Source: Ostreococcus lucimarinus (taxonomy: Eukaryota). From it: a stretch of 64,000 nt of DNA. Position numbers and translations under genes: made by a program. Below are positions 1-64,000 of the stretch, piece after piece. The DNA lies in NCBI GenBank assembly GCA_000092065.1, contig CP000583.1. One strand, written 5' to 3'. The stretch's first letter is position 1. The number at the start of each line of letters is the position of its first letter. The notes below the pieces were generated by a model. The model saw nothing but the letters and a program-made list of their open reading frames with translations, was not told where the DNA came from and did no database searches.

Positions 1-210
1 CCCTAAACCCTAAACCCTAAACCCTAAACCCTAAACCCTAAACCCTAAACCCTAAACCCTAAACCCTAAACCCTAAACCCTAAACCCTAAACCCTAAACC
101 CTAAACCCTAAACCCTAAACCCTAAACCCTAAACCCTAAACCCTAAACCCTAAACCCTAAACCCTAAACCCTAAACCCTAAACCCTAAACCCTAAACCCT
201 AAACCCTAAA
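1..210 (-). repeat. Telomeric repeat array, (CCCTAAA)x30 on + strand = (TTTAGGG)n G-strand running toward position 1
   Basis: Perfect 7-bp tandem units from base 1 to 210, then an A-run and unique sequence. This is a plant-type telomere unit, so the window starts at a chromosome end. Confidence 0.95.
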
Positions 211-216
211 AAAAGC

Positions 217-597
217 GTGAACACGAACGAGATCTCTATACCGGTGGCGACCCTGGCGTTCGCGCCCGGCGATGTCGCGGCGAATCTGGCCACCATCAGT
301 TTCGGCTCGGCAAATGATGACACGTTGTATCACAGACGCGTGCAATCCGTTGATGTCGTCCAGGATACGTCCGTCATCGTGAAGACGACGGCGAGCGACG
401 TGCTCTCGTACACGGGCGGAAGTACGCTTCAGATTACACTCGCGGATTCAACGAATTGGAACAAACAAGCCTCTTGCACCAGATGCTCGTCTCTTAACGT
501 GCACTTGACCCCCGAGTTGGACGCCGCCATCGACAGAGCAGTCCAGGCGTTCGGAACCCCGAACGGCCGCAAGCTCCTTGGGTTTTCATGCTGGTGA
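217..597 (+). CDS. Subtelomeric hypothetical ORF (126 aa, GTG-initiated in track), no recognisable domain
   Basis: ORF begins 7 bp after the telomere array. The region 200-850 has lower GC than the rest of the window. No motif recognised, so it may be a gene fragment or a subtelomeric repeat element. Confidence 0.15.
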   Translation: MNTNEISIPVATLAFAPGDVAANLATISFGSANDDTLYHRRVQSVDVVQDTSVIVKTTASDVLSYTGGSTLQITLADSTNWNKQASCTRCSSLNVHLTPELDAAIDRAVQAFGTPNGRKLLGFSCW

Positions 598-876
598 GCT
601 CGTGGATTTGACCACGACTCCCCCGATACCCTCCGCGAGGCAAATTTTGTACCACAATAAAAGAGGAATGGTCCCCCTTCTTCGACCGACTGTCCTTGGG
701 AAAAATTTATGTATGACGGGTTGGGAGAGTCCCTGCACGCATGACGAGTCATGAACCGTCGATATATACGCATTTTAAGTATCAAATCACTAAAAGTATA
801 CTACTCCGCGTTTCGTGAGGAAATCTGTGTGAAAGCGCGCGACGCGGTACCGGACGGATGTTCCTATCACTTTGCG

Positions 877-1125
877 CGCTTATATTATTCACCTATGCGC
901 TTCGCAAGTTCGGCCCACGGATCTGCTGCGGTGCTATCGTTCGTGTGTGCGTCTGCGACGCCCGCGACGCGCACGGCTATGGGCGCCAACGGAAAATCAA
1001 CGTCGTCGTCATTTCGACGCCTCTTCGGAGCAGATTCAACGGCTTCCTTATTTTCCGCGAGCAATGCCTGGACTTCATCTTCGGCGTCGTCGTCGTCGGC
1101 TGCCGCGTCGACGTTTGCGTCCTCA
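877..1125. repeat. Subtelomeric copy (A) of a ~250 bp segment also present inverted at 27340..27586
   Basis: Direct comparison: the reverse complement of 27555..27586 (gcttatattattcacctatgcgcttcgcaag...) matches 877 onward. The translated ORFs 858..1202(+) vs 27316..27591(-) and 885..(-) vs 27286..27579(+) are ~90% identical. Confidence 0.85.
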
Positions 1126-2348
1126 GCGTCGTCGTCGCTCTCGGCGTCTGGACAAAGCAACAAATATTGCCTATCATCTTCGTTCTCGCCCGCGAAAAAT
1201 GAATCGTACACAGAGAACCCATCCAAGTCAAACACGTCGACCTCTGCGTGCCGCTCCGATTTCACGAGCCCGGTATACCCGTGATCGCGATATACCTCGA
1301 AGCGTTCTCGGTCCTTTAACACCGAGAACGCGATGCCCAAACGCTGCAGCTTTCGACACGCCGTCGCTGCTTTCGTGCGCCCACTCTCTATGCGAGACTC
1401 GTACGTCGCACGCTCTGACGCTAAATCGTCCAAGCACGTGACGACCACGCTCTCGCCGTCGACGACGAGCGGAGCGGTGTTGTGTTTTCTATCCCATTCG
1501 CGACCGGCGATCGATCGCTTCGACGTCGCGACGCAGTGCGCGCAAAAGTCTCGTCCTCGCTCGCCTCGCTCGTGAGCGCGATGCCAGCGATTAAACCTAA
1601 GCACGCTTTGGCAAGCGTCGCAGAAACCCGCGGACCCGCCGTTCGTTAACAAGCGATCGGGATGCCACTTCATCGCCTCGCGATGGTACGCCGCCCGCGC
1701 GCGGCCGGCCGGATTTGCGTTCTCTTTTGAAATTTTCAGCTCGGCGTATAAATCGAAAGGCTCGTCCCTCATGTCCTCGTACCCGCACGCCTCCGTCCAC
1801 CTCGCGAACGCTTCGTCGTCGGCGTCGTCGGCGTCGTCGACGCCCTCTTCCTCGCCGCGACTCGTCGCATCCGTCGCATCGTCGCCGCGCCGCAGCGTCA
1901 CGATTTTCGCTCCACCGTCGCGAGAGTGCTCTTCGCTTCTCGCGCGGACGCCTCGCCTTCGCGCTTCTTCGTGCACAGCTCGGCGCGCGTCGACGCTGAG
2001 CGCGTTCCCGTCGTAATCGCTGACGATGCTGTGCGCGTCGCTGTCGCCGTCGCGCACGAAGAGCTCGACGTGATGTCGCGCCCAATCGCGAAGGATTCGC
2101 GGCAACGGTTTCGCGTCGACGGTCGAAAAGGCGCTCGCGTCGACGCCTCGCCGTCGTCCTCGTGCGGGCGTCATGGCGTCACCGCGCGCCGCGACGCGAC
2201 GTGACGCACGGACCGAGGGGAACGCTCGCGCGTCCGCATTGCGCGACGGCGCGTCGCCGACCGAGGCGAAGACGGACGACGACGGCGAGGACGAGCGAGG
2301 CATCGAAGCGAGGACTCGATGTCGTCGAACGCGCGCGCGGAGACGCAC
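885..2348 (-). CDS. J-domain (DnaJ-like) protein with Cys/His zinc-finger-like segment; C-terminal ~80 aa encoded by the duplicated segment
   Basis: J-domain helix II/III with HPD motif (DLYAELKISKE...AAYHREAMKWHPDRL). This is followed by CDACQ...WHRAHERGERGRDFCAHC and an acidic C-terminus. The true start is uncertain because the N-terminus is R-rich. Confidence 0.45.
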   Translation of the reverse strand: MRLRARVRRHRVLASMPRSSSPSSSVFASVGDAPSRNADARAFPSVRASRRVAARGDAMTPARGRRRGVDASAFSTVDAKPLPRILRDWARHHVELFVRDGDSDAHSIVSDYDGNALSVDARRAVHEEARRRGVRARSEEHSRDGGAKIVTLRRGDDATDATSRGEEEGVDDADDADDEAFARWTEACGYEDMRDEPFDLYAELKISKENANPAGRARAAYHREAMKWHPDRLLTNGGSAGFCDACQSVLRFNRWHRAHERGERGRDFCAHCVATSKRSIAGREWDRKHNTAPLVVDGESVVVTCLDDLASERATYESRIESGRTKAATACRKLQRLGIAFSVLKDRERFEVYRDHGYTGLVKSERHAEVDVFDLDGFSVYDSFFAGENEDDRQYLLLCPDAESDDDAEDANVDAAADDDDAEDEVQALLAENKEAVESAPKRRRNDDDVDFPLAPIAVRVAGVADAHTNDSTAADPWAELAKRIGE

Positions 2349-3437
2349 GCCGAAGCGTCGACGTCGACGCTGTTCGATTTGTCACCGCGCGAGCACTTTA
2401 CGCGAGTCGTGCGCGGTGCCGCGGCGACGCGCGCGAGCGCGGTGTGCGCGCCGCGGCGGGCGTCGCGCCGGTCGACGCTCGCGATGACGACGCGCGAGAG
2501 ACCAGAACACGCGTTAGGACGGGATGTGCGAATGCAACGACGCGCGCGCGGTGTCAAACCGCGGCGCCGCGAAAGCGTCGAGGCGACAGGCGTCGAGGCG
2601 ACGGGCGAAGACGTCGCTCGCTTCCTCAGCGTGAGGTTGCGGGCGATGGATATAAACGTCCTCATGGACGGATGGCAGAACACCTTAGAAGACGCAGAGA
2701 TGGCGCTCGTGATGGAGAGGCACGTGTTTGGTGCGCGCGTGGAGGCGAGAAGCGCGCGAGAGCGAGAACACGAAGAGGCACAAATGACGATACCGAGTAC
2801 AGTCGACGCGCACGTCACGAAAAACGTGACATCGAGCGATGTCGTGCAATTCGTGGAACGCGCACTCGCTCGTGCACGCGCATTTGCTCGCGCGCAAAGG
2901 TTTCCTCCTGCGCAACCAGCGGGAACGCCGATGGACGCTTTGGCGATGCGCAAAACGGGCAAAGATAAAGCTCGCCGCGCTGACGAGATCGCTCGTCGGA
3001 TTCGATGGAAGATTCACGATCTCAAGCAAAAGGAAGTCTCGGTGAAGATAATCAGCGATGCGTTAGCGAAAACAGAGCTCAATGCGAGCAGCACCGTGGC
3101 AAAATCCACGTCGAGTCGAGCGCTAAAGCGCGCCGGGGGATTTCAAAAGACAATGTCTGCGGCAAAGCGAGCGCGGTTCAGCAAGCACAAACCGCTCGTG
3201 CTCAAGCTTCGAGAACCAGAAATTTCTATTCTAGGTTCGAAACAACTGACGTCGTTCGGTCGGGACGTCACGAACGCGGCTTCAGATCAAACGCGGCGCG
3301 TCGTGGTGAACGTGTCAAAGGCGGCGTCCGGTGTCTTAAGGCGCAACTTTATGAGTTCGGTCAAACGTCATTCGACGATGCCGAGAACGACTGCAGATGA
3401 CTTTTCGGTTTCGAAGTTTCCGAAGCTACCGCGATAA
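2319..3437 (+). CDS. Hypothetical protein, basic K-rich C-terminal half
   Basis: Long ORF whose composition shifts to a K/S-rich, less GC-biased tail (3000-3430), typical of real coding sequence. No domain recognised. Possibly divergent from the J-domain gene. Confidence 0.25.
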   Translation: MSSNARAETHAEASTSTLFDLSPREHFTRVVRGAAATRASAVCAPRRASRRSTLAMTTRERPEHALGRDVRMQRRARGVKPRRRESVEATGVEATGEDVARFLSVRLRAMDINVLMDGWQNTLEDAEMALVMERHVFGARVEARSAREREHEEAQMTIPSTVDAHVTKNVTSSDVVQFVERALARARAFARAQRFPPAQPAGTPMDALAMRKTGKDKARRADEIARRIRWKIHDLKQKEVSVKIISDALAKTELNASSTVAKSTSSRALKRAGGFQKTMSAAKRARFSKHKPLVLKLREPEISILGSKQLTSFGRDVTNAASDQTRRVVVNVSKAASGVLRRNFMSSVKRHSTMPRTTADDFSVSKFPKLPR

Positions 3438-3476
3438 AGTTGAAATGAGTAGAGTTTGTGTGATGAAACGTGGAGA

Positions 3477-4850
3477 CTAATTTAACTCGGGATACTGCCA
3501 AGGGCTGAACTTTGTCGGCACGCCCTCCGGCTTCTTTGAATCGTAGTCGTCGTTGAATTCCCAAACGTCTGTGCCGACGTCCTTTTCGAGCTCGTGTAAG
3601 TCGGCATGCTCAGCCTTCTTGAACCACCGCGGGGTCCACACTTCGCCCTTCTCCTTGCGCGTTCGTCGCTCGGCGCGTTGCTTCTCCTCGAGTTGCGTCT
3701 TCAAGGAAGTCGCCGAGGAATCACCTTCATCCAACGCCACGCGATCCGGGCGCAAACGAGAATCTGATGCTAACAACCCATAATCGGGTGCACTCGCCAT
3801 TTCGTTCATCTTGATTGTGTACGTCGGGAATCCGTACTTGTTCGCCGGCACTGGCCATTCGTCCACTTGCCAGAGCTGCACTTTCTCATCCTCATCCTCA
3901 CCCGCGCGCGTGTAACTTAAATCCCGGTTCCAGTGCCCGAAAACGTTCAATGCGGTCGTGCCATCCGGACGTTTGATCACGCCAGAGCACACGTATCGAG
4001 CAAAGCTCATTATACCGCACGCCTTGAAGTCAAGCTCGGCGACGGCGCCAGATGTGAGATTTATGACCTTCATCTCACCGAACGTATCAATCCAGATACG
4101 GCCGATGATGAGGTTATTCACTCGAGAAGACGGCGGAACGATGTTAAAGGTCTCACCAGTCTTGTGAAGCGTAATGCGGGTGCGACCGACCGGGAAAACA
4201 TCCACCCAATTACCCATGAATTTTGTGGTCACTGCGCTCGTGATATCGTACGTGAAACTCTTCGTCTTGACGTGCCCAGCGCCGATTGGCGGGTGGTGGC
4301 TCACTTGTTCTGCCAAATAAGTGCTACCGTCGTTCATCTTAAGCTCGAATGTCTCGCCCAAGATGGGATTGAATGGTTTTTTCGCTCTCTCCATCGTGCT
4401 GTAAACCGCCACGGCGAACGCCGTCACCTTGGCCAGCCGCACGTCTGCGTCTTCCTCCTCGTTCGCCTCCTCGAGCAGCCGCTGGTACTGCATGATTTCC
4501 GCCATTTTTTGTAACGTCGAAACGGGCTCCATCAAGAATGTGGGAAGGCTAAACATTGACATGATGTCGCTCCCTAGCATATCCTTCAGTTGACCCCACA
4601 TAGCCTTTCTGTCATCCACCGCGTCGACTTCGGTGTGTTCGCCCGCGTGCGCTTCCTCACCACCCTCGGTGACCTCGAGCTCATCGTATCCGGCCAAATA
4701 ATTTAATCCATCGCCGACGGCGTTCACCAAGTCCGACCCCCACGTCCCCACGCGACTGATCCACGAGCGATGGGCCTTCGCGTCTTTCGCGGCGTCGCTC
4801 GGTTGTTTCGGCGGTAGCCCGGCGCGAACATCGTCCTCGAATCCATCCAT
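3477..4850 (-). CDS. Oxysterol-binding protein (OSBP/ORP) family lipid-transfer protein
   Basis: Canonical OSBP fingerprint EQVSHHPP (EQVSHHPPIGAGHV) and ORD-domain conservation throughout. ATG verified at 4850. Confidence 0.85.
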   Translation of the reverse strand: MDGFEDDVRAGLPPKQPSDAAKDAKAHRSWISRVGTWGSDLVNAVGDGLNYLAGYDELEVTEGGEEAHAGEHTEVDAVDDRKAMWGQLKDMLGSDIMSMFSLPTFLMEPVSTLQKMAEIMQYQRLLEEANEEEDADVRLAKVTAFAVAVYSTMERAKKPFNPILGETFELKMNDGSTYLAEQVSHHPPIGAGHVKTKSFTYDITSAVTTKFMGNWVDVFPVGRTRITLHKTGETFNIVPPSSRVNNLIIGRIWIDTFGEMKVINLTSGAVAELDFKACGIMSFARYVCSGVIKRPDGTTALNVFGHWNRDLSYTRAGEDEDEKVQLWQVDEWPVPANKYGFPTYTIKMNEMASAPDYGLLASDSRLRPDRVALDEGDSSATSLKTQLEEKQRAERRTRKEKGEVWTPRWFKKAEHADLHELEKDVGTDVWEFNDDYDSKKPEGVPTKFSPWQYPELN

Positions 4851-5107
4851 GTCGTACCGCGAGCTCGCACGCGTTCACCAGCGCCGATCGACGCACGTGT
4901 CGCTCGCTCGTTCGCGAATACCGAGACGATATCCGTTCGAGGGCTGCGCACGCGTCGCGCTCGCGCGACGACGACGACGCGCGCGATTGAAGACGAAACG
5001 ACGGAGTCGTGCGCGTCAAACACGCACGCCCACGCCGCGTTGACGTCGGCGAGACGATGCCGCTCGCACCTCCGTGTGCGGCGTCGTCGCGCGTCGGCGA
5101 AGAAGAG

Positions 5108-5161
5108 AAAAAACCCGCGTGTTGACACTGTCAACACGCGGGTTTTTTGTCAACTTGACAG
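5108..5161. promoter_or_regulatory. Perfect 41-bp palindrome (A6-CCCGCGTGTTGACA-c-TGTCAACACGCGGG-T6) plus adjacent TGTCAActTGACA palindrome
   Basis: Read directly: 5108..5148 is self-complementary with a 1-nt centre, flanked by A6/T6. It is immediately followed by a second 13-bp palindrome sharing the TGTCAA half-site. It lies between the WD40 gene 3' end and the OSBP 5' end. Confidence 0.8.
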
Positions 5162-5212
5162 CTGGCCCGAGAGCCGTTTTTCGTGTACACCTGGCTGGGT
5201 ACGTTTTACATG

Positions 5213-6610
5213 CTAATATGGCGAGTGTCGACGACCGGGCGGACGCGCACGGTCAACGGGAGGACGCTCTTCATTCCCCACGTCTGGTGTCCACGCGCAG
5301 ACCAACGCGTCCTCGCCGACCGTGGCGGGCACTCGAGCGGATTCGCTCGCCGTCGCGTTCGCATCCCAAACTATCGAGCGAACGATGTCGCGGTGACCGC
5401 GCCTGAGGACGGCTGCGGGAGCGCCGAGACCGACGTACGCACTCGTTCCGCGCATCGACGGCGACCCTTGTACGAGCGGGAAAATGCCAACCACACCGCT
5501 TTGCGTACCAGCGGAGAGGAACAGTTCGCCGGGCGCGACGCCGTCGTGAATACCCAATACGTAATCGACTTGCGCGGCAAACTCGGGCGCCGACGCCGAG
5601 ACTTCTGGAGACGACGTTGCCGCGGTTCGCACCAACTCTCGCGCGTTCTTTAAGTGAACCAAGTGCACTCCCACCCGTCGCCTGTCGCTCGATGCGACAA
5701 ATATGTGCGCGTCTTCCACGCCCGTGACGCACCAGAGCGCGTCGCGCGCGTCGCCGCTGGAGCCGGAGCGGCAAAAGCCGATATTATTCACCGCCGCTTC
5801 GGCGGACATGACGCTGATCAAAGACTCTTCATCGTTCAAAGGCGTATGTGCGCAGTCGAACGCGCACACCAAACCGTCGACGCTGGATGTATACAATTCA
5901 CTTCGTCTCTCGGGGTGAAATCTTACTCGCGTCACCGCCTCTGAGTGCGCGTCTTGGAACAACGACGCGTTACCTTGCTGACGACGATCGTAAAACGCCA
6001 CGTGCGGACCCACCGCGGTGGCGACGAGGAAGTCTGACGCACTACCACCGAGCGATGCGCTCGCGACGTCTCGCTCGTTAAACGGCGCCCTAAAGCTCGC
6101 CGTCGGTCTGTCGTCCTGCGACCGCGCGTCGTACACGCGCGTCGTGCCATCGCCGCACGCGCACACGATTGAGAATGGATCCGCCGCCGATCCGAACTCG
6201 CACTCATTCACGCTCGCGTTCAGCCTGATTTCGCGTTCGCCGTGAGCGAACGCACCCGTCGCGCGCTCTCTCGCGTACACGCGCACGCGCCCCGAAGTCG
6301 TCGCGACGGCGCAGGACGTCCCGTCGTGATTGCTCGCGATGTGCGTGTTGTACGGTGCGTCTTTGTCCACCGCGGTGGACGTCATCGACGTTGCCCTCAA
6401 CGACATCGCCGTCGTCGACGCGCGTCCGCCGCGCACGGTGAACGTCAACGCTTCGTCGCTTTCGGGCGTCGGCTCGACGTAGTCGTCGTTCTCGAACACG
6501 TTCGGCGCGCCGCTGTCGTCGACGAGCGCGCGAGCACCGCGCCGGTCGTCGTCATCGTGAGCGTCGTCGTCGTCGCGCGTTCTCGTCATCGCGCGAATCG
6601 CGCGACGCAA
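5213..6610 (-). CDS. WD40-repeat protein (probable)
   Basis: Repeated GxxxxVxxW/D-like blades (…TSGRVRVYA…, …DGLVCAFD…, …DALWCVTG…) and an acidic N-terminus. The family is not identifiable. Confidence 0.4.
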   Translation of the reverse strand: MRRAIRAMTRTRDDDDAHDDDDRRGARALVDDSGAPNVFENDDYVEPTPESDEALTFTVRGGRASTTAMSLRATSMTSTAVDKDAPYNTHIASNHDGTSCAVATTSGRVRVYARERATGAFAHGEREIRLNASVNECEFGSAADPFSIVCACGDGTTRVYDARSQDDRPTASFRAPFNERDVASASLGGSASDFLVATAVGPHVAFYDRRQQGNASLFQDAHSEAVTRVRFHPERRSELYTSSVDGLVCAFDCAHTPLNDEESLISVMSAEAAVNNIGFCRSGSSGDARDALWCVTGVEDAHIFVASSDRRRVGVHLVHLKNARELVRTAATSSPEVSASAPEFAAQVDYVLGIHDGVAPGELFLSAGTQSGVVGIFPLVQGSPSMRGTSAYVGLGAPAAVLRRGHRDIVRSIVWDANATASESARVPATVGEDALVCAWTPDVGNEERPPVDRARPPGRRHSPY

Positions 6611-6673
6611 TCCCGACGCGATCGCGACGTCACCGCACTTTTCGCCGCGCGCCGACGACGGTTGGCGTTCACC

Positions 6674-7387
6674 ATGTCGACCGCGCCTGACGCGCGAGCG
6701 ATGGCGAACGATGCCGTGAGACGGGCGCGGCGCGCGATCGATGACGTCGTGGATCGTTTACGAGACGCGCGCGCGCGCGTCGTCGTCATCGCGCTGTGCG
6801 TATGCGCGTGTACGAATCCGAGCGCGGAGACGTTTCACGGCGCCTGCGTCGAGGGTAAATTCGTCGAGCGTTCGGCGCTCGACGCGCTCGTGATGCGCAC
6901 GCAGGGACGGGTGTGCAGCAATTACGGCTTGTCACACGCGTTACGCCTGAGGAAACCGACGTACGGCGTGCATGACGTCATCATCGCGTCCATCGCGCGC
7001 ACGACGCGCGATGGACGGCATTTCCTCGGCGCGTTTGGAACGTGGTTTCGCGTGCCAAAGGTTTTGAATTTCATCCCCACGGTGTTTGTGAACGTCTATC
7101 GCGTGCACGTGACGGTGTTTGCACTCATAGCGCTCGGCGCGCTCGGTGCGCTCGCCGTGCGAGCGTTGCGTTTGATAAAAACAGTCGTCGTCGGCGTCTT
7201 CGGACTCGCCGCGGCTTCGTACGTGGCGCCGCGAGTGTGCGACGCTCCGCTGTGGTCAATCGCGCTCTGCGCCGCGATGTGGGGGTACGCGTACAAGAGG
7301 GGTTGTTTGAATGGCGTCGTCACCGTGCTCAAGGCGCTCAAGCCCCCGCCCAAGCACCGCCGCGGGCGCGGGCCGCCGCCTCGCTAA
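6674..7387 (+). CDS. Hypothetical membrane protein (~237 aa, 2-3 predicted TM helices)
   Basis: In-frame ATG at 6674 after the overlap with the antisense WD40 gene. Hydrophobic helices are present (VTVFALIALGALGALAV…, VVVGVFGLAAASYVA…). No domain recognised. Confidence 0.3.
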   Translation: MSTAPDARAMANDAVRRARRAIDDVVDRLRDARARVVVIALCVCACTNPSAETFHGACVEGKFVERSALDALVMRTQGRVCSNYGLSHALRLRKPTYGVHDVIIASIARTTRDGRHFLGAFGTWFRVPKVLNFIPTVFVNVYRVHVTVFALIALGALGALAVRALRLIKTVVVGVFGLAAASYVAPRVCDAPLWSIALCAAMWGYAYKRGCLNGVVTVLKALKPPPKHRRGRGPPPR

Positions 7388-7432
7388 ACCCTGGCGCGCG
7401 CGCGCGCGATGAGACTGGATTCCCGTTCCGCC

Positions 7433-7488
7433 GTTTCGGCGCCCGCGCGAGTCTCGGCGCCCGCGCGAGTCTCGGCGCCCGCGCGAGC
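7433..7488. repeat. Tandem repeat 3 x 18 bp (TCGGCGCCCGCGCGAGTC)
   Basis: Seen directly in the 3' intergenic region between the 6674 gene and the BASS gene. Confidence 0.8.
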
Positions 7489-7657
7489 GCGTACGCGTTC
7501 CGTCGCGTTTCGATACGATTAATAATATGGGACGGGATGATTCGTCTTGTAAATGATACTGTACGAAGATTTACATCTCTACGCTTGCGCCCGCGACGAC
7601 GGATTTGCGAATATTACCAAGCTTCGTCGACCATCGTCTAAAAGCAAGATATCCGTC

Positions 7658-8892
7658 TTAGTTTTCATCCGGAACCGGAATGAATCGCCAGATCACCGCC
7701 ATGGTGCTCCCTAACACCGCCATCCAAACGACGGAAACCGCCGAGGGCACGCGCACGAGGTACTCCGGGAAGTGGAGAGACGCAAGCAAAAAGCCAAAGG
7801 CGCTCGACTTCATCGCGGTTTCGATAGCGACCGTTCTACAAGTCGTTTCACTGTACTTGAACACACGCATGATCCCATAACCGGCGAGGCCGCCGATGAG
7901 ATGGAGCATGAAAGCGGCGAGTTGCAACGTCATACCAGCGCCCAAAATGCCGGCGGCGCAGTTCGCAACTGCTCCGCCGACGAGGATGATGGTGGCAGTA
8001 ACACCGACGACAGGGGAGAAAGGTTCAACGCTTCGACAGAACTTCGGCACGTACTTGTTCAAAGTCAAACCGAGAACGACGGGCACAAGAACAACTTGGA
8101 TGGTGGAAATCGCCATGCCCATGGCGTCCACGTCGACGACGGCGCCCAAAGCGAGTTTGCAAATGAGCGGAGTCATGAAGATGCAGCCGACGGTGGTGGC
8201 GGTAGTCATGAGTACAGAGAGCGCGACATCACCCCGGGCGATGTAAGCGCACAGGTTGCTCGCCTGACCGCCGTTGATTGAACCCACTAGGATCAGACCG
8301 GCGAGGAGCGGGCCGCTCAAACCAAGCGCGTTGCCGATGACGAACGCCAACGCCGGCATGAGGACGTAGCACGCGAAAAATCCGAGCCCAATCACCCGCG
8401 GTTTTAAGAAAACGCGCTTGAAGTCATCAAGGGTGAGCGTGATGCCCATGGAAAACATGAGCAACGCCAAGCACGCCGTGTACGCGTTGTTCGTCATGAA
8501 CGCAAACGTGGCCGGTTTCGTGACCCCAACGACCGCGGCAAGGATGGTCCAAATCGGAAACAAGTTGGCGAAGACCTCCGAAAACTTCTTGAACGTCGCC
8601 ATGGGCGCGATCGCCCCCCCGGCCGCGCGCGGGACGACGGACCCCCTTCGCTTTTCTCGCGACGCGCCCCCCCCGAACCTAGTCGCCGTCGCCGTCGCTC
8701 GCGCGACGCCCGCGGCGCCCGCGACCGCGCGACCGACGTCACCGATGGCGTTCGGCATCACACATCGCTCGCCCGCGGCTCGACGCCGCGCATCGCCCGC
8801 GGCTCGAGCTCGCGCGCGATGCGCGCGCTTCGTGGATAAAGCCGTACCCCCAGCGCGGTGCGCGCGCGGGGCGGTGGCGAGCGCGCGCGCGG
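7658..8892 (-). CDS. Bile acid:sodium symporter (BASS) family transporter, plastid-type with S/A/R-rich N-terminal presequence
   Basis: Full-length BASS/SBF topology and motifs (…GFFACYVLMPALAFVIGNALGLS…GLILVGSINGGQASN…). ATG verified at 8892 (MSGAARAL…), preceding a ~100-aa low-complexity presequence. Confidence 0.85.
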
Positions 8893-9210
8893 CACCGCTC
8901 ATCGTTGACGTCGCGAAGCGTCGAGGCGAACGAAAGCGTGGACGTCGACCGAGCGTTCGGTGGACGAGTCGGCGACGCGCGACGACGAGGTCGTCGCGAA
9001 GCGCACTGCGGCGCGCGCGACGCGACGCGCGCGCGGGGCGAGGATCGGGTGTTTTCGATGGCGCGTGATTTTGAAAAAAAACAATCCAGCGATGGGCGTT
9101 ACGCGTGTTCGTATACGCAGTTTGGATGCGCGTTCGGTTCAAGCCGCGTCGGTTCGGCGCGAACAAAGCCAAAAAAGCGCCGCGGCGCGCGCGCGGGCGA
9201 TGATGGGTTG

Positions 9211-9241
9211 GCGATGGGCGATGGGCGATGGGCGATGCGAG
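9211..9241. repeat. (GGGCGAT)x4.5 heptamer tandem repeat in divergent BASS/MDH promoter
   Basis: Seen directly: gggcgatgggcgatgggcgatgggcgatg. Confidence 0.8.
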
Positions 9242-9362
9242 CGATCGGTGAACGCGTCACCGCACACCCGCGCGCGTCGATCCATCGTCCGCGAGCGATC
9301 TGATTCGTGAACGCTCTCGCGCACCCCACGACACGGCCACACTCGCGATAACGTCTCAAACG

Positions 9363-10439
9363 ATGCGCGCGACGCAACTCTCCAGCCGCACGGCGATTCG
9401 AGGCGGCGATCTTGCGGCGAAGAAGACTCGCCGAGGTGCGGGCGCTGGACGCGCGACGTACGCGCGACGATCGAGCGCGATGACGGTGACGAAGAGTCAA
9501 TACTCCGTCGCCGTTCTCGGCGCCGCGGGTGGGATCGGTCAATCGCTGTCACTCTTGTTGAAGATGAATCCGCTGATTAGCGACTTGCGACTGTACGACT
9601 TGGCCAATACGCCGGGCGTGGCGGCGGATTTGTCGCACACGAACACGACGTGCCAAGTCCGTGGATTCATGGGAGCGGATCAGTTGAAGGATGCGCTCAA
9701 GGGTGCCGATTTGGTGGTTATTCCCGCGGGCGTTCCGCGTAAGCCGGGCATGACGCGAGACGATTTGTTCGCGATTAACGCCGGCATCGTTCGCGACTTG
9801 TGCGTCGCGTGCACCGAAGCGTGCCCGAACGCGTTGATCAACATCATCTCCAACCCGGTGAACTCCACGGTCCCGATCGCGAGCGAGGTGTTCAAGAAGG
9901 CTGGATGCTACGATCCGAAGAAGATTTTCGGCGTCACGACGCTCGACATCGTTCGCTCGAACACGTTCGTCGCAGAAGCCAAGGGGTTGGACATTAACGA
10001 CGTCGACGTTCCCGTCATCGGTGGCCACGCTGGCATTACGATTTTGCCGCTTTTGAGCCAAACGTACCCGAAGTGCGACTTCACCGCCGAAGAGGCTGAT
10101 AAGCTCACCGTGCGCATTCAAAACGCCGGCACCGAAGTCGTCGAAGCCAAGGCTGGCGCCGGCTCCGCGACGCTCTCCATGGCTTATGCCGCTGCGCGCA
10201 TGGCTGAAGCTTGCTTGCGCGGTTTGAGTGGTGAACCGGACGTGTACGAATGTTCTTACGTCGCTTCCAACATCACGGAACTTCCGTACTTCGCGACTAA
10301 GGTCCGTCTCGGCCCGTCTGGCGCTGACGAAGTCATGCCCATCGGCGACATTACCGAGTACGAAGCCGATTGGTTGGCCAAGCTCAAGGTTGAGCTCACG
10401 GGTAGCATCCAAAAGGGTGTCGACTTCGCCAACCAATAA
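9363..10439 (+). CDS. MDH: NAD-dependent malate dehydrogenase, mitochondrial/glyoxysomal type with N-terminal targeting extension
   Basis: [19 protein letters not shown] Rossmann motif, catalytic-region conservation and LDH/MDH C-terminal domain. A ~40-aa R-rich presequence is present. ATG verified. Confidence 0.9.
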
Positions 10440-10563
10440 GTTATTTTCCGGGCCTTTTTTTCCCAGCACGCGCCCGCTCTACCGCCTTCGCTCTCCCATC
10501 GCGTAGTACTCACGTTGAAACAAGTACATGCCAATTTACCTTAAGCTTTTGCGCGTTTCTAAA

Positions 10564-13500
10564 TTACAAAGGCGTTTCGAAGTGTGAACTATCATTGTTA
10601 TCGACGTCATCTGCGCCTAATGATGACGCGACACGATAAGCATTTTCGTCTTCTTCGCGCACGATCGCCGCGGCATAGTCGAGAATTCTAGAGCACGCCG
10701 AGGAGCCGACCACGCACACGGCGAGGAGCCAACATCCGTCGCCCAACGACGAGTCCACGTCGAAGCAAAGGTCATGGGCGTGTGACAGTGGACCAGAGAC
10801 GAACTGTTGCAACGTGCGATTCAAGGCATCGCAGTTCCCGCCGAGCATGAAGGCGAGAAACTGTCTTATTTGTGAAATCGCCGCCACGAATGAAAAGAGC
10901 ATCACGTCCAAGGCGCTCCACGCGTCGACAACTTCTTTGCAAACCAGGAATGCGTGACGTTGTTTCGACGTAAGTGGTAAAGTCCATAAAATGACCATTG
11001 TTGTTATACGCACCAATGGCATGGTAAATGCGAAGATCAACATCGTCCACTCGATCAGTCTCGAAAGCGATGCGTGCAAGTCGGGCGATGCGTTTCGCAC
11101 CTCCGCGGCGACCGATCGTAACGACATGGTGTGTGTCGACGAATCTGGACCGAGCGCGGCACCGGCAACGCCAAGCATTGTGAACCTGATGGCGATTGCT
11201 TTGAATCCAATCACCAATGCCACCATCGTTCCTATCAAAAGCACCGTGGTCGCCACGCCGAGGATCCATTTTTTTGTCTCGCTGTAGCGCATGCGCATCC
11301 ACATGATTTCCGCACTCTCTTCATTATCTTCGTCTTCGTCCGGCGCCCCGGCTTCGCCAAATATGTAGCGGTGCTCGTGGAGATGATGATAACCCGTTGT
11401 GATATGTCCAAGAATCATGGAAAGAACTGTGGCGAGGAGAAAGACGAAGAAACCTCTCTGTGGATGCACCGAAACCGTCAACGCGCCGTAGCCGCTGACG
11501 TCCTCGGGCGTTCTCACTTCAAAGTGGAACAAAACCATAAAGAGCATCAGCACGAACGAGTCGAGCAGCGACCATTTACCAAACGCGTCCAGGTTCTTTA
11601 AGAATTGTCCTCGTGCACGCAGATCAAGCCCTGGTGTCGACCAAGAAATCCACATTGCAACGAGTTTGGCGTACGGCCACACACCGGAGAACAAGAGAAT
11701 GAGCAGCGCAAGCGTGTACACTCCCGCGCGCCACATGTTCAACACGGTGTCTCCGAGAGAGAATGTGAAAACCTCCGGTAGGTAGATGTCTGCACCAGAA
11801 TCTAAGGAGCCCAAATCATGTTTAATGGCTCGAACAGTCACCGTAGCGCCCACACTCGTGTTCGACGCCAAGAACAACAGGCACGTCATCGCATACAGAA
11901 TCGGCATACCAAACTTTGCACTCTTCGGCACTACTATGGAATCGCATAAAGCCGCCTGTCGGTGCATGAGAGATTTCTCATCTACGTCTATGTTACCTTC
12001 CTCGTCTATTTCCGCTTCACCGAGAAGACTTTCGGTGATCATGCTAGTGTCATCCGCCGCGGCTTCAACGCGACGTCCCGAGTGGAACGACGCTCTAGAA
12101 TAGTTTCGTCGCGCCGAAGTTTGTTGAGGCGTCGAGTAAGCGATGCCGCCATCCTCATCATCGCTTTCGTCACCCTCTACTTCCCACTCGTCATCAGCAT
12201 GCGCCGACATTGCCGCCAATTGCTTCATTACGGCTCGAAAACACCAACGACCGAATCGTCCAAGCGCGACGACGAGAGCGAAATGACCGAATAATACAGT
12301 CACGAACATTCCAGCACAGATCGCCGAAGTGTAGAGTAGCGCAATCGAAAACGCTCGCTTGAAGCGAGCTACACGTAGGGACACTCGCGTCATGCGTGGA
12401 CAAGTCGCCGATCGAACGCGGTCGATCCTACGACGTAATTCCTCGTCGAGCGCGTTTCGTGCGGTTGAGCCCAACTGGTGGGACACGGCGAGACGAACCG
12501 CCTCATCGAGCTGTTCCGTGATAAGCAGTGACGTTTGCGTAATCAACGCATCCAGACTTGCTTCAAGCGAGTCATCGCTTTCATCCACGGGGCGATCGCG
12601 GCGCCAAGGATTAACGATGATGGAGCCCGCACGCCCTGTCCAGTCGAGCGAGAGCACGCGCGCGTCCCGAATGGTTTGCGAAACGCACGCCAAATTCGCC
12701 TGCCTCGTCCCTTTCAACTCCTTCAACTCATTTCCATCCACTGCAAGTCCGACTTCGACGACAAACTCTGGATCTCGAAGTTCAAAGCTCACGATCAAAG
12801 GCTCGATCCATGGATCGAGTTGAATATTCGTCGGTAAAATATCCAACACGCCGGAAACGTTGAACAATATGCGATTCCAGCCAATCGTAAAACTAAGCCG
12901 CGTGTCGATACTGCTCGCGTTCGGAACCGTCGGCGATGTCACCACAGACGGACCTCGAAGCGTCTTTGCTGTTTCTAAACCTAAAACTTTGATGTCATAT
13001 ACGATGAACGCCGCGCCTTCAATCGTCGTCGCGACTTCTCGCAAAATATCCTTTGTGAGTGATACGCTCACCTTGGGCAAGTGCGTCTCCGAATCAAATA
13101 ACCAAACCTGAGGTACTTGAACGACGCGTGCGTTGTACTCGTTGTTTTCCTCATTCTGCGCTTCGATCCAACGCGCAAATGCGCTCACAGATCTCACACC
13201 TTGCGCGCCGATATACGACTCGGTCATGTACTCAACCCATCGCACGAGTGGGCTCGCACTCAAGTTCACAATACCATCCGTCGCGTTATAAGTCGGAAAT
13301 GGCGTTGATGCCGCAGGCTTGAGCAGAGACGCAATAGCTCGTTCGTCTCGCGCGAGTTGACCATCCTCCCAGCGCTGCCCTTTCGCCGTTCCGCTAAATT
13401 TCTCTAAACCGTTAGTCGCCGACGCGCACGTGAGAGCGCTGAGCGTCCTTCCTAATTCCGTTCTAATCGCAAGCGAAGCTGTTTTCAATACCGTCGCGAA

Positions 13501-14103
13501 CCGACCTCCTGTAAACAAAAGATCGGTCACCAGTAACTGCGCTTGACAATCGCTCAACTTAACCTCGCGCGGTAGCGGCGGCGCTCGTTCTTTGTCCACG
13601 TCCAGCGCAAACGAGAATCGCGCGCTCGACTGCGACACCGTCGCGGCCGCGTCGCCGACCGCGTGATTTCCCAGTCTATCTGTCACCTTCCACTGCAGCG
13701 CACAATTGAATTTCACATCCGACAATGTTGCGCGCAGTTCTCCTTCACCGTCGCCACCGCCCACGTCGACGGTTGCGGTTGCTGTCGTCTCGCTTGCTAG
13801 AGCGCCCACGGTCAAATTGACGCACGTCATTGCGTCCAATTCCACGTCGATCCCGGCGTAGGGCACGCGAAACGTTTGCTTGGGGAGATCAAACTTGAAC
13901 TTCGCGAGCCACGCGGACAGAGATGAGATCCCTTCGCCATCGCGCGCGTCAGAGGTTTCGCACGACGACGGCACCGCGACGAATCCGAGCGCGGCGACGA
14001 GCGCGAGAACGGCGACGAGACGGTGCGCGCGCACGAAGGACGACGCCGGCGCTCGACGCCTTCTAACCCGCGTCCGCCGCGCGTCGTCGCTTCGACGGCC
14101 CAT
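10564..14103 (-). CDS. Large (1179 aa) signal-peptide protein: ~600-aa lumenal/extracellular domain fused to a C-terminal polytopic PqiA-like (paraquat-inducible protein A family) membrane domain
   Basis: N-terminal hydrophobic signal (LVAVLALVAALGFVAVPSS). The C-terminal half has two repeated membrane modules with the pattern WPYAKL…GKWSLLDSFVLMLF and …DAWSALDVMLFSF…, resembling the duplicated PqiA domain. The lumenal domain is unassigned. Confidence 0.5.
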   Translation of the reverse strand: MGRRSDDARRTRVRRRRAPASSFVRAHRLVAVLALVAALGFVAVPSSCETSDARDGEGISSLSAWLAKFKFDLPKQTFRVPYAGIDVELDAMTCVNLTVGALASETTATATVDVGGGDGEGELRATLSDVKFNCALQWKVTDRLGNHAVGDAAATVSQSSARFSFALDVDKERAPPLPREVKLSDCQAQLLVTDLLFTGGRFATVLKTASLAIRTELGRTLSALTCASATNGLEKFSGTAKGQRWEDGQLARDERAIASLLKPAASTPFPTYNATDGIVNLSASPLVRWVEYMTESYIGAQGVRSVSAFARWIEAQNEENNEYNARVVQVPQVWLFDSETHLPKVSVSLTKDILREVATTIEGAAFIVYDIKVLGLETAKTLRGPSVVTSPTVPNASSIDTRLSFTIGWNRILFNVSGVLDILPTNIQLDPWIEPLIVSFELRDPEFVVEVGLAVDGNELKELKGTRQANLACVSQTIRDARVLSLDWTGRAGSIIVNPWRRDRPVDESDDSLEASLDALITQTSLLITEQLDEAVRLAVSHQLGSTARNALDEELRRRIDRVRSATCPRMTRVSLRVARFKRAFSIALLYTSAICAGMFVTVLFGHFALVVALGRFGRWCFRAVMKQLAAMSAHADDEWEVEGDESDDEDGGIAYSTPQQTSARRNYSRASFHSGRRVEAAADDTSMITESLLGEAEIDEEGNIDVDEKSLMHRQAALCDSIVVPKSAKFGMPILYAMTCLLFLASNTSVGATVTVRAIKHDLGSLDSGADIYLPEVFTFSLGDTVLNMWRAGVYTLALLILLFSGVWPYAKLVAMWISWSTPGLDLRARGQFLKNLDAFGKWSLLDSFVLMLFMVLFHFEVRTPEDVSGYGALTVSVHPQRGFFVFLLATVLSMILGHITTGYHHLHEHRYIFGEAGAPDEDEDNEESAEIMWMRMRYSETKKWILGVATTVLLIGTMVALVIGFKAIAIRFTMLGVAGAALGPDSSTHTMSLRSVAAEVRNASPDLHASLSRLIEWTMLIFAFTMPLVRITTMVILWTLPLTSKQRHAFLVCKEVVDAWSALDVMLFSFVAAISQIRQFLAFMLGGNCDALNRTLQQFVSGPLSHAHDLCFDVDSSLGDGCWLLAVCVVGSSACSRILDYAAAIVREEDENAYRVASSLGADDVDNNDSSHFETPL

Positions 14104-14173
14104 CGTCGCCGCGCAACCCCGTGTGACGATTTAACGACTAAGCGTGCGCGCCGACCATTAACAGAAACTGTAT

Positions 14174-14992
14174 TCAAATTTCATCCTCGCTAAAGTCAAC
14201 GTCATCCAAAGGCGGGAAGTCTCCGCACGACACGTTCTTCGGGCGCTGCAGCGATCCGTACCCATCGTTGCATTCGAAGAGCTTCACCCCTTTCACGGTG
14301 CCGTTGTTCATCCCCACCGGTTCGTCGAACTGCACGCCAATCCAAAATCCCGGCGGCAGCGCCTCGCATCGACCGACGAATTTCACCACCCCTCGCTTGG
14401 CGCCCGGATTCACCTCACACCTCGACCCGACCTCAATCTTCGCCGCGTCTTCTGTCCCGGTGTCGTCGTTCACCTGTTCCGGTGGCACGTACGTCTGTCC
14501 GCGTTGCTCCGCCATGTGTTTTTCAATCGTCCACGACGGATCTCTCGCCACTTGTTCGCGTTTCCATTTTCGATACGTCGACTCGCGCTTTTCGTAATCC
14601 TCGTCCGACATCTCATACTTTTTAACTTTGCTCACGTCCTCGAGCCAACCGTTCGCGGACAACGACTGTGGATCGTTGTCGACGACGTGCAACTCCATCC
14701 CGTCGCTCGCGCCGTAATAGCCCAACTTTCTCGTCTCATCGCCCATCACCGCCACCACCGACCCATCGACGTCGCGCAGCACGAGCGTCATCGCCGACGC
14801 GTTACTCCCGCAGTGCGTCATCAGTTTTCGCTTCACCTCATCGATCGTCTGGTGCGCGTCGAAGCGTATCTCGAGAAAACTCGTCTTGAGATTGCTGTGC
14901 GACACGCGCAAGCGAATCGTCGTCGCCGCCGGTCGCTGTGCGTGCGTTTCCGCGGTGACGTACGCGCGAAGCGCGGCGAGATCGGCGCTCAT
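14174..14992 (-). CDS. TBCB: Tubulin-folding cofactor B (N-terminal ubiquitin-like + C-terminal CAP-Gly)
   Basis: CAP-Gly core GSRCEV…GVVKFVG…GFWIGVQFDEPVGMNNGTVKGVKLFEC. The C-terminal tail …GDFPPLDDVDFSEDEI aligns with metazoan TBCB …GDFPEEDYGLDEI. Confidence 0.85.
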   Translation of the reverse strand: MSADLAALRAYVTAETHAQRPAATTIRLRVSHSNLKTSFLEIRFDAHQTIDEVKRKLMTHCGSNASAMTLVLRDVDGSVVAVMGDETRKLGYYGASDGMELHVVDNDPQSLSANGWLEDVSKVKKYEMSDEDYEKRESTYRKWKREQVARDPSWTIEKHMAEQRGQTYVPPEQVNDDTGTEDAAKIEVGSRCEVNPGAKRGVVKFVGRCEALPPGFWIGVQFDEPVGMNNGTVKGVKLFECNDGYGSLQRPKNVSCGDFPPLDDVDFSEDEI

Positions 14993-15129
14993 CGCGCGCG
15001 AGGCGCGCGTCGTCGCCTCGCGCGCGACGCGGAGTGACGCGACGACGCGACGTCGAAGAAGTCAACGCCGACGACGCCGCGCGTCACTCGCCGACGCGCC
15101 TCGATCGACCGACGCGCGCGCTTCGCGTC

Positions 15130-16380
15130 ATGGTCGCGTCGTGGTTCGCCGCGTGCGTCGTCGCCCTGAGCGCGGCGTCGCGCGTCGCGGGCGCGGCGTG
15201 CGCGGTCGAATCCGACGGCGTCAATTGGTGCCAGGTGTCGTCGTCGTCCACGCCTTCGGGGATAAACATCGCGTACGCCCTCGCGCCGGGCGCGGCGACG
15301 CTGGACGTGCGCGTGCGAGCGACGTTCTCGGGCGCGCACGACCCGGGAAGCGTAGGATGGATCGCGCTCGGGCCGGGGAGCGGGATGTCGAGCGGGGAGG
15401 TGGTCGTCGCGAGCGGCGGCGCGGGTTCGACGACGTATTATCAATTGACGGGACAGTACGCGCCGTCGACGGCGTGTGGGGGGGCGTGTGCGCTGAGCGC
15501 GGCGAGCGTGACGGCGGCGACGGGGTCGAGGACGGTCGTGGTGCGGTATCAAGACGCGAGCGCGAGCGCGGGGGCGACGAAGTCCTTCTTGTACGCGTCG
15601 TCGCCGAGCGCGTGGCCGGCGCAACACACGATGACTCGGCGCGGGGGGCTGATCATCAACTTCTCCACGGGCGATGCGACGTCGATGACGATAAAATCTG
15701 CGATCAAGAGAGACGTCACGCACGGGGTCTTGATGTTGGTCGCCTGGGGCGTGTTGATGCCGACGGCGAGCGCGGCGCCGAGAATGAAATTTTTATTCCC
15801 CGACGGCAAGTGGTTCTTGATGCATCAGATTGGCGTGGTCGTCGGTGCCGTGGTATTCGTCACGGCGGGTGCGATGCTCTTGGCCGAGCACGACGAACGC
15901 GAAGATGCACACAGCGAGTCTAGTACGTTTGACGCGCACAGCCGCATCGGCATCGCCGTCGGTTTTCTTTGGTTGGCGCAGTTTCTTCTCGGCGTGTTTC
16001 GACCGAATAAGAACATCACCGACAGCGCGCGCTTTGGATTCATCCCGTCGAGTTGGCGAAAGGCGTGGTTCCTTGCCCACGCTAGCCTCGGCCCAATCAC
16101 GATCGGTTTGGCCTCCGTCGCGCTCGTCCTCGGCGCCGTACTGATTCGCGATAAATACGTCGGTGAAACCGATTCCGGAGTCAAGTTCCTCGCCGACGGT
16201 GGCGTTTACGGCATCATGGCTGCCGTTTGGTTCGTGTGCGCCTTCGGCGTCTGGCGCGACGGTTTCGCAAAGGCGAAAGGTGGCTTGGAAAATTACGTCG
16301 CGCGCGAACCCACGCCGTCGGAGAGCAATCGCAACGCGCGCGAGATGCGGTTCACCGGCATCACCGTCTCCCGGGGATGA
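15130..16380 (+). CDS. DOMON domain + cytochrome b561 membrane protein (signal peptide)
   Basis: Signal peptide MVASWFAACVVALSAAS, then a ~200-aa beta-rich extracellular domain. Next come 5-6 TM helices with conserved His in helices (HGVLMLVAWG…, MHQIGVV…, AHASLGP…) typical of the cyt b561 core. The upstream part of track ORF 15034 was excluded. Confidence 0.55.
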   Translation: MVASWFAACVVALSAASRVAGAACAVESDGVNWCQVSSSSTPSGINIAYALAPGAATLDVRVRATFSGAHDPGSVGWIALGPGSGMSSGEVVVASGGAGSTTYYQLTGQYAPSTACGGACALSAASVTAATGSRTVVVRYQDASASAGATKSFLYASSPSAWPAQHTMTRRGGLIINFSTGDATSMTIKSAIKRDVTHGVLMLVAWGVLMPTASAAPRMKFLFPDGKWFLMHQIGVVVGAVVFVTAGAMLLAEHDEREDAHSESSTFDAHSRIGIAVGFLWLAQFLLGVFRPNKNITDSARFGFIPSSWRKAWFLAHASLGPITIGLASVALVLGAVLIRDKYVGETDSGVKFLADGGVYGIMAAVWFVCAFGVWRDGFAKAKGGLENYVAREPTPSESNRNAREMRFTGITVSRG

Positions 16381-16561
16381 CGGGAATATGGCGCGGATCG
16401 ACGTCGTCTGACCTCGCGCATCGCGCGCGTCGTTATCATGATTTTTGTAACGCATACGCATCGGTATTCCCGCCGCGCGATGTCACTCTCGCTCGAGCGC
16501 CAAAAGCCCGTCTCCTCCGAAGCGCACGGGCTGGTCGTCACTCGACGACGCGCGCTTCACG

Positions 16562-18625
16562 ATGCCGCCTCGAGCGATCAAAACCACTCGCGGCGCGGTG
16601 ACGGAGGCGAAATCCAAAGGCGGAAAGTCTCCCAAGTCACCCGCGGTGACCCCGCGCACGGCGCGCGCGAACCGAGCGAAGAACCGCGCGGGAAAGCGCG
16701 AGCAGCCGCCGCCGCCGGAAGAGGATGAGGACGAGGATGACGACGACGAGAGCGACGACGAGGACGAGAAGGCGTCCGACGACGACGATGACGATGCGTC
16801 TGAAAGCTCTGAAGACGACGAGGACGAGGAAAGGTCGCAAAGCTCCGACGACGAGAGCTCGGAGGAGGAAGCAGAGGCGAAGAGCGCGAAGGGAAGGAAA
16901 GGCTTTAGCGACGAAAACGCGAAATGGTTGAAACCGAGCGCGAAGAAGCGCGCGGAAGAGAGCGAGGAAGACGACGACGACGACGACGATGAGTCTTCTT
17001 CGTCTTCGGGGGAGGATGAAGACGAATTCGCGGGTTTGGATGGTGTCGGCGACGACGAAGACGAAGACGAAGACGAGGAGTCTTCGGAAGAGGATGGTTC
17101 CGACGGTGAGGAAGGCTCGGAATCGTCGAGCGAATCGTCGAGTGAGGAAGAATTGCTTCCAATCGAGCGTAAGGCTTTGAAAGAAGACGCACGACGGGCC
17201 AAGGCGCAAGAAGACGCGCGCGCGGAGCAGCTCGAGACGAACATTCAAGACGACGACGTATACCAACTCCCGGATTCGGACGAGGAAGATGACGGGATTC
17301 CGGATTTGAGTGCTATTCAGATGCGCATTCAGGAGATTGTGCGCGTTTTGAAGGACTTTAAGAATAGAAGAGAAAGTGGCAAGAGTCGTAACGACTACGT
17401 CGAACGGCTCACGGCGGATTTGGCAACGTATTACGGTTACAATAGCTTTTTGATTCGGTACTTTTTGGACACGTTTAGCGTCGACGAAACCATGGAATTA
17501 CTCGAGGCGAACGAACAGCAACGCCCGGTGACGATTCGCACGAACACTTTGAAGGTTCGTCGTCGCGAACTCGCCGAGAGCTTGATAAACCGCGGAGTCA
17601 ATCTCGACCCGGTCGGGAAGTGGTCCAAGGTTGGCTTACTCGTGTACGACTCGCGTGTGCCCATCGGCGCGACGCCCGAGTACATGGCTGGTCACTACAT
17701 TTTGCAGTCTGCGTCATCCTTTTTACCGTGCATGGCGCTCGCACCTCAGGAAGGTGAGCGCGTGCTCGACATGGCCGCCGCTCCCGGGGGTAAAACGACG
17801 TACCTCGCGGCGTTGATGCGCAATACGGGGATGATTTTTGCAAACGAATATCAAAAGAAGCGTCTGAATTCGCTCGTGGCCAACTTGCAGCGCTTGGGTT
17901 GCACGAACTCCACGGTGTGCAACTACGATGGCCGCGCGCTTCCCAAGGTTATCGGGCACGTCGACCGCGTCTTGCTGGACGCCCCGTGCTCGGGGACCGG
18001 AGTCATCGCCAAGGATAGTTCGGTGAAGACGAGCAAAAGCGCCGAGGACATCGCCAAGTGCGCGCATCTTCAAAAGGAACTTCTCGTCGCCGCTATCGAT
18101 TGCTGCGATGCGAACAGCAAAACCGGCGGTTACGTCGTCTACTCTACTTGCTCGATCGCGGTAGAAGAAAACGAGGCGGTGGTGGATTACATATTACGCA
18201 AGCGAGACGTGAAAATCGTGTCGAGCGGATTGGAATTCGGTCGTAAAGGCTTCACGAGCTATCGCGGTAAGAACTTCCACCCGTCCGTGGAGATGGCGCG
18301 CCGGTTCTACCCTCACGTGCACAACATGGACGGGTTCTTCGTGTGCAAGCTGAAGAAGCTCAGCAACCGAACCGTGCCGACGAGCAACGACGCGTTCGAT
18401 GAAGCTCGCGCGGCGCTCGAGAGCGGGTACTTTGACGTCGGCGAAGACGCGCGCGTAGACGACGCGAACGCCGACGCAGCGACGGAGAAGGATACGGAAA
18501 TCAAGGCAAAGAAGCGAAAACGCGTGCCTGGTTACGTCAAAGCGGCGCTCGCCGAGGTCGAGGCGGAGCAGAAGACGAGCAAGAAGGCGAAGGACAAGGC
18601 GTCAAAGTCATCCAAGAAGAAGTGA
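16562..18625 (+). CDS. NOP2: Nucleolar rRNA (cytosine-C5)-methyltransferase NOP2/NSUN1
   Basis: NOL1/NOP2/Sun catalytic motifs (DMAAAPGGKTTY…, DRVLLDAPCSGTGV, STCS). Long acidic/Ser-rich N-terminal and K-rich C-terminal tails typical of Nop2. Confidence 0.9.
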   Translation: MPPRAIKTTRGAVTEAKSKGGKSPKSPAVTPRTARANRAKNRAGKREQPPPPEEDEDEDDDDESDDEDEKASDDDDDDASESSEDDEDEERSQSSDDESSEEEAEAKSAKGRKGFSDENAKWLKPSAKKRAEESEEDDDDDDDESSSSSGEDEDEFAGLDGVGDDEDEDEDEESSEEDGSDGEEGSESSSESSSEEELLPIERKALKEDARRAKAQEDARAEQLETNIQDDDVYQLPDSDEEDDGIPDLSAIQMRIQEIVRVLKDFKNRRESGKSRNDYVERLTADLATYYGYNSFLIRYFLDTFSVDETMELLEANEQQRPVTIRTNTLKVRRRELAESLINRGVNLDPVGKWSKVGLLVYDSRVPIGATPEYMAGHYILQSASSFLPCMALAPQEGERVLDMAAAPGGKTTYLAALMRNTGMIFANEYQKKRLNSLVANLQRLGCTNSTVCNYDGRALPKVIGHVDRVLLDAPCSGTGVIAKDSSVKTSKSAEDIAKCAHLQKELLVAAIDCCDANSKTGGYVVYSTCSIAVEENEAVVDYILRKRDVKIVSSGLEFGRKGFTSYRGKNFHPSVEMARRFYPHVHNMDGFFVCKLKKLSNRTVPTSNDAFDEARAALESGYFDVGEDARVDDANADAATEKDTEIKAKKRKRVPGYVKAALAEVEAEQKTSKKAKDKASKSSKKK

Positions 18626-18780
18626 TGAAACTCTAGAGCTAAGGTAGATTACAGTATAAGAGCTAAACCAACGAAATTCAAACGAAAGCGCTGCGCGGTA
18701 TCAAATGCGACGCCCGCGATCGACTTCTCGATCGCGATTCGCGTCTCATCGTCACGAATCCGTGCTCGCGCGTTCGTCCT

Positions 18781-19173
18781 TCATCGTCGCCCCCCGCGAG
18801 CGGGCGGCGGCGCGTCGTCCCACTGATGAAACGATTCCCAACCCGGCCGCGCGTACTCCTCTCCCGAAGCGACGCTGAGCATGCGTTTGCGTCGCACTGG
18901 ACCGTGTTTCGCGCACCCGTACGCCCTTTGACCGTTCGAATCGAACGGCGCGTAACCGCGCTTGCACACCGGAAAATCCAACTCGGTTTGCCGTTCGCCG
19001 CGTTCGCACACCGATCCCCACAGCGCGATGGCTTTGACCACCGCCGCGCTCTGTTCGCCGCGTTCCGTTTTTCCCGTCCCTTTCACGTACCCGTACAATT
19101 CGCTGTTCGCCTTTTGCACCGGAAACCCACACACGAAGCCGAACGGACATCGCGCCGTCGCGCTCGCCCCCAC
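18781..19173 (-). CDS. Hypothetical Cys-rich small protein (130 aa)
   Basis: ORF with spaced Cys/His (CPFGFVC…C…C…C…H) in a region without a competing strong ORF. No family recognised. It could be an exon of a larger gene. Confidence 0.2.
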   Translation of the reverse strand: MGASATARCPFGFVCGFPVQKANSELYGYVKGTGKTERGEQSAAVVKAIALWGSVCERGERQTELDFPVCKRGYAPFDSNGQRAYGCAKHGPVRRKRMLSVASGEEYARPGWESFHQWDDAPPPARGGRR

Positions 19174-19439
19174 CTTTGCTCAACAACTCGGTAGGATTCC
19201 CGGGTCGTACCCGTGATGTGCGTCCGCTTCCACCCCTCGCGCGACCTCTCGCTCGCGCGCCGCGCGATCGGACGCCCTGTTCAGCGATCTGTGCAGTTCC
19301 ATCGCGCGTTTCGCGTCGTCGTCGTCGTCCTTCTCGTCGCGCCCATCTTTCGCCGCCGCCGCCATCGCGCCCGTCGGTTCGCGCTTCACTTCGACCGCGC
19401 CCGCGCGCGCGCGCGCCGCGAGTTTCATGCGCACCTTGA

Positions 19440-19450
19440 TGGGCGTGTGT

Positions 19451-19491
<41 letters not shown>

Positions 19492-19500
19492 GCGCGCCAT
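19440..19500. repeat. (GTC)n microsatellite, ~14 units
   Basis: Seen directly upstream of the 19602 gene. Confidence 0.9.
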
Positions 19501-19601
19501 CGTCCCGCCTCGCGTCGCGCGCTGCGGACGCCGCGACGACGCCGCCGGTTCGAGCCCGGTCGGTCGCGCCGTCGACGGCGCGCGGTGCGAATCGGCGCGA
19601 T

Positions 19602-20180
19602 GTGGAACATACCCGCGGCACTCCGACGCGCCGACGCCCGATGTGGTCGCTCGCGCTGGCGTGGGAAAACCTGTGGGGATCGTCCGAGGAGTTCCTGCGA
19701 CGACTCGGACCGCGGTACGTCGCGAACGTCTATCGCGTCGTCGCGACGCTGACGAGCGCGGCGCAACTCTCGAAGCGCAAACACGCGCTGCAGCGAGAGG
19801 TGTCGGCGATGCAACTCGTGGCGGTGGCGCTGACGCTGGTGCCGTACGAGCACGGCGCGTACGTGCACAGCGCTGGGATACAGGCGTTCGCGCTCGGTGT
19901 GATGCTCGTCGCGGCGACCGGACACTGCGGCGCGCAAGCGTTGTATTGCGCGTTCACCAACGCGTTGGCGCACGTGGCGTGGACGGTGCGCCGAGACGCG
20001 TGGCCGATGAACGCGATGACGATGTACGAGTACCAAATTCGGTGCATGATGGCGGGCGTCGTCGTTGGGACGAGCGATTTGTACCGACGCGCCAAGTTGT
20101 GGTACATCGAACTCATGGCGGCGCAGGACGCGGCGGAGCGCGAAAACGCGGCGCGTCTCGACGAGAAGAAGACAGAGTAA
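19602..20180 (+). CDS. Hypothetical small membrane protein (192 aa)
   Basis: Two or three hydrophobic helices, K/E-rich C-terminus. An AATAAA-like signal (gtaataaacg) lies ~40 bp downstream. A weak resemblance to MTP18/MTFP1-type proteins is not established. Confidence 0.35.
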   Translation: MEHTRGTPTRRRPMWSLALAWENLWGSSEEFLRRLGPRYVANVYRVVATLTSAAQLSKRKHALQREVSAMQLVAVALTLVPYEHGAYVHSAGIQAFALGVMLVAATGHCGAQALYCAFTNALAHVAWTVRRDAWPMNAMTMYEYQIRCMMAGVVVGTSDLYRRAKLWYIELMAAQDAAERENAARLDEKKTE

Positions 20181-20296
20181 GCTTCTCGCGGGTGGATTAT
20201 TTTTTAATGTGTAATAAACGTGATGAGTAATACAAGACGCCGAGGTGTCGTAAATGAATCGTTGAGAAATTTCTAAATTGCGTGCGGCGCACTCGA

Positions 20297-23200
20297 TCAA
20301 GCCTCGTCCTTGTCCGCGAGCGATTGCGAGCTGTTTCGGCGATGAATGCTCGCCGCCGAGGCCAAGTTGCGCAAGAAATCTTCGTTACGCTTGCTCCCGC
20401 TCCCGCTGACGAGGGCGGAGAACTTGCCGATTTTGTTCTTCAGTAATTGGTCCGGCTCGCCGTATTCGACGAGTTCACCTCTGTCCAAGAAGGCCACCTT
20501 GTCGCTGTCCATGATGGTGTTCAAGCGATGCGCGATGGTGAGCGTCGTGCAGTCGCTAAAGGCTTCGCGCACGGTCTTCTGAATCAAAGCGTCGCTATCC
20601 ATGTCAACTGATGCGGTGGCTTCGTCCATCATCAATACGCGGCTTTGGCGCAGCAAAGCGCGACCCATGCACAGAAGCTGTCGCTGTCCGAGCGAAAAGT
20701 TGGCGCCGTTGTCGATCACCTCCATGTCCAAGCGCTTCGCGCTCTTGTCCACCATCGGACGCAATCCAACCTTCTCCAACACTTCCCACACCGCATCATC
20801 TTGATGCTCGTCGAAGGGATCCAGGTTACTGCGAATGGAACCGGCAAACATGAACGGATCTTGCGGAATCATAGCCATCTTGGATCGCAAGTCTCGCAAT
20901 CCGAGCGCTCTGATGTCAATCCCATCCAGGCGCACCGTACCCGTCGCCGGTTCGACGATCCGGAATAGAGCGACGAACATGGAAGACTTACCGCTACCGG
21001 TACGACCGCAAATGCCTACTTTTTCGCCCGAGTTGACGGTGAAGGTCAAGTTTTTCAACACCAAAGGCAAGCCAGGGCGGTAGCGCATGCTGAGATTATC
21101 GACCTCGAGCTTACCCTTCTTCGGCCAATCCACAGGAATGCCGAGGGCGACGCTGGCATCGGTATCGTGAGAGCTCTCCAACGGCTTATCCAAGTATTCT
21201 ACGATACGCTCGACGGCGTTCATTTTTGTTTCCAATTCGCTCGCCATGTTGGTGCCGTGTTCCATGTACTTGGTGACATCAAGCGCGTACACGAGCGTCA
21301 AACCGGCCAGACCGGCGCTCACGTTACCCTGGATCACCAAGAACGTGGCGCAAGAGACGATGACGCTGCCGATGAGACGCAACCGAATCGCGAGCCAGAG
21401 AGCGACGAGGCGCTGCGTGACGTAGGCGTCAGCGTTCTTTTCCATTAAGCGGTTCGCCATCATGGTGAAGTGCCCGCCGACCCGGTACGCTCGAATAGTC
21501 TCGACGCCGCTTACGGCTTCGCCCAATCCGCTGTAGATCGGTGATCGCGTGATGGACTCAATACGCTGCAACTCGCGGCAAGCAGGGATGTAAAATCTCT
21601 GAATCGAGAGGTAAAGAATGAGGATAGGCGGCAGGGCAACAGTGAACCATTTCGTGGCCACGCACACAATGATGAGCGTGGTGATGATGTTTGAGATGCA
21701 CCCGAGGAACTGCACGACGATGCCCGGCAACACGATATCAATTGTCTCTGTGTCACGGCTGAAGCGGTTAATGATGCGGCCACTCGGGGTGGTGTCGAAG
21801 AAACTCATGGGCATCTTCATCACTCGCGAGAGCAAGTTTTCGTGCATCCATCGGCATGCGCGGCAGAGGAAAAAGTAGAGAGTAAGACTTCGAACGAAGA
21901 TAAAAATGCCGTTGACGACAAAGATCCCAAAGTACATGAGAAGATATTCGTTGCTCGTCCACCCGAACTGATTCGTCGCCCACCAAGTCAACCAATAATC
22001 GAGGAAAGCCTTGGTTCCGTACTCGCAGCCAAAAAACATTATGACAAAAATGAAGTTCCACTTCGTTCCCGTGGCTTCGAAAAGCTTGAGATACACGCGC
22101 GCGCTAACGTTGCCCGTCGCGCGTTCTTCTTCTTTGGTCGCGTCGACGTCCTTGGCAGAAGAGTTGATAACAGTTCGTTGACGGAAGAGATCAGGCTTTT
22201 CCGTCTTCTTCTCTGTGGATCCGTCGCCTTCGTCGCGATCGATGCCATGCGTCTTCATAAGCTCGCAAAAAGCACCTTTTTTAGCCATGAGCGAGTTGTA
22301 GTTGCCAACTTCTTGCATCTTGCCGTCGCCCAGCACCACGACTTGATCGGCTCTGGGCAAATACTGAAGCGCGTTGGTGACGAGAATCACAGTCTTGTCC
22401 TTCAGTTCTCCCGTCATGACTTCCTTGAAGAGCGCAGAGCCGACGTGGTTATCTACGGCGCTCAGGGGATCATCAAAGATGTAAACATCGCTTTCCGCGT
22501 ACAAAGCACGCGCAATGGCAACGCGCTGCTTTTGGCCGCCCGAAAGCGTCACACCGCGCTCGCCGATGGTCGTTTGGTCGCCCGCGGGCAAAATTTCTAG
22601 ATCTGACGCGAGCTGCGCCAGGCGGACAGCCTTTTCGTACTTGTTCTCATCGTACACCTGGCCAAATACGATGTTCTCTTTGACAGTCGCGTTTAAGATC
22701 CACGCTTGTTGCGCGCAGAATGATACCGCACCACTCACTTTGATATCGCCGCTCTTGCACGTGACAAACTTATTGAGCGCCGAAGCGAGCGTCGATTTGC
22801 CGCAACCGACTGGGCCGACGATCATGGTCAGAGTCCGAGGTTTTACTTCAAAGTCGAGCCCAGCGAGTTCAAATGGTTCTTCTTCAGCCACGGTGACGTT
22901 TACCACGGTTTCATCGACGGTGACAGCTTCTTCCAACTTGTCCTCTTCAATTTTCTTCTCTTTCTTCTCTTTCTTGCTCGATCGGCCAGGAGGGCCCTTC
23001 GGCGCCTCTTCCTCTGGCTTCTTCGGAAGCGTCGGCCAGGCAACCGTCGCATCGGTGCATCTCACGGTACCCGGTTCGGAAAGATCCACTTCGTACTGTT
23101 CACACTCGTCCGCGTCGAGGAAGGACGCTAAACGCTGAATCGCGTTGAGCGCGTTGAGCAACGTGTTGAGCAGAAACGGCACGAGCACGAGGGGGAAACG

Positions 23201-24073
23201 GAGCATGTTGAACAGAGCCAAGGCCGTGTAGGCTTTACTCGTGATGATCGGGTTTCCAGAGAGAGAATAAGTGCCGAGAGAACACACGGCAATGAAGACC
23301 GGAGTACTGAAGAGAGCGACTCCAAAAAGTGCGCCCACTTTTTGCGATTTCCAGACTAAACCGACTTCGCGGTCGCGAATCTTTCTGACTCTATCGGCGA
23401 ACGTGTTCTCCCATGCGTAGTACTTGATCACGCGCATGCCATTAATAAGCTCGCCCACAATGTTAATACGCTCATCCGCGCACTTAACCAAGCCACGTCT
23501 AATCTTGAACAAAGTCATGGCGACGAAGAAGGTGAAGGGCGCTGCGACGAGGATGCATGCAAAACCAATGAAGGCACTCCACTTGAGAACGTCGTAAAGT
23601 AGCACGAAGGACGCAACGATGAAAATCGGCGCTGCCCATAAGTTGTGGATCATGGCAAACAGTTCCTGCAATTTGTTGACGTCGTTCGACATCAAAGTCA
23701 CGATGCGCCCCGTCGACTCGGATTGTAGTCCTTTTGGCGACAGTCGCAACACTTTGCGATACAGCGCGCACATCAAACTGTTACGAACCGATATGCCAAT
23801 CTTTTGAAGCGCGAATTCCGTGTGCGCTGTGCAAAAGTTTTGCAAAATCGACGCTGCGGCGAGAAGAATTGCGTACTCATACATCTTGCGCTTCGCCGTA
23901 CATCCGGCGGCGGCAGCCGAGACGCCGAACTTCTCAGCGAATTTTTCGCATTCAAGTCCAGCGATAATTTCGCGCAACAATAACGGCCCAGCAAACAAAG
24001 ACGCTTGCGCGATACCAAACAGCACCCCCGTCCACACGAATGTGAGCTTATGTCGCGTCAACAGCGCTCGCAC
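20297..24073 (-). CDS. ABC transporter, subfamily C (MRP-type, TMD-NBD-TMD-NBD, 1258 aa)
   Basis: Two NBDs with Walker A (GPVGCGKST / GRTGSGKSS), ABC signature (LSGGQKQRVAIARAL / FSLGQRQLLCMGRAL) and Walker B. Two 6-TM domains characteristic of short ABCC proteins. Confidence 0.9.
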   Translation of the reverse strand: MRALLTRHKLTFVWTGVLFGIAQASLFAGPLLLREIIAGLECEKFAEKFGVSAAAAGCTAKRKMYEYAILLAAASILQNFCTAHTEFALQKIGISVRNSLMCALYRKVLRLSPKGLQSESTGRIVTLMSNDVNKLQELFAMIHNLWAAPIFIVASFVLLYDVLKWSAFIGFACILVAAPFTFFVAMTLFKIRRGLVKCADERINIVGELINGMRVIKYYAWENTFADRVRKIRDREVGLVWKSQKVGALFGVALFSTPVFIAVCSLGTYSLSGNPIITSKAYTALALFNMLRFPLVLVPFLLNTLLNALNAIQRLASFLDADECEQYEVDLSEPGTVRCTDATVAWPTLPKKPEEEAPKGPPGRSSKKEKKEKKIEEDKLEEAVTVDETVVNVTVAEEEPFELAGLDFEVKPRTLTMIVGPVGCGKSTLASALNKFVTCKSGDIKVSGAVSFCAQQAWILNATVKENIVFGQVYDENKYEKAVRLAQLASDLEILPAGDQTTIGERGVTLSGGQKQRVAIARALYAESDVYIFDDPLSAVDNHVGSALFKEVMTGELKDKTVILVTNALQYLPRADQVVVLGDGKMQEVGNYNSLMAKKGAFCELMKTHGIDRDEGDGSTEKKTEKPDLFRQRTVINSSAKDVDATKEEERATGNVSARVYLKLFEATGTKWNFIFVIMFFGCEYGTKAFLDYWLTWWATNQFGWTSNEYLLMYFGIFVVNGIFIFVRSLTLYFFLCRACRWMHENLLSRVMKMPMSFFDTTPSGRIINRFSRDTETIDIVLPGIVVQFLGCISNIITTLIIVCVATKWFTVALPPILILYLSIQRFYIPACRELQRIESITRSPIYSGLGEAVSGVETIRAYRVGGHFTMMANRLMEKNADAYVTQRLVALWLAIRLRLIGSVIVSCATFLVIQGNVSAGLAGLTLVYALDVTKYMEHGTNMASELETKMNAVERIVEYLDKPLESSHDTDASVALGIPVDWPKKGKLEVDNLSMRYRPGLPLVLKNLTFTVNSGEKVGICGRTGSGKSSMFVALFRIVEPATGTVRLDGIDIRALGLRDLRSKMAMIPQDPFMFAGSIRSNLDPFDEHQDDAVWEVLEKVGLRPMVDKSAKRLDMEVIDNGANFSLGQRQLLCMGRALLRQSRVLMMDEATASVDMDSDALIQKTVREAFSDCTTLTIAHRLNTIMDSDKVAFLDRGELVEYGEPDQLLKNKIGKFSALVSGSGSKRNEDFLRNLASAASIHRRNSSQSLADKDEA

Positions 24074-24741
24074 CAGGTTTGGCTTGGGCTTGGTTCTTTC
24101 GTTGGCCCAGTCCTCGTCGAAAATTTGCGTCAGCTGTTTCGTTCGACGACGACGGTCAGTCTCGTTGATTCATTCTGCACTCGTTTTCAATCACGCGTGC
24201 GCGCGTACGCGTTGATGACGCGAGAAAAGTCGCGCGCTCGGCGAAATCACAAACGCACCCGTTCGCTATCCAACTTTTCCAAGTGGCACAAGTCCGTCGG
24301 TTCCAACCTCCTGACCGTGCCTTCGGCGATCAACGGCGACACTTGGGCGAAGAATAACGCCTTGAGCGGGTTCTTCTTGTTCCAATCGACGGGCGCAGGC
24401 GGCGGCCCGACGTCCTCCGCATCTTTCGCAGGTTTCGTCATCGTCTCGCCCGTCGACGTCATGGCGGCGACGTCGGGACGACCGAGCGCTGACGACGACG
24501 ACGAGCGTTCACGAGACGACCTCGCGCGGTGACGCGATGAAAGCTCAGAAGTTCGTGTCGTATCGCGGATGGCGGCGACGTGCGCGCGATTTCGGTGACG
24601 ACGTCGACGCGAGGCGATGTGACGCTGGGCTGCCCCGGGTGTTTTCCGTGGGCAGGTGGGGCCTGGCAGAGGTTTATGGGCGAACCAACTGCGATTTGAT
24701 CATTAAACGAGAATAACGACAGCGACGAAGGAGTCGCACGT

Positions 24742-25887
24742 TTAAACGGCGATGCACGGGTCTCTGCACTGCTGATGCACGGCGTCTATGGCCTTGAGCG
24801 TTTCCTTGCTCAACACAACCGAGGGCTCAAACGCATCGATGTTCTCCTTCAACTGCTCGAGCGTGGTGGCTCCGATGATGGTGGAAGTGTTGAAAGCGCG
24901 CGTCTTGCACCAGTTAAGCGCCATGGTGGTGAGACTCATACCCGCCTTATCGGCGATTTCTTTGTACTGCTTCGTCGCCTTGACGGAGTTTTCGTTCAGG
25001 TAACGCTGGTGGAAATGTTTGAAGACAGACATGCGAGCGCCCTCCGGACGAGCGCCGTCGAGGTATTTGCCCGATAAGGCTCCGCCCGCGAGTGGGGTCC
25101 AGGGAAGGAGTAAAATGTTGTAGTTTGACTTCGAGCACGCCTCGGCGACTTCAGTGTCAAACTGTCGATGCAGAAGGCAAAAAGAGTTCTGAATCGACAC
25201 CGGACGGGGAACGCCGAGCTCATCCGCCGCGCGAACAAACTCGCACACTCCGAACGTTGACTCGTTTGATAACCCGTAATGCCTGATCTTCCCAGCCTTG
25301 ATGAGCTCACCGAGCGCTTCGACCGTCTCGCGAATAGGGACAGAGTCCGATCTCTCCTTGCTCTGAATGTACTCTGTCGATCCCGTGAACGCGCCGATGG
25401 GCAGATACCTGTCGGGCCAGTGCACTTGGTATAAATCGATGTAATCCGTTCTCAATCGTCGCAGCGACGCATCACACGCTTGAAATATGCTTTGTTTATC
25501 CAATCTCGCCGCGCACGGCGCGCCCGCAGGCACCGTTCGGTTACCCGCCGTCTCGCTCTTGGCTTGGTATCCGCTCACCTTGGTCGCCACGACGAGCTCC
25601 TTTCTCAGCTCGACGTTCTTTGCGAGCCAATTCCCGATGATTTCCTCCGTCGTCCCAGGTTTCCATCGCGCATCGCTCGACGGCACCGGGTACATCTCCG
25701 CGGTGTCGATGAAGTTCACGCCTCGTTGTTTGACGGCGTAATCCAACTGCTCGTGCGCCTCGGCTTCGGTGTTTTGCACGCCCCACGTCATCGTCCCCAG
25801 GCACACGTCGGTGACGAAAACGTCTTTCGCGCTGCCGAGAGGGATTCGACGCAGCGTCGTGCGCGGGATAGAAGTCACGGCGGCCAT
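24742..25887 (-). CDS. Aldo/keto reductase family NADP-dependent oxidoreductase (Tas-like)
   Basis: AKR fold motifs: LGTMTWG N-terminus, DTAEMY, catalytic Tyr/Lys context, C-terminal LxxG cofactor region. Confidence 0.8.
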   Translation of the reverse strand: MAAVTSIPRTTLRRIPLGSAKDVFVTDVCLGTMTWGVQNTEAEAHEQLDYAVKQRGVNFIDTAEMYPVPSSDARWKPGTTEEIIGNWLAKNVELRKELVVATKVSGYQAKSETAGNRTVPAGAPCAARLDKQSIFQACDASLRRLRTDYIDLYQVHWPDRYLPIGAFTGSTEYIQSKERSDSVPIRETVEALGELIKAGKIRHYGLSNESTFGVCEFVRAADELGVPRPVSIQNSFCLLHRQFDTEVAEACSKSNYNILLLPWTPLAGGALSGKYLDGARPEGARMSVFKHFHQRYLNENSVKATKQYKEIADKAGMSLTTMALNWCKTRAFNTSTIIGATTLEQLKENIDAFEPSVVLSKETLKAIDAVHQQCRDPCIAV

Positions 25888-25955
25888 CGTGCGATGGATG
25901 TGAGACGCAAAGTGACGCGATCGGGTCGCCGCCTCGCAGGCACCGAGACCTCACT

Positions 25956-27263
25956 TTGCGCCCTGCCCTCGTCATGGCGTCCGATGGTGACGATGGCATC
26001 GCCGTGCAGACGTTCACGCTGGAACAAGAACAAGAACTGCGCGTGGAGACGCCCGCGAGGGGGGAGATAAAGCTCAAGCTCGTCGATGGCACGGCGGAAG
26101 TCTTCGGGGCGGAGATCGCCGTCGGGCAGAGCATTACGTGTGTTTCGGGACGTAAACTCGCCGTTTTCACCTATCACGGCGCGACGATCGAAGTGAGAGG
26201 AGAGGTAGAGATCGCGTACGTCGCCGGGGAGACGCCGATGGTGAGTTACGCGAACACGCACTCGGTTTTGAATGCGAAACGCGTGGCCGCGGCGAGCGAG
26301 AATTCGAGCGAAGCCGAGGGACCGAGGGTAATGTGTGTCGGACCGACGGACGTGGGTAAGAGCACGGTGTGTTCTATATTATGTAACTACGCCACGCGCG
26401 CCGGACACGCTCCGCTGTACGTGGATTTAGATTTAGGACAGGGCGCGGTCACGGTGCCGGGAACGATTTGCGCCGCGCCGATTGACGCGCAGATAGACCT
26501 CGAAGAGGGAATACCGCTGGAGATGCCTCTGGTGTACTTTTACGGCGACTTGACTGTGAATAATCCCGATTACTATAAGCACATCGTCTCGAGGTTGGGC
26601 ACTATGCTAGACGAGCGAAGCAAGGCAAACGAAGAGGCGCGCGCGGCTGGATGCGTGGTGAATACGATGGGTTGGATCGATGGCGTCGGCCTGGAGCTCT
26701 TGCTTCACGCTCGAGAGGCGCTCAAGATTGATCACGTCCTTGTCATTGGTCAGGAGCGTTTGTTCGGGCAACTGCAGCAAAAACTTAAGGGAACGGACTG
26801 CCAAGTGTTTCGACTGCAAAAGTCTGGCGGCGTCGTTGAACGCACGCCCGAGTACCGCCGAGCATCTCGCGATCGCATGTTCAAGGAATACTTTTACGGC
26901 GCTACCGGCGAGCTCGCACCGGCGTCGCAGACGGCTTATTTCTCGAAAATCAGCATATATCGCATCGGGGGTGGTCCGCGAGCGCCGACGTCCGCGTTGC
27001 CAATCGGTCAAGCTCCGTCCACGGATCCCATGCGAGTCACTCCCGTTGTGCCTTCCACGTCGCTTTTGCACTCCGTCTTAGCGGTTAGTCACGGGAAAAC
27101 ACAGGGGGACTTGCTCACTTCGAACGTTGCTGGTTTCATTTATATCACCGAGGTGAACATGATGCAGAAATCGTTCACGTATCTGTCGCCGTGCCCGGGC
27201 GAATTGCCGTCAAACGTCTTGCTCTCTGGTAACTTGAAATGGTTAGGCGAAGATGTGAAGTAG
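25956..27263 (+). CDS. CLP1: mRNA cleavage/polyadenylation factor Clp1 (polyribonucleotide 5'-hydroxyl-kinase)
   Basis: P-loop VMCVGPTDVGKSTVCSIL, central kinase domain and Clp1 N/C-terminal beta domains. It diverges from the AKR gene with only a 68-bp spacer. Confidence 0.85.
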   Translation: MRPALVMASDGDDGIAVQTFTLEQEQELRVETPARGEIKLKLVDGTAEVFGAEIAVGQSITCVSGRKLAVFTYHGATIEVRGEVEIAYVAGETPMVSYANTHSVLNAKRVAAASENSSEAEGPRVMCVGPTDVGKSTVCSILCNYATRAGHAPLYVDLDLGQGAVTVPGTICAAPIDAQIDLEEGIPLEMPLVYFYGDLTVNNPDYYKHIVSRLGTMLDERSKANEEARAAGCVVNTMGWIDGVGLELLLHAREALKIDHVLVIGQERLFGQLQQKLKGTDCQVFRLQKSGGVVERTPEYRRASRDRMFKEYFYGATGELAPASQTAYFSKISIYRIGGGPRAPTSALPIGQAPSTDPMRVTPVVPSTSLLHSVLAVSHGKTQGDLLTSNVAGFIYITEVNMMQKSFTYLSPCPGELPSNVLLSGNLKWLGEDVK

Positions 27264-27339
27264 CGAGTGAATAGGTTTTAAACACTTGTTAGCAGAACAT
27301 TTAACACGCAATCACTCAATCGCTCGCGCGTTTTTTATT

Positions 27340-27586
27340 GGCGACGCTGAGGACGCAAACGTCGACGCGGCAGCCGCCGCCGACGATGAAGTCCAGGCGC
27401 TGCTTGCGGAAAACAAGGAGGCTGTTGAATCTGCTCCGAAGAGGCGTCGAAATCATGACGACGTTGATTTTCCGTTGGCGCCCATAGCCGTGCGCGTCGC
27501 GGGCGTCGCAGACGCACACACGAACGATAGCACCGCAGCAGATCCGTGGGCCGAGCTTGCGAAGCGCATAGGTGAATAATATAAGC
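27340..27586. repeat. Interstitial inverted copy (B) of subtelomeric segment 877..1125; retains an in-frame relic ORF of the J-domain protein C-terminus
   Basis: ORF 27286..27579 (+) translates to …EVQALLAENKEAVESAPKRRRNHDDVDFPLAPIAVRVAGVADAHTNDSTAADPWAELAKRIGE, near-identical to the C-terminus of the 885..2348 protein including the stop. The sequence diverges immediately outside the block. Confidence 0.85.
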
Positions 27587-27608
27587 CGCATAGTGATACA
27601 TAAGCACT

Positions 27609-28988
27609 CTACTTGTCGCTCGCATTCGCCGCCTCCGCGGCTTGCTCACCGACCACCCCGCTACCGTTCGCCATCGAAGACGCGTACAGCGCGCCCAACG
27701 CATCGCGCATCAACGCGACGCGCTCGCGATTTTTCCATTTTTCGATGTTCAACGCGAGCGGCGCCGCCACCATGAGAAACGCTACGACGTTGGTGTAATC
27801 GCGCAACGGCCCGACGTCCGCATCGAACGCTGGCGATAGCGCTAAACTCAACCCACGAACGCCCGAAGCGACGGCTAAGGAAAGAATTGCAACTTTGGTG
27901 ATGAAGACGCCGTCATCGTCCTCGGCCCAAAGCTTTGTGCCGAAATTTTCCACGTCGAAATCCCACCACGAACTCTCAGTCTCGTCCATGACCACGCACG
28001 TGGGCTCGGAAGCTAGACGCACGTCGCGCGTGGCTTCGTCAGACGTCGTATGTCCCTTCGCGAGCTCACCCGCGGCGACGCACATGCCGACGTTTCCCAT
28101 CATCGTGAACGCGCCCTGCGCGGCGACGAGCCAGTCCAAACTCGCCGCGTTGCCGAAGAAATGTTGCGTGCACGCGCAAATCCCGCTCGCGTGCAGTGGA
28201 AGCATGCCCCACGTCAGCATGCGCCACCCTTTGTCGTCGCCGCGATCGCACTCGGCGTAGTCCCAAATCAAGCCCATCGCGAGCAACCACTCGACGAGGC
28301 TGAAAATGTGCACCCCCCACGTCGGCACGCTGAGCGCGTCCGCGACGGGATTCGGCAATCCCAAAAACGCCGACGTCGACGCCTCGAAATCGTCCGCCCA
28401 CGTTCTAAACATCTCCACCGACGTCGTCAGCGCCGCCGGACTGGCGTCCGGAATCGTCAGCAACCGCTCGTCGAGCGATAACAACAGCGCCGTCGCCAAC
28501 AAGCCCACGCCCGCGAACGCCTCGACGACGACGCCCGGTCGTCCCACGGTCGCCACCGGCGCCGTCGACGCGAGTCCTTCGCCAATTTGCGTGTTCCCTC
28601 GCCGAAACGCGAGCAATATCCTCAAATTCGTCAAACTGATGGCGCTCTGAATCAAAAAATGCAGCGCGTCGATGTTACTCAGCACCTCCCCGTACGCGCT
28701 CTTCGTGTACGCCTCCGCAGGTATCGAGATCAGCACGAACAGCAACAGCGTCGCGAACGCTTGCCGCATCTCCACCGTCGCGCTCGGCGCGTCGTTCACG
28801 CGTTTCAGAAAAAGCACGTACGGCGCCACGCTCAGCGCGAAGAGCGGCGACGCCACCGCCCACCACGCCGAGTGTCCGTCCAGCACCGCGTCCCCGACGT
28901 CGCGCAGCGTCAGCGCGTCGCACCGCGCGCGCCCGCGCGGTTTCGCGCGCCTTTCGCGCCCGTCCGCGCGTCCCGCGCCCGTCGCCAT
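27609..28988 (-). CDS. Conserved hypothetical polytopic membrane protein (~460 aa)
   Basis: ATG chosen at 28988 (MATGAGRADG…) after a poly-Thr-encoding GTC/GAC tract. Multiple TM helices plus a central soluble segment with W-rich motifs (WDYAECDRGDDKGWRMLTWGMLPLHASG). No family assigned. The long R-rich N-terminus in the track ORF is antisense artefact. Confidence 0.4.
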   Translation of the reverse strand: MATGAGRADGRERRAKPRGRARCDALTLRDVGDAVLDGHSAWWAVASPLFALSVAPYVLFLKRVNDAPSATVEMRQAFATLLLFVLISIPAEAYTKSAYGEVLSNIDALHFLIQSAISLTNLRILLAFRRGNTQIGEGLASTAPVATVGRPGVVVEAFAGVGLLATALLLSLDERLLTIPDASPAALTTSVEMFRTWADDFEASTSAFLGLPNPVADALSVPTWGVHIFSLVEWLLAMGLIWDYAECDRGDDKGWRMLTWGMLPLHASGICACTQHFFGNAASLDWLVAAQGAFTMMGNVGMCVAAGELAKGHTTSDEATRDVRLASEPTCVVMDETESSWWDFDVENFGTKLWAEDDDGVFITKVAILSLAVASGVRGLSLALSPAFDADVGPLRDYTNVVAFLMVAAPLALNIEKWKNRERVALMRDALGALYASSMANGSGVVGEQAAEAANASDK

Positions 28989-29378
28989 CGTCGTCGTCGT
29001 CGTCCGCGTCGTCCGCGTCGCCGCCCTTCGCGTCGTCGTCCTTCGCGTCGTCGTCGTCGTCGTCCTCGACGTCGACGCGCGCGCGCCGATCGCCGTCGCG
29101 TCCGACGCGCGCGTCGCCATCGTCCTCGTCGGATTCGCGCGCGACCGCGCCGCCGATCGCGTCGCGCACTCGCGCTTCGGACGCGACGCCGTCGCATCGC
29201 GTCGCATCGCGCGGGGGAAGGAACGGGCGCGACGTCGTTCGGGCGTCAGTCGCGGTCGCGTTCGCGCGACGACGCGCGAATCGCGCGCGCGAGACGCGAA
29301 AGGGCGACGCGTCGACGAGGCGCGCGAGACGCGAGCGCGCGGCGTCGACGGCGCGACGGAGGACGCGCGAACGCGACG

Positions 29379-31403
29379 ATGCAGATGACGATGAATGCGC
29401 GAACGATGACGACGACGACGACGACGACGAGGACGACGAGGACGCGCGCGCGACGCGAAAGCGCGACGCGAAAGCGCGTTAACGCGGCGCGGGACGCGTC
29501 GACGTCGGCGACGACGACGACGCGCGGCGGCGGGACGGGACGCGCGCGGGACGCGGCGACGCGAGCGACGACGACGGGATTCGTGGAGGGAGGGACGTTC
29601 GGCGCGTACGAGGCGATGGACGCGTTCGATGAGGCGAGCGAACCGTTGTTTTATCGCGAGGGCGAGGTGTGGCGGAGCGTGATCGGACGGACGGGACGGT
29701 TCTCGGCGCTGTGGTTCGGCGTGGTGGGCGCGGCGCAGGCGCTGGCGCGCGTCGTCGCGGCGCCGACGACGGCGAATTTCTTTGAGGCGATCGCGGATGG
29801 GGCGATATTGACGCTCATCGTCGCGCCGGCGTGCGCGGCGATCGCGGCGTTCGCGTACGAGGCGTGGTGCTCGGTTCAGCTCGGGCTGATGGCGGCGTTT
29901 TTGCCGTACACGATTAGCCCGTACTCGAGTCGAAATCCAAACGCCGCGGCGCGAAAGTCGCTCGTGAGCAAGGCGATGAAAGCGCGCGCGATGCACAGGA
30001 GGTTCGCGCGCATCAAAGCGGCGCGAACGTACGCGGGGGAGGTGTGCGCGCAGTTCGCCACGGCGGCGGTCGAGGCGCCGCGTCGCGCGCTCGCCGTGGC
30101 GTTGGCGCTCAAGGCGTTTTCGCTCGCAAACGTGAGCGCGGCGAGCTCCTTGTTGGACGCGCTGTTGCTCGTCGCCTTGTGCGCGGCGTCCGTGAGCGTG
30201 AATTTGCTCGAGCGACGCCGTGGGGTCGGAAAAATGCTAAAAGAGATGGCGTACGTGGAGCGGGAGTATTTAAGGGCGCAGACAAAGGGTACTTTCTTGT
30301 GTCGATGGGCCTTCGATCCGTACGAGGATCCAGCCGAGGTGAACAAGACGTCCAAAGACAAAGCGTTGACGAACGCCGCGGTGGCTGACGCGTTGGCGAC
30401 CTCGTGTGCGTTGATCGGAGTACCACCTGAAGCGTCCATGGCATTGGTGTTAGACGCCGCTGATGGAAGAACGAGTAAAGAGCTCGCGGCGAAAGGCGTA
30501 CCTCCAACGTCCATCTGGGTGCCGAATCTGTACACGCACGTCGTGTACGCGCTGCGGAAGAATGTCGGCGTCAACGCGGTAGCGACAAAAGTGGAGGCGT
30601 TTTTGGCGGCTCGTGACCCGAGAGAGACGCAGTTGCAAGTTATTTATCTCGATCACTGCGGTGCGGTCGACAACCGAACGCAACAACTGTACGACGTCTT
30701 CTCGCGTCACGCCATCGCCGACGGCGGCGTCTTGGCGGTGACCTTTAGCACGCGCGGCAAGCGCAGTGGGAACACCAAAGCTGGTGCGGTACAACTCGCG
30801 GCGAAGGCAATCGCGGAGGCGGCAGAGATGCACGGCTACGTTCTCGAAGGTGACGCGGCGCCGAACATTCGAGGCTTGGTCGATTACACGGTGACGGTGA
30901 CTCCCGAGCTCGGGGATACGATGGAAAAGGAGTCCGCGCAAGCGAATTTCGCGCGAGTCCTTCGAGAGAGTGCGAATGCGATCGAATCGGCGACGATCGC
31001 CGATAACGATGGCGCAATCGCCGCCGCTTTAGCGCTGTGGCTCAAGGATTCGGAAGCGAAAGACGCCTCTGACGAGGCGCTCGAAACGGCTAAGGACCGC
31101 CGCCGGCGCCGACTCGCGGCTGACTTGTCTAAACGCGCACTCGCGCGTTTGGAATCGGGCAAGACGCTCATGGGTAGCGATGCTCGCGCGCTTCGCTCGC
31201 TCGCGCGCGAAGTCGTCGCCTCCGCGCGCGCCGCGGCTGAACTTCGCGATCCGGGCTCAGAGCGCGTCGCCGCCGCCGCCGCCGCCGCGAGACGCCCGTC
31301 GACCGAAGCGGCCATCTTCGAGCGACGCTATCCCAAGTGCCTCTACATGTACAAAACCCTAATGTTCTTCGTGTTTCGAGTGCGCATCGCCGCGCGTTCG
31401 TGA
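29379..31403 (+). CDS. Hypothetical protein (~675 aa), Thr-rich N-terminus, Ala-rich
   Basis: ATG at 29379 (MQMTMNARTMTTTTTTT…), divergent from the 27609 gene. The C-terminal half has good coding character (…VIYLDHCGAVDNRTQQLYDVFSRHAIADGGVLAVTF…). No domain recognised. Confidence 0.35.
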   Translation: MQMTMNARTMTTTTTTTRTTRTRARRESATRKRVNAARDASTSATTTTRGGGTGRARDAATRATTTGFVEGGTFGAYEAMDAFDEASEPLFYREGEVWRSVIGRTGRFSALWFGVVGAAQALARVVAAPTTANFFEAIADGAILTLIVAPACAAIAAFAYEAWCSVQLGLMAAFLPYTISPYSSRNPNAAARKSLVSKAMKARAMHRRFARIKAARTYAGEVCAQFATAAVEAPRRALAVALALKAFSLANVSAASSLLDALLLVALCAASVSVNLLERRRGVGKMLKEMAYVEREYLRAQTKGTFLCRWAFDPYEDPAEVNKTSKDKALTNAAVADALATSCALIGVPPEASMALVLDAADGRTSKELAAKGVPPTSIWVPNLYTHVVYALRKNVGVNAVATKVEAFLAARDPRETQLQVIYLDHCGAVDNRTQQLYDVFSRHAIADGGVLAVTFSTRGKRSGNTKAGAVQLAAKAIAEAAEMHGYVLEGDAAPNIRGLVDYTVTVTPELGDTMEKESAQANFARVLRESANAIESATIADNDGAIAAALALWLKDSEAKDASDEALETAKDRRRRRLAADLSKRALARLESGKTLMGSDARALRSLAREVVASARAAAELRDPGSERVAAAAAAARRPSTEAAIFERRYPKCLYMYKTLMFFVFRVRIAARS

Positions 31404-31485
31404 GTAGGCTTGTCATAATACGTAGGAACTTCGTTGCGCAGCCACTCGCCGTCGTCCGTCGCCACTCGCCGCCTCGCGTCTCGTT

Positions 31486-32601
31486 ATGAGTTCGACGTGT
31501 GCGCGCTCGCCCGCCGCCGTCGCGCGCAGTCGAGGACGAGCGTCGCCGTCCTCTCGTCGCGTCGGCGACGTCATCGCGCGCGCCGCATCGCGTCACGGAA
31601 CGCACGATGACTGCGCGCCCGCGCGTCGTCGTCGTCGCGACGTTCTATTCACCTCGCTCGTCGCGGTCCTCGCCGCGGCGCCCGCGAACGAGGCGCGCGC
31701 GGGTGCCGTCCTCGACGGTCTCGTCAAGTATCGCGACGACGCGAAGAAGGCGCTCGACGCCGACCCGGAGGATGAGGTATTGCGAGGGCAGTTGAACTTT
31801 TTCGACAAGCAAGTCGAGCGGACGCGCGCGAACGCGGAATTCTTGACGAACGAGGTGAAACCGAACGTGGTGGCGGGGAAGACGAACTACCTCGGTGGAT
31901 TATCGTTTGCGGTGAAGGATGTGCAAGCGGAGGTTGATTTTTGGACCAAGGCTTTGGGGGCGCGCGTGACGAGCGACGTCGGAAGCGGGGACGAGCGCGT
32001 GACGACGTTGGCGTACGGGCAGATCAGTTTGAGTGAAGACGACGGAGGAAAGGCGACGGTCGAGATACGGCAGGCGACGAGCGGTGCGGACGTCGTGGAC
32101 GTCGGCAACGTGTTGAGTTACGTCGCCGTCACGGTGCCGTTTGGTCTGCGAGTGTCGCAAATTTACGAGAGCGGCGGCGAATTGTTGTACGGCTTTGGGT
32201 TTTTCGATATGCGCTCGCCCGGCGGTATTCCAGTGCGTGGGCAAGTGGCGACTAGACGAGATCCGCTGGAAGTGGTGGCGTTGAACGTAAAGAACGTGCG
32301 CGAGGCTGAGAAATTCCTCGTCGCCGAGTACGGCTTTGAATCCGTTAAGCCTCTCGACGCGAATTCTTACGCCCCAAAATCTCCCAACGGCTCGCGTTTG
32401 CTTTACTTCACCAGCCCGACGAAAACGTTTACGGTTATTTTACAACCCTGGCGAGAGAAGACGCCCTTGCGTCTCGGCGACACCTTGCGAGGCGTCGTCG
32501 TCGCGCGCGGCGGCGATTTCGCCCGCGCCGACGTCGTCGCCGACCCCCGCGTCGCGGGCGTCCCGTTCCAATCTCGCCCGCTCGCCCCAGAATTTATTTA
32601 A
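31486..32601 (+). CDS. VOC-family (glyoxalase/bleomycin-resistance/dioxygenase fold) protein, two tandem modules, N-terminal presequence
   Basis: Two betaalphabetabetabeta-like modules (…GGLSFAVKDVQAEVDFWTKALGARV… and …VVALNVKNVREAEKFLVAEYGFE…). R/S/A-rich N-terminus. Confidence 0.4.
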   Translation: MSSTCARSPAAVARSRGRASPSSRRVGDVIARAASRHGTHDDCAPARRRRRDVLFTSLVAVLAAAPANEARAGAVLDGLVKYRDDAKKALDADPEDEVLRGQLNFFDKQVERTRANAEFLTNEVKPNVVAGKTNYLGGLSFAVKDVQAEVDFWTKALGARVTSDVGSGDERVTTLAYGQISLSEDDGGKATVEIRQATSGADVVDVGNVLSYVAVTVPFGLRVSQIYESGGELLYGFGFFDMRSPGGIPVRGQVATRRDPLEVVALNVKNVREAEKFLVAEYGFESVKPLDANSYAPKSPNGSRLLYFTSPTKTFTVILQPWREKTPLRLGDTLRGVVVARGGDFARADVVADPRVAGVPFQSRPLAPEFI

Positions 32602-33223
32602 TACGCATTGGATCGTCCATCATCGCTTGCCGGCGTGCCGCGCACCATCATCGCGCGCGCGTAGACGCGCTCCCTTCCCGCCTCGCGCGTGGTGCCTTCT
32701 CATGGGGGCCATTAAACAGTTTCAACAGTTTCTTCCTACGCGTCGACGTCACCTATATACGAATCGACACATGGAAACCGAACGCACCTCGATTTCACAT
32801 ATAACCCCCCCCAAAACGCCATGACGCGTATTTTTGTCTGTCTCGATCCCACATCCGACGCCGCCCGAGCCGACGACATCATTCGTCGACGCGGAACGCA
32901 CTCGTCACCATGTCCACCGAAACCGAACGCAGTTCGTTCGCCGTCAAGGCTGGCTTAGCGCAGGTACGCATCGTCGATAATTCTTACGCGTCGCGTCGTC
33001 GCGAGGTCGAGAGACGCGCGCGCGGGATGCGACGCGGGACGTCGCGAGCGCGACGCCGTCATCGCCCCTAGGTCCTCGACGATGGCGTCGACGGCGCGAT
33101 GGCGACGCACGCGACGCGCGATGGCGCACGACGCCGCGACGACGCGAACGGGGCGTTTTATTTACGCGAACGGCGTCGCGCGTCGCGCGCGGGCGACGCG
33201 TCGTCGGGGCGAAGGCGCGGACG

Positions 33224-34211
33224 ATGCAACCATCGTCCGCGGACGTCATCGGGACGTCACGCTTTTTCGGCGAGGACAGGTTTGGTTTGGCTGTCTGTGT
33301 TTTGGTGTTGTATGCGCGCGAGACGCGGTTGGGTTCGACGACTGACGAGACGTGGTGTGGATACGACGACGCAGATGCTCAAGGGCGGCGTGATCATGGA
33401 CGTCGTGAACGTCGAGCAGGCGCGCATCGCGGAGGAGGCGGGCGCCGTCGCCGTCATGGCGCTCGAGCGCGTGCCGGCGGACATTCGCAAGGATGGCGGC
33501 GTGGCGCGCATGTCTGATCCGACGATGATCAAGGCTATTAAGGAAGCGGTGACGATTCCGGTCATGGCGAAGGCTCGCATTGGGCACTTTGTCGAGGCGC
33601 AAGTGCTCGAGGCGGTGGGGATCGACTACATTGATGAGTCTGAAGTTTTGACGCCGGCGGATGAAATTAACCACTTGAACAAGCACAAGTTCAAGGTGCC
33701 GGTGCTTTGCGGATGCCGCGATCTCGGTGAAGCGCTTCGACGCATCGCCGAGGGTTCTTCCATGATCCGCACCAAGGGTGAAGCTGGTACGGGTAACGTC
33801 GTCGAGGCTGTTCGCCACTGCCGCGCCGTCATGGGCGACATTCGTCGCTTGTGCGCCATGGACGAGGACGAAGTCTTCGTGTACGCCAAGGAGATTCGCG
33901 CCCCGCTCGAACTCGTGCAGCAAACCAGAAAGCTCGGTCGTTTGCCCGTGGTGAACTTCGCCGCCGGTGGTGTCGCCACCCCGGCTGACGCCGCTTTGAT
34001 GATGCAGCTCGGTATGGATGGTGTTTTTGTCGGTTCTGGGATTTTCAAGTCTGGCGATCCCGCCAAGCGCGCGCGCGCTATCGTGCAAGCCGTCACCCAC
34101 TACAACGACCCGAAGATCATTGCCGAAGTTTCGCAAGGATTGGGCGAAGCTATGGTCGGCATTGACTGCAAGGAGCAAAATTTCGTCTCCTACGCGGGCC
34201 GATCCGAATAG
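33224..34211 (+). CDS. PDX1: Pyridoxal 5'-phosphate synthase subunit PDX1/PdxS (two exons: 33224..33292, 33375..34211; intron 33293..33374)
   Basis: Exon 2 is full-length PdxS ([12 protein letters not shown]…[11 protein letters not shown]…[18 protein letters not shown]…). The spliced product …FGEDRFGLA|[10 protein letters not shown] restores the conserved VGLAQMLRGG junction. The intron has GT…actgacg…AG, and its acceptor cgcag abuts the ATG codon. Confidence 0.8.
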
Positions 34212-34331
34212 GATACCAGGCGCGGCGACTCTGATTATTTTACGCGACGATAAGGATTTTAGCACTTTAAAATTTCGAAATAAGACAATCTGTACGACAT
34301 GCAATGCTATGTGCGCTAAGAGACTCCCCGA

Positions 34332-35441
34332 CTAGTCGTCGCCGCCGAAAAACGTCCGCGCCATGCCTTTGCGCTTTTGCTTGCGTTCGCTATCGGCGCG
34401 TCTCGGTTTTTTCTTCTTGTTCTTCTGCGCGCTCTCGGTCGGTTGCGGGCGTTTCTTCATGCCTTTTTTCACGAAAGGTTGATTCTTCCCTTCTTTTAAG
34501 AACTTCTGCTTCCTCTCGAGCTGCTTTTCGTTGAAGTGCTTGGCCTTTTTCGTCGCGCTCTTGCCCGCGTCCTTGTTTGTTTTAGAGCTACTCGTCTTGT
34601 TCGTCGCCAACAACGCCTCCGCCGCGCGCCGCGCGCGCTCAATTTTCAAGAAACCGGGAACATCACCTTCGTCGTCATCGCTTTCGTCTTCGCTCGAGGA
34701 GAATCGTCCGCCGAGCGTGTCTTCGTCGTCGCCGCCGCCGGCTTCTCGCATCGCCTTGGCGCGCGCCTTGCGTTCCGCCTTTTCAGTCTGATTTCGCTCC
34801 CTCTTCACGTCCCCGGTCTCCGCTCCGACCTTGACGGCGAGATCTTTCAAATTACCCCTCGACATCGCGTCGTGCTCGAACTGACACTCCTCCCCGAACC
34901 GACACCGTCCCATGTTTAACCAATCCAAGCACGCGCCCGCGCTTCGCGCCTCGTGCACCTTGGTCGCGTACTCCAATCTCGCCTCTTTCCGTTCCTTATC
35001 CCTCGCCTCCCTCGCCTCGCGCTCTTTCCGACTCGCATTTATCCTCTCCTTCGCCTCGCGCTTTCGCAATCGCGCCTCGGCGACGCCCTCCGCCCCTCCG
35101 CTCTTCTCAAACTTGGCGCGTTGCGTCGCCTTTGTCTTCGTCCACGCCTCGCGCACGCGTCGCGCGCGTTCGACCTCATCCTTCGCACCGTCGTCGCCGT
35201 CCTCGACCTCGCACGCGCGGTCGAGCACGTTCAACAGGTGTCCTTTGCTGTCCAGCAATCGCAGCGCGTCGGCGTGCGCGTCGCCCTCGCGTCGTCCGCG
35301 CGCGCGCGCCAGTTTCGCCCACGACGCGTAGTCTCTCGAACTCTCGACGAGCGCGCGGGCGAAGTCGTCCTCCGCGCGCACGGCGCGCCCGAGGAGGGCG
35401 ACGAAGGCGTTCTTCTTGCCCTTACCGACGCCAGCCACCAT
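34332..35441 (-). CDS. CCCH-type zinc-finger protein, K/E/R-rich (coiled-coil/basic, possibly nucleolar or RNA-binding)
   Basis: CCCH finger CLDWLNMGRCRFGEECQFEHD. Long charged KE/RE repeats and a basic KKKK C-terminus. Start placed at MVAGVGKGKK. Confidence 0.5.
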   Translation of the reverse strand: MVAGVGKGKKNAFVALLGRAVRAEDDFARALVESSRDYASWAKLARARGRREGDAHADALRLLDSKGHLLNVLDRACEVEDGDDGAKDEVERARRVREAWTKTKATQRAKFEKSGGAEGVAEARLRKREAKERINASRKEREAREARDKERKEARLEYATKVHEARSAGACLDWLNMGRCRFGEECQFEHDAMSRGNLKDLAVKVGAETGDVKRERNQTEKAERKARAKAMREAGGGDDEDTLGGRFSSSEDESDDDEGDVPGFLKIERARRAAEALLATNKTSSSKTNKDAGKSATKKAKHFNEKQLERKQKFLKEGKNQPFVKKGMKKRPQPTESAQKNKKKKPRRADSERKQKRKGMARTFFGGDD

Positions 35442-35836
35442 GGCGAGCGACCGCGCGCGTCGCGTCGGCGCGTGACGCGCGCGGTTCGAGGCGCGCGGTG
35501 GACATGACGGCGGCGGTGGGAAAACTGACAAAACTCGCCCTTATTAGGTAACAACCAAAGGAAAAAAATTGAAATTGTATCTCAAAGATAATAAGCACTG
35601 ACATACGAACGAAAGGAACGCGCCGCACCCGTCTCGCATCGCGCGCGCCGTGAGCTTACGGGTTCTTCGGCGCGCCGAACTCGCTGACATTTGATTGAAA
35701 GTCTTCGTCGTCGCGCTACAGTTAACATCGTATACATACTTCGCCGCTACTCGCTAGTGATCGCGCCGCGACCATGCGCGCACACTAATTGTGCGCGCAC
35801 CGATCGCGCGTCGTCGTCGTCACCCTCTACGCGCGC

Positions 35837-36379
35837 TCATCGCGCCGCGGCGCGTCGTCCAGCCTGCATCGCCGCGATCGTCTCGCTCGACGACTTTTTG
35901 TACTCGAACAATTCCTCGATCAGCGCCGACATGTCCACCATCGTCCTGTGTTGCGTGTCTATGATATCGCACAACTGCGCGCGTTCGTTCGCCGCGTCTT
36001 CCCGTCTCTTCTCATCCTTCGCGTTCGATTTTTCCACCTCCCACCACACCGCGCCGCCGGCGACGGCGAACACGAACGCCTCCCCCACGAATTCGCTCGC
36101 CGCCTGCAGCGCCGCGTCTTCGCTCATGTTCGCCTTCGCCATCGCCCGCTTCGCCTCGTTCCTCGCCTTCCTCGACGTCGTTCCGGGTTCACCGCTCACC
36201 GCGCCGCTCGCCGCGTCGTCGCGCGCCAGAAACGCCATCCACTTCGCCGTCGCGCGCGCGCTCTCGATGGCGTACGCGCGCGCCGTCGGCGACTCCTCCA
36301 TCGCCGTTCGCAACCGCTTCGCCAGCGGTTTCGACGCCGTCTTCACGATGAGCGTGAACGCCTTTATGTACAGCGCCAT
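35837..36379 (-). CDS. OPA3: OPA3-like (optic atrophy 3) mitochondrial protein, 180 aa
   Basis: N-terminal [19 protein letters not shown] aligns with OPA3 [38 protein letters not shown] aligns with GEATIFIVGGGCLVLEYWR. The track ORF 35837..37186 extends spuriously upstream. Confidence 0.75.
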
Positions 36380-36505
36380 GTCGGCGTCGCTCGCGTCGCG
36401 GCGCGCGCGTGCGCCGCGCGGCGCGCACTGCGGCGGCGTGGAATGCGCCGGCGCGCGCGTCCTTCGCGCTTCAATCCGCGACGCGACGCGACGCCGCGCG
36501 CGCGC

Positions 36506-39500
36506 ATGGGCGCCAACGCGCGCTCGCGATCGCCCGCGTCCGCGTCGCGACGCGCGACGCGCGCGAACGACGCCGAGGGCGACGCCGAGGGCGACGACGA
36601 CGACGCGCGCGAGATCGCGCGATTGCAGCGCGAGCGACGCGCGCTGGACGACGCGACGACGACGTCGCGCGACGCGAGGAAGGGCGATGACGCGCTCGAC
36701 GACGAACGAAACGACGCGCGCGAGGCGACGACGCGCGCGACGCGGACGGTGAAGGCGCCGCCGCGCGCGTACGCGCCGACGGCGGAGACGCTCGCGGGCG
36801 CGCCGCTGGACGCGGAGGAGGACGAAGATCTGGAGAGCGACGAAGCGCTCGGGTTCGGGAAATCGCGACGGGTGATCGATCGAGAGAGCGATTACTCGAA
36901 GCGACGGTTCAAGCGACGGCTGAGTCCGGGGAAAAAGGGGGAGGTGCGCGGCGACGAGACGCGAGGGCGACGAGACGCGCGAGAGGCTAGGTTTTGGGAG
37001 ACGACGACGACGCGCGATCGCGGACGACGCGCGCGATGCGTGAGACTGACGGAAAATGCGACGCAACGCGCGGGTTTTGCCTCGACGCAGGACGGAGACG
37101 AAGGACGAAGCTATGCCGAACGCATGAAGGAGGCGGCGGTGGAGCGAGAGCGCGACAACACGCTGCGAAACATTGAAAAGAAGCAACGAGAAGAGGCGGA
37201 ACGCGCGGCGGACGAGGCGCGACTCGCCGCGGCGCGAGCGAGCGAACCCGCGGCATCGTCGGCGAGGCCAGAGAAGCGCAAGCGACGATGGGACGCGAAA
37301 CCGGACGACAGCGCGGCGCGAAGCGGGCAGGCGCCGGCGCCGGCGCGCGTGAGCGAGTGGGAAAGCGACGACAGCGCGGCGACTGGGACGAAGTGGGACG
37401 ACGCCACGCCGCAGCGCCCATCAGAGTGGGAAACGATGGAAAGCGGCACGCGAGCGGCGGACGTCAAACCGACGCCGCGACGCTCGAGAAGCCGTTGGGA
37501 CGAGACGCCGATGATTCGCGCGGGTGGCGATCCGAGCGCCACGCCGGCGTGGACGGGTGGCGAGACGCCCGTCATCGCCGCCGGTGGGGAGACGCCGAAA
37601 ATCACGGCTGGTATGGCGACGCCATCTGCAGCGCAAATCGCCGCGCACGCCGCCATGCAATCGAACGTTCCTTTGACGCCCGAGCAGTATCAGCAGATGC
37701 GTTTTCAACGGGAAATCGAAGAGCGCAACCGACCGCAGACGGATGAGGAACTCGACGAGTTGTTGCCGTCCGAAGGGTACAAGATTCTCGAGCCACCGGC
37801 GAGCTACGTGCCCATTCGCACGCCTGCGCGTAAGCTCATGCAAACGCCGATGCCGTACGGCTCAAACGCCGGCTTTTTCAGCATTCCCGAGGAGGATCGC
37901 GGGCAAAAATTTGACGTCGCCCTCGTCCCCGAAGGTTTGCCGGAGATGAAACCCGAGGACGTGCAGTACTTTGCACCTTTGTTGAAAGAAACGGACGAGG
38001 AAGCCTTGACGATCGAAGAGCAGAAGGAGCGCAAGATTATGCGTTTGTTACTTCGAGTCAAGAACGGGACGCCGCAGCAGCGCAAGACGTCGCTTCGTCA
38101 AATCACCGATCGCGCCAAAGAGTTCGGCGCCGGACCGTTGTTCAACCAGATTTTACCTTTGCTCATGTCGCCGACGTTGGAAGATCAAGAGCGTCACTTA
38201 CTCGTCAAGGTGATTGATCGCATCTTGTACAAGCTCGACGACTTGGTGCGCCCCTACGTGCACAAGATTCTCGTCGTCATCGAACCTTTGTTGATTGATG
38301 AGGACTACTACGCCCGCGTCGAGGGGCGGGAAATCATTAGTAACGTCGCAAAGGCTGCAGGATTAGCGACGATGATCGCCGCTATGCGCCCTGACATTGA
38401 TAACGTGGATGAGTACGTGCGGAACACGACGGCGAGAGCGTTCGCCGTCGTCGCGCAAGCGCTCGGCGTGCAGTCTTTGCTTCCTTTCTTGAAGGCGGTG
38501 TGCCAAAGTAAGAAGAGTTGGCAAGCGCGTCACACGGGCATCAAAATCGTTCAGCAAATCGCAATCCTTCACGGGTGCGCCGTGCTGCCGCACCTCAAAT
38601 CTTTGGTGGACATCATTGAAAACGGTTTGGGCGATGAAAACCAAAAGGTGCGCACCATCACCGCGCTTTCCATCGCCGCGCTCGCTGAGGCTGCGACGCC
38701 GTACGGTATCGAGTCGTTCGATAACGTTCTCAAACCGTTGTGGAAAGGCATTCGCGCACACCGAGGGAAAGTGTTAGCCGCGTTCCTCAAGGCCATCGGT
38801 TTCATCATTCCGCTCATGGACGCGATGTACGCCAACTATTACACCCGCGAGGTCATGGTGATTCTGATTCGTGAATTCGCTACTGCGGACGAAGAGATGA
38901 AGAAAATTACGTTGAAAGTTGTCAAGCAGTGCGTAGCCACCGACGGGGTCGAGCCAGAGTACATTCGAGCCGAAGTCATGCCTGAATTCTTCAAACATTT
39001 CTGGGTTCGACGCATGGCTCTCGATCGACGCAACTATCAACAGCTCGTGGAGACGACGTTGGAGGTTTCCTTAAAAGTCGGTGCCGCGGAAATCATCGGG
39101 CGAATCGTGGAAGATTTGAAGGATGAGTCCGAGCCTTATCGCCGTATGGTGATGGAAACAATCACCAAGGTGATTGAAGAGCTTGGTACGGCGGACGTGG
39201 ACACTCGCATGGAGGAACTCCTGATTGACGGCATGCTGTACGCCTTTCAAGAGCAAACGTCGGATGAGAATGATATCATGCTCAAGGGCGTCGGTACCAT
39301 CGTCAACGCCCTTGGACTTCGTGCGAAGCCGTACTTGCCCCAAATTTGCGGTACGATCAAATGGCGCATGAACAACAAAAGCGCCGACATTCGCGAACAA
39401 GCGGCTGATTTGATCAGCGCCATCGCTCCCGTGATGCGCAAGTGCGAAGAAGAGCAACTTCTCGGGCACTTGGGGGTCGTTTTGTACGAGTACCTCGGTG

Positions 39501-40465
39501 AAGAATATCCCGAAGTTTTGGGTTCGATTCTTGGCGCGTTGAAGGCGATCGTGAGCGTGCAAGGAATGACGCGAATGACGCCGCCGATTAAGGATCTTCT
39601 CCCGCGATTGACGCCAATTTTGAAGAATAGGCACGAGAAGGTGCAAGAGAACACGATCGATTTGATCGGTCGAATTGCCGATCGAGGTGCGGAGTACGTC
39701 GCCGCGCGCGAGTGGATGCGAATTTGCTTTGAACTTTTAGAATTGTTGAAGGCGCCGAAGAAGGCGATTCGCCGCGCGACGGTGAACACGTTTGGTTACA
39801 TCGCCAAGGCGATTGGTCCGCAAGACGTGCTCGCGACGCTTTTGAACAACCTCAAGGTACAAGAGCGTCAAATGCGCGTGTGTACGACTGTGGCGATCGC
39901 AATCGTTGCGGAAACGTGCGCGCCGTTTACCGTGCTACCGGCGCTCATGAATGAGTACCGCGTGCCCGAGCTCAACGTGCAAAACGGCGTGCTGAAATCG
40001 TTGGCGTTTTTGTTCGAGTACATTGGAGAGATGGGAAAGGATTACATCTACGCCGTCACGCCGCTGCTCGAAGACGCGCTCATGGATCGAGATCTGGTAC
40101 ACCGCCAAACTGCGGCGGTGACGGTAAAGCATCTCGCCTTGGGATGCGCTGGTCTTGGATGCGAAGACGCCGTGACGCATCTGATCAATTACACTTGGCC
40201 CAACGTATTTGAGCCGTCGCCGCACGTCATCAACGCTGTGACGGAGGCGATCGAAGCCGCACGAGTGGCGCTCGGACCACATTTCGTACTCGCATACACG
40301 TTGCAAGGGCTATTCCATCCCGCACGCAAGGTTCGCGACATTTACTGGAAGATTTACAACACGCTGTACATTTCATCCGAGGATGCTCTCGTGCCGGCAT
40401 ACCCGGCGCTCGACGACGACGGACCGAACACGTACCGTCGCGTCGAGCTTGACTGTTTCGTGTAG
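36506..40465 (+). CDS. SF3B1: Splicing factor 3B subunit 1 (SF3B1/SAP155)
   Basis: N-terminal TP-dipeptide repeats ([29 protein letters not shown]…), a p14-binding region and ~20 C-terminal HEAT repeats, highly conserved to the end. ATG at 36506 is in frame. The upstream part of track ORF 35789 is artefact overlapping OPA3. Confidence 0.9.
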
Positions 40466-40533
40466 AGAAGTATATAGAAATTAGAAGTTCTTCATTACAC
40501 AACACACCGATTTTCCCACCGCAAGCGTCGCCG

Positions 40534-41064
40534 TCAATCGAAATCGCTGTCTTCGTCGTCACTATTCGCTTTGAATCCGCCCGTCCGCATCATGCGCGAC
40601 ATCGCTTCTCTACGTATCTCCTCCACCTCATCCTCGCTATCGCTCTCGTTCTTCTCCGGCTGCACCACCGCATCCGCTTTCAACAATATTCGCTCTAGTT
40701 TCGCCGTGGGGTAATCGTCCTTACCCCCGAGTTCCTCGAACCCAACCAAGCGATCGAACGCGACGCCGTCTTTGAAAAAAATCAAACACGGCAATACCTT
40801 CACTTGCAACTTGGTCACAAAGAACGGCGCGTCCGGTGCCGATATCTTGATAAACTTTGTATCGAAAAACTTCTTCGCCAGCGCGCTTAAATGCTTATCC
40901 ATGATCCTACACCGCTCAAACTCTTGATGATAAAAATGCGCCACGACGCGATGCGTCGTCGTCACCTCTGGCAGGAACTCCTTCTCATCTACCTCGGTCA
41001 GCGTTCCGTGCCCCGTGCGCTCCATCGTCATCCGTCGCTCTTGCGCCTCTTTCATCGCCTGCAC
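40534..41064 (-). CDS. Thioredoxin-domain protein of the phosducin-like family (TXNDC9/PLP3-like)
   Basis: Thioredoxin fold without a CxxC site (…VVAHFYHQEFERCRIMDKHLSALAKKF…VLPCLIFFKDGVAFDRLVGFEELGG) and an acidic C-terminal tail. Confidence 0.65.
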   Translation of the reverse strand: MQAMKEAQERRMTMERTGHGTLTEVDEKEFLPEVTTTHRVVAHFYHQEFERCRIMDKHLSALAKKFFDTKFIKISAPDAPFFVTKLQVKVLPCLIFFKDGVAFDRLVGFEELGGKDDYPTAKLERILLKADAVVQPEKNESDSEDEVEEIRREAMSRMMRTGGFKANSDDEDSDFD

Positions 41065-41686
41065 GCGCTCGCGATGAATGTCCTCTAAATCAGGATCCTA
41101 CGCGCGACGCGAAAAGTCAACGCGAAAAGTCAGTCTTCCTGTCCTCGCGTCGCGACCACACGACCGCTCCCACCGCGCGTCTGTCGCCTCCAGTCCCGCC
41201 GCGCGTCCGTCGCGTCGCGTCCCACGCGATCGCACTCGCAACCGCGCGCGCGCGCGCGTCGTCGCGCACCTCGCACAACTCCTTGGCGTCTAAAACTCGC
41301 GCCCGCGCCCGCGCTTTCGCGTGCGCATCTTCCCGCGTTTTCTCCTCCATGTAGTTCCTCGCCGCCGCCTCCATCACCGTGCCGTAATTCAGCGAGTGCA
41401 TCGTGTCCCGGAACTTGCCGCCGTCCATGTTCATCGCGCTCGTTCGCCTCGCGCGTCCGCGAGTGCGGCCGCGTCGCCGCGCGATTGATGACTTTAAACT
41501 TTTGACGCGCGCGCGCGCGCGACACACCTCGACGCGGACGAAGCGCGCGAACGAACGCGCGAACGCGCGAACGCGCGAACGGACGGTCGTCCCCTGACGC
41601 TCGGTCGCGCGCGACGTCGTCGTCGCGTCGTCGTCGTTTCGCATCTTTTTTGGCGTCGAATCGACTTTGGTGTTGCGTCGAGAAGG

Positions 41687-43063
41687 ATGATGTCGGAGGA
41701 GAACGATGCGGGCGCGGAGGACGCGCCGCCGCCGGCGTACGAAAGCATTCACTTCGCCGAGGATGCCGACGCGCTGCCGGAGGTGCCGCGGGATGGATAC
41801 GTGAAAACGAAGACGATCGAGGTGAGCGTGACGAATCCGACCAAAGTCGGCGACGGGTTGACGGCGTACGCGGTGTACACGGTGAGCACCAAGAATAAAG
41901 ATCCGGCGTATAAAAAGGATGAATCCATCGTGGTGAGAAGGTATTCCGACTTTCAGTGGTTGCGCGGACGCTTGTCGACGCTGTACCCAGGCATCGTGTT
42001 GTTTCCGCTGCCGGAGAAGACGGTGACGACGAATCCGTTTCAGAGCGATTTCTTGGAGCATCGTCGAAGCGGTTTGGAGGCGTTCATGAAGAAAGTGGTG
42101 GAACATCCGGGACTCGGAACGTGCGAAGACGTGGTGATGTTCTTAGAGGAACAGGGGGGGAGTTCGTGGGACCAGCGCGCCCCGTGGTATTCGCGCGGCG
42201 CGGTTGGCACCGCGCTCGGAGCCGTGGATTCTTGGTTTCAGTCCATCGGTACGGCGACGGAGACGTGGAGCACGGGCGCGGGGATGGAAAGTGTCATGAT
42301 GGAGGAAGATCCCAAATATCTCGAAGCTACGGAATATTTGTTGCTCCTCGAAGAGCGCCTGAAGCGAGCGCTGAAGAGCGGGGGTGAAATCGTCAACGCG
42401 GTGCAGAATCTCGGCATTTTAACCGGTACGTTTGGAGAAAACGCGCATCACTTAGGCGACTGCGAGGAAAAAGGGGCGAAGATGTTGCTCGGCGATGAGG
42501 CCGGGGGATTAGGGCAAGCGTTCAGACAGGTTGGTTCCGCCGCGTGCACGATGCGGGCGCCGACGGAGGCGCAAGCGGAGCGCTTGGCGAAAGAGTTCCG
42601 CGCGCCGTTGAAACAAGCGCTGCAATACGTGCGCGCGGCGAAAGAATCAATAGACGCGCGCCTCGACGCGTTGTTGAAGCTGCAAGCGTGCCGCGCCAAG
42701 GTGCAGTCCAAGCGCGCCAAGCTTGAACACGCGTTGCACGCGCCGCCGCCGCCGCCGCCGCCGCAACCGACGACAATTTTTGAGCGCCTCTCCGCTGCCG
42801 TCACATCCCCGACGCCCGTCACCGTGGAAGAATTACAGCGCGATGTCGGCCTCGCTGAATCCGCGGTGAACGACGCGCAAGCAAAGTACGACGACATCAA
42901 ATCTCGCATGACCAACGAGCTCCCGCGCGTGCACGCCGAATTAGAACAAGTCATCAACGCCGCCTTCGCGAACTGCGCCGTCACCATGAAGGCGCTCGCC
43001 GAGACGCACGTCGAGGCTTGGGAATCCGTCTTCCCCGGGTGCACCGCCGACGCCGCGGCGTGA
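41687..43063 (+). CDS. Sorting nexin with PX and BAR domains (SNX1/Vps5-like)
   Basis: PX domain (…YAVYTVSTK…VVRRYSDFQWLRGRLSTLYPGIVLFPLPEK…FLEHRRSGLEAFMKKV) followed by a long helical region consistent with BAR. Confidence 0.75.
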   Translation: MMSEENDAGAEDAPPPAYESIHFAEDADALPEVPRDGYVKTKTIEVSVTNPTKVGDGLTAYAVYTVSTKNKDPAYKKDESIVVRRYSDFQWLRGRLSTLYPGIVLFPLPEKTVTTNPFQSDFLEHRRSGLEAFMKKVVEHPGLGTCEDVVMFLEEQGGSSWDQRAPWYSRGAVGTALGAVDSWFQSIGTATETWSTGAGMESVMMEEDPKYLEATEYLLLLEERLKRALKSGGEIVNAVQNLGILTGTFGENAHHLGDCEEKGAKMLLGDEAGGLGQAFRQVGSAACTMRAPTEAQAERLAKEFRAPLKQALQYVRAAKESIDARLDALLKLQACRAKVQSKRAKLEHALHAPPPPPPPQPTTIFERLSAAVTSPTPVTVEELQRDVGLAESAVNDAQAKYDDIKSRMTNELPRVHAELEQVINAAFANCAVTMKALAETHVEAWESVFPGCTADAAA

Positions 43064-43180
43064 CCCGGCGCATCCATCAAACGCGTGTAAAAATTACATT
43101 TCGATACGATTTCGCCAAGCGTCTCGCCGCGCTTTGACTGCTCGAGCGCCACGCAATCGTCATTGACGACCGCGTCGCGA

Positions 43181-44568
43181 ATGGCTCGCGCGTCCGCGCA
43201 ACGCGCGCTCGCCCTGCTCGACGCAGAACGCGACGAAGACCCTCTCGCGTACATCGCGCGCGGTAACGCACGCGTCGTGCGCGAAAACTTTCTCGATCTC
43301 ATCACGGTGCGCACGCACGATTCCAATCCAAGTTGGTTACCTTTTACTGACGTAAAGCGCAGCGGTTTCCCTCGCTCACGGTGCGAGACGACGATTATTA
43401 TCACAACGATGGCTCGCGCGAGCGATTGCTGTGCGCGGAAGGGACGATACCGATCGAATACAACGGTGCGAGGTATAACATTCCGGTGAAGATGTACGCG
43501 CCCAGCGACTATCCGACGACGCCGCCGACGTGTTTCGTGACGCCGACGAGAGATATGGTAGTAAAACCGAATCACGGGTGCGTGGAATCAGATGGAATGG
43601 TGGTGATCGAACGCGTGTTTCGATGGGATCGTCGGCGGAAGATGAGCGATGTGGCGCGGGCGCTGAGCGACGTGTTTAGCGCGGAGCCGCCGCTGTTTTC
43701 GAAACCGGCGCGCGGGGTAGGGAACGCGGGAGAGGCGACGCAGCGCACGGCGACGGCGTCGACGGCGGAGACGAGACCAGAACGAGTCCCGTTTAGCGTG
43801 TCTGTCGAACGACGACCGAGTTTGAACGAGCGTTTCGCGCAAGGGCAGCGAGCAACGACGAGTCCGCGCGCCGACGACGCGACGGCGGCGCAGGCGTGGT
43901 TTCGTCAAACAGCGATACAGTCTTTGACGGATCGCTTGAAGTCTGGCACCGAACATCATTTAGATGCAAACGCACAGCTCATCGAAACGCTCTTGGCGCA
44001 TCAAACCGAGCTTTACGCGAGAAAGATTAATCTAGAACAGGAAAAGGGCGTGTTGCGATCGATGTGCGATCAGTTTGAACGCGACGCGCAGGAGCTCAGA
44101 GGGGCGACGGCGACCATGGAACGGTGGCTTGAAGCGCACCCAGACACAGGAGAAGTGTCGTTCGATCCCGAAACCGCGATCGAAGCCGCCGACGCGATGA
44201 GTCGTCAGCTCTTAAACGCGCACGCCAAGGATGCAGCCATCGAAGACGCGCTCGACGCGTTGGACGAACTCCTCAACGACGGCAAAGTCCAACTCGAAGA
44301 CTACATGCGTCAGGTGAACAAACTGTGCAAAGAACAATTCATCGCTCGCGCTGAGATACTCGTCGTGTCGAGGATGCAGCAAGAGCGCGGTGTGACGAAT
44401 GGCTTGGCGCCGCGCGACGACGGCGCCGAATCGCCGCGAGACGTCGATTTCGATTTTCTTCGCCCGCGACCGCCGCAATCATCGCCGCCACCGCGCGAGA
44501 CGCGCAAACCACCGCCATCGTGGAATTCAAATTCAAATTCGAATCCGACCGGGTGGTGGGATTGTTAG
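43181..44568 (+). CDS. TSG101: ESCRT-I subunit TSG101/Vps23 (UEV domain + coiled coil + steadiness box); two exons 43181..43331 and 43388..44568
   Basis: UEV core …DGSRERLLCAEGTIPIEYNGARYNIPVKMYAPSDYPTTPPTCFVTPT aligns with human TSG101. A 56-bp GT…tactgacg…AG intron (43332..43387) joins …LITVRTHDSNP to NDDYYHNDG, restoring the spacing seen in metazoan UEV domains. Confidence 0.75.
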
Positions 44569-44637
44569 ATTGTTAGATTGTAGAAACTTACGAGTCGCGC
44601 GACTCGTAACCGCCGCTCGAGCGCCACACCGCGCCTG

Positions 44638-45405
44638 ATGGACAGCGGCTCGTTCACGCACGCCGCGCCCTCGCACGTGGACACGAGCACGGAGTGGGAC
44701 GACGCGCAGGCGCGGTTAGGGAACGTCAAACCCAAGCCCAAGCCCGCGAAACCGGAAAAGTTTACCGCATCGTTCGACGACGCTGGCGCTTTGGCGTCGC
44801 GACGAAACGACGCCGTCGACGCGTCGACGAGCGATGGCGATGACTTTGACGACGACGACGACGACGCGTACGTTCGCGAGTACCGCGCGCGGCGAATGAA
44901 GGAACTCACCGCGGAGGCGACGGCGAAGGCGCACGGCGAAGTGCGCGAGGCGACGCGAGCGACCTTCGTCGCCGAGGTGACGCGACCGAGCGCCGACGCG
45001 TACGTCGTCGTCCTCATGACGCGAGCGGGATGTCGCGATTGCGAGAAAATGGAGCGCGCGTTTGAAATTTTGGCCGCCAAGTTTCCGCGCACGAAATTCG
45101 TGAAAATCGCGCACCGCGAGTGCGTTCCGAATTATCCCGACCGTCTCGCGCCGACGGTTTTGGTGTATCGCGACGAGGACGTGGCGAGGACGTACGCCAC
45201 GCTCGCCCCGTTCGGGGGCGAGCACATGACTCCCGAGGGCGTGGAGCTCGCGCTGAGAGAGACGAGCGCGGACGTGTGTCCGAGCGCGTCGGACGAGAGC
45301 GAGGCGGACGTCGCGCGTCGTCGCGCGGCGTACGTCGCCGGCGTGCTCGAGCGCGCCGTCGACGCGGCGAGACGCGAGGCGAGCGCGGACGCCGTCGACG
45401 ATTAG
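44638..45405 (+). CDS. Phosducin-like protein (PhLP, thioredoxin-fold chaperone cofactor)
   Basis: Acidic N-terminal helix region then thioredoxin-like fold (…ATFVAEVTRPSADAYVVVLMTRAGCRDCEKMERAFEILAAKFPRTKFVKI…LAPTVLVYRD) typical of phosducin-like proteins. Confidence 0.65.
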   Translation: MDSGSFTHAAPSHVDTSTEWDDAQARLGNVKPKPKPAKPEKFTASFDDAGALASRRNDAVDASTSDGDDFDDDDDDAYVREYRARRMKELTAEATAKAHGEVREATRATFVAEVTRPSADAYVVVLMTRAGCRDCEKMERAFEILAAKFPRTKFVKIAHRECVPNYPDRLAPTVLVYRDEDVARTYATLAPFGGEHMTPEGVELALRETSADVCPSASDESEADVARRRAAYVAGVLERAVDAARREASADAVDD

Positions 45406-45543
45406 CGAGCGCGTCGACCGTCGGCATCTTGTACGTATACGTAGCAGCACGCATCGACGCGTCGCTTCGTCGCGCTCGTCGTCTCGCGTCGCCGTCGCCG
45501 CGCGACCGACCGCACACCGCGCCCCGCCGCGCGCTCGGGGACG

Positions 45544-46050
45544 ATGCGGCGCGTCTCGCCTCCTCCGACGCGCGTCGTCGCCCGCGCCCGCGCCCGCGTC
45601 CCGCCCTCGCCGAACGCGGCGCTCGTCGAGCGCGTCTGCGTCGCCGCGCTCGCGTCCTTCGTCGTCGCCTCGTCGTGCGCGCTCGACGCCGACGCGGCGA
45701 GCGCGACGCGGTTCGCGGGCGACTACGCCGATCCCAACCATCCGGGGTGTCCGCGCGCGATCGACGCGCGAGGAAACGTCTCGGGCCTCGACCCCGTGCC
45801 GTTCGCGCGCGGTCGAGGATGTCGAGGCGTGAAGAAGACGGACGCGAACAGGGCGGCGTCCAAGTTCAAGGCGTGGACGATCAAGGGCAAAATAAACAAG
45901 GCGGACGACGAGATCACGATCGATTTCGATCAAAAAGACGGCTCGGGCGAGCGGGTCGTGGGGAAGTTGACGCCCAAGGGCGACGTCGCGCTGCCGGACG
46001 GAACGATTTGGAGACGAAAGAGCGACGCCGACGCGTGGACGCCGCGATAG
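45544..46050 (+). CDS. Hypothetical small secreted protein (168 aa)
   Basis: R-rich leader then hydrophobic signal-like stretch (VCVAALASFVVASSCAL), Cys-containing, lower-complexity composition. No family recognised. Confidence 0.25.
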   Translation: MRRVSPPPTRVVARARARVPPSPNAALVERVCVAALASFVVASSCALDADAASATRFAGDYADPNHPGCPRAIDARGNVSGLDPVPFARGRGCRGVKKTDANRAASKFKAWTIKGKINKADDEITIDFDQKDGSGERVVGKLTPKGDVALPDGTIWRRKSDADAWTPR

Positions 46051-46233
46051 GCGCGCGCGTCTCGATCTGTGACCGATTTGTGACCGATTTGTGAAGCGTT
46101 TCGTTTCTTTTCGTTTCGCGCGTCGTTCGCTTTCGTCTTCGCTCGATCGCTCCTTCGTCGTCGTCGCCTTCGTCGTCGTCGCGTCCGGTCCGAGTCCAAT
46201 CCGGATTCGTAACCGACCGAGACGACGACGCTC

Positions 46234-49200
46234 GTGGACCGCACTCTCGCGCGCGCGATGTTCACGTCCGCGCGCGAGGTCCTGGCGAAACAGACGGAAA
46301 CCGACGCGTCGTCGCGCGGCGACGACTCGACGCGCGCGCGCGACGCGAACGCGCCGAAACCGTCGTTCGACGTCGACGCCCAAGATGCCAAAAACATCGC
46401 GCGCGCCGAAGCGAAAGCCGAACGCATCGCGCGCGCCGAGGCGAAGCGCAAGCGAAGAGACGACGAACCGAAGCAAACGTCTTTAATCGACGCGTGGCGA
46501 CGCGGTGGGGCGCGAGCGTCGACGTCGGACGTCGGCGTCGGCGGCGATGTCATCCGACGGTTGTTGAGCTGCGCGCCGACGAGTTTCTACGCCGACGCGC
46601 GATTGGTGTGCAAGGCGTGGCGAGACGCCGTGGACGATCCGAAGTTCATGCCGTGCGTGAAACTCAATCGAGCGCTCGCGTTGGGTGGCGCGCGCGCGGA
46701 TGCGGCGGAGGCGTACTTGAATGAGGTCACGGGACGCGAGCCGGGAGACGCGGGCGTCGGGCCGTTGGCGAGACACGCGGCGACGACGAAGACGCTGTTC
46801 AAATCGCGATTGGACGTCGAGACGTTTTGTCGATTCGTGGAGGAGGATGAACACTTATCGGGGGCGAGAGATATACGTGGGGAAGTGCAACCGGGGTACG
46901 ACGAACCCGATGATTTGACGAAGATTGATGATTTTTGGCAGTCGCTCGGTACGGCGGCGTCGCGTTCGTTTCTAGGCACCGTCGGCGACGTCGCGGCGAC
47001 GATTCGGGTGATCGCGAAATTTGCGTGCGTTCAAGAGCCGATCACGCGCGGCGGCGAGCGCGAGGCGGACAACACGCGAGCGAACGGCTGGGCGGTGTTG
47101 GTTATCGCGATGACGCACGTCGCCGAAAACGAATGGATCGCTTCTCGGTTGCTTCGAGCGGCTCGACGCGCACTTCGAAGCGACGCGAGCGCGGAATTCG
47201 TTGAAGAAGACTTGACCGAGTTTGTCAATTTGCTCATCGCGTACGTGCGCTTGGAATCGAGATCATACGCAGACGCATCCGAGCCGGCGAAAGTCCACGC
47301 ATGCCGACGTATGAAGGCGCGATTATCGGCCGCGTACGATTACGCCAATCTTCACGACGAACGGGAACAAAACTCAAGCGACGCAGATTTGAAAAATGTC
47401 GTGGGGAATTCGAGCGCCGCAACGCGTCCGACGGATACGATGCGAAAAACATCGAGATTGACACACGAACAGGAAGCCATCGTCTCGACGAGTTTGCGAC
47501 CACCGCAATGGATGGTCGTGCACGCGTTCGCGGGATCGGGCAAGACGACGACTTTGGTCGAGTACGCGAAGAGAAATCCTTCGAAACGATTTCTTTATCT
47601 CGCGTTCAATCGTGCCATCACGGAAGAAGCCAAGACAAAGTTTCCAGCGAATACGGACGCGAAGACGTTTCACGGATTAGCGTACGGGCTCGCCACGTGG
47701 TACAAGGCGGGAGGTAAAAAACTACACTTCGGCGACAAGCTTCGATCGTCCGAAGTCTGCAAAGCGCTCGGAAAATCAATCAGCGATCGGGCTGTGGGCA
47801 AAGGTTTGGTGACGCTCCAAAACTTTCTAGTTTCTGCCGATGAAAATATTTCAAAGGAGCACGTGCCCACGGAAGGTGTTAAACCTGCGTCTGTGGACGA
47901 AATCATTCAAGTTGCCGAGACGTTGTGGCGTATGATGAAGGACCGATCGAGCAACGATGTGCCGTTGACGCACGCCGGCTACATGAAGCTCTACCAACTG
48001 CAACGTCCGCGTCTGGATATCGACATGAGTAGAAATAAAAACAAGACGGGATATGACGTCATTTTGCTGGACGAAGCGCAAGATATCGCACCTGTGATGT
48101 TTGATATCGTTCTTCGGCAAACGAAATGCGCAAAGATTCTCGTCGGAGACGTACATCAACAAATTTACAACTTCACCGGAGCTATGAATGTGATGGATAA
48201 AATCGATGATCTCGTGGCTAGCCATCAAGTGACGCACAGGCGGCTTGTGAGAAGTTTTCGTTTCGGTGTGGAAATCGCCAATGTCGCAAACGCTATCTTG
48301 AACATAAAGCGCGAGAGCGCATTCCTTGTCGGCGCGCGATTGAGCGAGCTGGATCAAACGTGCGTGTTCTCAACGGAAAACGTTGCGTCTAGCGACCCGA
48401 GATTGAAGACAGTACGAGGTCCGCCGCCCTTATCTACTGTGATCGTAGGAGACGGGCGACGCGAGCAACTGGCGGTTCTGGTTCGATCGAATTACAATCT
48501 CATTTCGGCTTTGATGTATCTCGAATCCTCGCGTTCGAAAGTGCACGTCATCGGTGGCGTCGACGCGCTCAAGCTCGACCAAGTGTGTGATTTCGTGCGT
48601 TTGATACTCGACGAAGATCTAGGATCCATCAGCGACCGATACATCAAAATGTTCGTCACGTACGGCGGCGGCGATCTGGCTAGGTTTGATCAACGGCAAG
48701 ACCAAGAGAGTTTTGTTGAGCGCAACGCGCTGACGAGGATATATGAAATCGCTGAGAACCAAGACGACGCGGACACTCTCAATCGAATACGCATCGCGCA
48801 AAGTTACCGCGAGAAGATGTTCAAACTCGTCAAGCGATTGAAAGATAGCTCATTCCTTTCGAACGAGCCCAACGCAAACTTCATCGTCGCCACGGCGCAC
48901 AAGTCCAAGGGGTTGGAGTTTGATAACGTGATGATATGGGACGATTTTGAAGACGTCGATCGGGTCTGGCGCAGAGGGGACAAGTACGTATCGATCAGTA
49001 CAGATCCGGTTTTCGGCGACGCAGACACCTTGGTCCCCGTCGATGAAATCAATTTGACGTACGTGGCCGTGACGCGGGCGAAGAAACGCGTTTTCTTGAA
49101 CAAAAGCATCGCCACCCTCTTGGCGTTCCCGTCGCATGGAAACGTCCCGATGTACGACGAAATCGCGAACGGTTTCGCGCTCTTTCCAGAGAGATTTCCA

Positions 49201-49893
49201 CTTCGGCAACATCGCGCCGCAGATAGAGGCCTCTCTCCGTACGTGCTTCGACGCGTCGAGTTTCATCCGAACGACCTCCAGGCGACGCATGAAAGCGTCC
49301 TGAATGCGCTGAGCTGGAATCCCTTGTTTAACGGGTTCCATGCGTCGATGGGCACCGTGCAAGTGCCCGGCGAGGGCGCGAGGCCAGTTCGCATAGAAAG
49401 GCCAGTCGATGGGAACGTGTGTCAGTGTTGTATCCATCGCGTTGGCGATCTTGAAGACATGCCATTATTGTTGGGCACCTTCGTCTGGCAAGTCGACCTC
49501 AAGAGTGGTCTCGTGTGCGTTTCCGACCGCGGCGTCGAGCAACGAGTCTGTACCGCCGATTCCGGCGTGCGCTTCGCGACCGCCGACGGCGACGCCAAAG
49601 ACGCGCCGCGGTTCCGACGCCCCGTCGACGATTACGGCGATGCAAACCACCACGATCCCGCGCATCCGAGAATTTACGCGCTCCAAAATCCTCCGTATCT
49701 CTTCCGCACGCGACGCTGCGCCGGATGCGTGGATCCCGCGCGAGCGCGCGAGAAGCTGCGCGCGTTAGAGTTCGACGCGTACGAACGCGACGAGTTCTCT
49801 CGCCTGCCGCTGTTTCACACCATGCGGTACGAGAATCAACTCCGGCACGACGTCGCGATCAGCCGTAGAGAAAAGTTCATCACAGTGAAATGA
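46234..49893 (+). CDS. F-box DNA helicase (FBH1-like): F-box + UvrD/Rep superfamily-1 helicase
   Basis: F-box-like motif (VIRRLLSCAPTSFYADARLVCKAWRDAV). UvrD-type motifs I (VVHAFAGSGKTTTLVEY), Ia, II (ILLDEAQDI), III, V/VI (VATAHKSKGLEFDNVMIW…VAVTRAKKRV). Long C-terminal extension. The N-terminal limit is uncertain. Confidence 0.7.
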   Translation: MDRTLARAMFTSAREVLAKQTETDASSRGDDSTRARDANAPKPSFDVDAQDAKNIARAEAKAERIARAEAKRKRRDDEPKQTSLIDAWRRGGARASTSDVGVGGDVIRRLLSCAPTSFYADARLVCKAWRDAVDDPKFMPCVKLNRALALGGARADAAEAYLNEVTGREPGDAGVGPLARHAATTKTLFKSRLDVETFCRFVEEDEHLSGARDIRGEVQPGYDEPDDLTKIDDFWQSLGTAASRSFLGTVGDVAATIRVIAKFACVQEPITRGGEREADNTRANGWAVLVIAMTHVAENEWIASRLLRAARRALRSDASAEFVEEDLTEFVNLLIAYVRLESRSYADASEPAKVHACRRMKARLSAAYDYANLHDEREQNSSDADLKNVVGNSSAATRPTDTMRKTSRLTHEQEAIVSTSLRPPQWMVVHAFAGSGKTTTLVEYAKRNPSKRFLYLAFNRAITEEAKTKFPANTDAKTFHGLAYGLATWYKAGGKKLHFGDKLRSSEVCKALGKSISDRAVGKGLVTLQNFLVSADENISKEHVPTEGVKPASVDEIIQVAETLWRMMKDRSSNDVPLTHAGYMKLYQLQRPRLDIDMSRNKNKTGYDVILLDEAQDIAPVMFDIVLRQTKCAKILVGDVHQQIYNFTGAMNVMDKIDDLVASHQVTHRRLVRSFRFGVEIANVANAILNIKRESAFLVGARLSELDQTCVFSTENVASSDPRLKTVRGPPPLSTVIVGDGRREQLAVLVRSNYNLISALMYLESSRSKVHVIGGVDALKLDQVCDFVRLILDEDLGSISDRYIKMFVTYGGGDLARFDQRQDQESFVERNALTRIYEIAENQDDADTLNRIRIAQSYREKMFKLVKRLKDSSFLSNEPNANFIVATAHKSKGLEFDNVMIWDDFEDVDRVWRRGDKYVSISTDPVFGDADTLVPVDEINLTYVAVTRAKKRVFLNKSIATLLAFPSHGNVPMYDEIANGFALFPERFPLRQHRAADRGLSPYVLRRVEFHPNDLQATHESVLNALSWNPLFNGFHASMGTVQVPGEGARPVRIERPVDGNVCQCCIHRVGDLEDMPLLLGTFVWQVDLKSGLVCVSDRGVEQRVCTADSGVRFATADGDAKDAPRFRRPVDDYGDANHHDPAHPRIYALQNPPYLFRTRRCAGCVDPARAREKLRALEFDAYERDEFSRLPLFHTMRYENQLRHDVAISRREKFITVK

Positions 49894-51470
49894 AACGCAG
49901 AAGAGTCGCCGCCGCGCCGTCGCGACAGCCACGCCCGCCGTGCAAACCGCGCCACATCTCGGCGCGTCGCGCGATGCCCGCCGCCCGATCGAACGCCCGC
50001 GGCGCGTCCGCGACGACGACGAATACCGTCGACGACGCCGTGACGCGCGCGTTCGGCGCGAGCGGCGCCGCGCGATCGAACGCCGCGCGCGCGAAGCGAA
50101 AGAATTTCGCATCGGGAACCGCGGGCGCGTCGCGGACGGTCGCGGCGGAGCGCGAACGCGCGATCCCGAAGGGCGAGGCGTGCGACGCGCTGCCGATGGA
50201 CTGGACGATCAAGTCGAGCGTGCGGTTGAGCTCGCGGGCGAGGTCGTTCCGATGGGGGACGTGCGCGGGGGCGAACGCGACGTCGGAGGGACTGCGGGCG
50301 TACTCGGGCGGCGACGCGTCCTCGTTGAGCATCGACGGTGGAGAAAGCGGCGACGGCGGCGACGACGACGAGGCGAGGTTGGAGAAGAAACAGAAATTGC
50401 TGACGCGGGCGATGTATTCGTGCGCGTATCCGGAGCTCGGGCTTTCGGATGAACAGCTGGCGTCGATGCGGGCGACGCCGAGCGGAAACGAGTGGGTGCG
50501 GAAACGCGAGTCCATGTGGGTGGATGCCTTGGTGAGTCTGTACGGGTTGCTCAAAGTGAGGCAATGCTATGCGTTTTACGTCGTCTATCGCGAGCGGAGC
50601 ATCTTGTTCTGCGCGCCGGGCGTGGGAGGGGTGACGGATGGCGGATACGCCGTGGTGACGAATAGCAACGCGAAGATTCGAGCGGCATTGAAGGACGCGG
50701 CGGTAGATTTCACGAGCGCGGACGAAGAGGCGCTGGCGATCGGCAAAGCGAAAACTGTGTGGGCACAGAAATGGCGACCCGAGGACGAGACGCAAGGGTT
50801 GCTAGACAACCTGGCCGGCGACGACGCGAGCCGAGCGGAAATCACGGCGCATTTGGCCAAGATGGATAACCCAAGCAACGCTCGTCGCCGAGCCGCGGAT
50901 ACGATCATATGCCGCGGCGCGATCGCGGTGAATGGACTGTTGAACGTTCTAGTCGAAGCCTCCGGGGGTGATCCCGGAAGTTCCGACGGCGCGCAGCACG
51001 ACGTACCGATATTGTTGGCACCCGTACCGTTCGCGCACAGCTCGATGAAACCTTTGGAGCTCAAGGCACAAACGAACACGATGTTGTCTCGCAAAGACGG
51101 CAAGAATGCAAACGCACTGTACCAATCATCCAACGCGACGTCGATGCAAACGGTGTACACGGCGGAGACGGATCGCGACGAACTCATTCCGCCGTGGACG
51201 CTCGCGCGCGTTTGCGCGGCGTTGGCGCTCAACCATGAAGACATATCTGCCACGTGCATGACCCACAAGCCTACGCACGGCTTGAACGTTGGCGTCTTAG
51301 CGGCGCGCGATATGTCGGATTCCAACACCAAGCATCGCGAAGCCGTCTTGGTTCGCGAGTGCGCGTATTACGACGAAGCCGAGACGTCGCGCATCATGGC
51401 GCCGCCGCCGCTCGGTTCGTCCGTGCTCTCGCGCATCGAGTACGTCAACGGGACGTATTATATCCCTTAG
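49890..51470 (+). CDS. Conserved hypothetical protein (526 aa)
   Basis: Good coding character in the C-terminal 400 aa (…AMYSCAYPELGLSDEQL…LLKVRQCYAFYVVYRERSILFCAPGVGG…). Its ATG overlaps the FBH1 stop (ATGA). The true start may be further downstream. No domain assigned. Confidence 0.4.
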   Translation: MKRRRVAAAPSRQPRPPCKPRHISARRAMPAARSNARGASATTTNTVDDAVTRAFGASGAARSNAARAKRKNFASGTAGASRTVAAERERAIPKGEACDALPMDWTIKSSVRLSSRARSFRWGTCAGANATSEGLRAYSGGDASSLSIDGGESGDGGDDDEARLEKKQKLLTRAMYSCAYPELGLSDEQLASMRATPSGNEWVRKRESMWVDALVSLYGLLKVRQCYAFYVVYRERSILFCAPGVGGVTDGGYAVVTNSNAKIRAALKDAAVDFTSADEEALAIGKAKTVWAQKWRPEDETQGLLDNLAGDDASRAEITAHLAKMDNPSNARRRAADTIICRGAIAVNGLLNVLVEASGGDPGSSDGAQHDVPILLAPVPFAHSSMKPLELKAQTNTMLSRKDGKNANALYQSSNATSMQTVYTAETDRDELIPPWTLARVCAALALNHEDISATCMTHKPTHGLNVGVLAARDMSDSNTKHREAVLVRECAYYDEAETSRIMAPPPLGSSVLSRIEYVNGTYYIP

Positions 51471-51595
51471 TGAAAAAGTAGTGGATCAGAGAAGCGATGT
51501 AACGGCCGCACGCGCGAATGTCGCTAAAGTCTTTCGTCTGAACGTTGAGAAAACTCGGGCTATTTCGCGCTACGAGACGAACCGACCACCCGTCG

Positions 51596-52078
51596 TCACA
51601 TCATCATCTCCGCGTCCTCATCCGCGCGCACCAAATCCTCTCCCTCCTCCTCATCCGCGCCCCCCGCGTTCGCGCACACGCTCGCTCGCTCGCGCGTCAA
51701 CCTCTTAATCTCCTCTGTCAATTTTTTCCGCTCGAGAGACTTTCCAAAATTTTTCTTCCCAATCTTCCCTCGCTTACTCATCAACTCCGCGATCCGCTCT
51801 CGAAGTTCGCGCTTCCGCGCCGTGATCGCGCTCTGTTTCATCCGTCCCGCGCCTCCGCCGCCGCCGCCGCCGTCGCCGCCTCGCGTCGCGCGCCCGTCGT
51901 CGCCGTCGTCCTCGTCCTCGCCGCCGCCCCCCCCCGTCGTCGCGAGCGCGCCGTCGATCGCCATCGCCGTCGCCGCATCGCTCGCCGCGCGCGCCGCGCG
52001 TCGTTTTTTCTTATCCTTCGCCCGCTTCCGCTTCGTCTTCAGCTGCTTCAGCTCCGCCTTCGACCGCGCCGCCTTCAT
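51596..52078 (-). CDS. Hypothetical basic coiled-coil protein (~160 aa)
   Basis: K/R-rich helical segments (MKAARSKAELKQLKTKRKRAKDKKKRR… and …RKRELRERIAELMSKRGKIGKK…) inside a longer artefactual ORF. Weak. Confidence 0.2.
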   Translation of the reverse strand: MKAARSKAELKQLKTKRKRAKDKKKRRAARAASDAATAMAIDGALATTGGGGGEDEDDGDDGRATRGGDGGGGGGGAGRMKQSAITARKRELRERIAELMSKRGKIGKKNFGKSLERKKLTEEIKRLTRERASVCANAGGADEEEGEDLVRADEDAEMMM

Positions 52079-52544
52079 CGCGTCGCCGTCTCGCGCGGCG
52101 TCGCGCGCGCGGTCGCGGTCGATCGACGCGTCGATCGCTCGATCGCGCGTCGAACCTCGCGTCGAGGTCGATCTCGCGTCGATCGAACCTCGCGCGTCGA
52201 TCGGCGTTCGCGCGCGATCGCGGGTCGCCGCGATCGCGCCGATCGCGCGTCGCCGATGGATAACGCGCGCGCGATCGCGACGCGCGTCCGCACTCCACGC
52301 ACACGGTGCGCGCGATCGGCGACGCGCGATGACGCGCGATGACGCCGATGACGCGCCGCGCGCGACGCGCGGGCGAGCGCGGGCCCGGGCGAGGGACGGG
52401 CGCGCCGCGCGACGCGATGGATGGGGCGATAACGCCGGCCGATGGATGGGACGGCGCGTCTCGAGACGGAGGACGGTGACGCGAACGAACGGTGACTGAC
52501 GAACGCGCGCGCGCGAACGCGATGATAGGTAAAGAACGCACACG

Positions 52545-53687
52545 ATGTCTGCCGCCACCTCCGCCTGCGCTCGCGCGATCGTCGCGACGAAGAAGACCAC
52601 CGCGGCGCGCCGCGCGGGCAAGTCGGCGACGCGGGCGACGCCGCGATCCGTCGCGGCGCGCGCGGGGGGCGCGGGCACGCCGTTCACGACGTGGATCTTG
52701 CAACAAGAGATGGAAGAAAAGATCGACGGCGAACTCGCGGTCGTGTTGTCGAGCATCGGCTTGGCGTGCAAGCAAATCGCGAGCTTGGTGCAACGCGCCG
52801 GGCTTCAAGGCATGACGGGTTTGGCGGGCGAGACGAACGTGCAAGGTGAAGACCAAAAGAAGCTCGACGTCATCTCCAACGATGTGTTCTGCGATGTCTT
52901 GCGTCAAACCGGCCGCACGGGCGTGATTGCGTCCGAGGAAGAAGACGTGCCGGTCGCCGTCGAAGAAACCTTCGGCGGTAACTACGTCGTCGTCTTCGAT
53001 CCGCTCGATGGCTCTTCCAACATCGACGCCGCCGTTTCCACGGGTTCCATCTGGGGCATCTACGAGTCCGACTCCACGTGCATCCCGGATTTTGGCACCG
53101 AAGATGCGGCCAAGATTGAAGAGAAGTGCGTCATGAACGTGTGCCAACCGGGGAACAACTTGTTGTGCGCGGGCTACTGCATGTACTCCTCTTCCACCAT
53201 CCTCGTCTTGACCCTCGGTGAGGGTGTGTACGGTTTCACCCTCGACCCGACCGTCGGCGAGTTCATCATGTCCCACGACAACATCAAGGTTCCGGAATCT
53301 GGTAAGATTTACTCCTTCAACGAAGGCAACTACGACATGTGGACTCCGGGCTTGAAGAAGTACATGGACTCCCTCAAGACTGGCGGCGCGGAACAAGGCA
53401 CCAAGCCGTACAGCGCCCGTTACATCGGTTCCCTCGTCGGTGACTTCCACAGAACCATCTTGTACGGAGGCATCTACGGCTACCCGGGCGACTCCAAGAA
53501 CCCGAACGGTAAGCTTCGCCTCTTGTACGAGTGCGCGCCGATGTCCTTCATCGCCGAACAAGCCGGCGGTATGGGTTCCACCGGTAAGGAGCGCGTCCTT
53601 GACGTTGTCCCGGAAAAGTTTCACCAACGTGTGCCGTTCTTCACCGGCTCCAAGAAGGAAGTGCAGTACTTGGAATCCTTCATGTAG
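52545..53687 (+). CDS. FBP: Fructose-1,6-bisphosphatase, chloroplast redox-regulated type with transit peptide
   Basis: FBPase core motifs throughout (…DPLDGSSNID…, GKLRLLYECAPMSFI…). It contains the Cys-bearing regulatory insertion (ESDSTCIPDFGTEDAAKIEEKCVMNVCQPG) characteristic of thioredoxin-regulated plastid FBPase. The ~60-aa S/A/R/T-rich N-terminus resembles a transit peptide. Confidence 0.9.
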   Translation: MSAATSACARAIVATKKTTAARRAGKSATRATPRSVAARAGGAGTPFTTWILQQEMEEKIDGELAVVLSSIGLACKQIASLVQRAGLQGMTGLAGETNVQGEDQKKLDVISNDVFCDVLRQTGRTGVIASEEEDVPVAVEETFGGNYVVVFDPLDGSSNIDAAVSTGSIWGIYESDSTCIPDFGTEDAAKIEEKCVMNVCQPGNNLLCAGYCMYSSSTILVLTLGEGVYGFTLDPTVGEFIMSHDNIKVPESGKIYSFNEGNYDMWTPGLKKYMDSLKTGGAEQGTKPYSARYIGSLVGDFHRTILYGGIYGYPGDSKNPNGKLRLLYECAPMSFIAEQAGGMGSTGKERVLDVVPEKFHQRVPFFTGSKKEVQYLESFM

Positions 53688-53852
53688 ACGCCGCATATTT
53701 TTCACAACCTAGACGGAGATTTGTTTGTTAATACGACGAATTTTTGATTCGACACCGCTCGCGAGACGACCGCGCGACTTAAATAATCATCAAGGTGATG
53801 GATATTGATAATTTTCTACAGCGAAAAAAATGACTGACGACAATAAATCACT

Positions 53853-54929
53853 TTACTGAGACTTGGCCACGCTCGTGGCGCGCTTGATGGCGCGCTTGAT
53901 GGCGTCTCTGTCGAGACGCGTGACGACGTGAATTTCTTGGACTTGGCGTCCCGCGCGCGCGAGCAGGTTGTAACCATCTTCAACAAACACATTCGTGAGC
54001 CAAAGCTCGAGGTCTTGGCTCACGACGCGTTGTTCCATCGCTTGGCGACCCGGGATGACGGCTTCGATGCCATCCTCCTTGAGCAGGGAGCTACAGATGT
54101 CCGGCAATCCCGGAAGCGGAATCTCGCTCAAATCGTCCTCATCGATCGATGGTTCCGGCATCGTCACCGGCATGATGGTTTCCAACGTCTCCATCAACGG
54201 ATCAGCTTGCGTTTGCTTGATGCTGAAGTTGATGCGACCGGTTTCGTCGTTCACCTCTAAAACCTTGACAAACTCGCGTTGTCCAACCTTGACCGCGTCT
54301 CTCGGGTGACTAATTCTATTCCACGAGATCTCAGAGATGTGCACCAATCCCTCCAACCCGCTCGCTTCGCCTTGACCGTCGCACACCTCCACGAACGCCC
54401 CAAAATCGCTCAACGAGGTGACGACGACCTCCTTGACGTCGCCCACGGGTAACTTTTCGCTCGCCCGTTCCTGCAACAACGCTCGCTCGCTCACCACGAT
54501 CCGCTTCGACGAGTGATCGACCAACTTCACGTCGATCAATTTCCCGATCTGCGCCTCGAGCATCTTCGTCTCGTCCGCCTCCTCGGCCCCCCCCCTGAAG
54601 TCGCCCCGCAGGCGACTCGATCGCATTTGGCTCTTCGGCAAAAACGCCCGAAAGCGTCCCTTGGTCACCCTGAGCACCACCCCGCCGCGATTCACCACCT
54701 CCACCTTCCCCGTGAGTCGCCCTCCGTCGCGTTCGATCGCCTCGATCGCCGCGCGCACGTCCTGTTCGCGCGCGTTCTTCGCGTCGCCGCCCGCCTCCGC
54801 GTTCGCCCTCGCCCGCGTCGTCCCTCGTCGCTTCGTCGCGCGCGCGCCTCGTCGCGCCCGCGTCGTCGTCGTCGTCGTCGTCGTCACCGTCGCCGCGCCG
54901 CGACGCGCCATCGTCGCCGTCGTCGCCAT
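53853..54929 (-). CDS. S1-domain RNA-binding protein (plastid ribosomal protein S1-like?), Thr/Arg-rich N-terminus
   Basis: At least two S1/OB motifs (…VGDVKEVVVTSLSDFGAFVEV…GLVHISEISWNRISHPRDAVKVGQREFVKVLEVN…). N-terminal TTTTTTTT/R-rich presequence-like region. Confidence 0.6.
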   Translation of the reverse strand: MATTATMARRGAATVTTTTTTTTRARRGARATKRRGTTRARANAEAGGDAKNAREQDVRAAIEAIERDGGRLTGKVEVVNRGGVVLRVTKGRFRAFLPKSQMRSSRLRGDFRGGAEEADETKMLEAQIGKLIDVKLVDHSSKRIVVSERALLQERASEKLPVGDVKEVVVTSLSDFGAFVEVCDGQGEASGLEGLVHISEISWNRISHPRDAVKVGQREFVKVLEVNDETGRINFSIKQTQADPLMETLETIMPVTMPEPSIDEDDLSEIPLPGLPDICSSLLKEDGIEAVIPGRQAMEQRVVSQDLELWLTNVFVEDGYNLLARAGRQVQEIHVVTRLDRDAIKRAIKRATSVAKSQ

Positions 54930-54990
54930 CGTCGTCGTCGTGTGCCGACGCGTGCGCGCCGGCGGATAGCGTCGACGTCACGCGCCGGGC

Positions 54991-55100
54991 GTCGCCAGAC
55001 GAGGGCGAACGTCGCGTTTCGCCACACGAGGGCGAACGTCGCGTTTCGCCGAACGAGGGCGAACGTCGCGTTTCGCCGAACGAGGGCGAACGTCGCGTCG
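54991..55100. repeat. Tandem repeat 4 x 27 bp (GCCGAACGAGGGCGAACGTCGCGTTTC)
   Basis: Seen directly in the divergent intergenic region between the S1-domain gene and the methyltransferase gene. Confidence 0.85.
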
Positions 55101-55188
55101 CCGCCCGACGGTTCTGGTCGTCGACGCGCGACGCGTCGGCGCTCGCGGATCGCGTCGACAGACGCCGACGACGGGGGAGCGCGCGACG

Positions 55189-56109
55189 ATGGGACGCGCG
55201 ACGGACGCGACGCGCGCGGTGACGCAGAGCGCGAACTCGATCGCGGCGCTGCGCGCGGTGGAGAGCGAACGGGCGGATGGATTGATGAAAGATCCGTGGG
55301 CGCGCGAACTCGCGGGCGCGCGCGCGATGGCGCGCGCGGACGCGCGGCGGCGCGAGGACGGGGATAAGGGGAGAATCGCGGTGCGCACGAAGTTTTTCGA
55401 CGATTTCGTGACGGCGGCGGCGGGGAAGATGGCGAGCGCGCGGGGGGAGACGACGCAGGTGGTGCTTCTGGGCGCGGGGTACGACACGCGGAGCTGGCGA
55501 TTGCGCGCGGCGAGCGAAGAGGCGCGAGAACGAACGAGCGTGTACGAGGTCGACGTCGAGGAGGTGTTGGCGCGAAAGCGCGAAGTCGTGAGCGACGCGC
55601 CGTTGACGCTCGGCGCGGAGCGACGCGAGGTGGCGAGCGATATCGCCAAAGACGATTGGGTCGCCGCGCTCAAAGCCGCGGGAATGTCCACGGAGTTGCC
55701 CACGGTGTGGGTTCTCGAAGGGTTGCTCTATTACCTGTCGCCGCGATGCGCCAAAAAGACGCTCGCGCTGTGTCATCGGTCGTGCGGGCCCGGGAGCGTC
55801 GTCGCCGTCTCCGTCGTCAACGCGCCGTCGCTCCGACGCGCGCGTCGCGAGCCGTTCAAGAGCAAGTTTCTTCGCGTTTTCGGTCGCGCCGCACCGAAGA
55901 CCGCGCGTCAGTGCTGGAAATCGTCCTGCGACGTGCCGCCCGAGGCGTACTTTGCGCCGTGGCGTCTCGACGCGTGCGCCCAACTCGGCGACGGCGCGCT
56001 CCATTACGGACGTTGGACCGGCGCGCCGCCGACGCCTTTCGCCACCGACAGAAAATCCTATCGTCGCGATCCCACTCCTAGGACGTTTTACGTCGCCGCG
56101 TCGAAATAG
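55189..56109 (+). CDS. SAM-dependent methyltransferase of the LCM/TcmP (leucine carboxyl methyltransferase-like, PF04072-type) family
   Basis: Motifs VVLLGAGYDTRSWRL, …VYEVDVEEVLARKREV…, VWVLEGLLYYL match the bacterial/mycobacterial O-methyltransferase family. Confidence 0.65.
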   Translation: MGRATDATRAVTQSANSIAALRAVESERADGLMKDPWARELAGARAMARADARRREDGDKGRIAVRTKFFDDFVTAAAGKMASARGETTQVVLLGAGYDTRSWRLRAASEEARERTSVYEVDVEEVLARKREVVSDAPLTLGAERREVASDIAKDDWVAALKAAGMSTELPTVWVLEGLLYYLSPRCAKKTLALCHRSCGPGSVVAVSVVNAPSLRRARREPFKSKFLRVFGRAAPKTARQCWKSSCDVPPEAYFAPWRLDACAQLGDGALHYGRWTGAPPTPFATDRKSYRRDPTPRTFYVAASK

Positions 56110-56506
56110 CGTGTAGCTTAGAATTTCCCGCGGTCGGCCGCGGCATATTCTCGGTCGGCCGCCCAACACTAAATCCATCTTCTTCGGCTTTTTCCCCGAA
56201 ATCCCGACGTAATACTTGACGATCGCCCGCGTCGCGAACCCATCGCCACCTTTCCGCGATACTTGGCGACAAGGCCACGTGGCAACGGCACGTGGCAACG
56301 GCACTCGCCGACGCGCCCGAACCCCGTGTTCGCGCACGGAATCGCTCGGAACGAAGATGGTGCGTAGAAAAACATCACTCGACGCGTCGCGCGCGGTTGA
56401 ACGCGCGTCGCGCGCGCGCGCGTCGCGATCGCGTCGCGATCGCGTTCGATCTCCCGGTTTTTCACACTGACGATGGATCGCGCGCGCACAGGCTGTCTCG
56501 CACCGC

Positions 56507-56704
56507 ATGATGGCGCACAAGTCGCGAAAGTTCCATGGGAACATCCACCGACGCGGTTTAGTGGATTCCGGCAGCGCGAAGAAGAAGGATTTCAGCGTCG
56601 GTCCGGTGATGCTGGGATTCTTCGTCTTCGTCGTCATCGGCTCGAGCATTTTGCAAGTGCTCAAGTCTGCGTCTTCGGGACCTCTCGCCTCGCAAGCGAT
56701 GTAA
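56507..56704 (+). CDS. SERP1: RAMP4/SERP1 (stress-associated ER protein 1), 65 aa
   Basis: Basic N-terminus followed by a single TM helix. SVGPVMLGFFVFVVIGSSILQVLKS aligns with RAMP4 [25 protein letters not shown]. Confidence 0.65.
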   Translation: MMAHKSRKFHGNIHRRGLVDSGSAKKKDFSVGPVMLGFFVFVVIGSSILQVLKSASSGPLASQAM

Positions 56705-56832
56705 ACTATTCCGCGCGAACGTTGAACGCAGATAGCCGCACTGAGTGATCATCATCGCGTTTAGACACGCCACCGTAGTTTTGTACATTAACAAACATCT
56801 CTGGTCACTCACCCGACCGACTCGGCCAAGTT

Positions 56833-58443
56833 TTAACCGCCGTTGGTGTCTCTAGTCACCGCTAATTCTACTCTAGTGCCTCGATCTTCGTGCTCGGACG
56901 AGGCGTGAATCTCGGCGTATCCCGAAAGGCCGGATTTCATCGCGCTCTGGATTTCCTTCAACGGCTTGCGCGCCGTCTCGGGAATGTAAAGATAGACAAA
57001 AGTCGTCGACGCAAAGCACACGATGGCGTACACGACGAACGTGCCGGCGCCGATGGTGGAGATCATCGACGGGAAGATTGAATCAGAGAGCGCGCCCGAC
57101 GCGAAAAGCGTCGCCGTGACGAGCGCGATGGCTGACGACTTCGCCCGCATGGAGAACAGCTCGGAGACGAGAACCCAAAACACGCTCGCGAACGACGAAG
57201 AGAACGCCAAGATGAACGCGCAGAGACCGAAAAGAGTCCATCCGACGCTTTTGGCGGCGTAGCCGAAACACGCAACGCACAGCCCGAACCCGGAAGCGGC
57301 TGAACCGAACAACAACAACGGTCGCCGGCCGACGGAATCAACCATGGCGATGGACGCCGCCACTCCAACCGTTTTGCAGAGAATGATGACGCCCGTGTAC
57401 ATGTTGTACACGTCCATATCGCCGTTCGACGCCGACGCATCGTTCGCCAATCTGCGAAACACGCTCGAGCCGTAATTGATCACGCTCGTCGACGCGCACA
57501 TTTGGTTGAGCACCGCCATCGCGAGCGCCAGTCGAACCGCTCGTCTCTCGTCTCCCGACATCGCCTCGCGGACGCCTCCGACCGTGCTTTCGACGAATGA
57601 ACGCCAGAATCCGGCATCGTCACCCGCGCCGCCGTCAAATCCGATCCCCAACGCGCGCTCCTCCGCTAAAATCTCCCCGATTTCTTCCTCGACCGTCGCC
57701 GCGTCCGCGCCCGTCGCGCGAAGCGCGTCCCTCGCCCCGTTTTCGTCCCCACGCCTGAAAAGCCACCTCGGACTCTCCACCGACATCGCGAACACGATCG
57801 CGCTCCAAAATCCGAGCACCGCGGGCGAGAAAAGCACCAATCCGAGCGTCTTCTGCGGCGAGAACCACGTCAACGCGTTCGCCAACGCCATCCCCGCGCA
57901 CACGCTCAACTCGAAGCACGCCCCCACGCTCCCTCGCGCGCCGACCTCGCTCGTCTCCCCGCAGTACGCCGGCGCAATCACCGCCACCCCTCCCACGCCG
58001 ACGCCCAGCGCGACGCGCCCGAGCGCCATCCCGGTCGCGTCGCCCGCCTCCGCGCTCGCCCACGTCGCCGCGCTTCCGCACGCCGAGCACGCCAGCGTCA
58101 TCGCCGACGCCGATCTCCCCCGTCCGTGGCTCCGCATCAGCGCCGCGCCGACGAACGCACCGAGCGCGCCGCCGAGCTTGGCGCTCGCGACGACGACGCC
58201 TCGCGCCGCGGCGCTCAGCGCCAGCGTCCTTTCGAGCGTCGGCAGGATCCCACCGACGAGCGCGACGTCGTACCCGAGCGACAGCCCGCCGAGCAGGGCG
58301 AACCGATACGCGTGCGCGTTTCCGCGTCGACCGGGCGCCATCGCGCGGGTTTCGCGTCGCGCGCCGCGGCGCGAAACGACGCGCGACCGTCGGAACGTCG
58401 ACGCATTCGATTGATGAATTCGATTGATGAATTCGATTAACAT
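56833..58443 (-). CDS. MFS transporter, sugar-porter-like
   Basis: 12-TM MFS organisation with the N-terminal LGGLSLGYDVALVGGILPTL motif, a cytoplasmic loop, and GRR/GRK-type motifs. Confidence 0.8.
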   Translation of the reverse strand: MLIEFINRIHQSNASTFRRSRVVSRRGARRETRAMAPGRRGNAHAYRFALLGGLSLGYDVALVGGILPTLERTLALSAAARGVVVASAKLGGALGAFVGAALMRSHGRGRSASAMTLACSACGSAATWASAEAGDATGMALGRVALGVGVGGVAVIAPAYCGETSEVGARGSVGACFELSVCAGMALANALTWFSPQKTLGLVLFSPAVLGFWSAIVFAMSVESPRWLFRRGDENGARDALRATGADAATVEEEIGEILAEERALGIGFDGGAGDDAGFWRSFVESTVGGVREAMSGDERRAVRLALAMAVLNQMCASTSVINYGSSVFRRLANDASASNGDMDVYNMYTGVIILCKTVGVAASIAMVDSVGRRPLLLFGSAASGFGLCVACFGYAAKSVGWTLFGLCAFILAFSSSFASVFWVLVSELFSMRAKSSAIALVTATLFASGALSDSIFPSMISTIGAGTFVVYAIVCFASTTFVYLYIPETARKPLKEIQSAMKSGLSGYAEIHASSEHEDRGTRVELAVTRDTNGG

Positions 58444-59031
58444 CCGACGCCGTCGCCGCGCGCGACGCGTGAACCGCGCTACGCCGCGCCTCCGCTGTCG
58501 ACCGCGTCCATCTCTCGTTGCGTCAGCGCGCGCCTGGCGCGGCGCAGCGCCTCGGGCACGCGATCGGCGTCGAGCGCGCGCGGCGGTCGTCGGCGCGGCG
58601 CCGGCGTCGTCGTCGACGCGTCCGAGCGCGCGAGCGCCAGGCGCGCGAGCTCGCGCGCGTGCGCGGCGGCGGGGAGCGTGCTGAGGACGACGCCGTCCTC
58701 GCGCACGCGCGGCGGGAAGCGCATGCGCAGGAGCGAGGCGGACGCGCGCAGGGCGCCGCGTCGAAGCATGCGCGACGGCGCGGCGCGGAGTGAGACCGCG
58801 ACGCGCGACGCCGACGACGCGAGCGCCATGGCGACGCGCGCGCGGACGACGGCGACGACGGCGACGCGCGCGACGACGCGAACGACGCGGACGGCGCGGA
58901 CGGCGCGGACGACGCGACGCGCGGGGACGATGGCGATGACGTCGTCTCGCGTGACGTTCGCGACGCGAAAGCCGCGCGAGACGACGCGCGCGCGCGATGG
59001 CGACGGCGCGATATCGCGCGGACGACGCGCG

Positions 59032-59940
59032 ATGACGCGCGCGCGGGCGCGCGGACGCGAGGACGAGACGCGAGACCCGAGATTGATCTCGCGAAGGGAC
59101 AAGGCGGCGAATCGAGAAAACGCGAAGACGTGGGTCGTCGTCGGGGGATTGGCGGTCGCGATGACGGCGGTGATCGCGCTGGTGTACGAAAATTCAACGG
59201 ATGGGTTCTTGTACGGGGTGGATTCGATCGAGTCGTACGCGGATTGGACCGGGGGGGGGGACGGGGAGTTTGACTTCGCGAGCGGGCGCGGCGCGGGCGG
59301 GGCGATGGATTTTTTGAGCGGGTCGGCGATTTTCGGCGCCGTGGTCTGGGCGTTGGGCTTATACTACGCGAGTCCGGTGTCGGTGGTGATGTTGTTTCTC
59401 GGGAGAACCGACAGCGAGCGGCCGAGCGATTGGTTACTGCGCAAAGCCACGGGGACGGCGCAGATGGAGGACGCGTCTTCGGCGAGCAAGGCGCTCATCG
59501 CGTGTTGGTTCTTGTTATCGGGCGTCGCCGTGTCGCAGCTCGGCGACGCCGCGTTCGGTGATGCGACGTGGCAAATTTCGAGCGGATTGGGGTTCGCCGT
59601 CATCGCCGGCGTGAGCGAACTCGGCAGACCGAAGCGCGTCGACGAGGCGACGATGGCGAAATTGGAGGCGCAGTACGCCGATTTCTGCGCCTTTGGAGAA
59701 AAGCGGCTGTCGCGCTCGGGGCGGTGTCATCAGAGCGAAATCTCAAAGGCGTTCCGAGCGGCCTATCCGCAGCACGCCGGCGAGGACGTGCTCGACGAGA
59801 TGGAGCTCCGCTCGCTCATAGCCAACTACTGGCCGGGCGCGGAGCGTTCGCCGAGAGGGTACTACAAAAATTTGTCGCTGCTCGATCGTGACGGCGCCCC
59901 GCTCACCGACCGCGTCTCCGTCAAGGATCTCGGATTGTAA
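59032..59940 (+). CDS. Hypothetical membrane protein (~300 aa)
   Basis: In-frame ATG at 59032 followed by TM helices and a soluble C-terminal half with ordinary amino-acid composition. The upstream part of the track ORF is R/T-rich artefact. Confidence 0.3.
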   Translation: MTRARARGREDETRDPRLISRRDKAANRENAKTWVVVGGLAVAMTAVIALVYENSTDGFLYGVDSIESYADWTGGGDGEFDFASGRGAGGAMDFLSGSAIFGAVVWALGLYYASPVSVVMLFLGRTDSERPSDWLLRKATGTAQMEDASSASKALIACWFLLSGVAVSQLGDAAFGDATWQISSGLGFAVIAGVSELGRPKRVDEATMAKLEAQYADFCAFGEKRLSRSGRCHQSEISKAFRAAYPQHAGEDVLDEMELRSLIANYWPGAERSPRGYYKNLSLLDRDGAPLTDRVSVKDLGL

Positions 59941-60074
59941 TATTTTATGCGCCGCGCGTTATCGTCGATCGCTCACTTTAGTCGCGGCGTCTTCGTCGCG
60001 TCTTCGTCGCTCATTCGTTCATCTTGTGACTGCTGCACCGCACCTCGCGTCGCGCGTCGCGCGGGACCGCCGCC

Positions 60075-61199
60075 ATGGCGCGGCGCAACCGAGCGTTGCG
60101 TCTCGCCCGCGGTCTCGCGGTGTGCGCGGCGCTCGTCGTCGTCGTGTGGGCGCTGCAGAGTGCGATGGGTTCTTTGAACATGGGTTCCGAAAACGCGCGT
60201 TCGGCGTCGATGCGCGGATCGTGGCCTCGCCGTGGACGCCCGAACGACGATTCGCATTCGTCGTCGTCGTCGACGAGCGCCTTCGCCGCGGGTCAGGCGT
60301 CGGTCGGGCCGCGCGTGTTCGAAGACGCGCACGCGGCGTGCGCGGCACCGAGCGTTCGAGCGGCGGCGCCGTCGGAACGCTCGAGAAAGGTGGCGGTGGA
60401 AAAGGCGAGAGACATAGCGAATGGAGGGTACGAAAAAGTGAGACAAGGCAGCGGAGACGTGCTGGTGCACGGGATGGTGACGGCGATGTTGTCGAATTAT
60501 CAGCACGACGACATGAGCTTGTTCGGCGCCGTCGGCGAGTTGGGAGTCCACCACGGTCGGTTCACGAGCTGCTTATTTATCACCGCAGACGCGAGCGAGG
60601 CGCTAGTGGCGGTGGATGTCTTTGAAAAGCAAAATTTGAACGTCGACGGCAGCGGTCATGGCAGTTATCATCGATTCATGCAAGCCATGTCGCACCTCGG
60701 GCTGCGATTCCGCGACTTTGCGCTTTTACACAAAGGATCGACGACAGATCTCGCGACGGATTGGCTTTCGAAGCACCACATCGATCCATTCCGCTTAGTA
60801 TCGGTCGATGCCGGACATACGGCGGAGTTAACGTTTCGAGACTTGGGCGCGGTGGCGTGTAATTTGGCGCCCGGCGGCGTCATCGTCGTGGACGATTTTT
60901 TCCACCCGCACTGGACCGGCGTGACCGAAGGCTTGTTCCAATACCTCACGCGTGGTGCTGTGCGTCTCTACCCCTTCCTCGTCTGCGCTGGGAAGGTTTA
61001 TCTCACGAACGACGCGTCGGCGCACGAGGCGTACGCGCGTCGTCTCCAATCCGACGCCGCCGTGGGCGAATTCTTCAAATCCGACAGCGCTGAGTTTCAC
61101 GGTTCGACGTACCACGAAATGGCGGGCGTTCACTTCCTCAACTGTCCCAACGTCGATCGCGCGCGCGTCACCGCGCGTTGGCTCGACGAGATACGTTAG
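60075..61199 (+). CDS. Class I SAM-dependent methyltransferase, TylF/macrocin-O-methyltransferase-like, with N-terminal signal-anchor (probable Golgi/secretory lumen)
   Basis: Signal-anchor LAVCAALVVVVWAL. The C-terminal region …DAGHTAELTFRDLGAVACNLAPGGVIVVDDFFHPHW resembles the Methyltransf_24/TylF core (…PGGxIIIDDY…). Confidence 0.55.
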   Translation: MARRNRALRLARGLAVCAALVVVVWALQSAMGSLNMGSENARSASMRGSWPRRGRPNDDSHSSSSSTSAFAAGQASVGPRVFEDAHAACAAPSVRAAAPSERSRKVAVEKARDIANGGYEKVRQGSGDVLVHGMVTAMLSNYQHDDMSLFGAVGELGVHHGRFTSCLFITADASEALVAVDVFEKQNLNVDGSGHGSYHRFMQAMSHLGLRFRDFALLHKGSTTDLATDWLSKHHIDPFRLVSVDAGHTAELTFRDLGAVACNLAPGGVIVVDDFFHPHWTGVTEGLFQYLTRGAVRLYPFLVCAGKVYLTNDASAHEAYARRLQSDAAVGEFFKSDSAEFHGSTYHEMAGVHFLNCPNVDRARVTARWLDEIR

Positions 61200-61273
61200 C
61201 GATCGTTTAGACGAATTGTAAGCCGCGCGCGCGGAAAAGCTCTGCTTCGTCCGCACTTCATCGCTCGTTCACG

Positions 61274-62753
61274 ATGTACGGCCGCGACCGCGACCCTCCT
61301 CCGCGGCGTCGGGACGACAGCAGGGACCGATACGACCGTCGCGATCGCCGCAGGGACTCGCGATCGCCCCCGCGCGGGCGCCGCGAGCGGTACGGCGGCG
61401 GCGGCGGCGGCCGCGGTCGCGATCCTCGACGAGGATTTCGACCCGAACGCGAGCGAAGCATGAGCCCGGGGCCGTGGGAACCGCAACCGAGGATGCGCAA
61501 GACGCTATTCGATGTTTTGCCCGAGGGTGGTGCGTCGACGCGCGCGCGCGCGCGCGATCCGTGGGCGACGAAGCGAGAGGGGCGCGAGAACGAGGACTGA
61601 CGAAGCGAAATCGCCGCGCGACGCAGTGGACCCGAATAATTTACCGCCCGTCGGGAGCGGGTACGCGCCGCCGCCGGGAATGGGATACGGCGGCAGAGGC
61701 TTGAACGCGACGGCGCAGGCGACGCGGCACGCGAGACGGATTTATGTCGGTGGAATCCCGCTCACGACGAACGAGGCGGACGTGAACGCGTTCTTTAACA
61801 ACGCGTTGCTCGCCGTCGGTGGCACGAACGGGGCGGAGGGACAACCGGTGGTGAACGTGTACATCAACGTGGAGAAAAAGTTCGCGTTCGTTGAGTTTCG
61901 TAGCGTGGAGGAGGCGTCAAACGCGCTCGCGTTGGACGGAATCGTTCTGGACGGCGTCCCGGTTCGCATTCGCAGACCGAATGATTACAACCCGTCGCTC
62001 GCACATGATTTAGGGCCGTCGATGCCCAACCCGGCGTTGAATCTCGCGGCGATCGGATTGGATCCTTCGGCTTTGCAACGCGCGGGCGTGGGTGGGAACC
62101 TTTTGCATGAACACGAGGATCGCATCTTCATCGGTGGTTTGCCGTACTTTTTAGACGAAGCCCAGATCCGGGAGTTGCTCGAAGCGTTCGGGCCGATTCG
62201 TCAATTTGATTTAGTGCGCGACAAGGAGACTGGAAATAGTAAAGGATACGGCTTCGTCGTTTACGAAGACGTCTCCGTCACGGACATCGCGTGTCAAGGG
62301 TTGAACGGCATGACGATGGGCGATAAAACGCTCACCGTGCGCCGCGCCGAGCAAAGTAACGCTCCCGGCGGCGTGCAACCTGGGATGATGAACGTGCCAC
62401 CACCGCCGCCCGCGATCGCGGCGCCTCCCACAAACCCACCGTCAACTGTGGTTTCCTTTGACAACATGGGCCTCACGGAAGAAGAATTGGCTGACGACGA
62501 AGAGTACGAAAACATCATGGAGGACATGCAAGAGGAATGTGGAAAGCACGGAGAGATTGTCTCCGTGGTCATTCCTAGACCGGGCAAGGATACAGACGAA
62601 AAGACTCCTGGAATCGGGAAGGTTTTCGTGCAGTATGCCTCTGTCGACGCCGCGACAAAGGCGCGAGATGCTCTCAACGGGAAGAAATTCGGCGGCGCCA
62701 CTGTCGTAGCGGATTTCTTGGATGAAGACGACTTCCGCGCGCGTAAATTCTAA
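61274..62753 (+). CDS. U2AF2: U2 snRNP auxiliary factor large subunit (U2AF65/U2AF2): exons 61274..61526 and 61627..62753
   Basis: Exon 1 encodes an RS/RD-rich domain. Exon 2 encodes RRM1 (RRIYVGGIPLTTNEADVNAFF…KKFAFVEFRSVEEA), RRM2 (RIFIGGLPYFLDE…KGYGFVVYED) and the C-terminal UHM (…GKVFVQYASVDAATKARDALNGKKFGG). A 100-bp GT…ggactgacg…cgcag intron restores the frame. The intron contains a (CG)9 tract. Confidence 0.8.
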
Positions 62754-62828
62754 ATTCTGAATCGTTTAGACTTCTAGGCATGACGTTGAGATAAAACTAT
62801 TAGCTACGATAAAAACTGAAAGAACGCA

Positions 62829-63998
62829 CTAGCATAAGAACTTCCAGTACAAGTACACCCCGTACCAGCCAATCAAACCGGCACCTGCGAGCGAGACGAC
62901 AGAGAGCACGATCGCGAACGCGATGGTCCAAACGACCTCGGATCGCTGCAAACGCGTCTTACGACTCTTGCGCTTCAAGCGCACCGTGCCCACAGCTTCA
63001 CTATCACCGCGTTTTAGTGTTTTACCACCTTTCATGATCACAGTGCCGCCCTCTTCTTCGTCAGCGCCTGCGTCGACGGTCGCGCTGACGTCGAACACTT
63101 CGGCGTCCAAGTCGAGCGTCATGTCGATGGGCGCCGGATAACTCGCCGTCGACCGCGAGCGCGGAACGGCAATCGTGGGATCACCCGTGAGCGTGTTCCA
63201 CACGACGCCTTGCGAGCGTTGCAAAACGCGCATGTCGCTTCGCTCGAGCGTCGATTTTGCGGCGGCAAAAATGCTCCCAACCAAGATGAGCGTCGACGCA
63301 AACGCGTCGCGCGCGAGTACGGCGCCCCCTATGCCGGCAGACATGATCAATCCGGCAAAAATCGGCTGCAGTGACCCGTAACACGCGGTGACAACCGGCG
63401 TCGTGTCCGCTTCCGCGCGCGTAGTCAACGCGTACGCCGCCGAGGCAAGCACGCCGACGGCGGCGACGGCGGCCCACGCGTTCGATTGCGTCACCAAAGC
63501 AATCGGCGCCTCCGCGGTGACGTGCTCGCGCAACACGAGAGGAACGGTGATGGCGATCCCCATGAGTGCACCCATAGTTTGCGAAACCACGGCCACGGTG
63601 ATGGGATTGTACTCGCGCAAGATGGATTCTTGAAACGCCAAGTACGCCGCGAAGAGCGCGCTTCGAAATAGCAACAGAATATTACCCGAGCTCAGCCACA
63701 TTCGCGCCGGATCGAGGAGTAATATCGTCCCGATCACGCTCAACGCGATCGCGGAGAATTTACCCACGCTCGGCCTCTCGATTCCTTGAAACACGGCGAT
63801 CGTGCACGAATACACCGGCACCAATTGCCCCAGGACGACGGCGTTTCCGAGCGACGCCCGCTTCAATCCGTACGCCAAACATATTTGCGCCAAACAAACG
63901 CACGCCGCGAGCAGAATCATCACGGTCGACGTGCACAGCGCGTTCCTTTTCTTCACATTATTCAACTCCCGCATCGTCTCCCCTCGCACGCGCGCCAA
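62829..63998 (-). CDS. EamA/DMT-superfamily transporter (10 TM)
   Basis: Two EamA-like 5-TM halves. The hydrophilic central loop carries a Ser/Thr-rich and acidic segment. C-terminal TM helices. Confidence 0.65.
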   Translation of the reverse strand: MARVRGETMRELNNVKKRNALCTSTVMILLAACVCLAQICLAYGLKRASLGNAVVLGQLVPVYSCTIAVFQGIERPSVGKFSAIALSVIGTILLLDPARMWLSSGNILLLFRSALFAAYLAFQESILREYNPITVAVVSQTMGALMGIAITVPLVLREHVTAEAPIALVTQSNAWAAVAAVGVLASAAYALTTRAEADTTPVVTACYGSLQPIFAGLIMSAGIGGAVLARDAFASTLILVGSIFAAAKSTLERSDMRVLQRSQGVVWNTLTGDPTIAVPRSRSTASYPAPIDMTLDLDAEVFDVSATVDAGADEEEGGTVIMKGGKTLKRGDSEAVGTVRLKRKSRKTRLQRSEVVWTIAFAIVLSVVSLAGAGLIGWYGVYLYWKFLC

Positions 63999-64000
63999 CA

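Follow-up and report, generated by a model that had tools for sequence, protein, structure and literature searches.

In a 64-kb stretch of contig CP000583.1 of Ostreococcus lucimarinus (hereinafter, the window), the 3' end of a J-like gene located 0.9 kb from a CCCTAAA telomere is present in a second, inverted copy between two other genes at the far side of a 26.2-kb segment. We interpret this pair as a two-copy, lineage-restricted inverted segmental duplication that originated from the 3' end of the J-like gene and has since behaved as a recombining inverted-repeat pair, a reading to which we assign a probability of approximately 0.6. The locus is an instance of known processes, that is, a small example of a well-known type of rearrangement and no new kind of element.

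The terminal copy occupies positions 865-1131 (minus strand) and the inverted internal copy, hereinafter the relic, positions 27342-27598 (plus strand), with 245 of the 257 aligned bases identical; when gaps are counted, BLASTN yields 91.8% identity over 267 columns (E=1e-108). These limits, which were set with MAFFT and BLASTN, reach about 12 nt further on the 3'UTR side than those of the original prediction, according to which a unit of ~250 bp at 877..1125 recurs inverted at 27340..27586; the predicted recurrence itself was recovered by the repeat search, MAFFT and BLASTN alike. In the repeat search of the window, the duplication appears as two pairs of inverted arms, 878-1089/27375-27586 (212 nt, 95% complementary) and 1087-1131/27342-27386 (45 nt, 96%), which together form one repeat interrupted by a 9-nt indel in a GAC/GCC run. 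The junctions are indeed sharp, as had been proposed, with the identity falling to noise beyond both ends in the MAFFT alignment, and the unit is also more than low-complexity sequence: the invariant 26-mer of the repeat occurs exactly twice in the 64-kb window with up to 3 mismatches allowed (0 expected, 100 shuffles), and the remaining inverted pairs in the window are GAC/GTC low-complexity matches at 70-86%.

The J-like gene (885..2303, minus strand; 472 aa in the model of P0001; ORF 885-2348(-)) has its functional 3' end in the terminal copy, which comprises 82 codons, the stop codon at 885-887 and 20 nt of the 3'UTR. The encoded protein contains an HPD motif ('KWHPDR') but matches the DnaJ profile PF00226 weakly (E=0.0018; 18.8 bits, below the 27.8-bit cutoff) and over profile positions 1-32 only; it has 27 homologues in Mamiellales-type metagenome data, of which the more distant ones, P0024-P0027, carry PF00226, and the Met of 'AMTPARG' may be its conserved start. 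A C-terminal motif (..FP.PP..A....DPWAEL..RI) is kept in the aligned orthologues across Mamiellales, and in the outgroup contig L035, from another Ostreococcus species, which begins with 18 CCCTAAA repeats, the J-like gene directly follows these repeats and is oriented as in the window. Because the C-terminus is conserved in the orthologues and the gene is adjacent to the telomere in the outgroup, the gene copy is the original and the internal copy is derived, so the suggested origin of the relic from the 3' end of the J-like gene holds.

The relic, with 79 J-derived codons, a stop codon at 27577-27579 and 19 nt of former 3'UTR, resides, as predicted, in a convergent spacer 3' of Clp1. The spacer is 345 nt long and separates Clp1, the mRNA cleavage/polyadenylation factor (25956..27263, plus strand; Pfam CLP1_N, CLP1_P and Clp1, E down to 1.5e-67), from a DUF3593/DUF2499 (Ycf49-like) gene (27609..28988, minus strand; DUF2499, 1.2e-34; DUF3593, 1e-18), the exact protein product of which is encoded on 24 or more contigs. 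On the Clp1 side, 78 nt unrelated to the J-like gene (27264..27341) precede the relic and, on the other side, the relic ends 10 nt from the stop codon of the Ycf49-like gene. Given this short distance, the 3'UTR of the Ycf49-like gene presumably must run antisense through the relic and, by geometry, the relic would make up the greater part of the 3'UTR or terminator region of both convergent genes.

Both loci are reproduced outside the reference assembly. The Clp1-relic-Ycf49-like arrangement is spanned, with both flanks, by 11 independent metagenome contigs (L003-L006, L011, L012, L016, L018, L039, L040 and L048), and the terminal copy is spanned by 4 contigs and by 2 more from a sister lineage, which rules out assembly error, a cause that the original prediction had entertained. 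Our census of contexts covered 30 copies, located on 11 JGI contigs and about 20 ENA contigs, and every one of them adjoins on its left the J gene body or the Clp1 side, and nothing else; in the JGI scan, this was the case for each of the 13 loci on 11 contigs.

The comparison of gene orders indicates that the relic is situated at a synteny breakpoint, at a junction that is derived. In the other species, Clp1 is followed on its 3' side by MDH (three species), OSBP or WD40 but never by DUF3593/DUF2499, and the Clp1/DUF3593-DUF2499 junction is absent from 5 of the 5 other Ostreococcus-type species examined. The gene orders across species differ by many single-gene inversions and are too scrambled for the reconstruction of a single inversion; in the outgroup L035, the telomere-J orientation is that of the window. 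No contig recovered has an empty site, that is, a Clp1/Ycf49-like spacer lacking the relic, and the junctions therefore do not reveal how the copy arose. Most likely, it is a by-product of the repair of a double-strand break or an inversion in a region that small inversions have repeatedly reshuffled, and two routes are conceivable, namely, a breakpoint duplication resulting from staggered breaks or a templated patch. We also considered the opposite order of events, in which the J-like gene was initially internal and convergent with the DUF3593/DUF2499 gene, and was subsequently moved to the chromosome end by a 26-kb inversion; this scenario is disfavoured because the telomere-J orientation in L035 is the same, because in the sister-lineage contigs L002 and L046 the J-like gene is located beside the same distal flank, and because the gene adjoins DUF3593/2499 in no species.

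The divergence between the two copies is distributed unevenly. In the window, the left half of the repeat has 10 differences between gene and relic in 115 sites, and the right half has 1 in 123 (Fisher p=0.004). The left half of the relic is the same as that of the sister-lineage gene (0-1 differences in 121), and the right half is the same as that of its own gene (0-1 in 123, compared to 13-16 in 123 for the sister gene). Furthermore, the Clp1-linked alleles in L012 and L007 have a gene-type left half, and that in L016 has a gene-type D codon; conversely, a relic-type His is present in the J protein P0157. A rare T variant and a 9-nt deletion are common to the J-linked L045 and the Clp1-linked L012. 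The uneven divergence, the mosaic alleles and the rare variants common to both loci show that the two copies exchange sequence by gene conversion and that the population alleles are mosaic, a result that is apparent in the window itself and is supported by the contigs. Conversion homogenized the right half and left the mosaic alleles in the population. A difficulty for this reading is that the match between the left half of the relic and the sister gene would imply gene flow or hybridization. The original prediction was silent on the copies still recombining with each other and probably inverting the 26 kb between them.

The segment flanked by both inverted copies (1132..27341, 26.2 kb) contains the J body, ORF372, OSBP, WD40, SBF, MDH, a PqiA-like gene, an ABC transporter, AKR and Clp1, and is a candidate for inversion. 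With J denoting the J body, C the Clp1 side, T the telomere-side flank and Y the Ycf49-like flank, we counted 5 J-T, 12 C-Y, 5-6 C-T and 1 J-Y junctions, all in short-read metagenome assemblies in which the stretches identical between the copies are ~130 nt long. The C-T junction is represented by L007-L010, from four samples, and by L042, and the reciprocal J-Y junction by L037; the partial cores linked to the Y flank, L019 and L020, are gene-type, L019 at all left-half sites and L020 at the D codon, the one site covered. L037 and L042 lie ~28.6 kb apart on one 94.8-kb contig, JGI Ga0257114_1000036, in which the 26.2-kb segment is reversed relative to both flanks, and this single contig with both reciprocal junctions suggests, and supports without proving, a 26-kb inversion polymorphism. 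Crossing-over between the copies would probably invert the intervening 26 kb, interconverting an isomer in which the order is telomere-J...Clp1-relic-Ycf49-like, as in the window, and an isomer with the order telomere-relic-Clp1...J-Ycf49-like. The population evidence throughout consists of short-read metagenome assemblies of mixed strains, and the copies in the strains concerned are identical over about 128-130 bases, which is at or above the k of 127 that assemblers usually have as their maximum. With such a stretch, a wrong exit by the assembler is possible and, in the 94.8-kb contig, one wrong exit would force the second 'recombinant' junction; there is, besides, only one J-Y contig compared to five C-T contigs. 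We attempted to tell real C-T chromosomes from chimeras by means of the linked distal-flank haplotypes, but the T-flank haplotypes are common to the C-T and J-T contigs and do not separate them. Confirmation of the isomers would make this locus a compact, sequence-resolved case in which a short inverted repeat (~260 bp) derived from a gene drives both concerted evolution and recurrent inversion of a 26-kb subtelomeric segment in natural populations of a picoeukaryote, in a genus where gene order evolves largely via small inversions.

The same stretches of identity sustain an unlikely but by no means negligible alternative, under which the relic is a one-off neutral product of a single ectopic insertion that decays passively, and the mosaics and recombinant junctions are assembly chimeras. 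Identical stretches of 100-130 nt between the copies invite chimeras, the C-T contigs are short (2.4-2.9 kb), in one contig, L044, the Clp1 side is of the window type and the core of the sister type, and the relic alleles carry private nonsynonymous variants (A>T, S>R, A>D), as expected of a pseudogene. However, the contrast between 10/115 and 1/123 (p=0.004) resides in the window assembly itself, and passive decay predicts even divergence, with no half equal to the gene of a sister lineage. Moreover, L007, assembled by MEGAHIT at k=141, joins the Clp1 flank, the mixed variants, a private T and the T flank via overlapping 141-mers, so these 141-mers must exist in the reads, and each of the five C-T contigs is from a different sample, with three or more assemblers represented.

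The J protein of the sister lineage, P0002/P0163, is encoded on a 261-kb ENA contig. Chimerism could also affect the evidence for a relic in this lineage, which consists of the 99-aa relic ORFs P0169, P0170 and P0173 and of L044, where a window-type Clp1 side (99.1%) is followed by a sister-type core and distal flank; between the window relic and the sister gene, about 130 nt are identical. Accordingly, these sequences, considered as proof of a duplication that predates the split and evolves in concert, were downgraded as possible chimeras. The possibility that what we call the sister lineage is a paralogue located at a different chromosome end of one and the same genome was rejected because the sister-type J copies are much rarer than the window-type ones (1 vs 7 J-linked JGI contigs; clusters of 13 vs 100 members).

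Granted a real inversion, a further reading, which we regard as a long shot, is that of a flip-flop driven by homologous recombination, in which the two copies serve as alternative 3' cassettes and selection on the alternation keeps both translatable. The J body would then be joined alternately to the telomere-side or to the Ycf49-side cassette, which in this strain differ by 3 substitutions and a 3-residue indel; the gene nearest the telomere would alternate between the J-like gene and Clp1; and the Ycf49-like mRNA would have a 3'UTR antisense to the tail of the J mRNA. If true, this would be a eukaryotic, recombinase-free analogue of invertible-cassette switching. The resemblance to the phage Mu G segment and to shufflons, contingent on the inversion being real, lies in a constant gene body with two alternating inverted 3' cassettes. 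Unlike those systems, the present one is eukaryotic, has neither a site-specific recombinase nor a recombination site, and carries cassettes that hardly differ from each other; nor is there evidence that switching is selected for.

Very improbable, in our assessment, is the expression of the internal copy as protein, with the J tail co-opted either to form a small gene or to serve, by splicing, as an alternative 3' exon of Clp1. The relic ORF, 27286-27579(+), does keep the frame of the gene and ends at the homologous stop codon, as originally noticed; its frame is free of stops in 17 of 17 Clp1-linked alleles (16 from contigs and that of the window), the indels within the coding part are multiples of 3 (3, 9 and 9 nt), with 1-nt indels found only 3' of the stop, and the relic lies 78 nt 3' of Clp1 on the same strand and is reported as an ORF of 97-100 aa by prokaryotic gene callers. 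Nevertheless, the ORF contains no ATG, its TTG start having been picked under prokaryotic rules and its 'leader' being an artificial one supplied by the Clp1-side spacer; it has no Pfam match; and it is in a frame other than that of Clp1, a gene whose own stop codon is conserved and whose Clp1 C-domain is full-length. No such tail is present in the Clp1 proteins of other species, and the private nonsynonymous changes in the relic alleles also speak against a protein function. The preservation of the frame is accounted for by conversion from the selected gene copy, together with youth of the relic and its use as the J C-terminus in the putative second isomer, and hence is no evidence of an independent gene. 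The relic is, as far as its sequence tells, no stand-alone gene; the lack of an ATG and the difference in frame make the 'mobile 3' exon' of the original prediction unlikely as well, and an Rfam search of positions 1-30000 yielded no match. There is a lesson for annotation here: 'intact' ORF fragments beside real genes can stay in frame by conversion and should not be called genes.

Less probable still is the view originally proposed, namely, that the unit is a subtelomeric repeat block that circulates among many chromosome ends and of which one copy moved to the internal site. The proximity of one copy to the telomere, at 0.9 kb, fits this view, as does the dynamic nature of the chromosome end. 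The telomere (CCCTAAA)n at 1..207 was read directly, and the independent contig L023 has the same telomere junction, but among strains the distal flank between it and the J-like gene (208..864) varies by a 181-bp indel at 462-642, in L043 the telomere is added at the equivalent of 386, and L047 has an alternative distal flank that starts just 4 nt beyond the 3' junction of the copy. ORF 217-597 within this flank was rejected as a real terminal gene: it has no Pfam match and, in other strains, is disrupted by the 181-bp indel and by the alternative telomere addition. What was copied, however, is gene-derived and not flank-derived, comprising the last 82 codons and 20 nt of 3'UTR; the homology ends at 865 by MAFFT and BLASTN, and the flank 208-864 is single-copy and lies outside the duplication, the repeat search having found no second copy of it within the window. 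Nor is the unit shared among many chromosome ends, given that the 30 copies in the window and about 30 contigs have just two left contexts. The scan of viral contigs was negative, with no IMG/VR match that would point to a viral or mobile-element origin, and the J-like gene is terminal in the outgroup, with no sign of multiplicity. The original prediction had itself allowed that a unit present at these two places only, with no other subtelomeric copies, would suggest 'an ordinary local duplication', and this is what the window and the contigs recovered contain.

The least likely explanation is a retrocopy, that is, a partial cDNA of the 3' end of the J mRNA captured at a double-strand break: the copy does hold a stop codon and a short 3'UTR with a sharp end 20 nt past the stop, but the 3' junction shows no trace of poly(A), the sequence running on as CATAAGCACTCTAC, no retroelement lies nearby and no target-site duplication is visible, and the switch to the alternative flank of L047 4 nt further on suggests a hotspot of DNA breakage and not a poly(A) site.

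An inverted duplication of this kind is not without parallels. Perhaps, the closest are the inverted duplications of unique gene fragments at inversion breakpoints in the Drosophila melanogaster group, which have been explained by the staggered-break model (Ranz et al. 2007, PMC1885836). As in Drosophila, the sequence that has an inverted duplicate is unique, is no transposon and includes part of a protein-coding gene; the copies bound a segment, with the functional one at one end and a fragment, at a synteny breakpoint, at the other; breakpoints are reused, and many inversions separate the species. Unlike in Drosophila, the sequence of just one breakpoint is duplicated, and no ancestral, un-inverted single-copy arrangement was recovered, the origin by inversion being one that we infer; furthermore, the Drosophila duplicates average about 88% identity and decay (PMC1885836), whereas the copies described here are partly homogenized. 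An inverted pair with arms evolving in concert, and with both orientations of the segment apparently present in the population (here seen in metagenome contigs rather than by long reads or cytogenetics), also recalls the inverted low-copy repeats that mediate recurrent inversions and gene conversion, such as human inverted segmental duplications (PMC10150506), Y-chromosome palindromes and the flip-flop of plastid inverted repeats, but the arms in those systems span kilobases to hundreds of kilobases, compared to about 260 bp here. With subtelomeric duplicons, such as yeast X/Y' and the human blocks, the locus has in common one copy near a telomere at a structurally variable chromosome end; it differs in that there are two copies only, one of them internal, that a gene tail rather than a flank is duplicated, and that no sharing among chromosome ends was detected.

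Within the genus, 414-bp inverted repeats located 98 kb apart on O. tauri chromosome 19 were involved in a rearrangement (PMC8002553). That case differs from the present one in that the chromosome is the small outlier, which is hypervariable, and in that the change was a deletion seen in a transformant, and the passage that reports it describes no gene-tail origin or conversion (PMC8002553). Should its isomers be confirmed, the locus described here would also lend itself, by PCR, to the measurement of ectopic recombination rates and of the mechanisms of breakpoint duplication in Mamiellales. According to the same report, O. tauri supports efficient homologous recombination (PMC8002553). In both cases, the inverted repeats are short, lie tens of kilobases from each other close to the end of a chromosome and are involved in a structural change, in the window a probable one.

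The 267-nt end of the J-like gene and its internal counterpart are best read as a local inverted duplication, derived from the gene and placed at a rearrangement breakpoint, whose internal copy still recombines ectopically with its source. The window opens with a telomere of ~30 CCCTAAA repeats (1-207), followed by a first long open reading frame (885-2348, minus strand) within which the J-like gene is modelled, from the matched protein P0001, at 885-2303 (minus strand, 472 aa). The label 'J-domain' is a weak one for this gene: the Pfam DnaJ match, at 18.8 bits against a cutoff of 27.8, covers the first half of the domain, the HPD motif is found in the product, and more distant homologues carry PF00226. 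Conserved cysteine pairs (CDACQ…CAHC) in the family suggest a putative zinc-binding module. The terminal copy (865-1131, minus strand) comprises the last 82 codons of the gene, its TAA stop (885-887) and 20 nt of 3'UTR.

A repeat scan of the window recovered inverted arms at 878-1089 and 27375-27586 (212 nt, 95% identity) with a continuation at 1087-1131 and 27342-27386 (45 nt, 96%); the remaining inverted pairs are GAC/GTC low-complexity sequence with 70-86% identity. Alignment with MAFFT and BLASTN extended the complete repeat to 865-1131 versus 27342-27598 (plus strand; E=1e-108), with sharp edges at which identity collapses abruptly on either side; the two copies show 12 mismatches and two indels, one of 9 nt within a GAC/GCC run and one of 1 nt in what was the 3'UTR. 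An invariant 26-mer of the unit occurs exactly twice in the window with three mismatches tolerated, against zero occurrences expected by chance. The inverted duplication noticed in the original prediction is thus borne out by all these approaches, and it was correctly located, with the UTR-side extent drawn ~12 nt too short.

The internal copy occupies most of the 345-nt spacer between two convergent genes, Clp1 (25956-27263; three Clp1 domains, E down to 1.5e-67) and a Ycf49-like DUF3593/DUF2499 gene (27609-28988, minus strand), starting 78 nt past the Clp1 stop and ending 10 nt short of the stop of its neighbor. Given this tight spacing, the 3'UTRs of both genes must, by geometry, traverse the copy, which would accordingly be sense in the 3'UTR of Clp1 and antisense in that of the DUF3593/DUF2499 gene. 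The relic open reading frame (27286-27579) retains the J frame and the homologous stop, so the anatomy originally described, that is, a J-gene 3' end in the Clp1 convergent spacer with frame and stop kept, is right. The suggestion of a mobile exon finds no support, because this frame is devoid of ATG throughout, its start being a TTG under bacterial rules, and differs from the frame of Clp1. There was no Rfam match in the first 30 kb of the window, and the unit was not found in IMG/VR.

Many ENA metagenome contigs encode the exact Clp1 and DUF3593/DUF2499 proteins of the window. Eight distinct ENA contigs (L003-L006, L011, L012, L016, L018) and three JGI contigs (L039, L040, L048) span the internal copy together with both flanks in the window-like arrangement, which rules out an assembly artefact as its origin. 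The J body, the terminal copy and the distal flank are spanned by L001, L023, L038 and L043, and L023 extends to the same telomere junction as the window. A scan of JGI metagenomes with the invariant 26-mer yielded 13 loci on 11 contigs, and in the 30 copies from these loci and all ENA contigs, only two left flanks occur, the J gene body and the Clp1-side spacer. Two contexts only imply a local two-copy duplication, the outcome that the original prediction itself associated with this pattern; together with the unduplicated subtelomeric flank (208-864), they leave the proposed block shared among chromosome ends unsupported. A local inverted duplication of a gene tail is an instance of an already known kind.

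A C-terminal motif encoded by the duplicated sequence, ..FP.PP..A...DPWAEL..RI, is conserved in the J-like orthologues of other Mamiellales (~50% overall identity), and hence the gene copy is the source. The nearest named Clp1, from Ostreococcus mediterraneus, is 83% identical, so the window represents a different Ostreococcus-type species. In yet another such species (L035, Clp1 81% identical), the J-like gene comes immediately after 18 CCCTAAA repeats, its 3' end pointing to the telomere; accordingly, the terminal position of J is ancestral, and an originally internal J is disfavoured. In the five other species examined, the gene downstream of Clp1 is MDH (three species), OSBP or WD40; in none of them is it the DUF3593/DUF2499 gene. 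J, WD40, OSBP, ORF372, AKR, Clp1, MDH, SBF, PqiA-like and ABC genes are present in all species examined, and the order and orientation of these ~12 genes vary, often by single-gene inversions. Because the gene orders of the relatives differ there, the internal copy lies exactly at a lineage-specific breakpoint in an inversion-prone block. Across six Ostreococcus-type species (L024-L035 versus window 885-29000), the ~12 genes near this chromosome end are syntenic, their order reshuffled by numerous inversions of one or a few genes; J and Clp1 of O. mediterraneus are divergent neighbors.

Inverted duplications of unique gene fragments around inverted segments are the signature of staggered-break inversions and are associated with 59% of inversions fixed within the Drosophila melanogaster group (PMC1885836); the relic resembles these in being an inverted gene fragment. 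It could have arisen by a staggered-break inversion or from a patch templated during the repair of a break, either of which fits the derived junction, the inverted orientation and the many small inversions between species. A retrocopy is unlikely inasmuch as poly(A) and a target-site duplication are both absent. The left junctions read GACGACGA/CGCTGAGG in the gene and ATTGGCGA/CGCTGAGG in the relic, and the right junction GTGATA/; since no relative recovered has an empty site, that is, the spacer without the relic, these sequences give no further reading of the origin.

The divergence between the two copies is a mosaic. The gene and the relic of the window differ at 10 of 115 positions and by the 9-nt indel in the left half, which extends to the Asp/His codon, versus 1 of 123 across the right half (p=0.004, Fisher test). 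Polarity was provided by a sister lineage, S (contigs L002 and L046), with identities to the window of 85% for the J protein, 88% for the J gene and 94.8% for neighboring genes. The left half of the relic differs from the S gene at 0-1 of 121 positions, and both of these differ from the window's own gene at 12-13 sites; over the right half, the two window copies are alike and show 13-16 differences from S in 123. Clock-like decay of a single insertion cannot yield an S-like left half and a gene-like right half, so one or more tracts of conversion or recombination must end within the repeat. Recent exchange may account for the match of the relic's left half to the S gene, and genes have probably flowed between the two lineages. 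States also cross between contexts: Clp1-linked copies carry a gene-type left half (L012, L007) or a gene-type Asp codon (L016), a J-linked copy (L043) has a relic-type UTR, J proteins (P0157, L047) have the relic-type His, and a rare T variant with a 9-nt in-frame deletion is common to J-linked L045 and Clp1-linked L012.

All 17 Clp1-linked alleles (16 from contigs and the window's own) are in frame without a stop, the indels in the coding part of the relic being 3, 9 and 9 nt, with 1-nt indels solely after the stop. Private nonsynonymous changes (A>T, S>R, A>D) occur in relic alleles as well, and for that reason we take the intact frame to be a side effect of youth and of conversion from the selected gene copy, not proof of independent function.

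Three 99-aa open reading frames (P0169, P0170, P0173) combine the same Clp1-side leader with an S-type tail, and contig L044 joins a window-type Clp1 side to an S-type core and flank; given this mixture of types in L044, the three may be recombinants or chimeras. The distal flank of L044 bears a private 45-nt insertion. P0171 is a sister-type J protein with window-type last residues (…AELAKRIGE). P0171, P0157 and L044 are apparent inter-lineage recombinants, reflecting either real recombination or assembly chimeras. In the S lineage, the J gene adjoins the equivalent of window position 19639, and the intervening 17.4 kb (2193-19638; ORF372, OSBP, WD40, SBF, MDH and the PqiA-like gene) is absent from the locus and must therefore lie elsewhere in that genome.

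The repeat pair probably toggles a 26-kb subtelomeric inversion. A junction of the Clp1 side, the repeat and the telomere-side flank occurs in four ENA contigs from four samples (L007-L010) and at the JGI locus L042, and the reciprocal junction, of the J body, the repeat and the Ycf49-like flank, at L037. A single 94.8-kb contig, Ga0257114_1000036, contains both L037 and L042, and in it the 26-kb middle segment is opposed to both outer flanks relative to the window. Crossing-over between inverted repeats would be expected to give both recombinant junctions and the flipped segment. All genes would remain intact in the flipped isomer, with the C-terminus of J supplied by the 'relic'. PMC8002553 describes efficient homologous recombination in Ostreococcus and, in O. 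tauri, short inverted repeats tens of kilobases apart in a rearrangement. The competing explanation is an assembler mis-path: all the evidence for inversion comes from short-read metagenome assemblies of strain mixtures, the copies in the relevant strains share ~128-130 identical bases, at least the usual largest k-mer, and a single mis-path would produce both recombinant junctions of the 94.8-kb contig. Haplotypes of the distal flank fail to separate the junction classes. On balance, we give a 26-kb inversion polymorphism somewhat better than even odds. Two further contig ends, linked to the Ycf49 side (L019, L020), show gene-type states, in keeping with such crossing-over. Compared with the window, Ga0257114_1000036 has ~2.3 kb extra between the equivalents of 1974 and 14436 and continues for 3.9 kb past the equivalent of 536, where the window has just 536 nt.

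The chromosome end itself is variable. Telomere addition is at 208 in the window and L023 and at the equivalent of 386 in the JGI contig L043, a difference implying that chromosome ends in natural populations undergo truncation and telomere healing. A 181-bp segment (462-642) is present in the window, L023 and L010 and absent in L001, L043, L007 and L008; this indel disrupts the open reading frame 217-597 and makes it unlikely that the frame is a gene. In one strain (L047, 1-95), an entirely different distal sequence (…GGAATGGTGAAAGCGTCGAAACCTAGAAACCTAGAAAG…), with no match among the sequences fetched, begins 4 nt past the repeat end after the J gene. This places a second breakpoint no more than 4 nt from the edge of the repeat and hints that the DNA immediately beyond the J 3'UTR is a hotspot of breakage. 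The repeat scan also revealed a tandem array at 54956-55117, made of five 27-nt units, CGTCGCGTTTCGCC[A/G]AACGAGGGCGAA, the central copies of which are 85-100% identical.

What the first reader, a model, noticed from the sequence alone, without database searches (positions are those of the whole stretch)
5108..5161. Perfect 41-bp palindrome with A6/T6 flanks plus a second nested palindrome upstream of OSBP
The sequence AAAAAACCCGCGTGTTGACA-c-TGTCAACACGCGGGTTTTTT is a flawless 20-bp inverted repeat. It is immediately followed by TGTCAAcTTGACA, which reuses the TGTCAA half-site. Random GC-rich DNA does not generate 41-bp perfect palindromes. It lies ~260 bp upstream of the OSBP start codon (4850, minus strand) and ~60 bp beyond the stop of the WD40 gene. 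Possible roles are a dimeric transcription-factor site, a termination or insulator hairpin between tandem genes, or a cruciform-forming element. It could also be the footprint or terminal repeat of a small DNA element.
Basis: seen in the sequence. Interest (0 to 1): 0.5.

Follow-up and report, generated by a model that had tools for sequence, protein, structure and literature searches.

The report
Transposon excision scar forming a palindrome
The perfect 41-bp palindrome is real, but it is a young scar present in only some wild Ostreococcus lucimarinus genomes, and its 33 extra bases have exactly the form a hAT-type "cut-and-paste" transposon leaves when it jumps out, so it is not a conserved gene switch.

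Summary
There are perfect 20-nt arms at 5108-5148 around one central C, followed by TGTCAAcTTGACA at 5148-5160. This is far beyond chance: simulated maximum arm 9-13 nt, expected count about 1e-6.

The window is the telomeric end of an Ostreococcus lucimarinus chromosome. The palindrome lies between two tandem minus-strand genes, WD40 and OSBP.

Across 21 independent metagenome or isolate contigs of this locus, 15 carry the palindrome and 6 lack exactly 33 bp (5128-5160). Those 6 have only one arm (...CGCGTGTTGACA|GCTGG). The 20-mer arm occurs nowhere else in the metagenome collection. Sister species share no alignable intergenic DNA here, and the gene order differs.

All 33 extra bases are reverse-complement copies of the adjacent sequence. 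An exhaustive hairpin-footprint model reproduces the long allele from the short one only with an 8-bp target duplication (GTTGACAG, which fits the hAT consensus nTnnnnAn) and a 1-nt hairpin offset. Both are hallmarks of Ac/Ds/Hermes-type excision. A single replication template switch cannot reproduce it.

Best reading (about 0.6): an excision footprint with unusually long P-nucleotide tracts, probably neutral. No hAT element was found in this genome, and no allele still carrying the element was found. A regulator, terminator or MITE reading is not supported.

The parts
5108..5127 (.). Arm 1, AAAAAACCCGCGTGTTGACA. This is the original left flank and is present in both alleles. Positions 5121-5127 (GTTGACA) are the left copy of the inferred 8-bp target GTTGACAG, lacking its last G.
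   Evidence: identical in alleles with and without the palindrome. Model.
5128..5128 (.). Central unpaired C of the large palindrome. It is the complement of the last base (G) of the 8-bp target, as expected at the tip of a hAT-type flanking hairpin.
   Evidence: The short allele reads ...TTGACA G CTGG. Model. Ac/Ds footprints are centred on the complement of the base next to the transposon (PMC5873905).
5129..5148 (.). Arm 2, TGTCAACACGCGGGTTTTTT. It is a 20-nt reverse-complement copy of arm 1 (a palindromic 'P-nucleotide' tract from the left hairpin) and is absent from the short alleles.
   Evidence: One palindrome-bearing contig (L003) has a G-to-A change at 5142.
5149..5154 (.). GTCAAC: the short P-nucleotide tract from the right hairpin. 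With T5148 it forms the left arm of TGTCAA-c-TTGACA. C5154 is the complement of the first base (G) of the target.
5155..5161 (.). TTGACAG: the right copy of the 8-bp target, lacking its first G. The original right flank continues as CTGG...
5128..5160 (.). The 33-bp segment missing from the short allele (L002, L015, L016, L017, L018, L031). The register is ambiguous within the TTGACA direct repeat.
   Evidence: Alignments; sequence strings.
5206..5210 (-). TGTAA immediately after the WD40 stop codon. It is a candidate green-algal poly(A) signal and would end the WD40 mRNA upstream of the palindrome. This is an inference.
   Evidence: Sequence. The role of UGUAA in green algae is from general knowledge and was not tested here.
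5213..6589 (-). WD40-repeat gene (458 aa as called in public assemblies) whose 3' flank holds the scar.
3477..4850 (-). Oxysterol-binding protein gene, 100% identical to O. lucimarinus CCE9901 XP_001416819.1. The scar lies 258-311 bp upstream of its ATG.

Best explanation
The palindrome is the donor-site footprint of a hAT-superfamily (Ac/Ds-hobo-Hermes type) cut-and-paste transposon.

Shown: natural O. lucimarinus populations carry two alleles. The short one reads ...AAAAAACCCGCGT GTTGACAG CTGG.... The long one (this window) has 33 extra bases, all of them reverse-complement or direct copies of the adjacent 21 bases.

Inferred sequence of events:
1. An element inserted into the short allele at GTTGACAG, duplicating those 8 bp.
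2. On excision, the transposase nicked one nucleotide into each flank and sealed each flank into a hairpin. Each hairpin tip is the complement of the base next to the element, which accounts for the two central Cs at 5128 and 5154.
3. Host nucleases opened the left hairpin about 21 nt from its tip and the right hairpin about 7 nt from its tip.
4. The two 3' tails were joined by end-joining across a single T/A match and filled in.

The product is exactly AAAAAACCCGCGTGTTGACA-C-TGTCAACACGCGGGTTTTTT-GTCAAC-TTGACAG. The A6/T6 'flanks' are simply the local A-run and its copy.

The scar is most likely neutral. It sits in lineage-specific subtelomeric intergenic DNA and now marks one haplotype group.
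For: 1. It is a presence/absence polymorphism at one locus. 15 contigs have the palindrome and 6 have the 33-bp-shorter allele. They come from independent projects and assemblers.
2. The short allele is a real haplotype, not an assembly collapse. It is linked to other variants: 4924A, the indel at 6664-6667, and a 2-kb segment at about 7528.
3. Exhaustive model. Target duplication 0-12 bp, hairpin offset 0 or 1, 0-29 P-nucleotides on each side and 0-5 nt of microhomology were all tried. Only duplication = 8 bp (GTTGACAG) with offset = 1 regenerates the long allele, and it does so with no unexplained base.
4. An 8-bp duplication and the consensus nTnnnnAn are the documented Hermes/hAT target (PMC10368747, PMC2803484). 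GTTGACAG fits; the chance of a fit is about 0.04 from the window's base composition.
5. [quoted passage not shown] Palindrome arms reach 20 nt in yeast (PMC5873905, citing Lazarow 2012).
6. A single four-point replication template switch gives no solution, and there is no microhomology at the first switch point (read directly from the sequence).
7. Polarity. The short allele sits on the most divergent haplotypes on both sides (L002, L031) and on L015/17/18. The palindrome haplotypes differ from each other by only about 0.16%.
8. The arm is single-copy.
Against: - No hAT transposase or hAT-like element was shown to exist in O. lucimarinus. Literature searches were unproductive and the two genome papers are not held.
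- The window contains only housekeeping genes and no TIR-plus-8-bp-duplication structures.
- No allele still carrying the element was found among the contigs examined.
- Twenty-nucleotide P tracts sit at the extreme of what is documented.
- Polarity rests on haplotype depth, with sampling bias and evident recombination or mosaic tracts lying 0.8 kb or more away. There is no alignable outgroup.
- A second polymorphic inverted duplication in one contig (L012, near 15436) shows that other processes creating inverted copies may act in this population.
Confidence: 0.6

Rival explanations
1. Transposon-independent templated mutation. During replication or break repair, the nascent strand switched templates and copied the complementary strand. 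This happened two or three times in succession, creating the inverted copies (the template-switch class of mutations known to create perfect hairpins).
For: - Every inserted base is templated by local sequence.
- Template switching is a general, documented source of perfect stems (PMC5453318, PMC8794818).
- Contig L012 carries another polymorphic inverted duplication 10 kb away, with 22-nt arms and a 10-nt spacer, that the footprint model cannot explain.
- No hAT element is known here.
Against: - A single four-point switch cannot make the long allele. At least three switches are needed.
- Two of those switches are U-turns offset by exactly one base, and the first has no microhomology (read from the sequence).
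- This model does not predict the 8-bp overlap of the two retained flanks, nor its match to nTnnnnAn.
Confidence: 0.2
2. The palindrome allele is the older one, of unknown origin, and the short allele arose by slipped-strand deletion of 33 bp between the two TTGACA direct repeats (palindrome instability).
For: - The indel is bounded by a 6-bp direct repeat, the classic substrate for slippage.
- Palindromes are deletion-prone.
- In the unbiased 20-mer sample the two alleles are equally frequent (4:4) and similarly diverse.
Against: - It leaves the origin of a flawless palindrome unexplained.
- The exact fit to the hAT footprint geometry would then be coincidence. The two central bases alone have a 1/16 chance of fitting, apart from the abutting second palindrome and the 8-bp/nTnnnnAn match.
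- The short allele is the one found on the deepest haplotypes.
- One of the repeats lies at the hairpin tip rather than at its base, which is not the usual geometry for hairpin bypass (read from the sequence).
Confidence: 0.08
3. The palindrome is a functional cis element: a dimeric transcription-factor site for OSBP, or a hairpin that terminates or insulates WD40 transcription from OSBP.
For: - It lies between tandem genes, forms a very stable hairpin on the coding strand followed by a U-run, and is the commoner allele.
- A secondary effect of the scar on expression is not excluded.
Against: - It is absent from 6 of 21 natural alleles, with both flanking genes intact in contigs that span them.
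- It is not conserved: the intergenic DNA is unalignable in sister species, and in those examined WD40 is not immediately upstream of OSBP.
- The motif does not recur in the window and the hexamers occur at chance frequency.
- No other gene end has such a hairpin, and terminator-like sites occur at the shuffle expectation, 28 against 27.5.
- There is no Rfam family at gathering score.
- A TGTAA signal precedes it.
- Nuclear Pol II genes do not use intrinsic terminators (general knowledge).
Confidence: 0.05
4. It is a miniature transposon (MITE or foldback element) or the terminal repeat of one.
For: It has inverted-repeat structure and short direct repeats at the indel borders.
Against: - The arm is single-copy: 8 metagenome hits, all at this locus, and no prokaryotic hit.
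- Twenty of the 33 'inserted' bases are the exact complement of the pre-existing flank, so nothing foreign was inserted.
Confidence: 0.02

Closest known systems
Ac/Ds (hAT superfamily) excision footprints in plants, yeast and Candida; the hairpin model of Coen et al. 1986
   Same: - Both copies of an 8-bp target duplication are retained.
- The base next to the element is replaced by its complement.
- Palindromic P-nucleotide tracts are centred on that base.
- The junction has 0-1 nt of microhomology.
- The target fits nTnnnnAn (PMC5873905, PMC10368747, PMC2803484).
   Different: - The element itself is unknown, and no hAT is documented in Ostreococcus.
- The left P tract (20-21 nt) is at the documented maximum.
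- This is a natural population polymorphism rather than an experimental revertant.
P nucleotides at V(D)J coding joints (RAG hairpins opened off-centre)
   Same: The chemistry is the same: a hairpin-sealed flank, opened away from its tip, gives a palindromic addition.
   Different: - RAG and Transib hairpins are not reported with the one-base offset that hAT footprints show (general knowledge, not checked in the papers read here).
- Transib-type duplications are 5 bp.
- No model with offset 0 fits this sequence.
Short template-switch mutations (four-point model)
   Same: A perfect inverted copy of neighbouring sequence is created in one step, and new hairpins arise de novo (PMC5453318, PMC8794818).
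   Different: A single switch cannot produce this allele. The model does not predict the 8-bp overlap or the one-base U-turns.
Bacterial bidirectional intrinsic terminators
   Same: A GC-rich stem flanked by A6 and T6. The terminator scan flags it, and weak Rfam hits to attenuator leaders were found.
   Different: The organism is a eukaryote (telomere repeat at 1-208; O. lucimarinus proteins). The A and T runs are an accident of copying a local A-run.

Membership tests
hAT-type transposon excision footprint | An 'empty-site' allele exists that differs only at the putative insertion point. | tested here: met
   Six contigs read ...CGCGTGTTGACAGCTGG... and are otherwise collinear.
hAT-type transposon excision footprint | The two retained flanks overlap by 8 bp (the target-site duplication). 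| tested here: met
   The enumeration over 0-12 bp gives a solution only at 8 bp, GTTGACAG.
hAT-type transposon excision footprint | [quoted passage not shown] | tested here: met
   Both centres are C, opposite the terminal Gs of the target. Offset 0 gives no solution. The feature is as described in PMC5873905.
hAT-type transposon excision footprint | The target matches the Ac/Hermes consensus nTnnnnAn. | tested here: met
   G-T-TGAC-A-G. Consensus from PMC10368747 and PMC2803484.
hAT-type transposon excision footprint | hAT transposase or hAT elements are present in the same genome. | not testable with these tools
   Only this locus of the genome could be fetched. The window has none and the literature searches were unproductive.
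hAT-type transposon excision footprint | An occupied allele (element still in place) exists in some individuals. | tested here: not met
   All 8 metagenome contigs holding the left flank, and all contigs fetched through OSBP or WD40, are either short or palindrome alleles. Absence is expected if the element left quickly, so this is weak evidence.
Replication template-switch mutation | The new sequence is the reverse complement of nearby sequence. | tested here: met
Replication template-switch mutation | It is explained by one switch-and-return event (four-point model). | tested here: not met
   0 solutions.
Palindromic transcription-factor site / regulatory element | Conserved in relatives, fixed in the species, and recurrent at other promoters. 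| tested here: not met
   It is polymorphic. The intergenic DNA is unalignable and the gene order differs in sister species. There is no second site in the window and the hexamers are at chance frequency.
MITE / foldback transposon | Multiple dispersed copies carrying foreign sequence between target duplications. | tested here: not met
   It is single-copy, and the insert is a copy of the flank.
Known RNA family (Rfam) | A match at the family's gathering score. | tested here: not met
   The best hit is mir-5856 at 29 bits against 90 required.

The most novel reading that the evidence does not exclude
The scar is the only visible trace of a recently active hAT-like cut-and-paste transposon in wild Ostreococcus lucimarinus. 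This genus is regarded as almost free of transposons outside its two outlier chromosomes. The element would have hopped into and out of subtelomeric DNA, leaving a 20-nt P-nucleotide palindrome that now marks a major haplotype group and may alter WD40 3'-end formation or OSBP promoter activity.
Probability: 0.25. Interest if true: 0.5.

Novelty: new member of a known kind. Interest (0 to 1): 0.35.

Why it matters
- It shows that a striking perfect palindrome in a compact algal genome can be a mutational scar rather than a regulator. It also gives a concrete recipe for recognising such scars: find the empty allele, then test the 8-bp overlap, the complemented end bases and the P-nucleotide geometry.
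- If the hAT reading is right, it is natural-population evidence for recent DNA-transposon activity on a standard Ostreococcus chromosome.
- It would also be evidence that hairpins are opened far from the tip by the alga's repair machinery.
- Practically, the 33-bp indel is a clean marker separating two co-occurring O. lucimarinus haplotype groups in ocean metagenomes.

Tried and rejected
- Prokaryotic genome scan for the palindrome core: 0 hits.
- Viral-contig scan with a 16-mer: 3 hits. None has the locus flank, so I judged them chance.
- Interspecies outgroup. OSBP relatives at 81-90% identity (including O. mediterraneus and unnamed lineages) have other neighbours, and only coding DNA aligns. 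Polarity therefore could not be rooted.
- The 2-kb segment present at about 7528 in all short-allele haplotypes was tested as a candidate transposon. It has no terminal inverted repeats, no target duplication and no Pfam domain, and encodes a 613-724 aa repeat protein. It is a gene presence/absence variant, not the missing element.
- Other indels between haplotypes (3884, 6076, 6529, 6664, 9229) were inspected for palindromic footprints. None was found.
- Pfam scan of 38 window ORFs for a transposase: only housekeeping families among the 25 listed.
- Scan for 8-bp duplication plus inverted termini: only two GC-rich low-complexity chance hits.
- Papers on Ostreococcus transposons gave no family-level information on hAT. 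Derelle 2006, Palenik 2007 and Hickman 2014 are not held.
- A brute-force two-step template-switch search timed out and was not repeated.

Full report
**Observation**

It reads AAAAAACCCGCGTGTTGACA, c, TGTCAACACGCGGGTTTTTT, followed by GTCAAcTTGACA, which shares T5148 with the large palindrome.
- It is the longest perfect inverted repeat in the window by a wide margin.
- Forty Markov simulations of the window gave maximum arms of 9-13 nt. The expected number of repeats with arms of at least 20 nt is about 1e-6.
- It would fold very stably as DNA or RNA.

**Context**

- The window starts with (CCCTAAA)n at 1-208, a plant-type telomere repeat.
- Its OSBP protein is 100% identical to Ostreococcus lucimarinus CCE9901 XP_001416819.1.
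- So this is the left end of a nuclear chromosome of that picoalga, and the palindrome lies about 5.1 kb from the telomere.
- It sits between two minus-strand genes. It is 53 bp past the stop codon of a WD40 gene (5213-6589) and 258 bp upstream of the OSBP ATG (4850).
- A TGTAA, the usual green-algal poly(A) signal (my own knowledge), lies directly after the WD40 stop at 5206-5210.

**The key result: the palindrome is polymorphic**

I fetched the same locus from public assemblies in three ways: by exact OSBP or WD40 protein, by OSBP variants, and by scanning the metagenome collection for the 20-mer arm.
- All 8 metagenome hits to the arm are this one locus, so the arm is single-copy.
- 15 contigs carry the palindrome: L001, L003-6, L012-14, L019, L023-26 and L033, plus the window itself.
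- 6 contigs lack exactly 33 bp: L002, L015-18 and L031. They read ...AAAAAACCCGCGTGTTGACA|GCTGG..., which is a single arm.
- In the unbiased 20-mer sample the ratio is 4:4.
- The short allele is not an assembly collapse. No long k-mer bridges the junction, and the allele is linked to other variants: 4924A, a complex indel at 6664-6667, and a 2.0-2.3-kb extra segment at about 7528.
- One palindrome contig (L003) already has a G-to-A change in arm 2.

**No conservation**

- In the sister Ostreococcus lineages examined (OSBP 81-90% identical), WD40 is not the gene immediately upstream of OSBP.
- In one lineage the OSBP-plus-neighbour block is inverted relative to WD40.
- blastn finds homology only inside the coding regions. 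It stops at the WD40 stop codon and about 45 bp upstream of the OSBP ATG.
- The intergenic DNA is therefore lineage-specific.
- TTGACA and TGTCAA occur at chance frequency in the window.
- The 17-mer core and the small palindrome have no other convincing copy.
- There is no Rfam family at gathering score.
- Terminator-like hairpins in the first 20 kb occur at the shuffle expectation, and this is the only strong one.
- These results argue against a transcription-factor site, a terminator or insulator, and a MITE.

**Anatomy of the 33 extra bases**

Relative to the short allele, the long allele reads as follows:
- the left flank up to TTGACA;
- then C + TGTCAACACGCGGGTTTTTT, which is the exact reverse complement of the 21 bases AAAAAACCCGCGTGTTGACAG of the short allele, including the G that follows the arm;
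- then GTCAAC, the reverse complement of GTTGAC;
- then TTGACAG CTGG..., the right flank resumed 7 bases back.

Every base is templated locally, and there are two adjacent odd-length palindromes, each with a central C.

**Mechanistic test**

I enumerated a general hairpin-footprint model starting from the short allele. It covered any insertion point, a target duplication of 0-12 bp, a hairpin offset of 0 or 1 nt, 0-29 palindromic nucleotides on each side and 0-5 nt of junction microhomology.
- The only parameter set that regenerates the long allele is an 8-bp duplication (GTTGACAG) with a 1-nt offset, 20-21 nt of palindromic addition on the left, 6-7 nt on the right, and 0-1 nt (T) of microhomology.
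- These values were not assumed. They are the hallmarks of hAT elements.
- Hermes makes 8-bp duplications with the consensus nTnnnnAn (PMC10368747; target tables in PMC2803484), and GTTGACAG fits that consensus.
[quoted passage not shown] They are mostly joined at microhomologies, and palindrome arms reach 20 nt in yeast (PMC5873905, citing Lazarow 2012 and the hairpin model of Coen 1986).
- MULE, Transib and RAG also make flank hairpins (PMC5499845), but Transib and RAG duplications are 5 bp, and no offset-0 model fits.

**Rivals**

- *Template switching.* A single four-point replication template switch (PMC5453318) cannot generate the allele (0 solutions). A multi-switch version needs two one-base U-turns and has no microhomology at the first switch. 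It is not excluded, however. One contig (L012) carries another polymorphic inverted duplication near 15436, with 22-nt arms and a 10-nt spacer, that the footprint model does not explain.
- *Deletion from an older palindrome.* The opposite polarity (palindrome ancestral, short allele a slippage deletion between the TTGACA repeats) is mechanically possible. It leaves the palindrome's origin unexplained and makes the hAT fit a coincidence.
- *Haplotype evidence on polarity.* This leans the same way but is not decisive. The short allele sits on the most divergent haplotypes on both sides (L002, L031), while palindrome haplotypes differ by about 0.16%. However, sampling was partly biased, and the divergent tracts lie 0.8 kb or more away.

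**Weaknesses**

- I could not show that O. lucimarinus has hAT elements. The tools reach only this locus of the genome.
- The window holds housekeeping genes only and no structures with inverted termini plus an 8-bp duplication.
- The literature searches were unproductive.
- No allele still carrying the element was seen.
- The 2-kb segment linked to the short allele is a repeat-protein gene, not a transposon.

**Verdict**

- It is a young, single-copy, polymorphic, locally templated inverted duplication. I hold this with high confidence.
- It is most likely (about 0.6) a hAT-type excision footprint with unusually long P-nucleotide tracts, and most likely without function.
- It is a new example of a known kind of scar, and of moderate interest. 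The interest lies mainly in what it says about transposon activity and hairpin repair in a nearly transposon-free alga, and in the warning it gives against reading perfect palindromes as regulators.

Noticed in passing
window 1-208: Perfect (CCCTAAA)n telomere repeat. The window is the physical left end of an O. lucimarinus chromosome. One public assembly (JGI Ga0494222_0011) has about 3.7 kb more sequence beyond the point where the window begins.
   Followed up: partly
window ~7528 (L015:4701-6707, L018:4174-6513, also L002 and L017): A 2.0-2.3-kb segment is present in every short-allele haplotype that spans the site and absent from all palindrome haplotypes that span it. It encodes a 613-724 aa internally repetitive protein with no Pfam match, no terminal inverted repeats and no target duplication. 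It is a gene presence/absence polymorphism in tight linkage with the palindrome indel.
   Followed up: partly
L012:10780-10845 (window ~15400-15450): One metagenome contig carries a second polymorphic perfect inverted duplication: arms TGGTTGTCGCGAGCGGCGGCGC / GCGCCGCCGCTCGCGACAACCA with a 10-nt spacer, replacing about 6 bp. Neither the hairpin-footprint model nor an exact single template switch fits it. It is a single contig, so an assembly artefact is not excluded.
   Followed up: partly
window 6230-6973 and 1591-1882 (L002); 3618-4317 (L031); 2505-2603 (L017): Sharp-edged tracts of about 5-10% divergence sit in otherwise about 99.7%-identical haplotypes. This suggests gene conversion or introgression from a diverged O. 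lucimarinus-like lineage.
   Followed up: no
window 3477-6610 versus L027-L030, L007, L009: Gene order around OSBP differs between Ostreococcus species. In one sister lineage, the block of OSBP plus the neighbouring 372-418 aa gene is inverted relative to WD40. The WD40-OSBP junction therefore appears to be specific to O. lucimarinus.
   Followed up: partly
window 865-1131 and 27342-27598: A 267-bp segment is duplicated in inverted orientation at 92% identity. One copy overlaps the 3' end of the ORF 885-2348 (-).
   Followed up: no
window 28890-29580, 36440-36820, 54750-55000, 58770-59070: GC-rich stretches are mutually similar at about 70%, some of them self-complementary. They are probably low-complexity coding repeats.
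   Followed up: no

Follow-up and report, generated by a model that had tools for sequence, protein, structure and literature searches.

The locus analysed here lies within a window of 64,000 nucleotides (the whole stretch of DNA studied) on contig CP000583.1 of Ostreococcus lucimarinus, and carries what we read as two consecutive genes on one strand, an orthologue of FBH1 (FBXO18), which is an F-box DNA helicase, and an orthologue of the replication-initiation factor DONSON, Table 1. The open reading frame of the former as listed (46234..49893, plus strand) opens at a GTG, and its first ATG is found at 46258. Since every orthologue in our alignment begins at the same Met, with the consensus MF[TS][ST]A..., we take 46258 to be the real start.

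Table 1 Features of the FBH1-DONSON locus in window coordinates, with the basis on which each was assigned
Feature	Position	Strand	Basis and remarks
FBH1 (FBXO18) orthologue CDS	46258..49893	+	single exon, 1,211 aa, TGA 49891-49893
Short motif near the N-terminus, FTSAREVL (F-x-[ST]-A-[SRGA]-x-x-[LIM])	46261..46284	+	conservation
QTSLIDAW, PIP-box-like, immediately before the F-box	46474..46497	+	conserved pattern
F-box, degenerate	46546..46647	+	aa 97-130; Pfam, human alignment, orthologues, AF2 model
FBH1-type alpha-helical N-terminal domain, F-box to helicase	46648..47442	+	profile alignment, model, Foldseek
SF1A UvrD-type helicase core, motifs I-VI	47443..49128	+	aa 396-957; Pfam; aligned to human FBH1 365-870
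RYIKM, in the place of the APIM of human FBH1 (KFIRR)	48637..48651	+	column-by-column alignment
C-terminal region	49129..49890	+	aa 958-1211; two conserved Cys pairs, low-confidence insertions, conserved tail
Cys pair C1055/C1058	49420-49431	+	CxxC
Cys pair C1154/C1157	49717-49728	+	CxxC
Conserved tail PLFHTMRYE	49807-49833	+	orthologue conservation
236-nt GT..AG 'intron' of XP_001416537.1, fusing FBH1 to DONSON	49827..50062	+	judged an annotation artefact
ATGA, FBH1 stop over an in-frame upstream ATG of the DONSON frame	49890..49893	+	ORF reading
Probable intergenic spacer or DONSON 5' leader	49894..49973	.	80 nt, no ATG
DONSON orthologue CDS	49974..51470	+	498 aa from the most likely start

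The assignment to FBH1 is carried by sequence, profile and fold searches. Human FBH1 (9xzj_F) was the sole match of the protein in the PDB by phmmer (E=7e-68), and its three aligned stretches take in the F-box. A profile built from the orthologue family matched the human protein at E=8.4e-125, as against about 1e-7 for UvrD, RecB and PcrA, and Foldseek, queried with an AF2 model of the whole protein of moderate quality (pLDDT 63.7), ranked 9xzj_F first (E=2.6e-26, 927 columns against its 805 modelled residues) with UvrD next at 4e-9. Compared by search scores, the protein is thus nearer to FBH1 than to other SF1 helicases by phmmer, profile and Foldseek alike, and the homology signal is far above chance level. 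A scan of 1.84 billion representatives, a library that is without taxonomy and has names on few of the matches, gave animal 'F-box DNA helicase 1' as the best named matches after algal relatives, while word-indexed homologue searches returned only algal relatives and short helicase-only proteins. The FBH1 assignment made in a preceding sequence-only reading is borne out, the best match among solved structures being human F-box DNA helicase 1 and not UvrD, Rep or Srs2. Close relatives are already named accordingly by JGI, which lists a 99%-identical protein as 'F-box protein 18 (helicase)'. A bacterial or viral origin is ruled out by the eukaryotic FBH1 architecture and the best matches; in an NCBIfam search, bacterial helicase models were matched below threshold only. 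Scans of the locus for tRNAs and tandem repeats gave nothing relevant. One E2F-type site (TTTSSCGC) precedes the FBH1 ATG by 137 nt, but since such sites are not above expectation in the window (31 against 37.7 expected), we make no claim of E2F control. Of the literature pairing 'FBH1' with 'Ostreococcus', PMC2790887 deals with SRS2, and the remainder, judged by titles and abstracts, has no bearing on the present gene.

The helicase core contains the complete set of UvrD/SF1 motifs that had been claimed, all of them readable in the translation (AFAGSGKTTT, LLDEAQD, VGDVHQQIY, SFRFG, TAHKSKGLEFD and YVAVTRAKKR), and Pfam agrees, with PF00580 at 9e-10, PF13245 at 3.6e-11, PF13361 at 1.9e-9 and PF13538 at 2.1e-7. 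Between F-box and core, the profile alignment extends beyond the F-box into the N-terminal domain (NTD) of human FBH1 (chain residues 141-230), a domain described in PMC12946210, and in the AF2 model the corresponding helices have a block-mean pLDDT of about 65-92 except for one low-confidence loop.

Beyond motif VI, an extension of some 230 residues had been noted. Such residues do exist, although they number about 260-265, and rather than an additional module they most likely represent the zinc-ribbon region of FBH1 (described for the human protein in PMC12946210) with lineage-specific insertions. Three of the four cysteines (C1055, C1154 and C1157) are invariant in all 18 sequences of alignment A1, and C1058 is invariant in alignment A4 (16 sequences, the Micromonas-like group being left out); in the tail, T1188 is invariant and E1192 nearly so. 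The pattern CxxC...CxxC recurs in the distant FBH1 homologues that we read (P0025, protists and fish FBH1) and is absent from two mollusc FBH1-like proteins. Human FBH1 has its pairs at chain residues 892-897 and 928/931, with 35 residues from motif VI to the first Cys and 30 between the pairs, whereas the corresponding distances in the alga are about 111 and 95; short homologues show the human spacing, with 35-38 residues to the first Cys and 28-30 between pairs. Two alignments were obtained, one from a PDB search with a profile of the C-termini of short orthologues and one from hhalign to the verified human C-terminus; each ends about 20 residues past motif VI, before the ribbon, so that the proposed ribbon homology draws on Cys pattern and spacing. 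An AF2 model of the C-terminal region alone (alignment A4; mean pLDDT 49.6) gave nothing at E<=0.001 by Foldseek against the PDB and is uninformative on the ribbon either way.

Several short motifs could connect the protein to partners. The first, FTSAREVL, has its F2 and A5 invariant in 18 orthologues, and an FxxA-like regular expression found 12 matches in 150 family representatives, of which 10 belong to 9 long proteins and fall in their N-terminal 60 aa; we regard it as a candidate partner-binding motif of FxxA-like type. It was not seen in the three animal FBH1 sequences that we read. The second, QTSLIDAW, follows the conserved pattern Q-x-S-[LI]-x-D-A-[WFY], with Q73 invariant, and is non-canonical as a PIP box owing to the Ala at position 7, where it differs from human FBH1, whose PIP box QRCIPEFF lies in the same N-terminal disordered region (PMC3711418). 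Finally, the residues RYIKM are similar to the human APIM site KFIRR, which is functional in human FBH1 (PMC3711418), and D793 and Y795 are nearly invariant among the orthologues; the algal protein may also bind PCNA at this site.

The F-box-like motif placed N-terminal to the helicase by the sequence-only reading stood up in part. The segment aligns with the F-box of human FBH1 (profile i-E 6e-5) and with FBXO2 (9.7e-4), it forms three short helices in the AF2 model, and 16 of the 18 orthologues match F-box models of Pfam, with a best E of 9e-7. The O. lucimarinus segment itself, however, scores 20.2 bits against PF00646, below the cut-off of 20.5 (E=5.7e-4), matches only from profile position 7, and reaches E=0.014 with PF12937. 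It has also lost the Leu-Pro that opens the F-box in more distant relatives (alignment A1): both the present lineage and its sister show Gly-Gly in its place, and a clade about 51-52% identical (P0003-P0007) shows Leu-Ser or Val-Ser. Mutation of Leu-Pro is a standard means of abolishing Skp1 binding, the L14A/P15A mutant of S. pombe fbh1 reportedly being an example. One could thus speculate, from this replacement and from the truncated, sub-threshold Pfam match, that the F-box is a relic and that the O. lucimarinus protein is only a helicase and anti-recombinase, outside any SCF ubiquitin ligase. We consider this unlikely, as L103, R115, V117, W121, R122 and D126 are well kept in the orthologue alignment, the segment still aligns with the human F-box and FBXO2 and is predicted to form its three helices, and the helical domain that in human FBH1 forms the bridge between SKP1 and helicase is still present; such conservation would not be expected in a dead module.

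At the downstream end, the FBH1 frame closes within gtgaaATGAaacgc (49885-49898), where its TGA (49891-49893) shares bases with an ATG (49890-49892), exactly as first noted; this ATG opens an ORF of 526 codons that ends at 51470. The ORF had been described as a conserved hypothetical protein, but we can identify it as DONSON: Xenopus DONSON (8q6o_R) matched its residues 91-280 (E=3.2e-9), the N-terminal disordered part being divergent, and precomputed assignments give the family PF27662 (DONSON) for each of the 18 homologues, as well as for the neighbouring gene at five related loci. The Pfam set that we used was without PF27662, and the O. lucimarinus DONSON itself therefore gave no Pfam match.

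The start of DONSON is most likely the second ATG, at 49974. DONSON ORFs of sister lineages begin at the equivalent Met; in the sister lineage L001 the frame is open for no more than 60 nt ahead of the Met that corresponds to M29, and in P0127 (87% identical) the protein has 498 aa and begins MSAARS. Positions 49846-49946 are unalignable with the sister lineage, in which a 2-nt indel immediately ahead of 49974 puts the ATG at 49890 out of frame. Relative to a 99.4%-identical strain, SNPs number 2 in the 84-nt extension (49890-49973) and 30 in 8,666 nt overall, and the 526-codon ORF differs from it in no more than two amino acids, both within the first 28 codons. Since the 84 bases preceding 49974 are unalignable or frameshifted and rich in SNPs, the ATGA is probably not a functional start. 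It would rather be a lineage-specific, in-frame upstream ATG in a fast-evolving spacer, and amounts to a four-base coincidence at the first in-frame ATG, whose preceding stop lies only 7 codons upstream; it is kept in the 99.4%-identical strain and absent from five other lineages, where FBH1 and DONSON are separated by 15-278 nt of unalignable sequence. The description of the tandem as unusually tight would thus fall away, as a start at 49974 would leave 80 nt between the genes, which is normal for a genome with intergenic regions averaging under 200 bp (PMC2367439). The order FBH1-then-DONSON is kept in five lineages and the whole neighbourhood is collinear, so the adjacency reflects the general collinearity of Ostreococcus-type genomes. 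Comparative sequence also indicates where the DONSON mRNA would have its 5' end, and that this mRNA would be neither spliced to nor co-transcribed with FBH1; if transcription begins upstream of 49890, the overlapping AUG would come first and would lengthen DONSON by 28 residues.

A production of both proteins from one transcript, through either a spliced fusion or reinitiation at AUGA, would couple a fork-reversal anti-recombinase to a CMG-assembly factor, physically or translationally. The comparative data argue against both routes, and we hold such an arrangement to be very improbable. The fusion is what the O. lucimarinus CCE9901 reference model XP_001416537.1 depicts, a single gene of 1,658 aa, to which FBH1 residues 1-1190 are identical. 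Although the model is present in NCBI and UniProt, gene callers on other assemblies predict two genes, and although its intron has GT..AG boundaries and joins both frames, the sister lineage L001 has CT in place of the donor GT, a change that is synonymous in the FBH1 frame. A length of 236 nt is near the 187-188 bp of the species' average intron, and there have been claims of gene fusions in Ostreococcus (both PMC2367439), yet the supposed intron contains, past its donor, the conserved FBH1 motif Y/R-E-x-x-L and E1192, and in the six lineages compared the FBH1 ORF ends 7-23 codons after T1188. Its 3' 119 nt, moreover, show about 96% identity with no indels and code for the conserved N-terminus of DONSON, and its acceptor cuts through the conserved DONSON motif V-x-x-A-[LF]. 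We judge this intron to be unsupported and an annotation artefact, and a single fused gene to be extremely improbable; XP_001416537.1 / A4RTQ9 should be split into FBH1 (1,211 aa) and DONSON (498 aa).

The least credible alternative is one bicistronic mRNA, with termination at the UGA and reinitiation at the overlapping AUG: the four-base overlap has the classic geometry for this and is kept in a second strain, but it is missing in the five related lineages, the 100 nt ahead of the stop contain no UGGGA (calicivirus TURBS motif 1), and the 28-codon extension shows the evolution of non-coding DNA. For green algae there are documented polycistronic nuclear transcripts (PMC7896298, PMC11291117), whose loci resemble the present pair in having two ORFs on the same strand and a spacer that is very short or negative; those loci, however, have a short ORF1 (median 291-357 nt), leaky scanning and AUG depletion (PMC11291117), whereas ORF1 here is ten times the typical length (3,636 nt), is undepleted in AUGs (49 further ATGs) and has an unconserved overlap. 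Reinitiation efficiency in addition drops as the upstream ORF lengthens (PMC11291117). We thus retain, at a probability of roughly 80%, the reading of two genes, with 46258-49893 as an FBH1 orthologue, DONSON as a separate gene most likely starting at 49974, and the fused model as an artefact.

On this two-gene reading, the FBH1 protein would run from a disordered N-terminus with the FxxA-like and PIP-box-like motifs through the F-box, the FBH1-specific helical domain and the UvrD-type SF1A helicase to a C-terminal four-cysteine region of zinc-ribbon type, stretched by lineage-specific insertions. From its homology to the human and fission-yeast enzymes, one would expect 3'-5' translocation along single-stranded DNA at stalled forks, stripping of RAD51 filaments and promotion of fork reversal. 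In the role of an SCF substrate receptor it would also ubiquitylate RAD51, and this is the least certain part because the Leu-Pro of the F-box is lost in O. lucimarinus. For known FBH1, SKP1 binding and SCF E3 activity, RAD51 filament removal and fork reversal are described in PMC12946210 and PMC4148199. Human FBH1 (9xzj, 9xzl, 9xzm; PMC12946210) has the same domain order, from an N-terminal PCNA-type motif to a Cys-rich C-terminus, and is the best match in fold, while in sequence the match extends over the complete helicase, the F-box and a portion of the NTD; it differs in that identity is about 24-29% in the Foldseek alignments, and in having Leu-Pro where the algal F-box has Gly-Gly. Srs2, UvrD, PcrA and Rep (SF1A) share the helicase fold and motifs but match far less well (by profile about 1e-7, where FBH1 reaches 1e-125, and by fold 4e-9, where FBH1 reaches 3e-26), and are without the F-box, the FBH1 NTD and the C-terminal Cys pairs. 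S. pombe Fbh1 is shorter, with its F-box at the extreme N-terminus. As described (PMC4148199), it combines an F-box with a helicase of UvrD type, in a eukaryote that is likewise unicellular and has Srs2 besides, and disruption of Rad51 filaments and SCF-dependent ubiquitylation of Rad51 would be expected of the algal protein by analogy. An SRS2 homologue has been reported for O. lucimarinus (PMC2790887), and a minimal green alga that keeps FBH1, with most of its human-type parts, beside SRS2 would present the situation of fission yeast.

Beyond the annotation, the significance of the finding is small, and the finding itself is ordinary. A lead for FBH1 specialists may lie in the conserved N-terminal FxxA-like motif of algal and protist FBH1. 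HIRAN-FBH1 fusions, which occur in protists, are a possible second one, and both would fit the roles of FBH1 in RAD51 removal and fork reversal.

Pfam detected UvrD-type helicase domains in the product of 46258-49893, and searching the solved structures by sequence gave a match to one protein alone, human F-box DNA helicase 1 (FBH1/FBXO18; 9xzj, E=7e-68), with separate aligned stretches for the F-box and for each half of the helicase. A profile built from 18 orthologues matched human FBH1 at 8.4e-125 and UvrD, RecB and PcrA only at about 1e-7; with this profile the stretch formed by the F-box and the FBH1-type helical N-terminal domain reached i-E=6e-5, and the F-box of FBXO2 was also matched. 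The AlphaFold2 model of residues 90-1211 is of moderate quality (pLDDT 63.7, pTM 0.70), and Foldseek ranked human FBH1 (9xzj_F) top with it (E=2.6e-26, 927 columns vs 805 modelled residues), with UvrD well behind at 4e-9. In an exhaustive HMMER search of 1.84 billion representatives, animal 'F-box DNA helicase 1' proteins were the best named matches after the algal relatives. We consider the assignment to FBH1 secure: the sequence-only reading had recognised the orthologue correctly, human FBH1 being best by sequence, profile and fold. For every part of the human protein the algal one has a counterpart, putative for the zinc ribbon and the PCNA-interaction motifs. The assignment is not new in automated annotation, where a 99%-identical metagenomic protein carries the JGI label 'F-box protein 18 (helicase)'.

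The window has a GC content of about 61% and its genes are densely packed. The open reading frame first delimited, 46234-49893, exists but opens at GTG; its earliest ATG lies at 46258, and a MF[TS][ST]A start at this Met is common to all 18 aligned orthologues, so the FBH1 gene comprises 1,211 codons; nothing in 46258-49893 points to an intron. Between this start and the stop (46050) of an upstream 168-codon ORF sits an 11-nt tandem repeat, with an E2F-like site 3' of it (table); such sites are not enriched within the window.

Features in and around the FBH1 and DONSON genes
Feature	Nucleotides	Residues	Details
Tandem repeat, 11-nt unit CGATTTGTGAC	46063-46094		2.9 copies, 95% match
E2F-like site TTTCGCGC	46114-46121		3' of the tandem repeat
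N-terminal motif FTSAREVL	46261-46284	2-9	conserved F-x-[ST]-A-[SRGA]-x-x-[LIM]
PIP-like motif QTSLIDAW		73-80	upstream of F-box; conserved Q-x-S-[LI]-x-D-A-[WFY]
Two Cys pairs		C1055/C1058 and C1154/C1157	C-terminal region, from multiple alignment
'Intron' of XP_001416537.1	49827-50062		236 nt, GT..AG; joins ...LPLFHTMR to GAARSNAARAK...
S1-like ORF	53853-54929		minus strand, beyond FBPase

The downstream 526-codon ORF (ATG 49890 to 51470), originally described as a conserved hypothetical gene, is real but is no longer hypothetical: it matches Xenopus DONSON (8q6o, E=3.2e-9), and the Pfam DONSON family PF27662 is found on all 18 of its homologues, as well as on the gene after FBH1 in five related lineages. 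These five loci are collinear throughout the neighbourhood (Vps5, Vps23/UEV, ..., FBH1, DONSON, ..., FBPase), and the FBH1-DONSON adjacency is therefore general synteny. The adjacency is lost in the more distant Micromonas-like locus, where an S1-domain gene, not DONSON, follows the FBH1 orthologues (35-40% identity, ~1,380-1,400 aa); the placement of the S1-domain gene suggests a local rearrangement between genera.

As first noted, the FBH1 stop (TGA 49891-49893) shares bases with ATG 49890-49892 in an ATGA. This junction is not conserved among lineages, the distance from FBH1 stop to called DONSON start being 178, 15, 278, 21 and 244 nt in the others. When aligned with the closest sister lineage (L001; nucleotide identity 91-97%), identity collapses with many indels at 49846-49946, returns about 30 nt upstream of ATG 49974, where a 2-nt indel breaks the ATG 49890 frame, and is near perfect from 49974 on; the sister DONSON frame opens just 60 nt upstream of the equivalent of Met 29 (M29, ATG 49974). 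The spacer is fast-evolving, through indels. The corresponding L001 spacer (~7650-7790) is about 100 nt longer and holds a ~45-nt direct duplication, GAATTGAAATC[GA]AACGAAACGCGGCGAAGCGCAGACGGTGAC. DONSON of a third lineage (87% identical) has 498 aa and the N-terminus MSAARS. A 99.4%-identical strain of the same species keeps the ATGA, yet over the 526-codon ORF it differs at only two amino acids, both within the first 28 codons (2 SNPs in 84 nt, vs 30 in 8,666 nt overall). Because of the sister alignment, the 498-aa protein and these strain differences, ATG 49974 is most likely the DONSON start, so that 80 nt of ATG-free spacer would follow the FBH1 stop. Since intergenic regions in this genome average <200 bp (PMC2367439), such a spacer would be ordinary rather than the unusually tight tandem first proposed; that the stop shares bases with an ATG is most probably incidental.

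Expression of both proteins from a bicistronic mRNA, or by termination-reinitiation, is unlikely: documented green-algal bicistronic loci use leaky scanning past a short, AUG-depleted ORF1 (PMC11291117), whereas the FBH1 ORF1 spans 3,636 nt with 49 further ATGs, and no UGGGA motif is present in the 100 nt 5' of its stop. The reference model XP_001416537.1 (O. lucimarinus CCE9901; 1,658 aa; UniProt A4RTQ9, 'predicted protein'), identical to our product over residues 1-1190, so that the window agrees with that reference genome here, instead splices FBH1 and DONSON into one gene via a 236-nt intron. The comparisons speak against this reading: a synonymous CGG-to-CGC change gives the sister lineage CT in place of the donor GT, residues conserved in FBH1 (Y/R-E-x-x-L; E1192 is near-invariant) lie past the donor, the FBH1 ORF ends 7-23 codons past a conserved Thr in all six lineages compared, and the 3' part of the 'intron' codes for the conserved DONSON N-terminus, with the acceptor interrupting a conserved motif. 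In practice, the reference gene model needs correction. Through the fused model, DONSON sequences also end up in cluster 1, the 90% cluster of FBH1 (P0037).

Within FBH1, the proposed F-box region was found and aligns to the human one, but it scores 20.2 bits against a Pfam cut-off of 20.5, and the Leu-Pro that opens the F-box in more distant aligned relatives is Gly-Gly. Scanned singly, 16 of the 18 orthologues match Pfam F-box models. The F-box is degenerate in the O. lucimarinus lineage, and the replacement of Leu-Pro places SKP1 binding in doubt.

The C-terminal extension past motif VI is present, at ~265 residues rather than the ~230 first claimed. Three of its four paired Cys are invariant across the 18-sequence alignment, and C1058 across a 16-sequence alignment. 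In short homologues the spacing resembles the human one: the first pair lies 35-38 residues after motif VI, and 28-30 residues separate it from the second. Insertions have widened these gaps to ~111 and ~95 in O. lucimarinus. From this pattern and position we infer that the 'extension' is an expanded FBH1 zinc ribbon, these being the grounds because profile methods gave no alignment of the human zinc ribbon with the algal C-terminal region and the AF2 model of this region was too poor for use. In human FBH1, the C925A/C928A substitutions abolish activity (PMC12946210). Outside the window, human FBH1 from motif VI to just beyond the first zinc-ribbon Cys cluster (query residues 15-67) matches Crov588, a Cafeteria roenbergensis virus protein (6nyr_A, E=1e-7); this giant-virus protein may have that segment in common with FBH1.

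Two PCNA-interaction motifs of human FBH1 have putative algal counterparts: the PIP candidate is similar to human QRCIPEFF but has Ala at position 7, and RYIKM aligns at the position of the APIM KFIRR. The N-terminal motif, with F2 and A5 invariant in 18/18 orthologues, resembles the FxxA motif with which BRC repeats, and RAD51 itself (FTTA), bind RAD51. Its pattern occurs 12 times in 150 representative FBH1-type proteins, 10 of these in the first 60 residues (9 long proteins), and is absent from the three animal FBH1 N-termini inspected.

By homology, O. lucimarinus FBH1 would be a 3'-5' ssDNA translocase (PMC12946210, PMC4148199, PMC3711418). It would strip RAD51 from DNA and help reverse stalled forks, with PCNA-type motifs recruiting it; provided that the F-box can still bind SKP1, it would also present RAD51 to an SCF ligase. 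We infer these activities and interactions by homology, from the relationship, domain order and motif conservation observed.

Outside the window, HIRAN (PF08797) is present at the N-terminus of five FBH1-type homologues (P0025, P0184, P0207, P0219 and P0261; of metagenomic, MMETSP and EukProt origin), with matches above the cut-off at E=7e-11 to 5e-7, and no Pfam F-box was detected in four of them. HLTF is a fork-reversal enzyme whose HIRAN binds 3' DNA ends, and HIRAN on these protist helicases would fit a fork-reversal role for FBH1.
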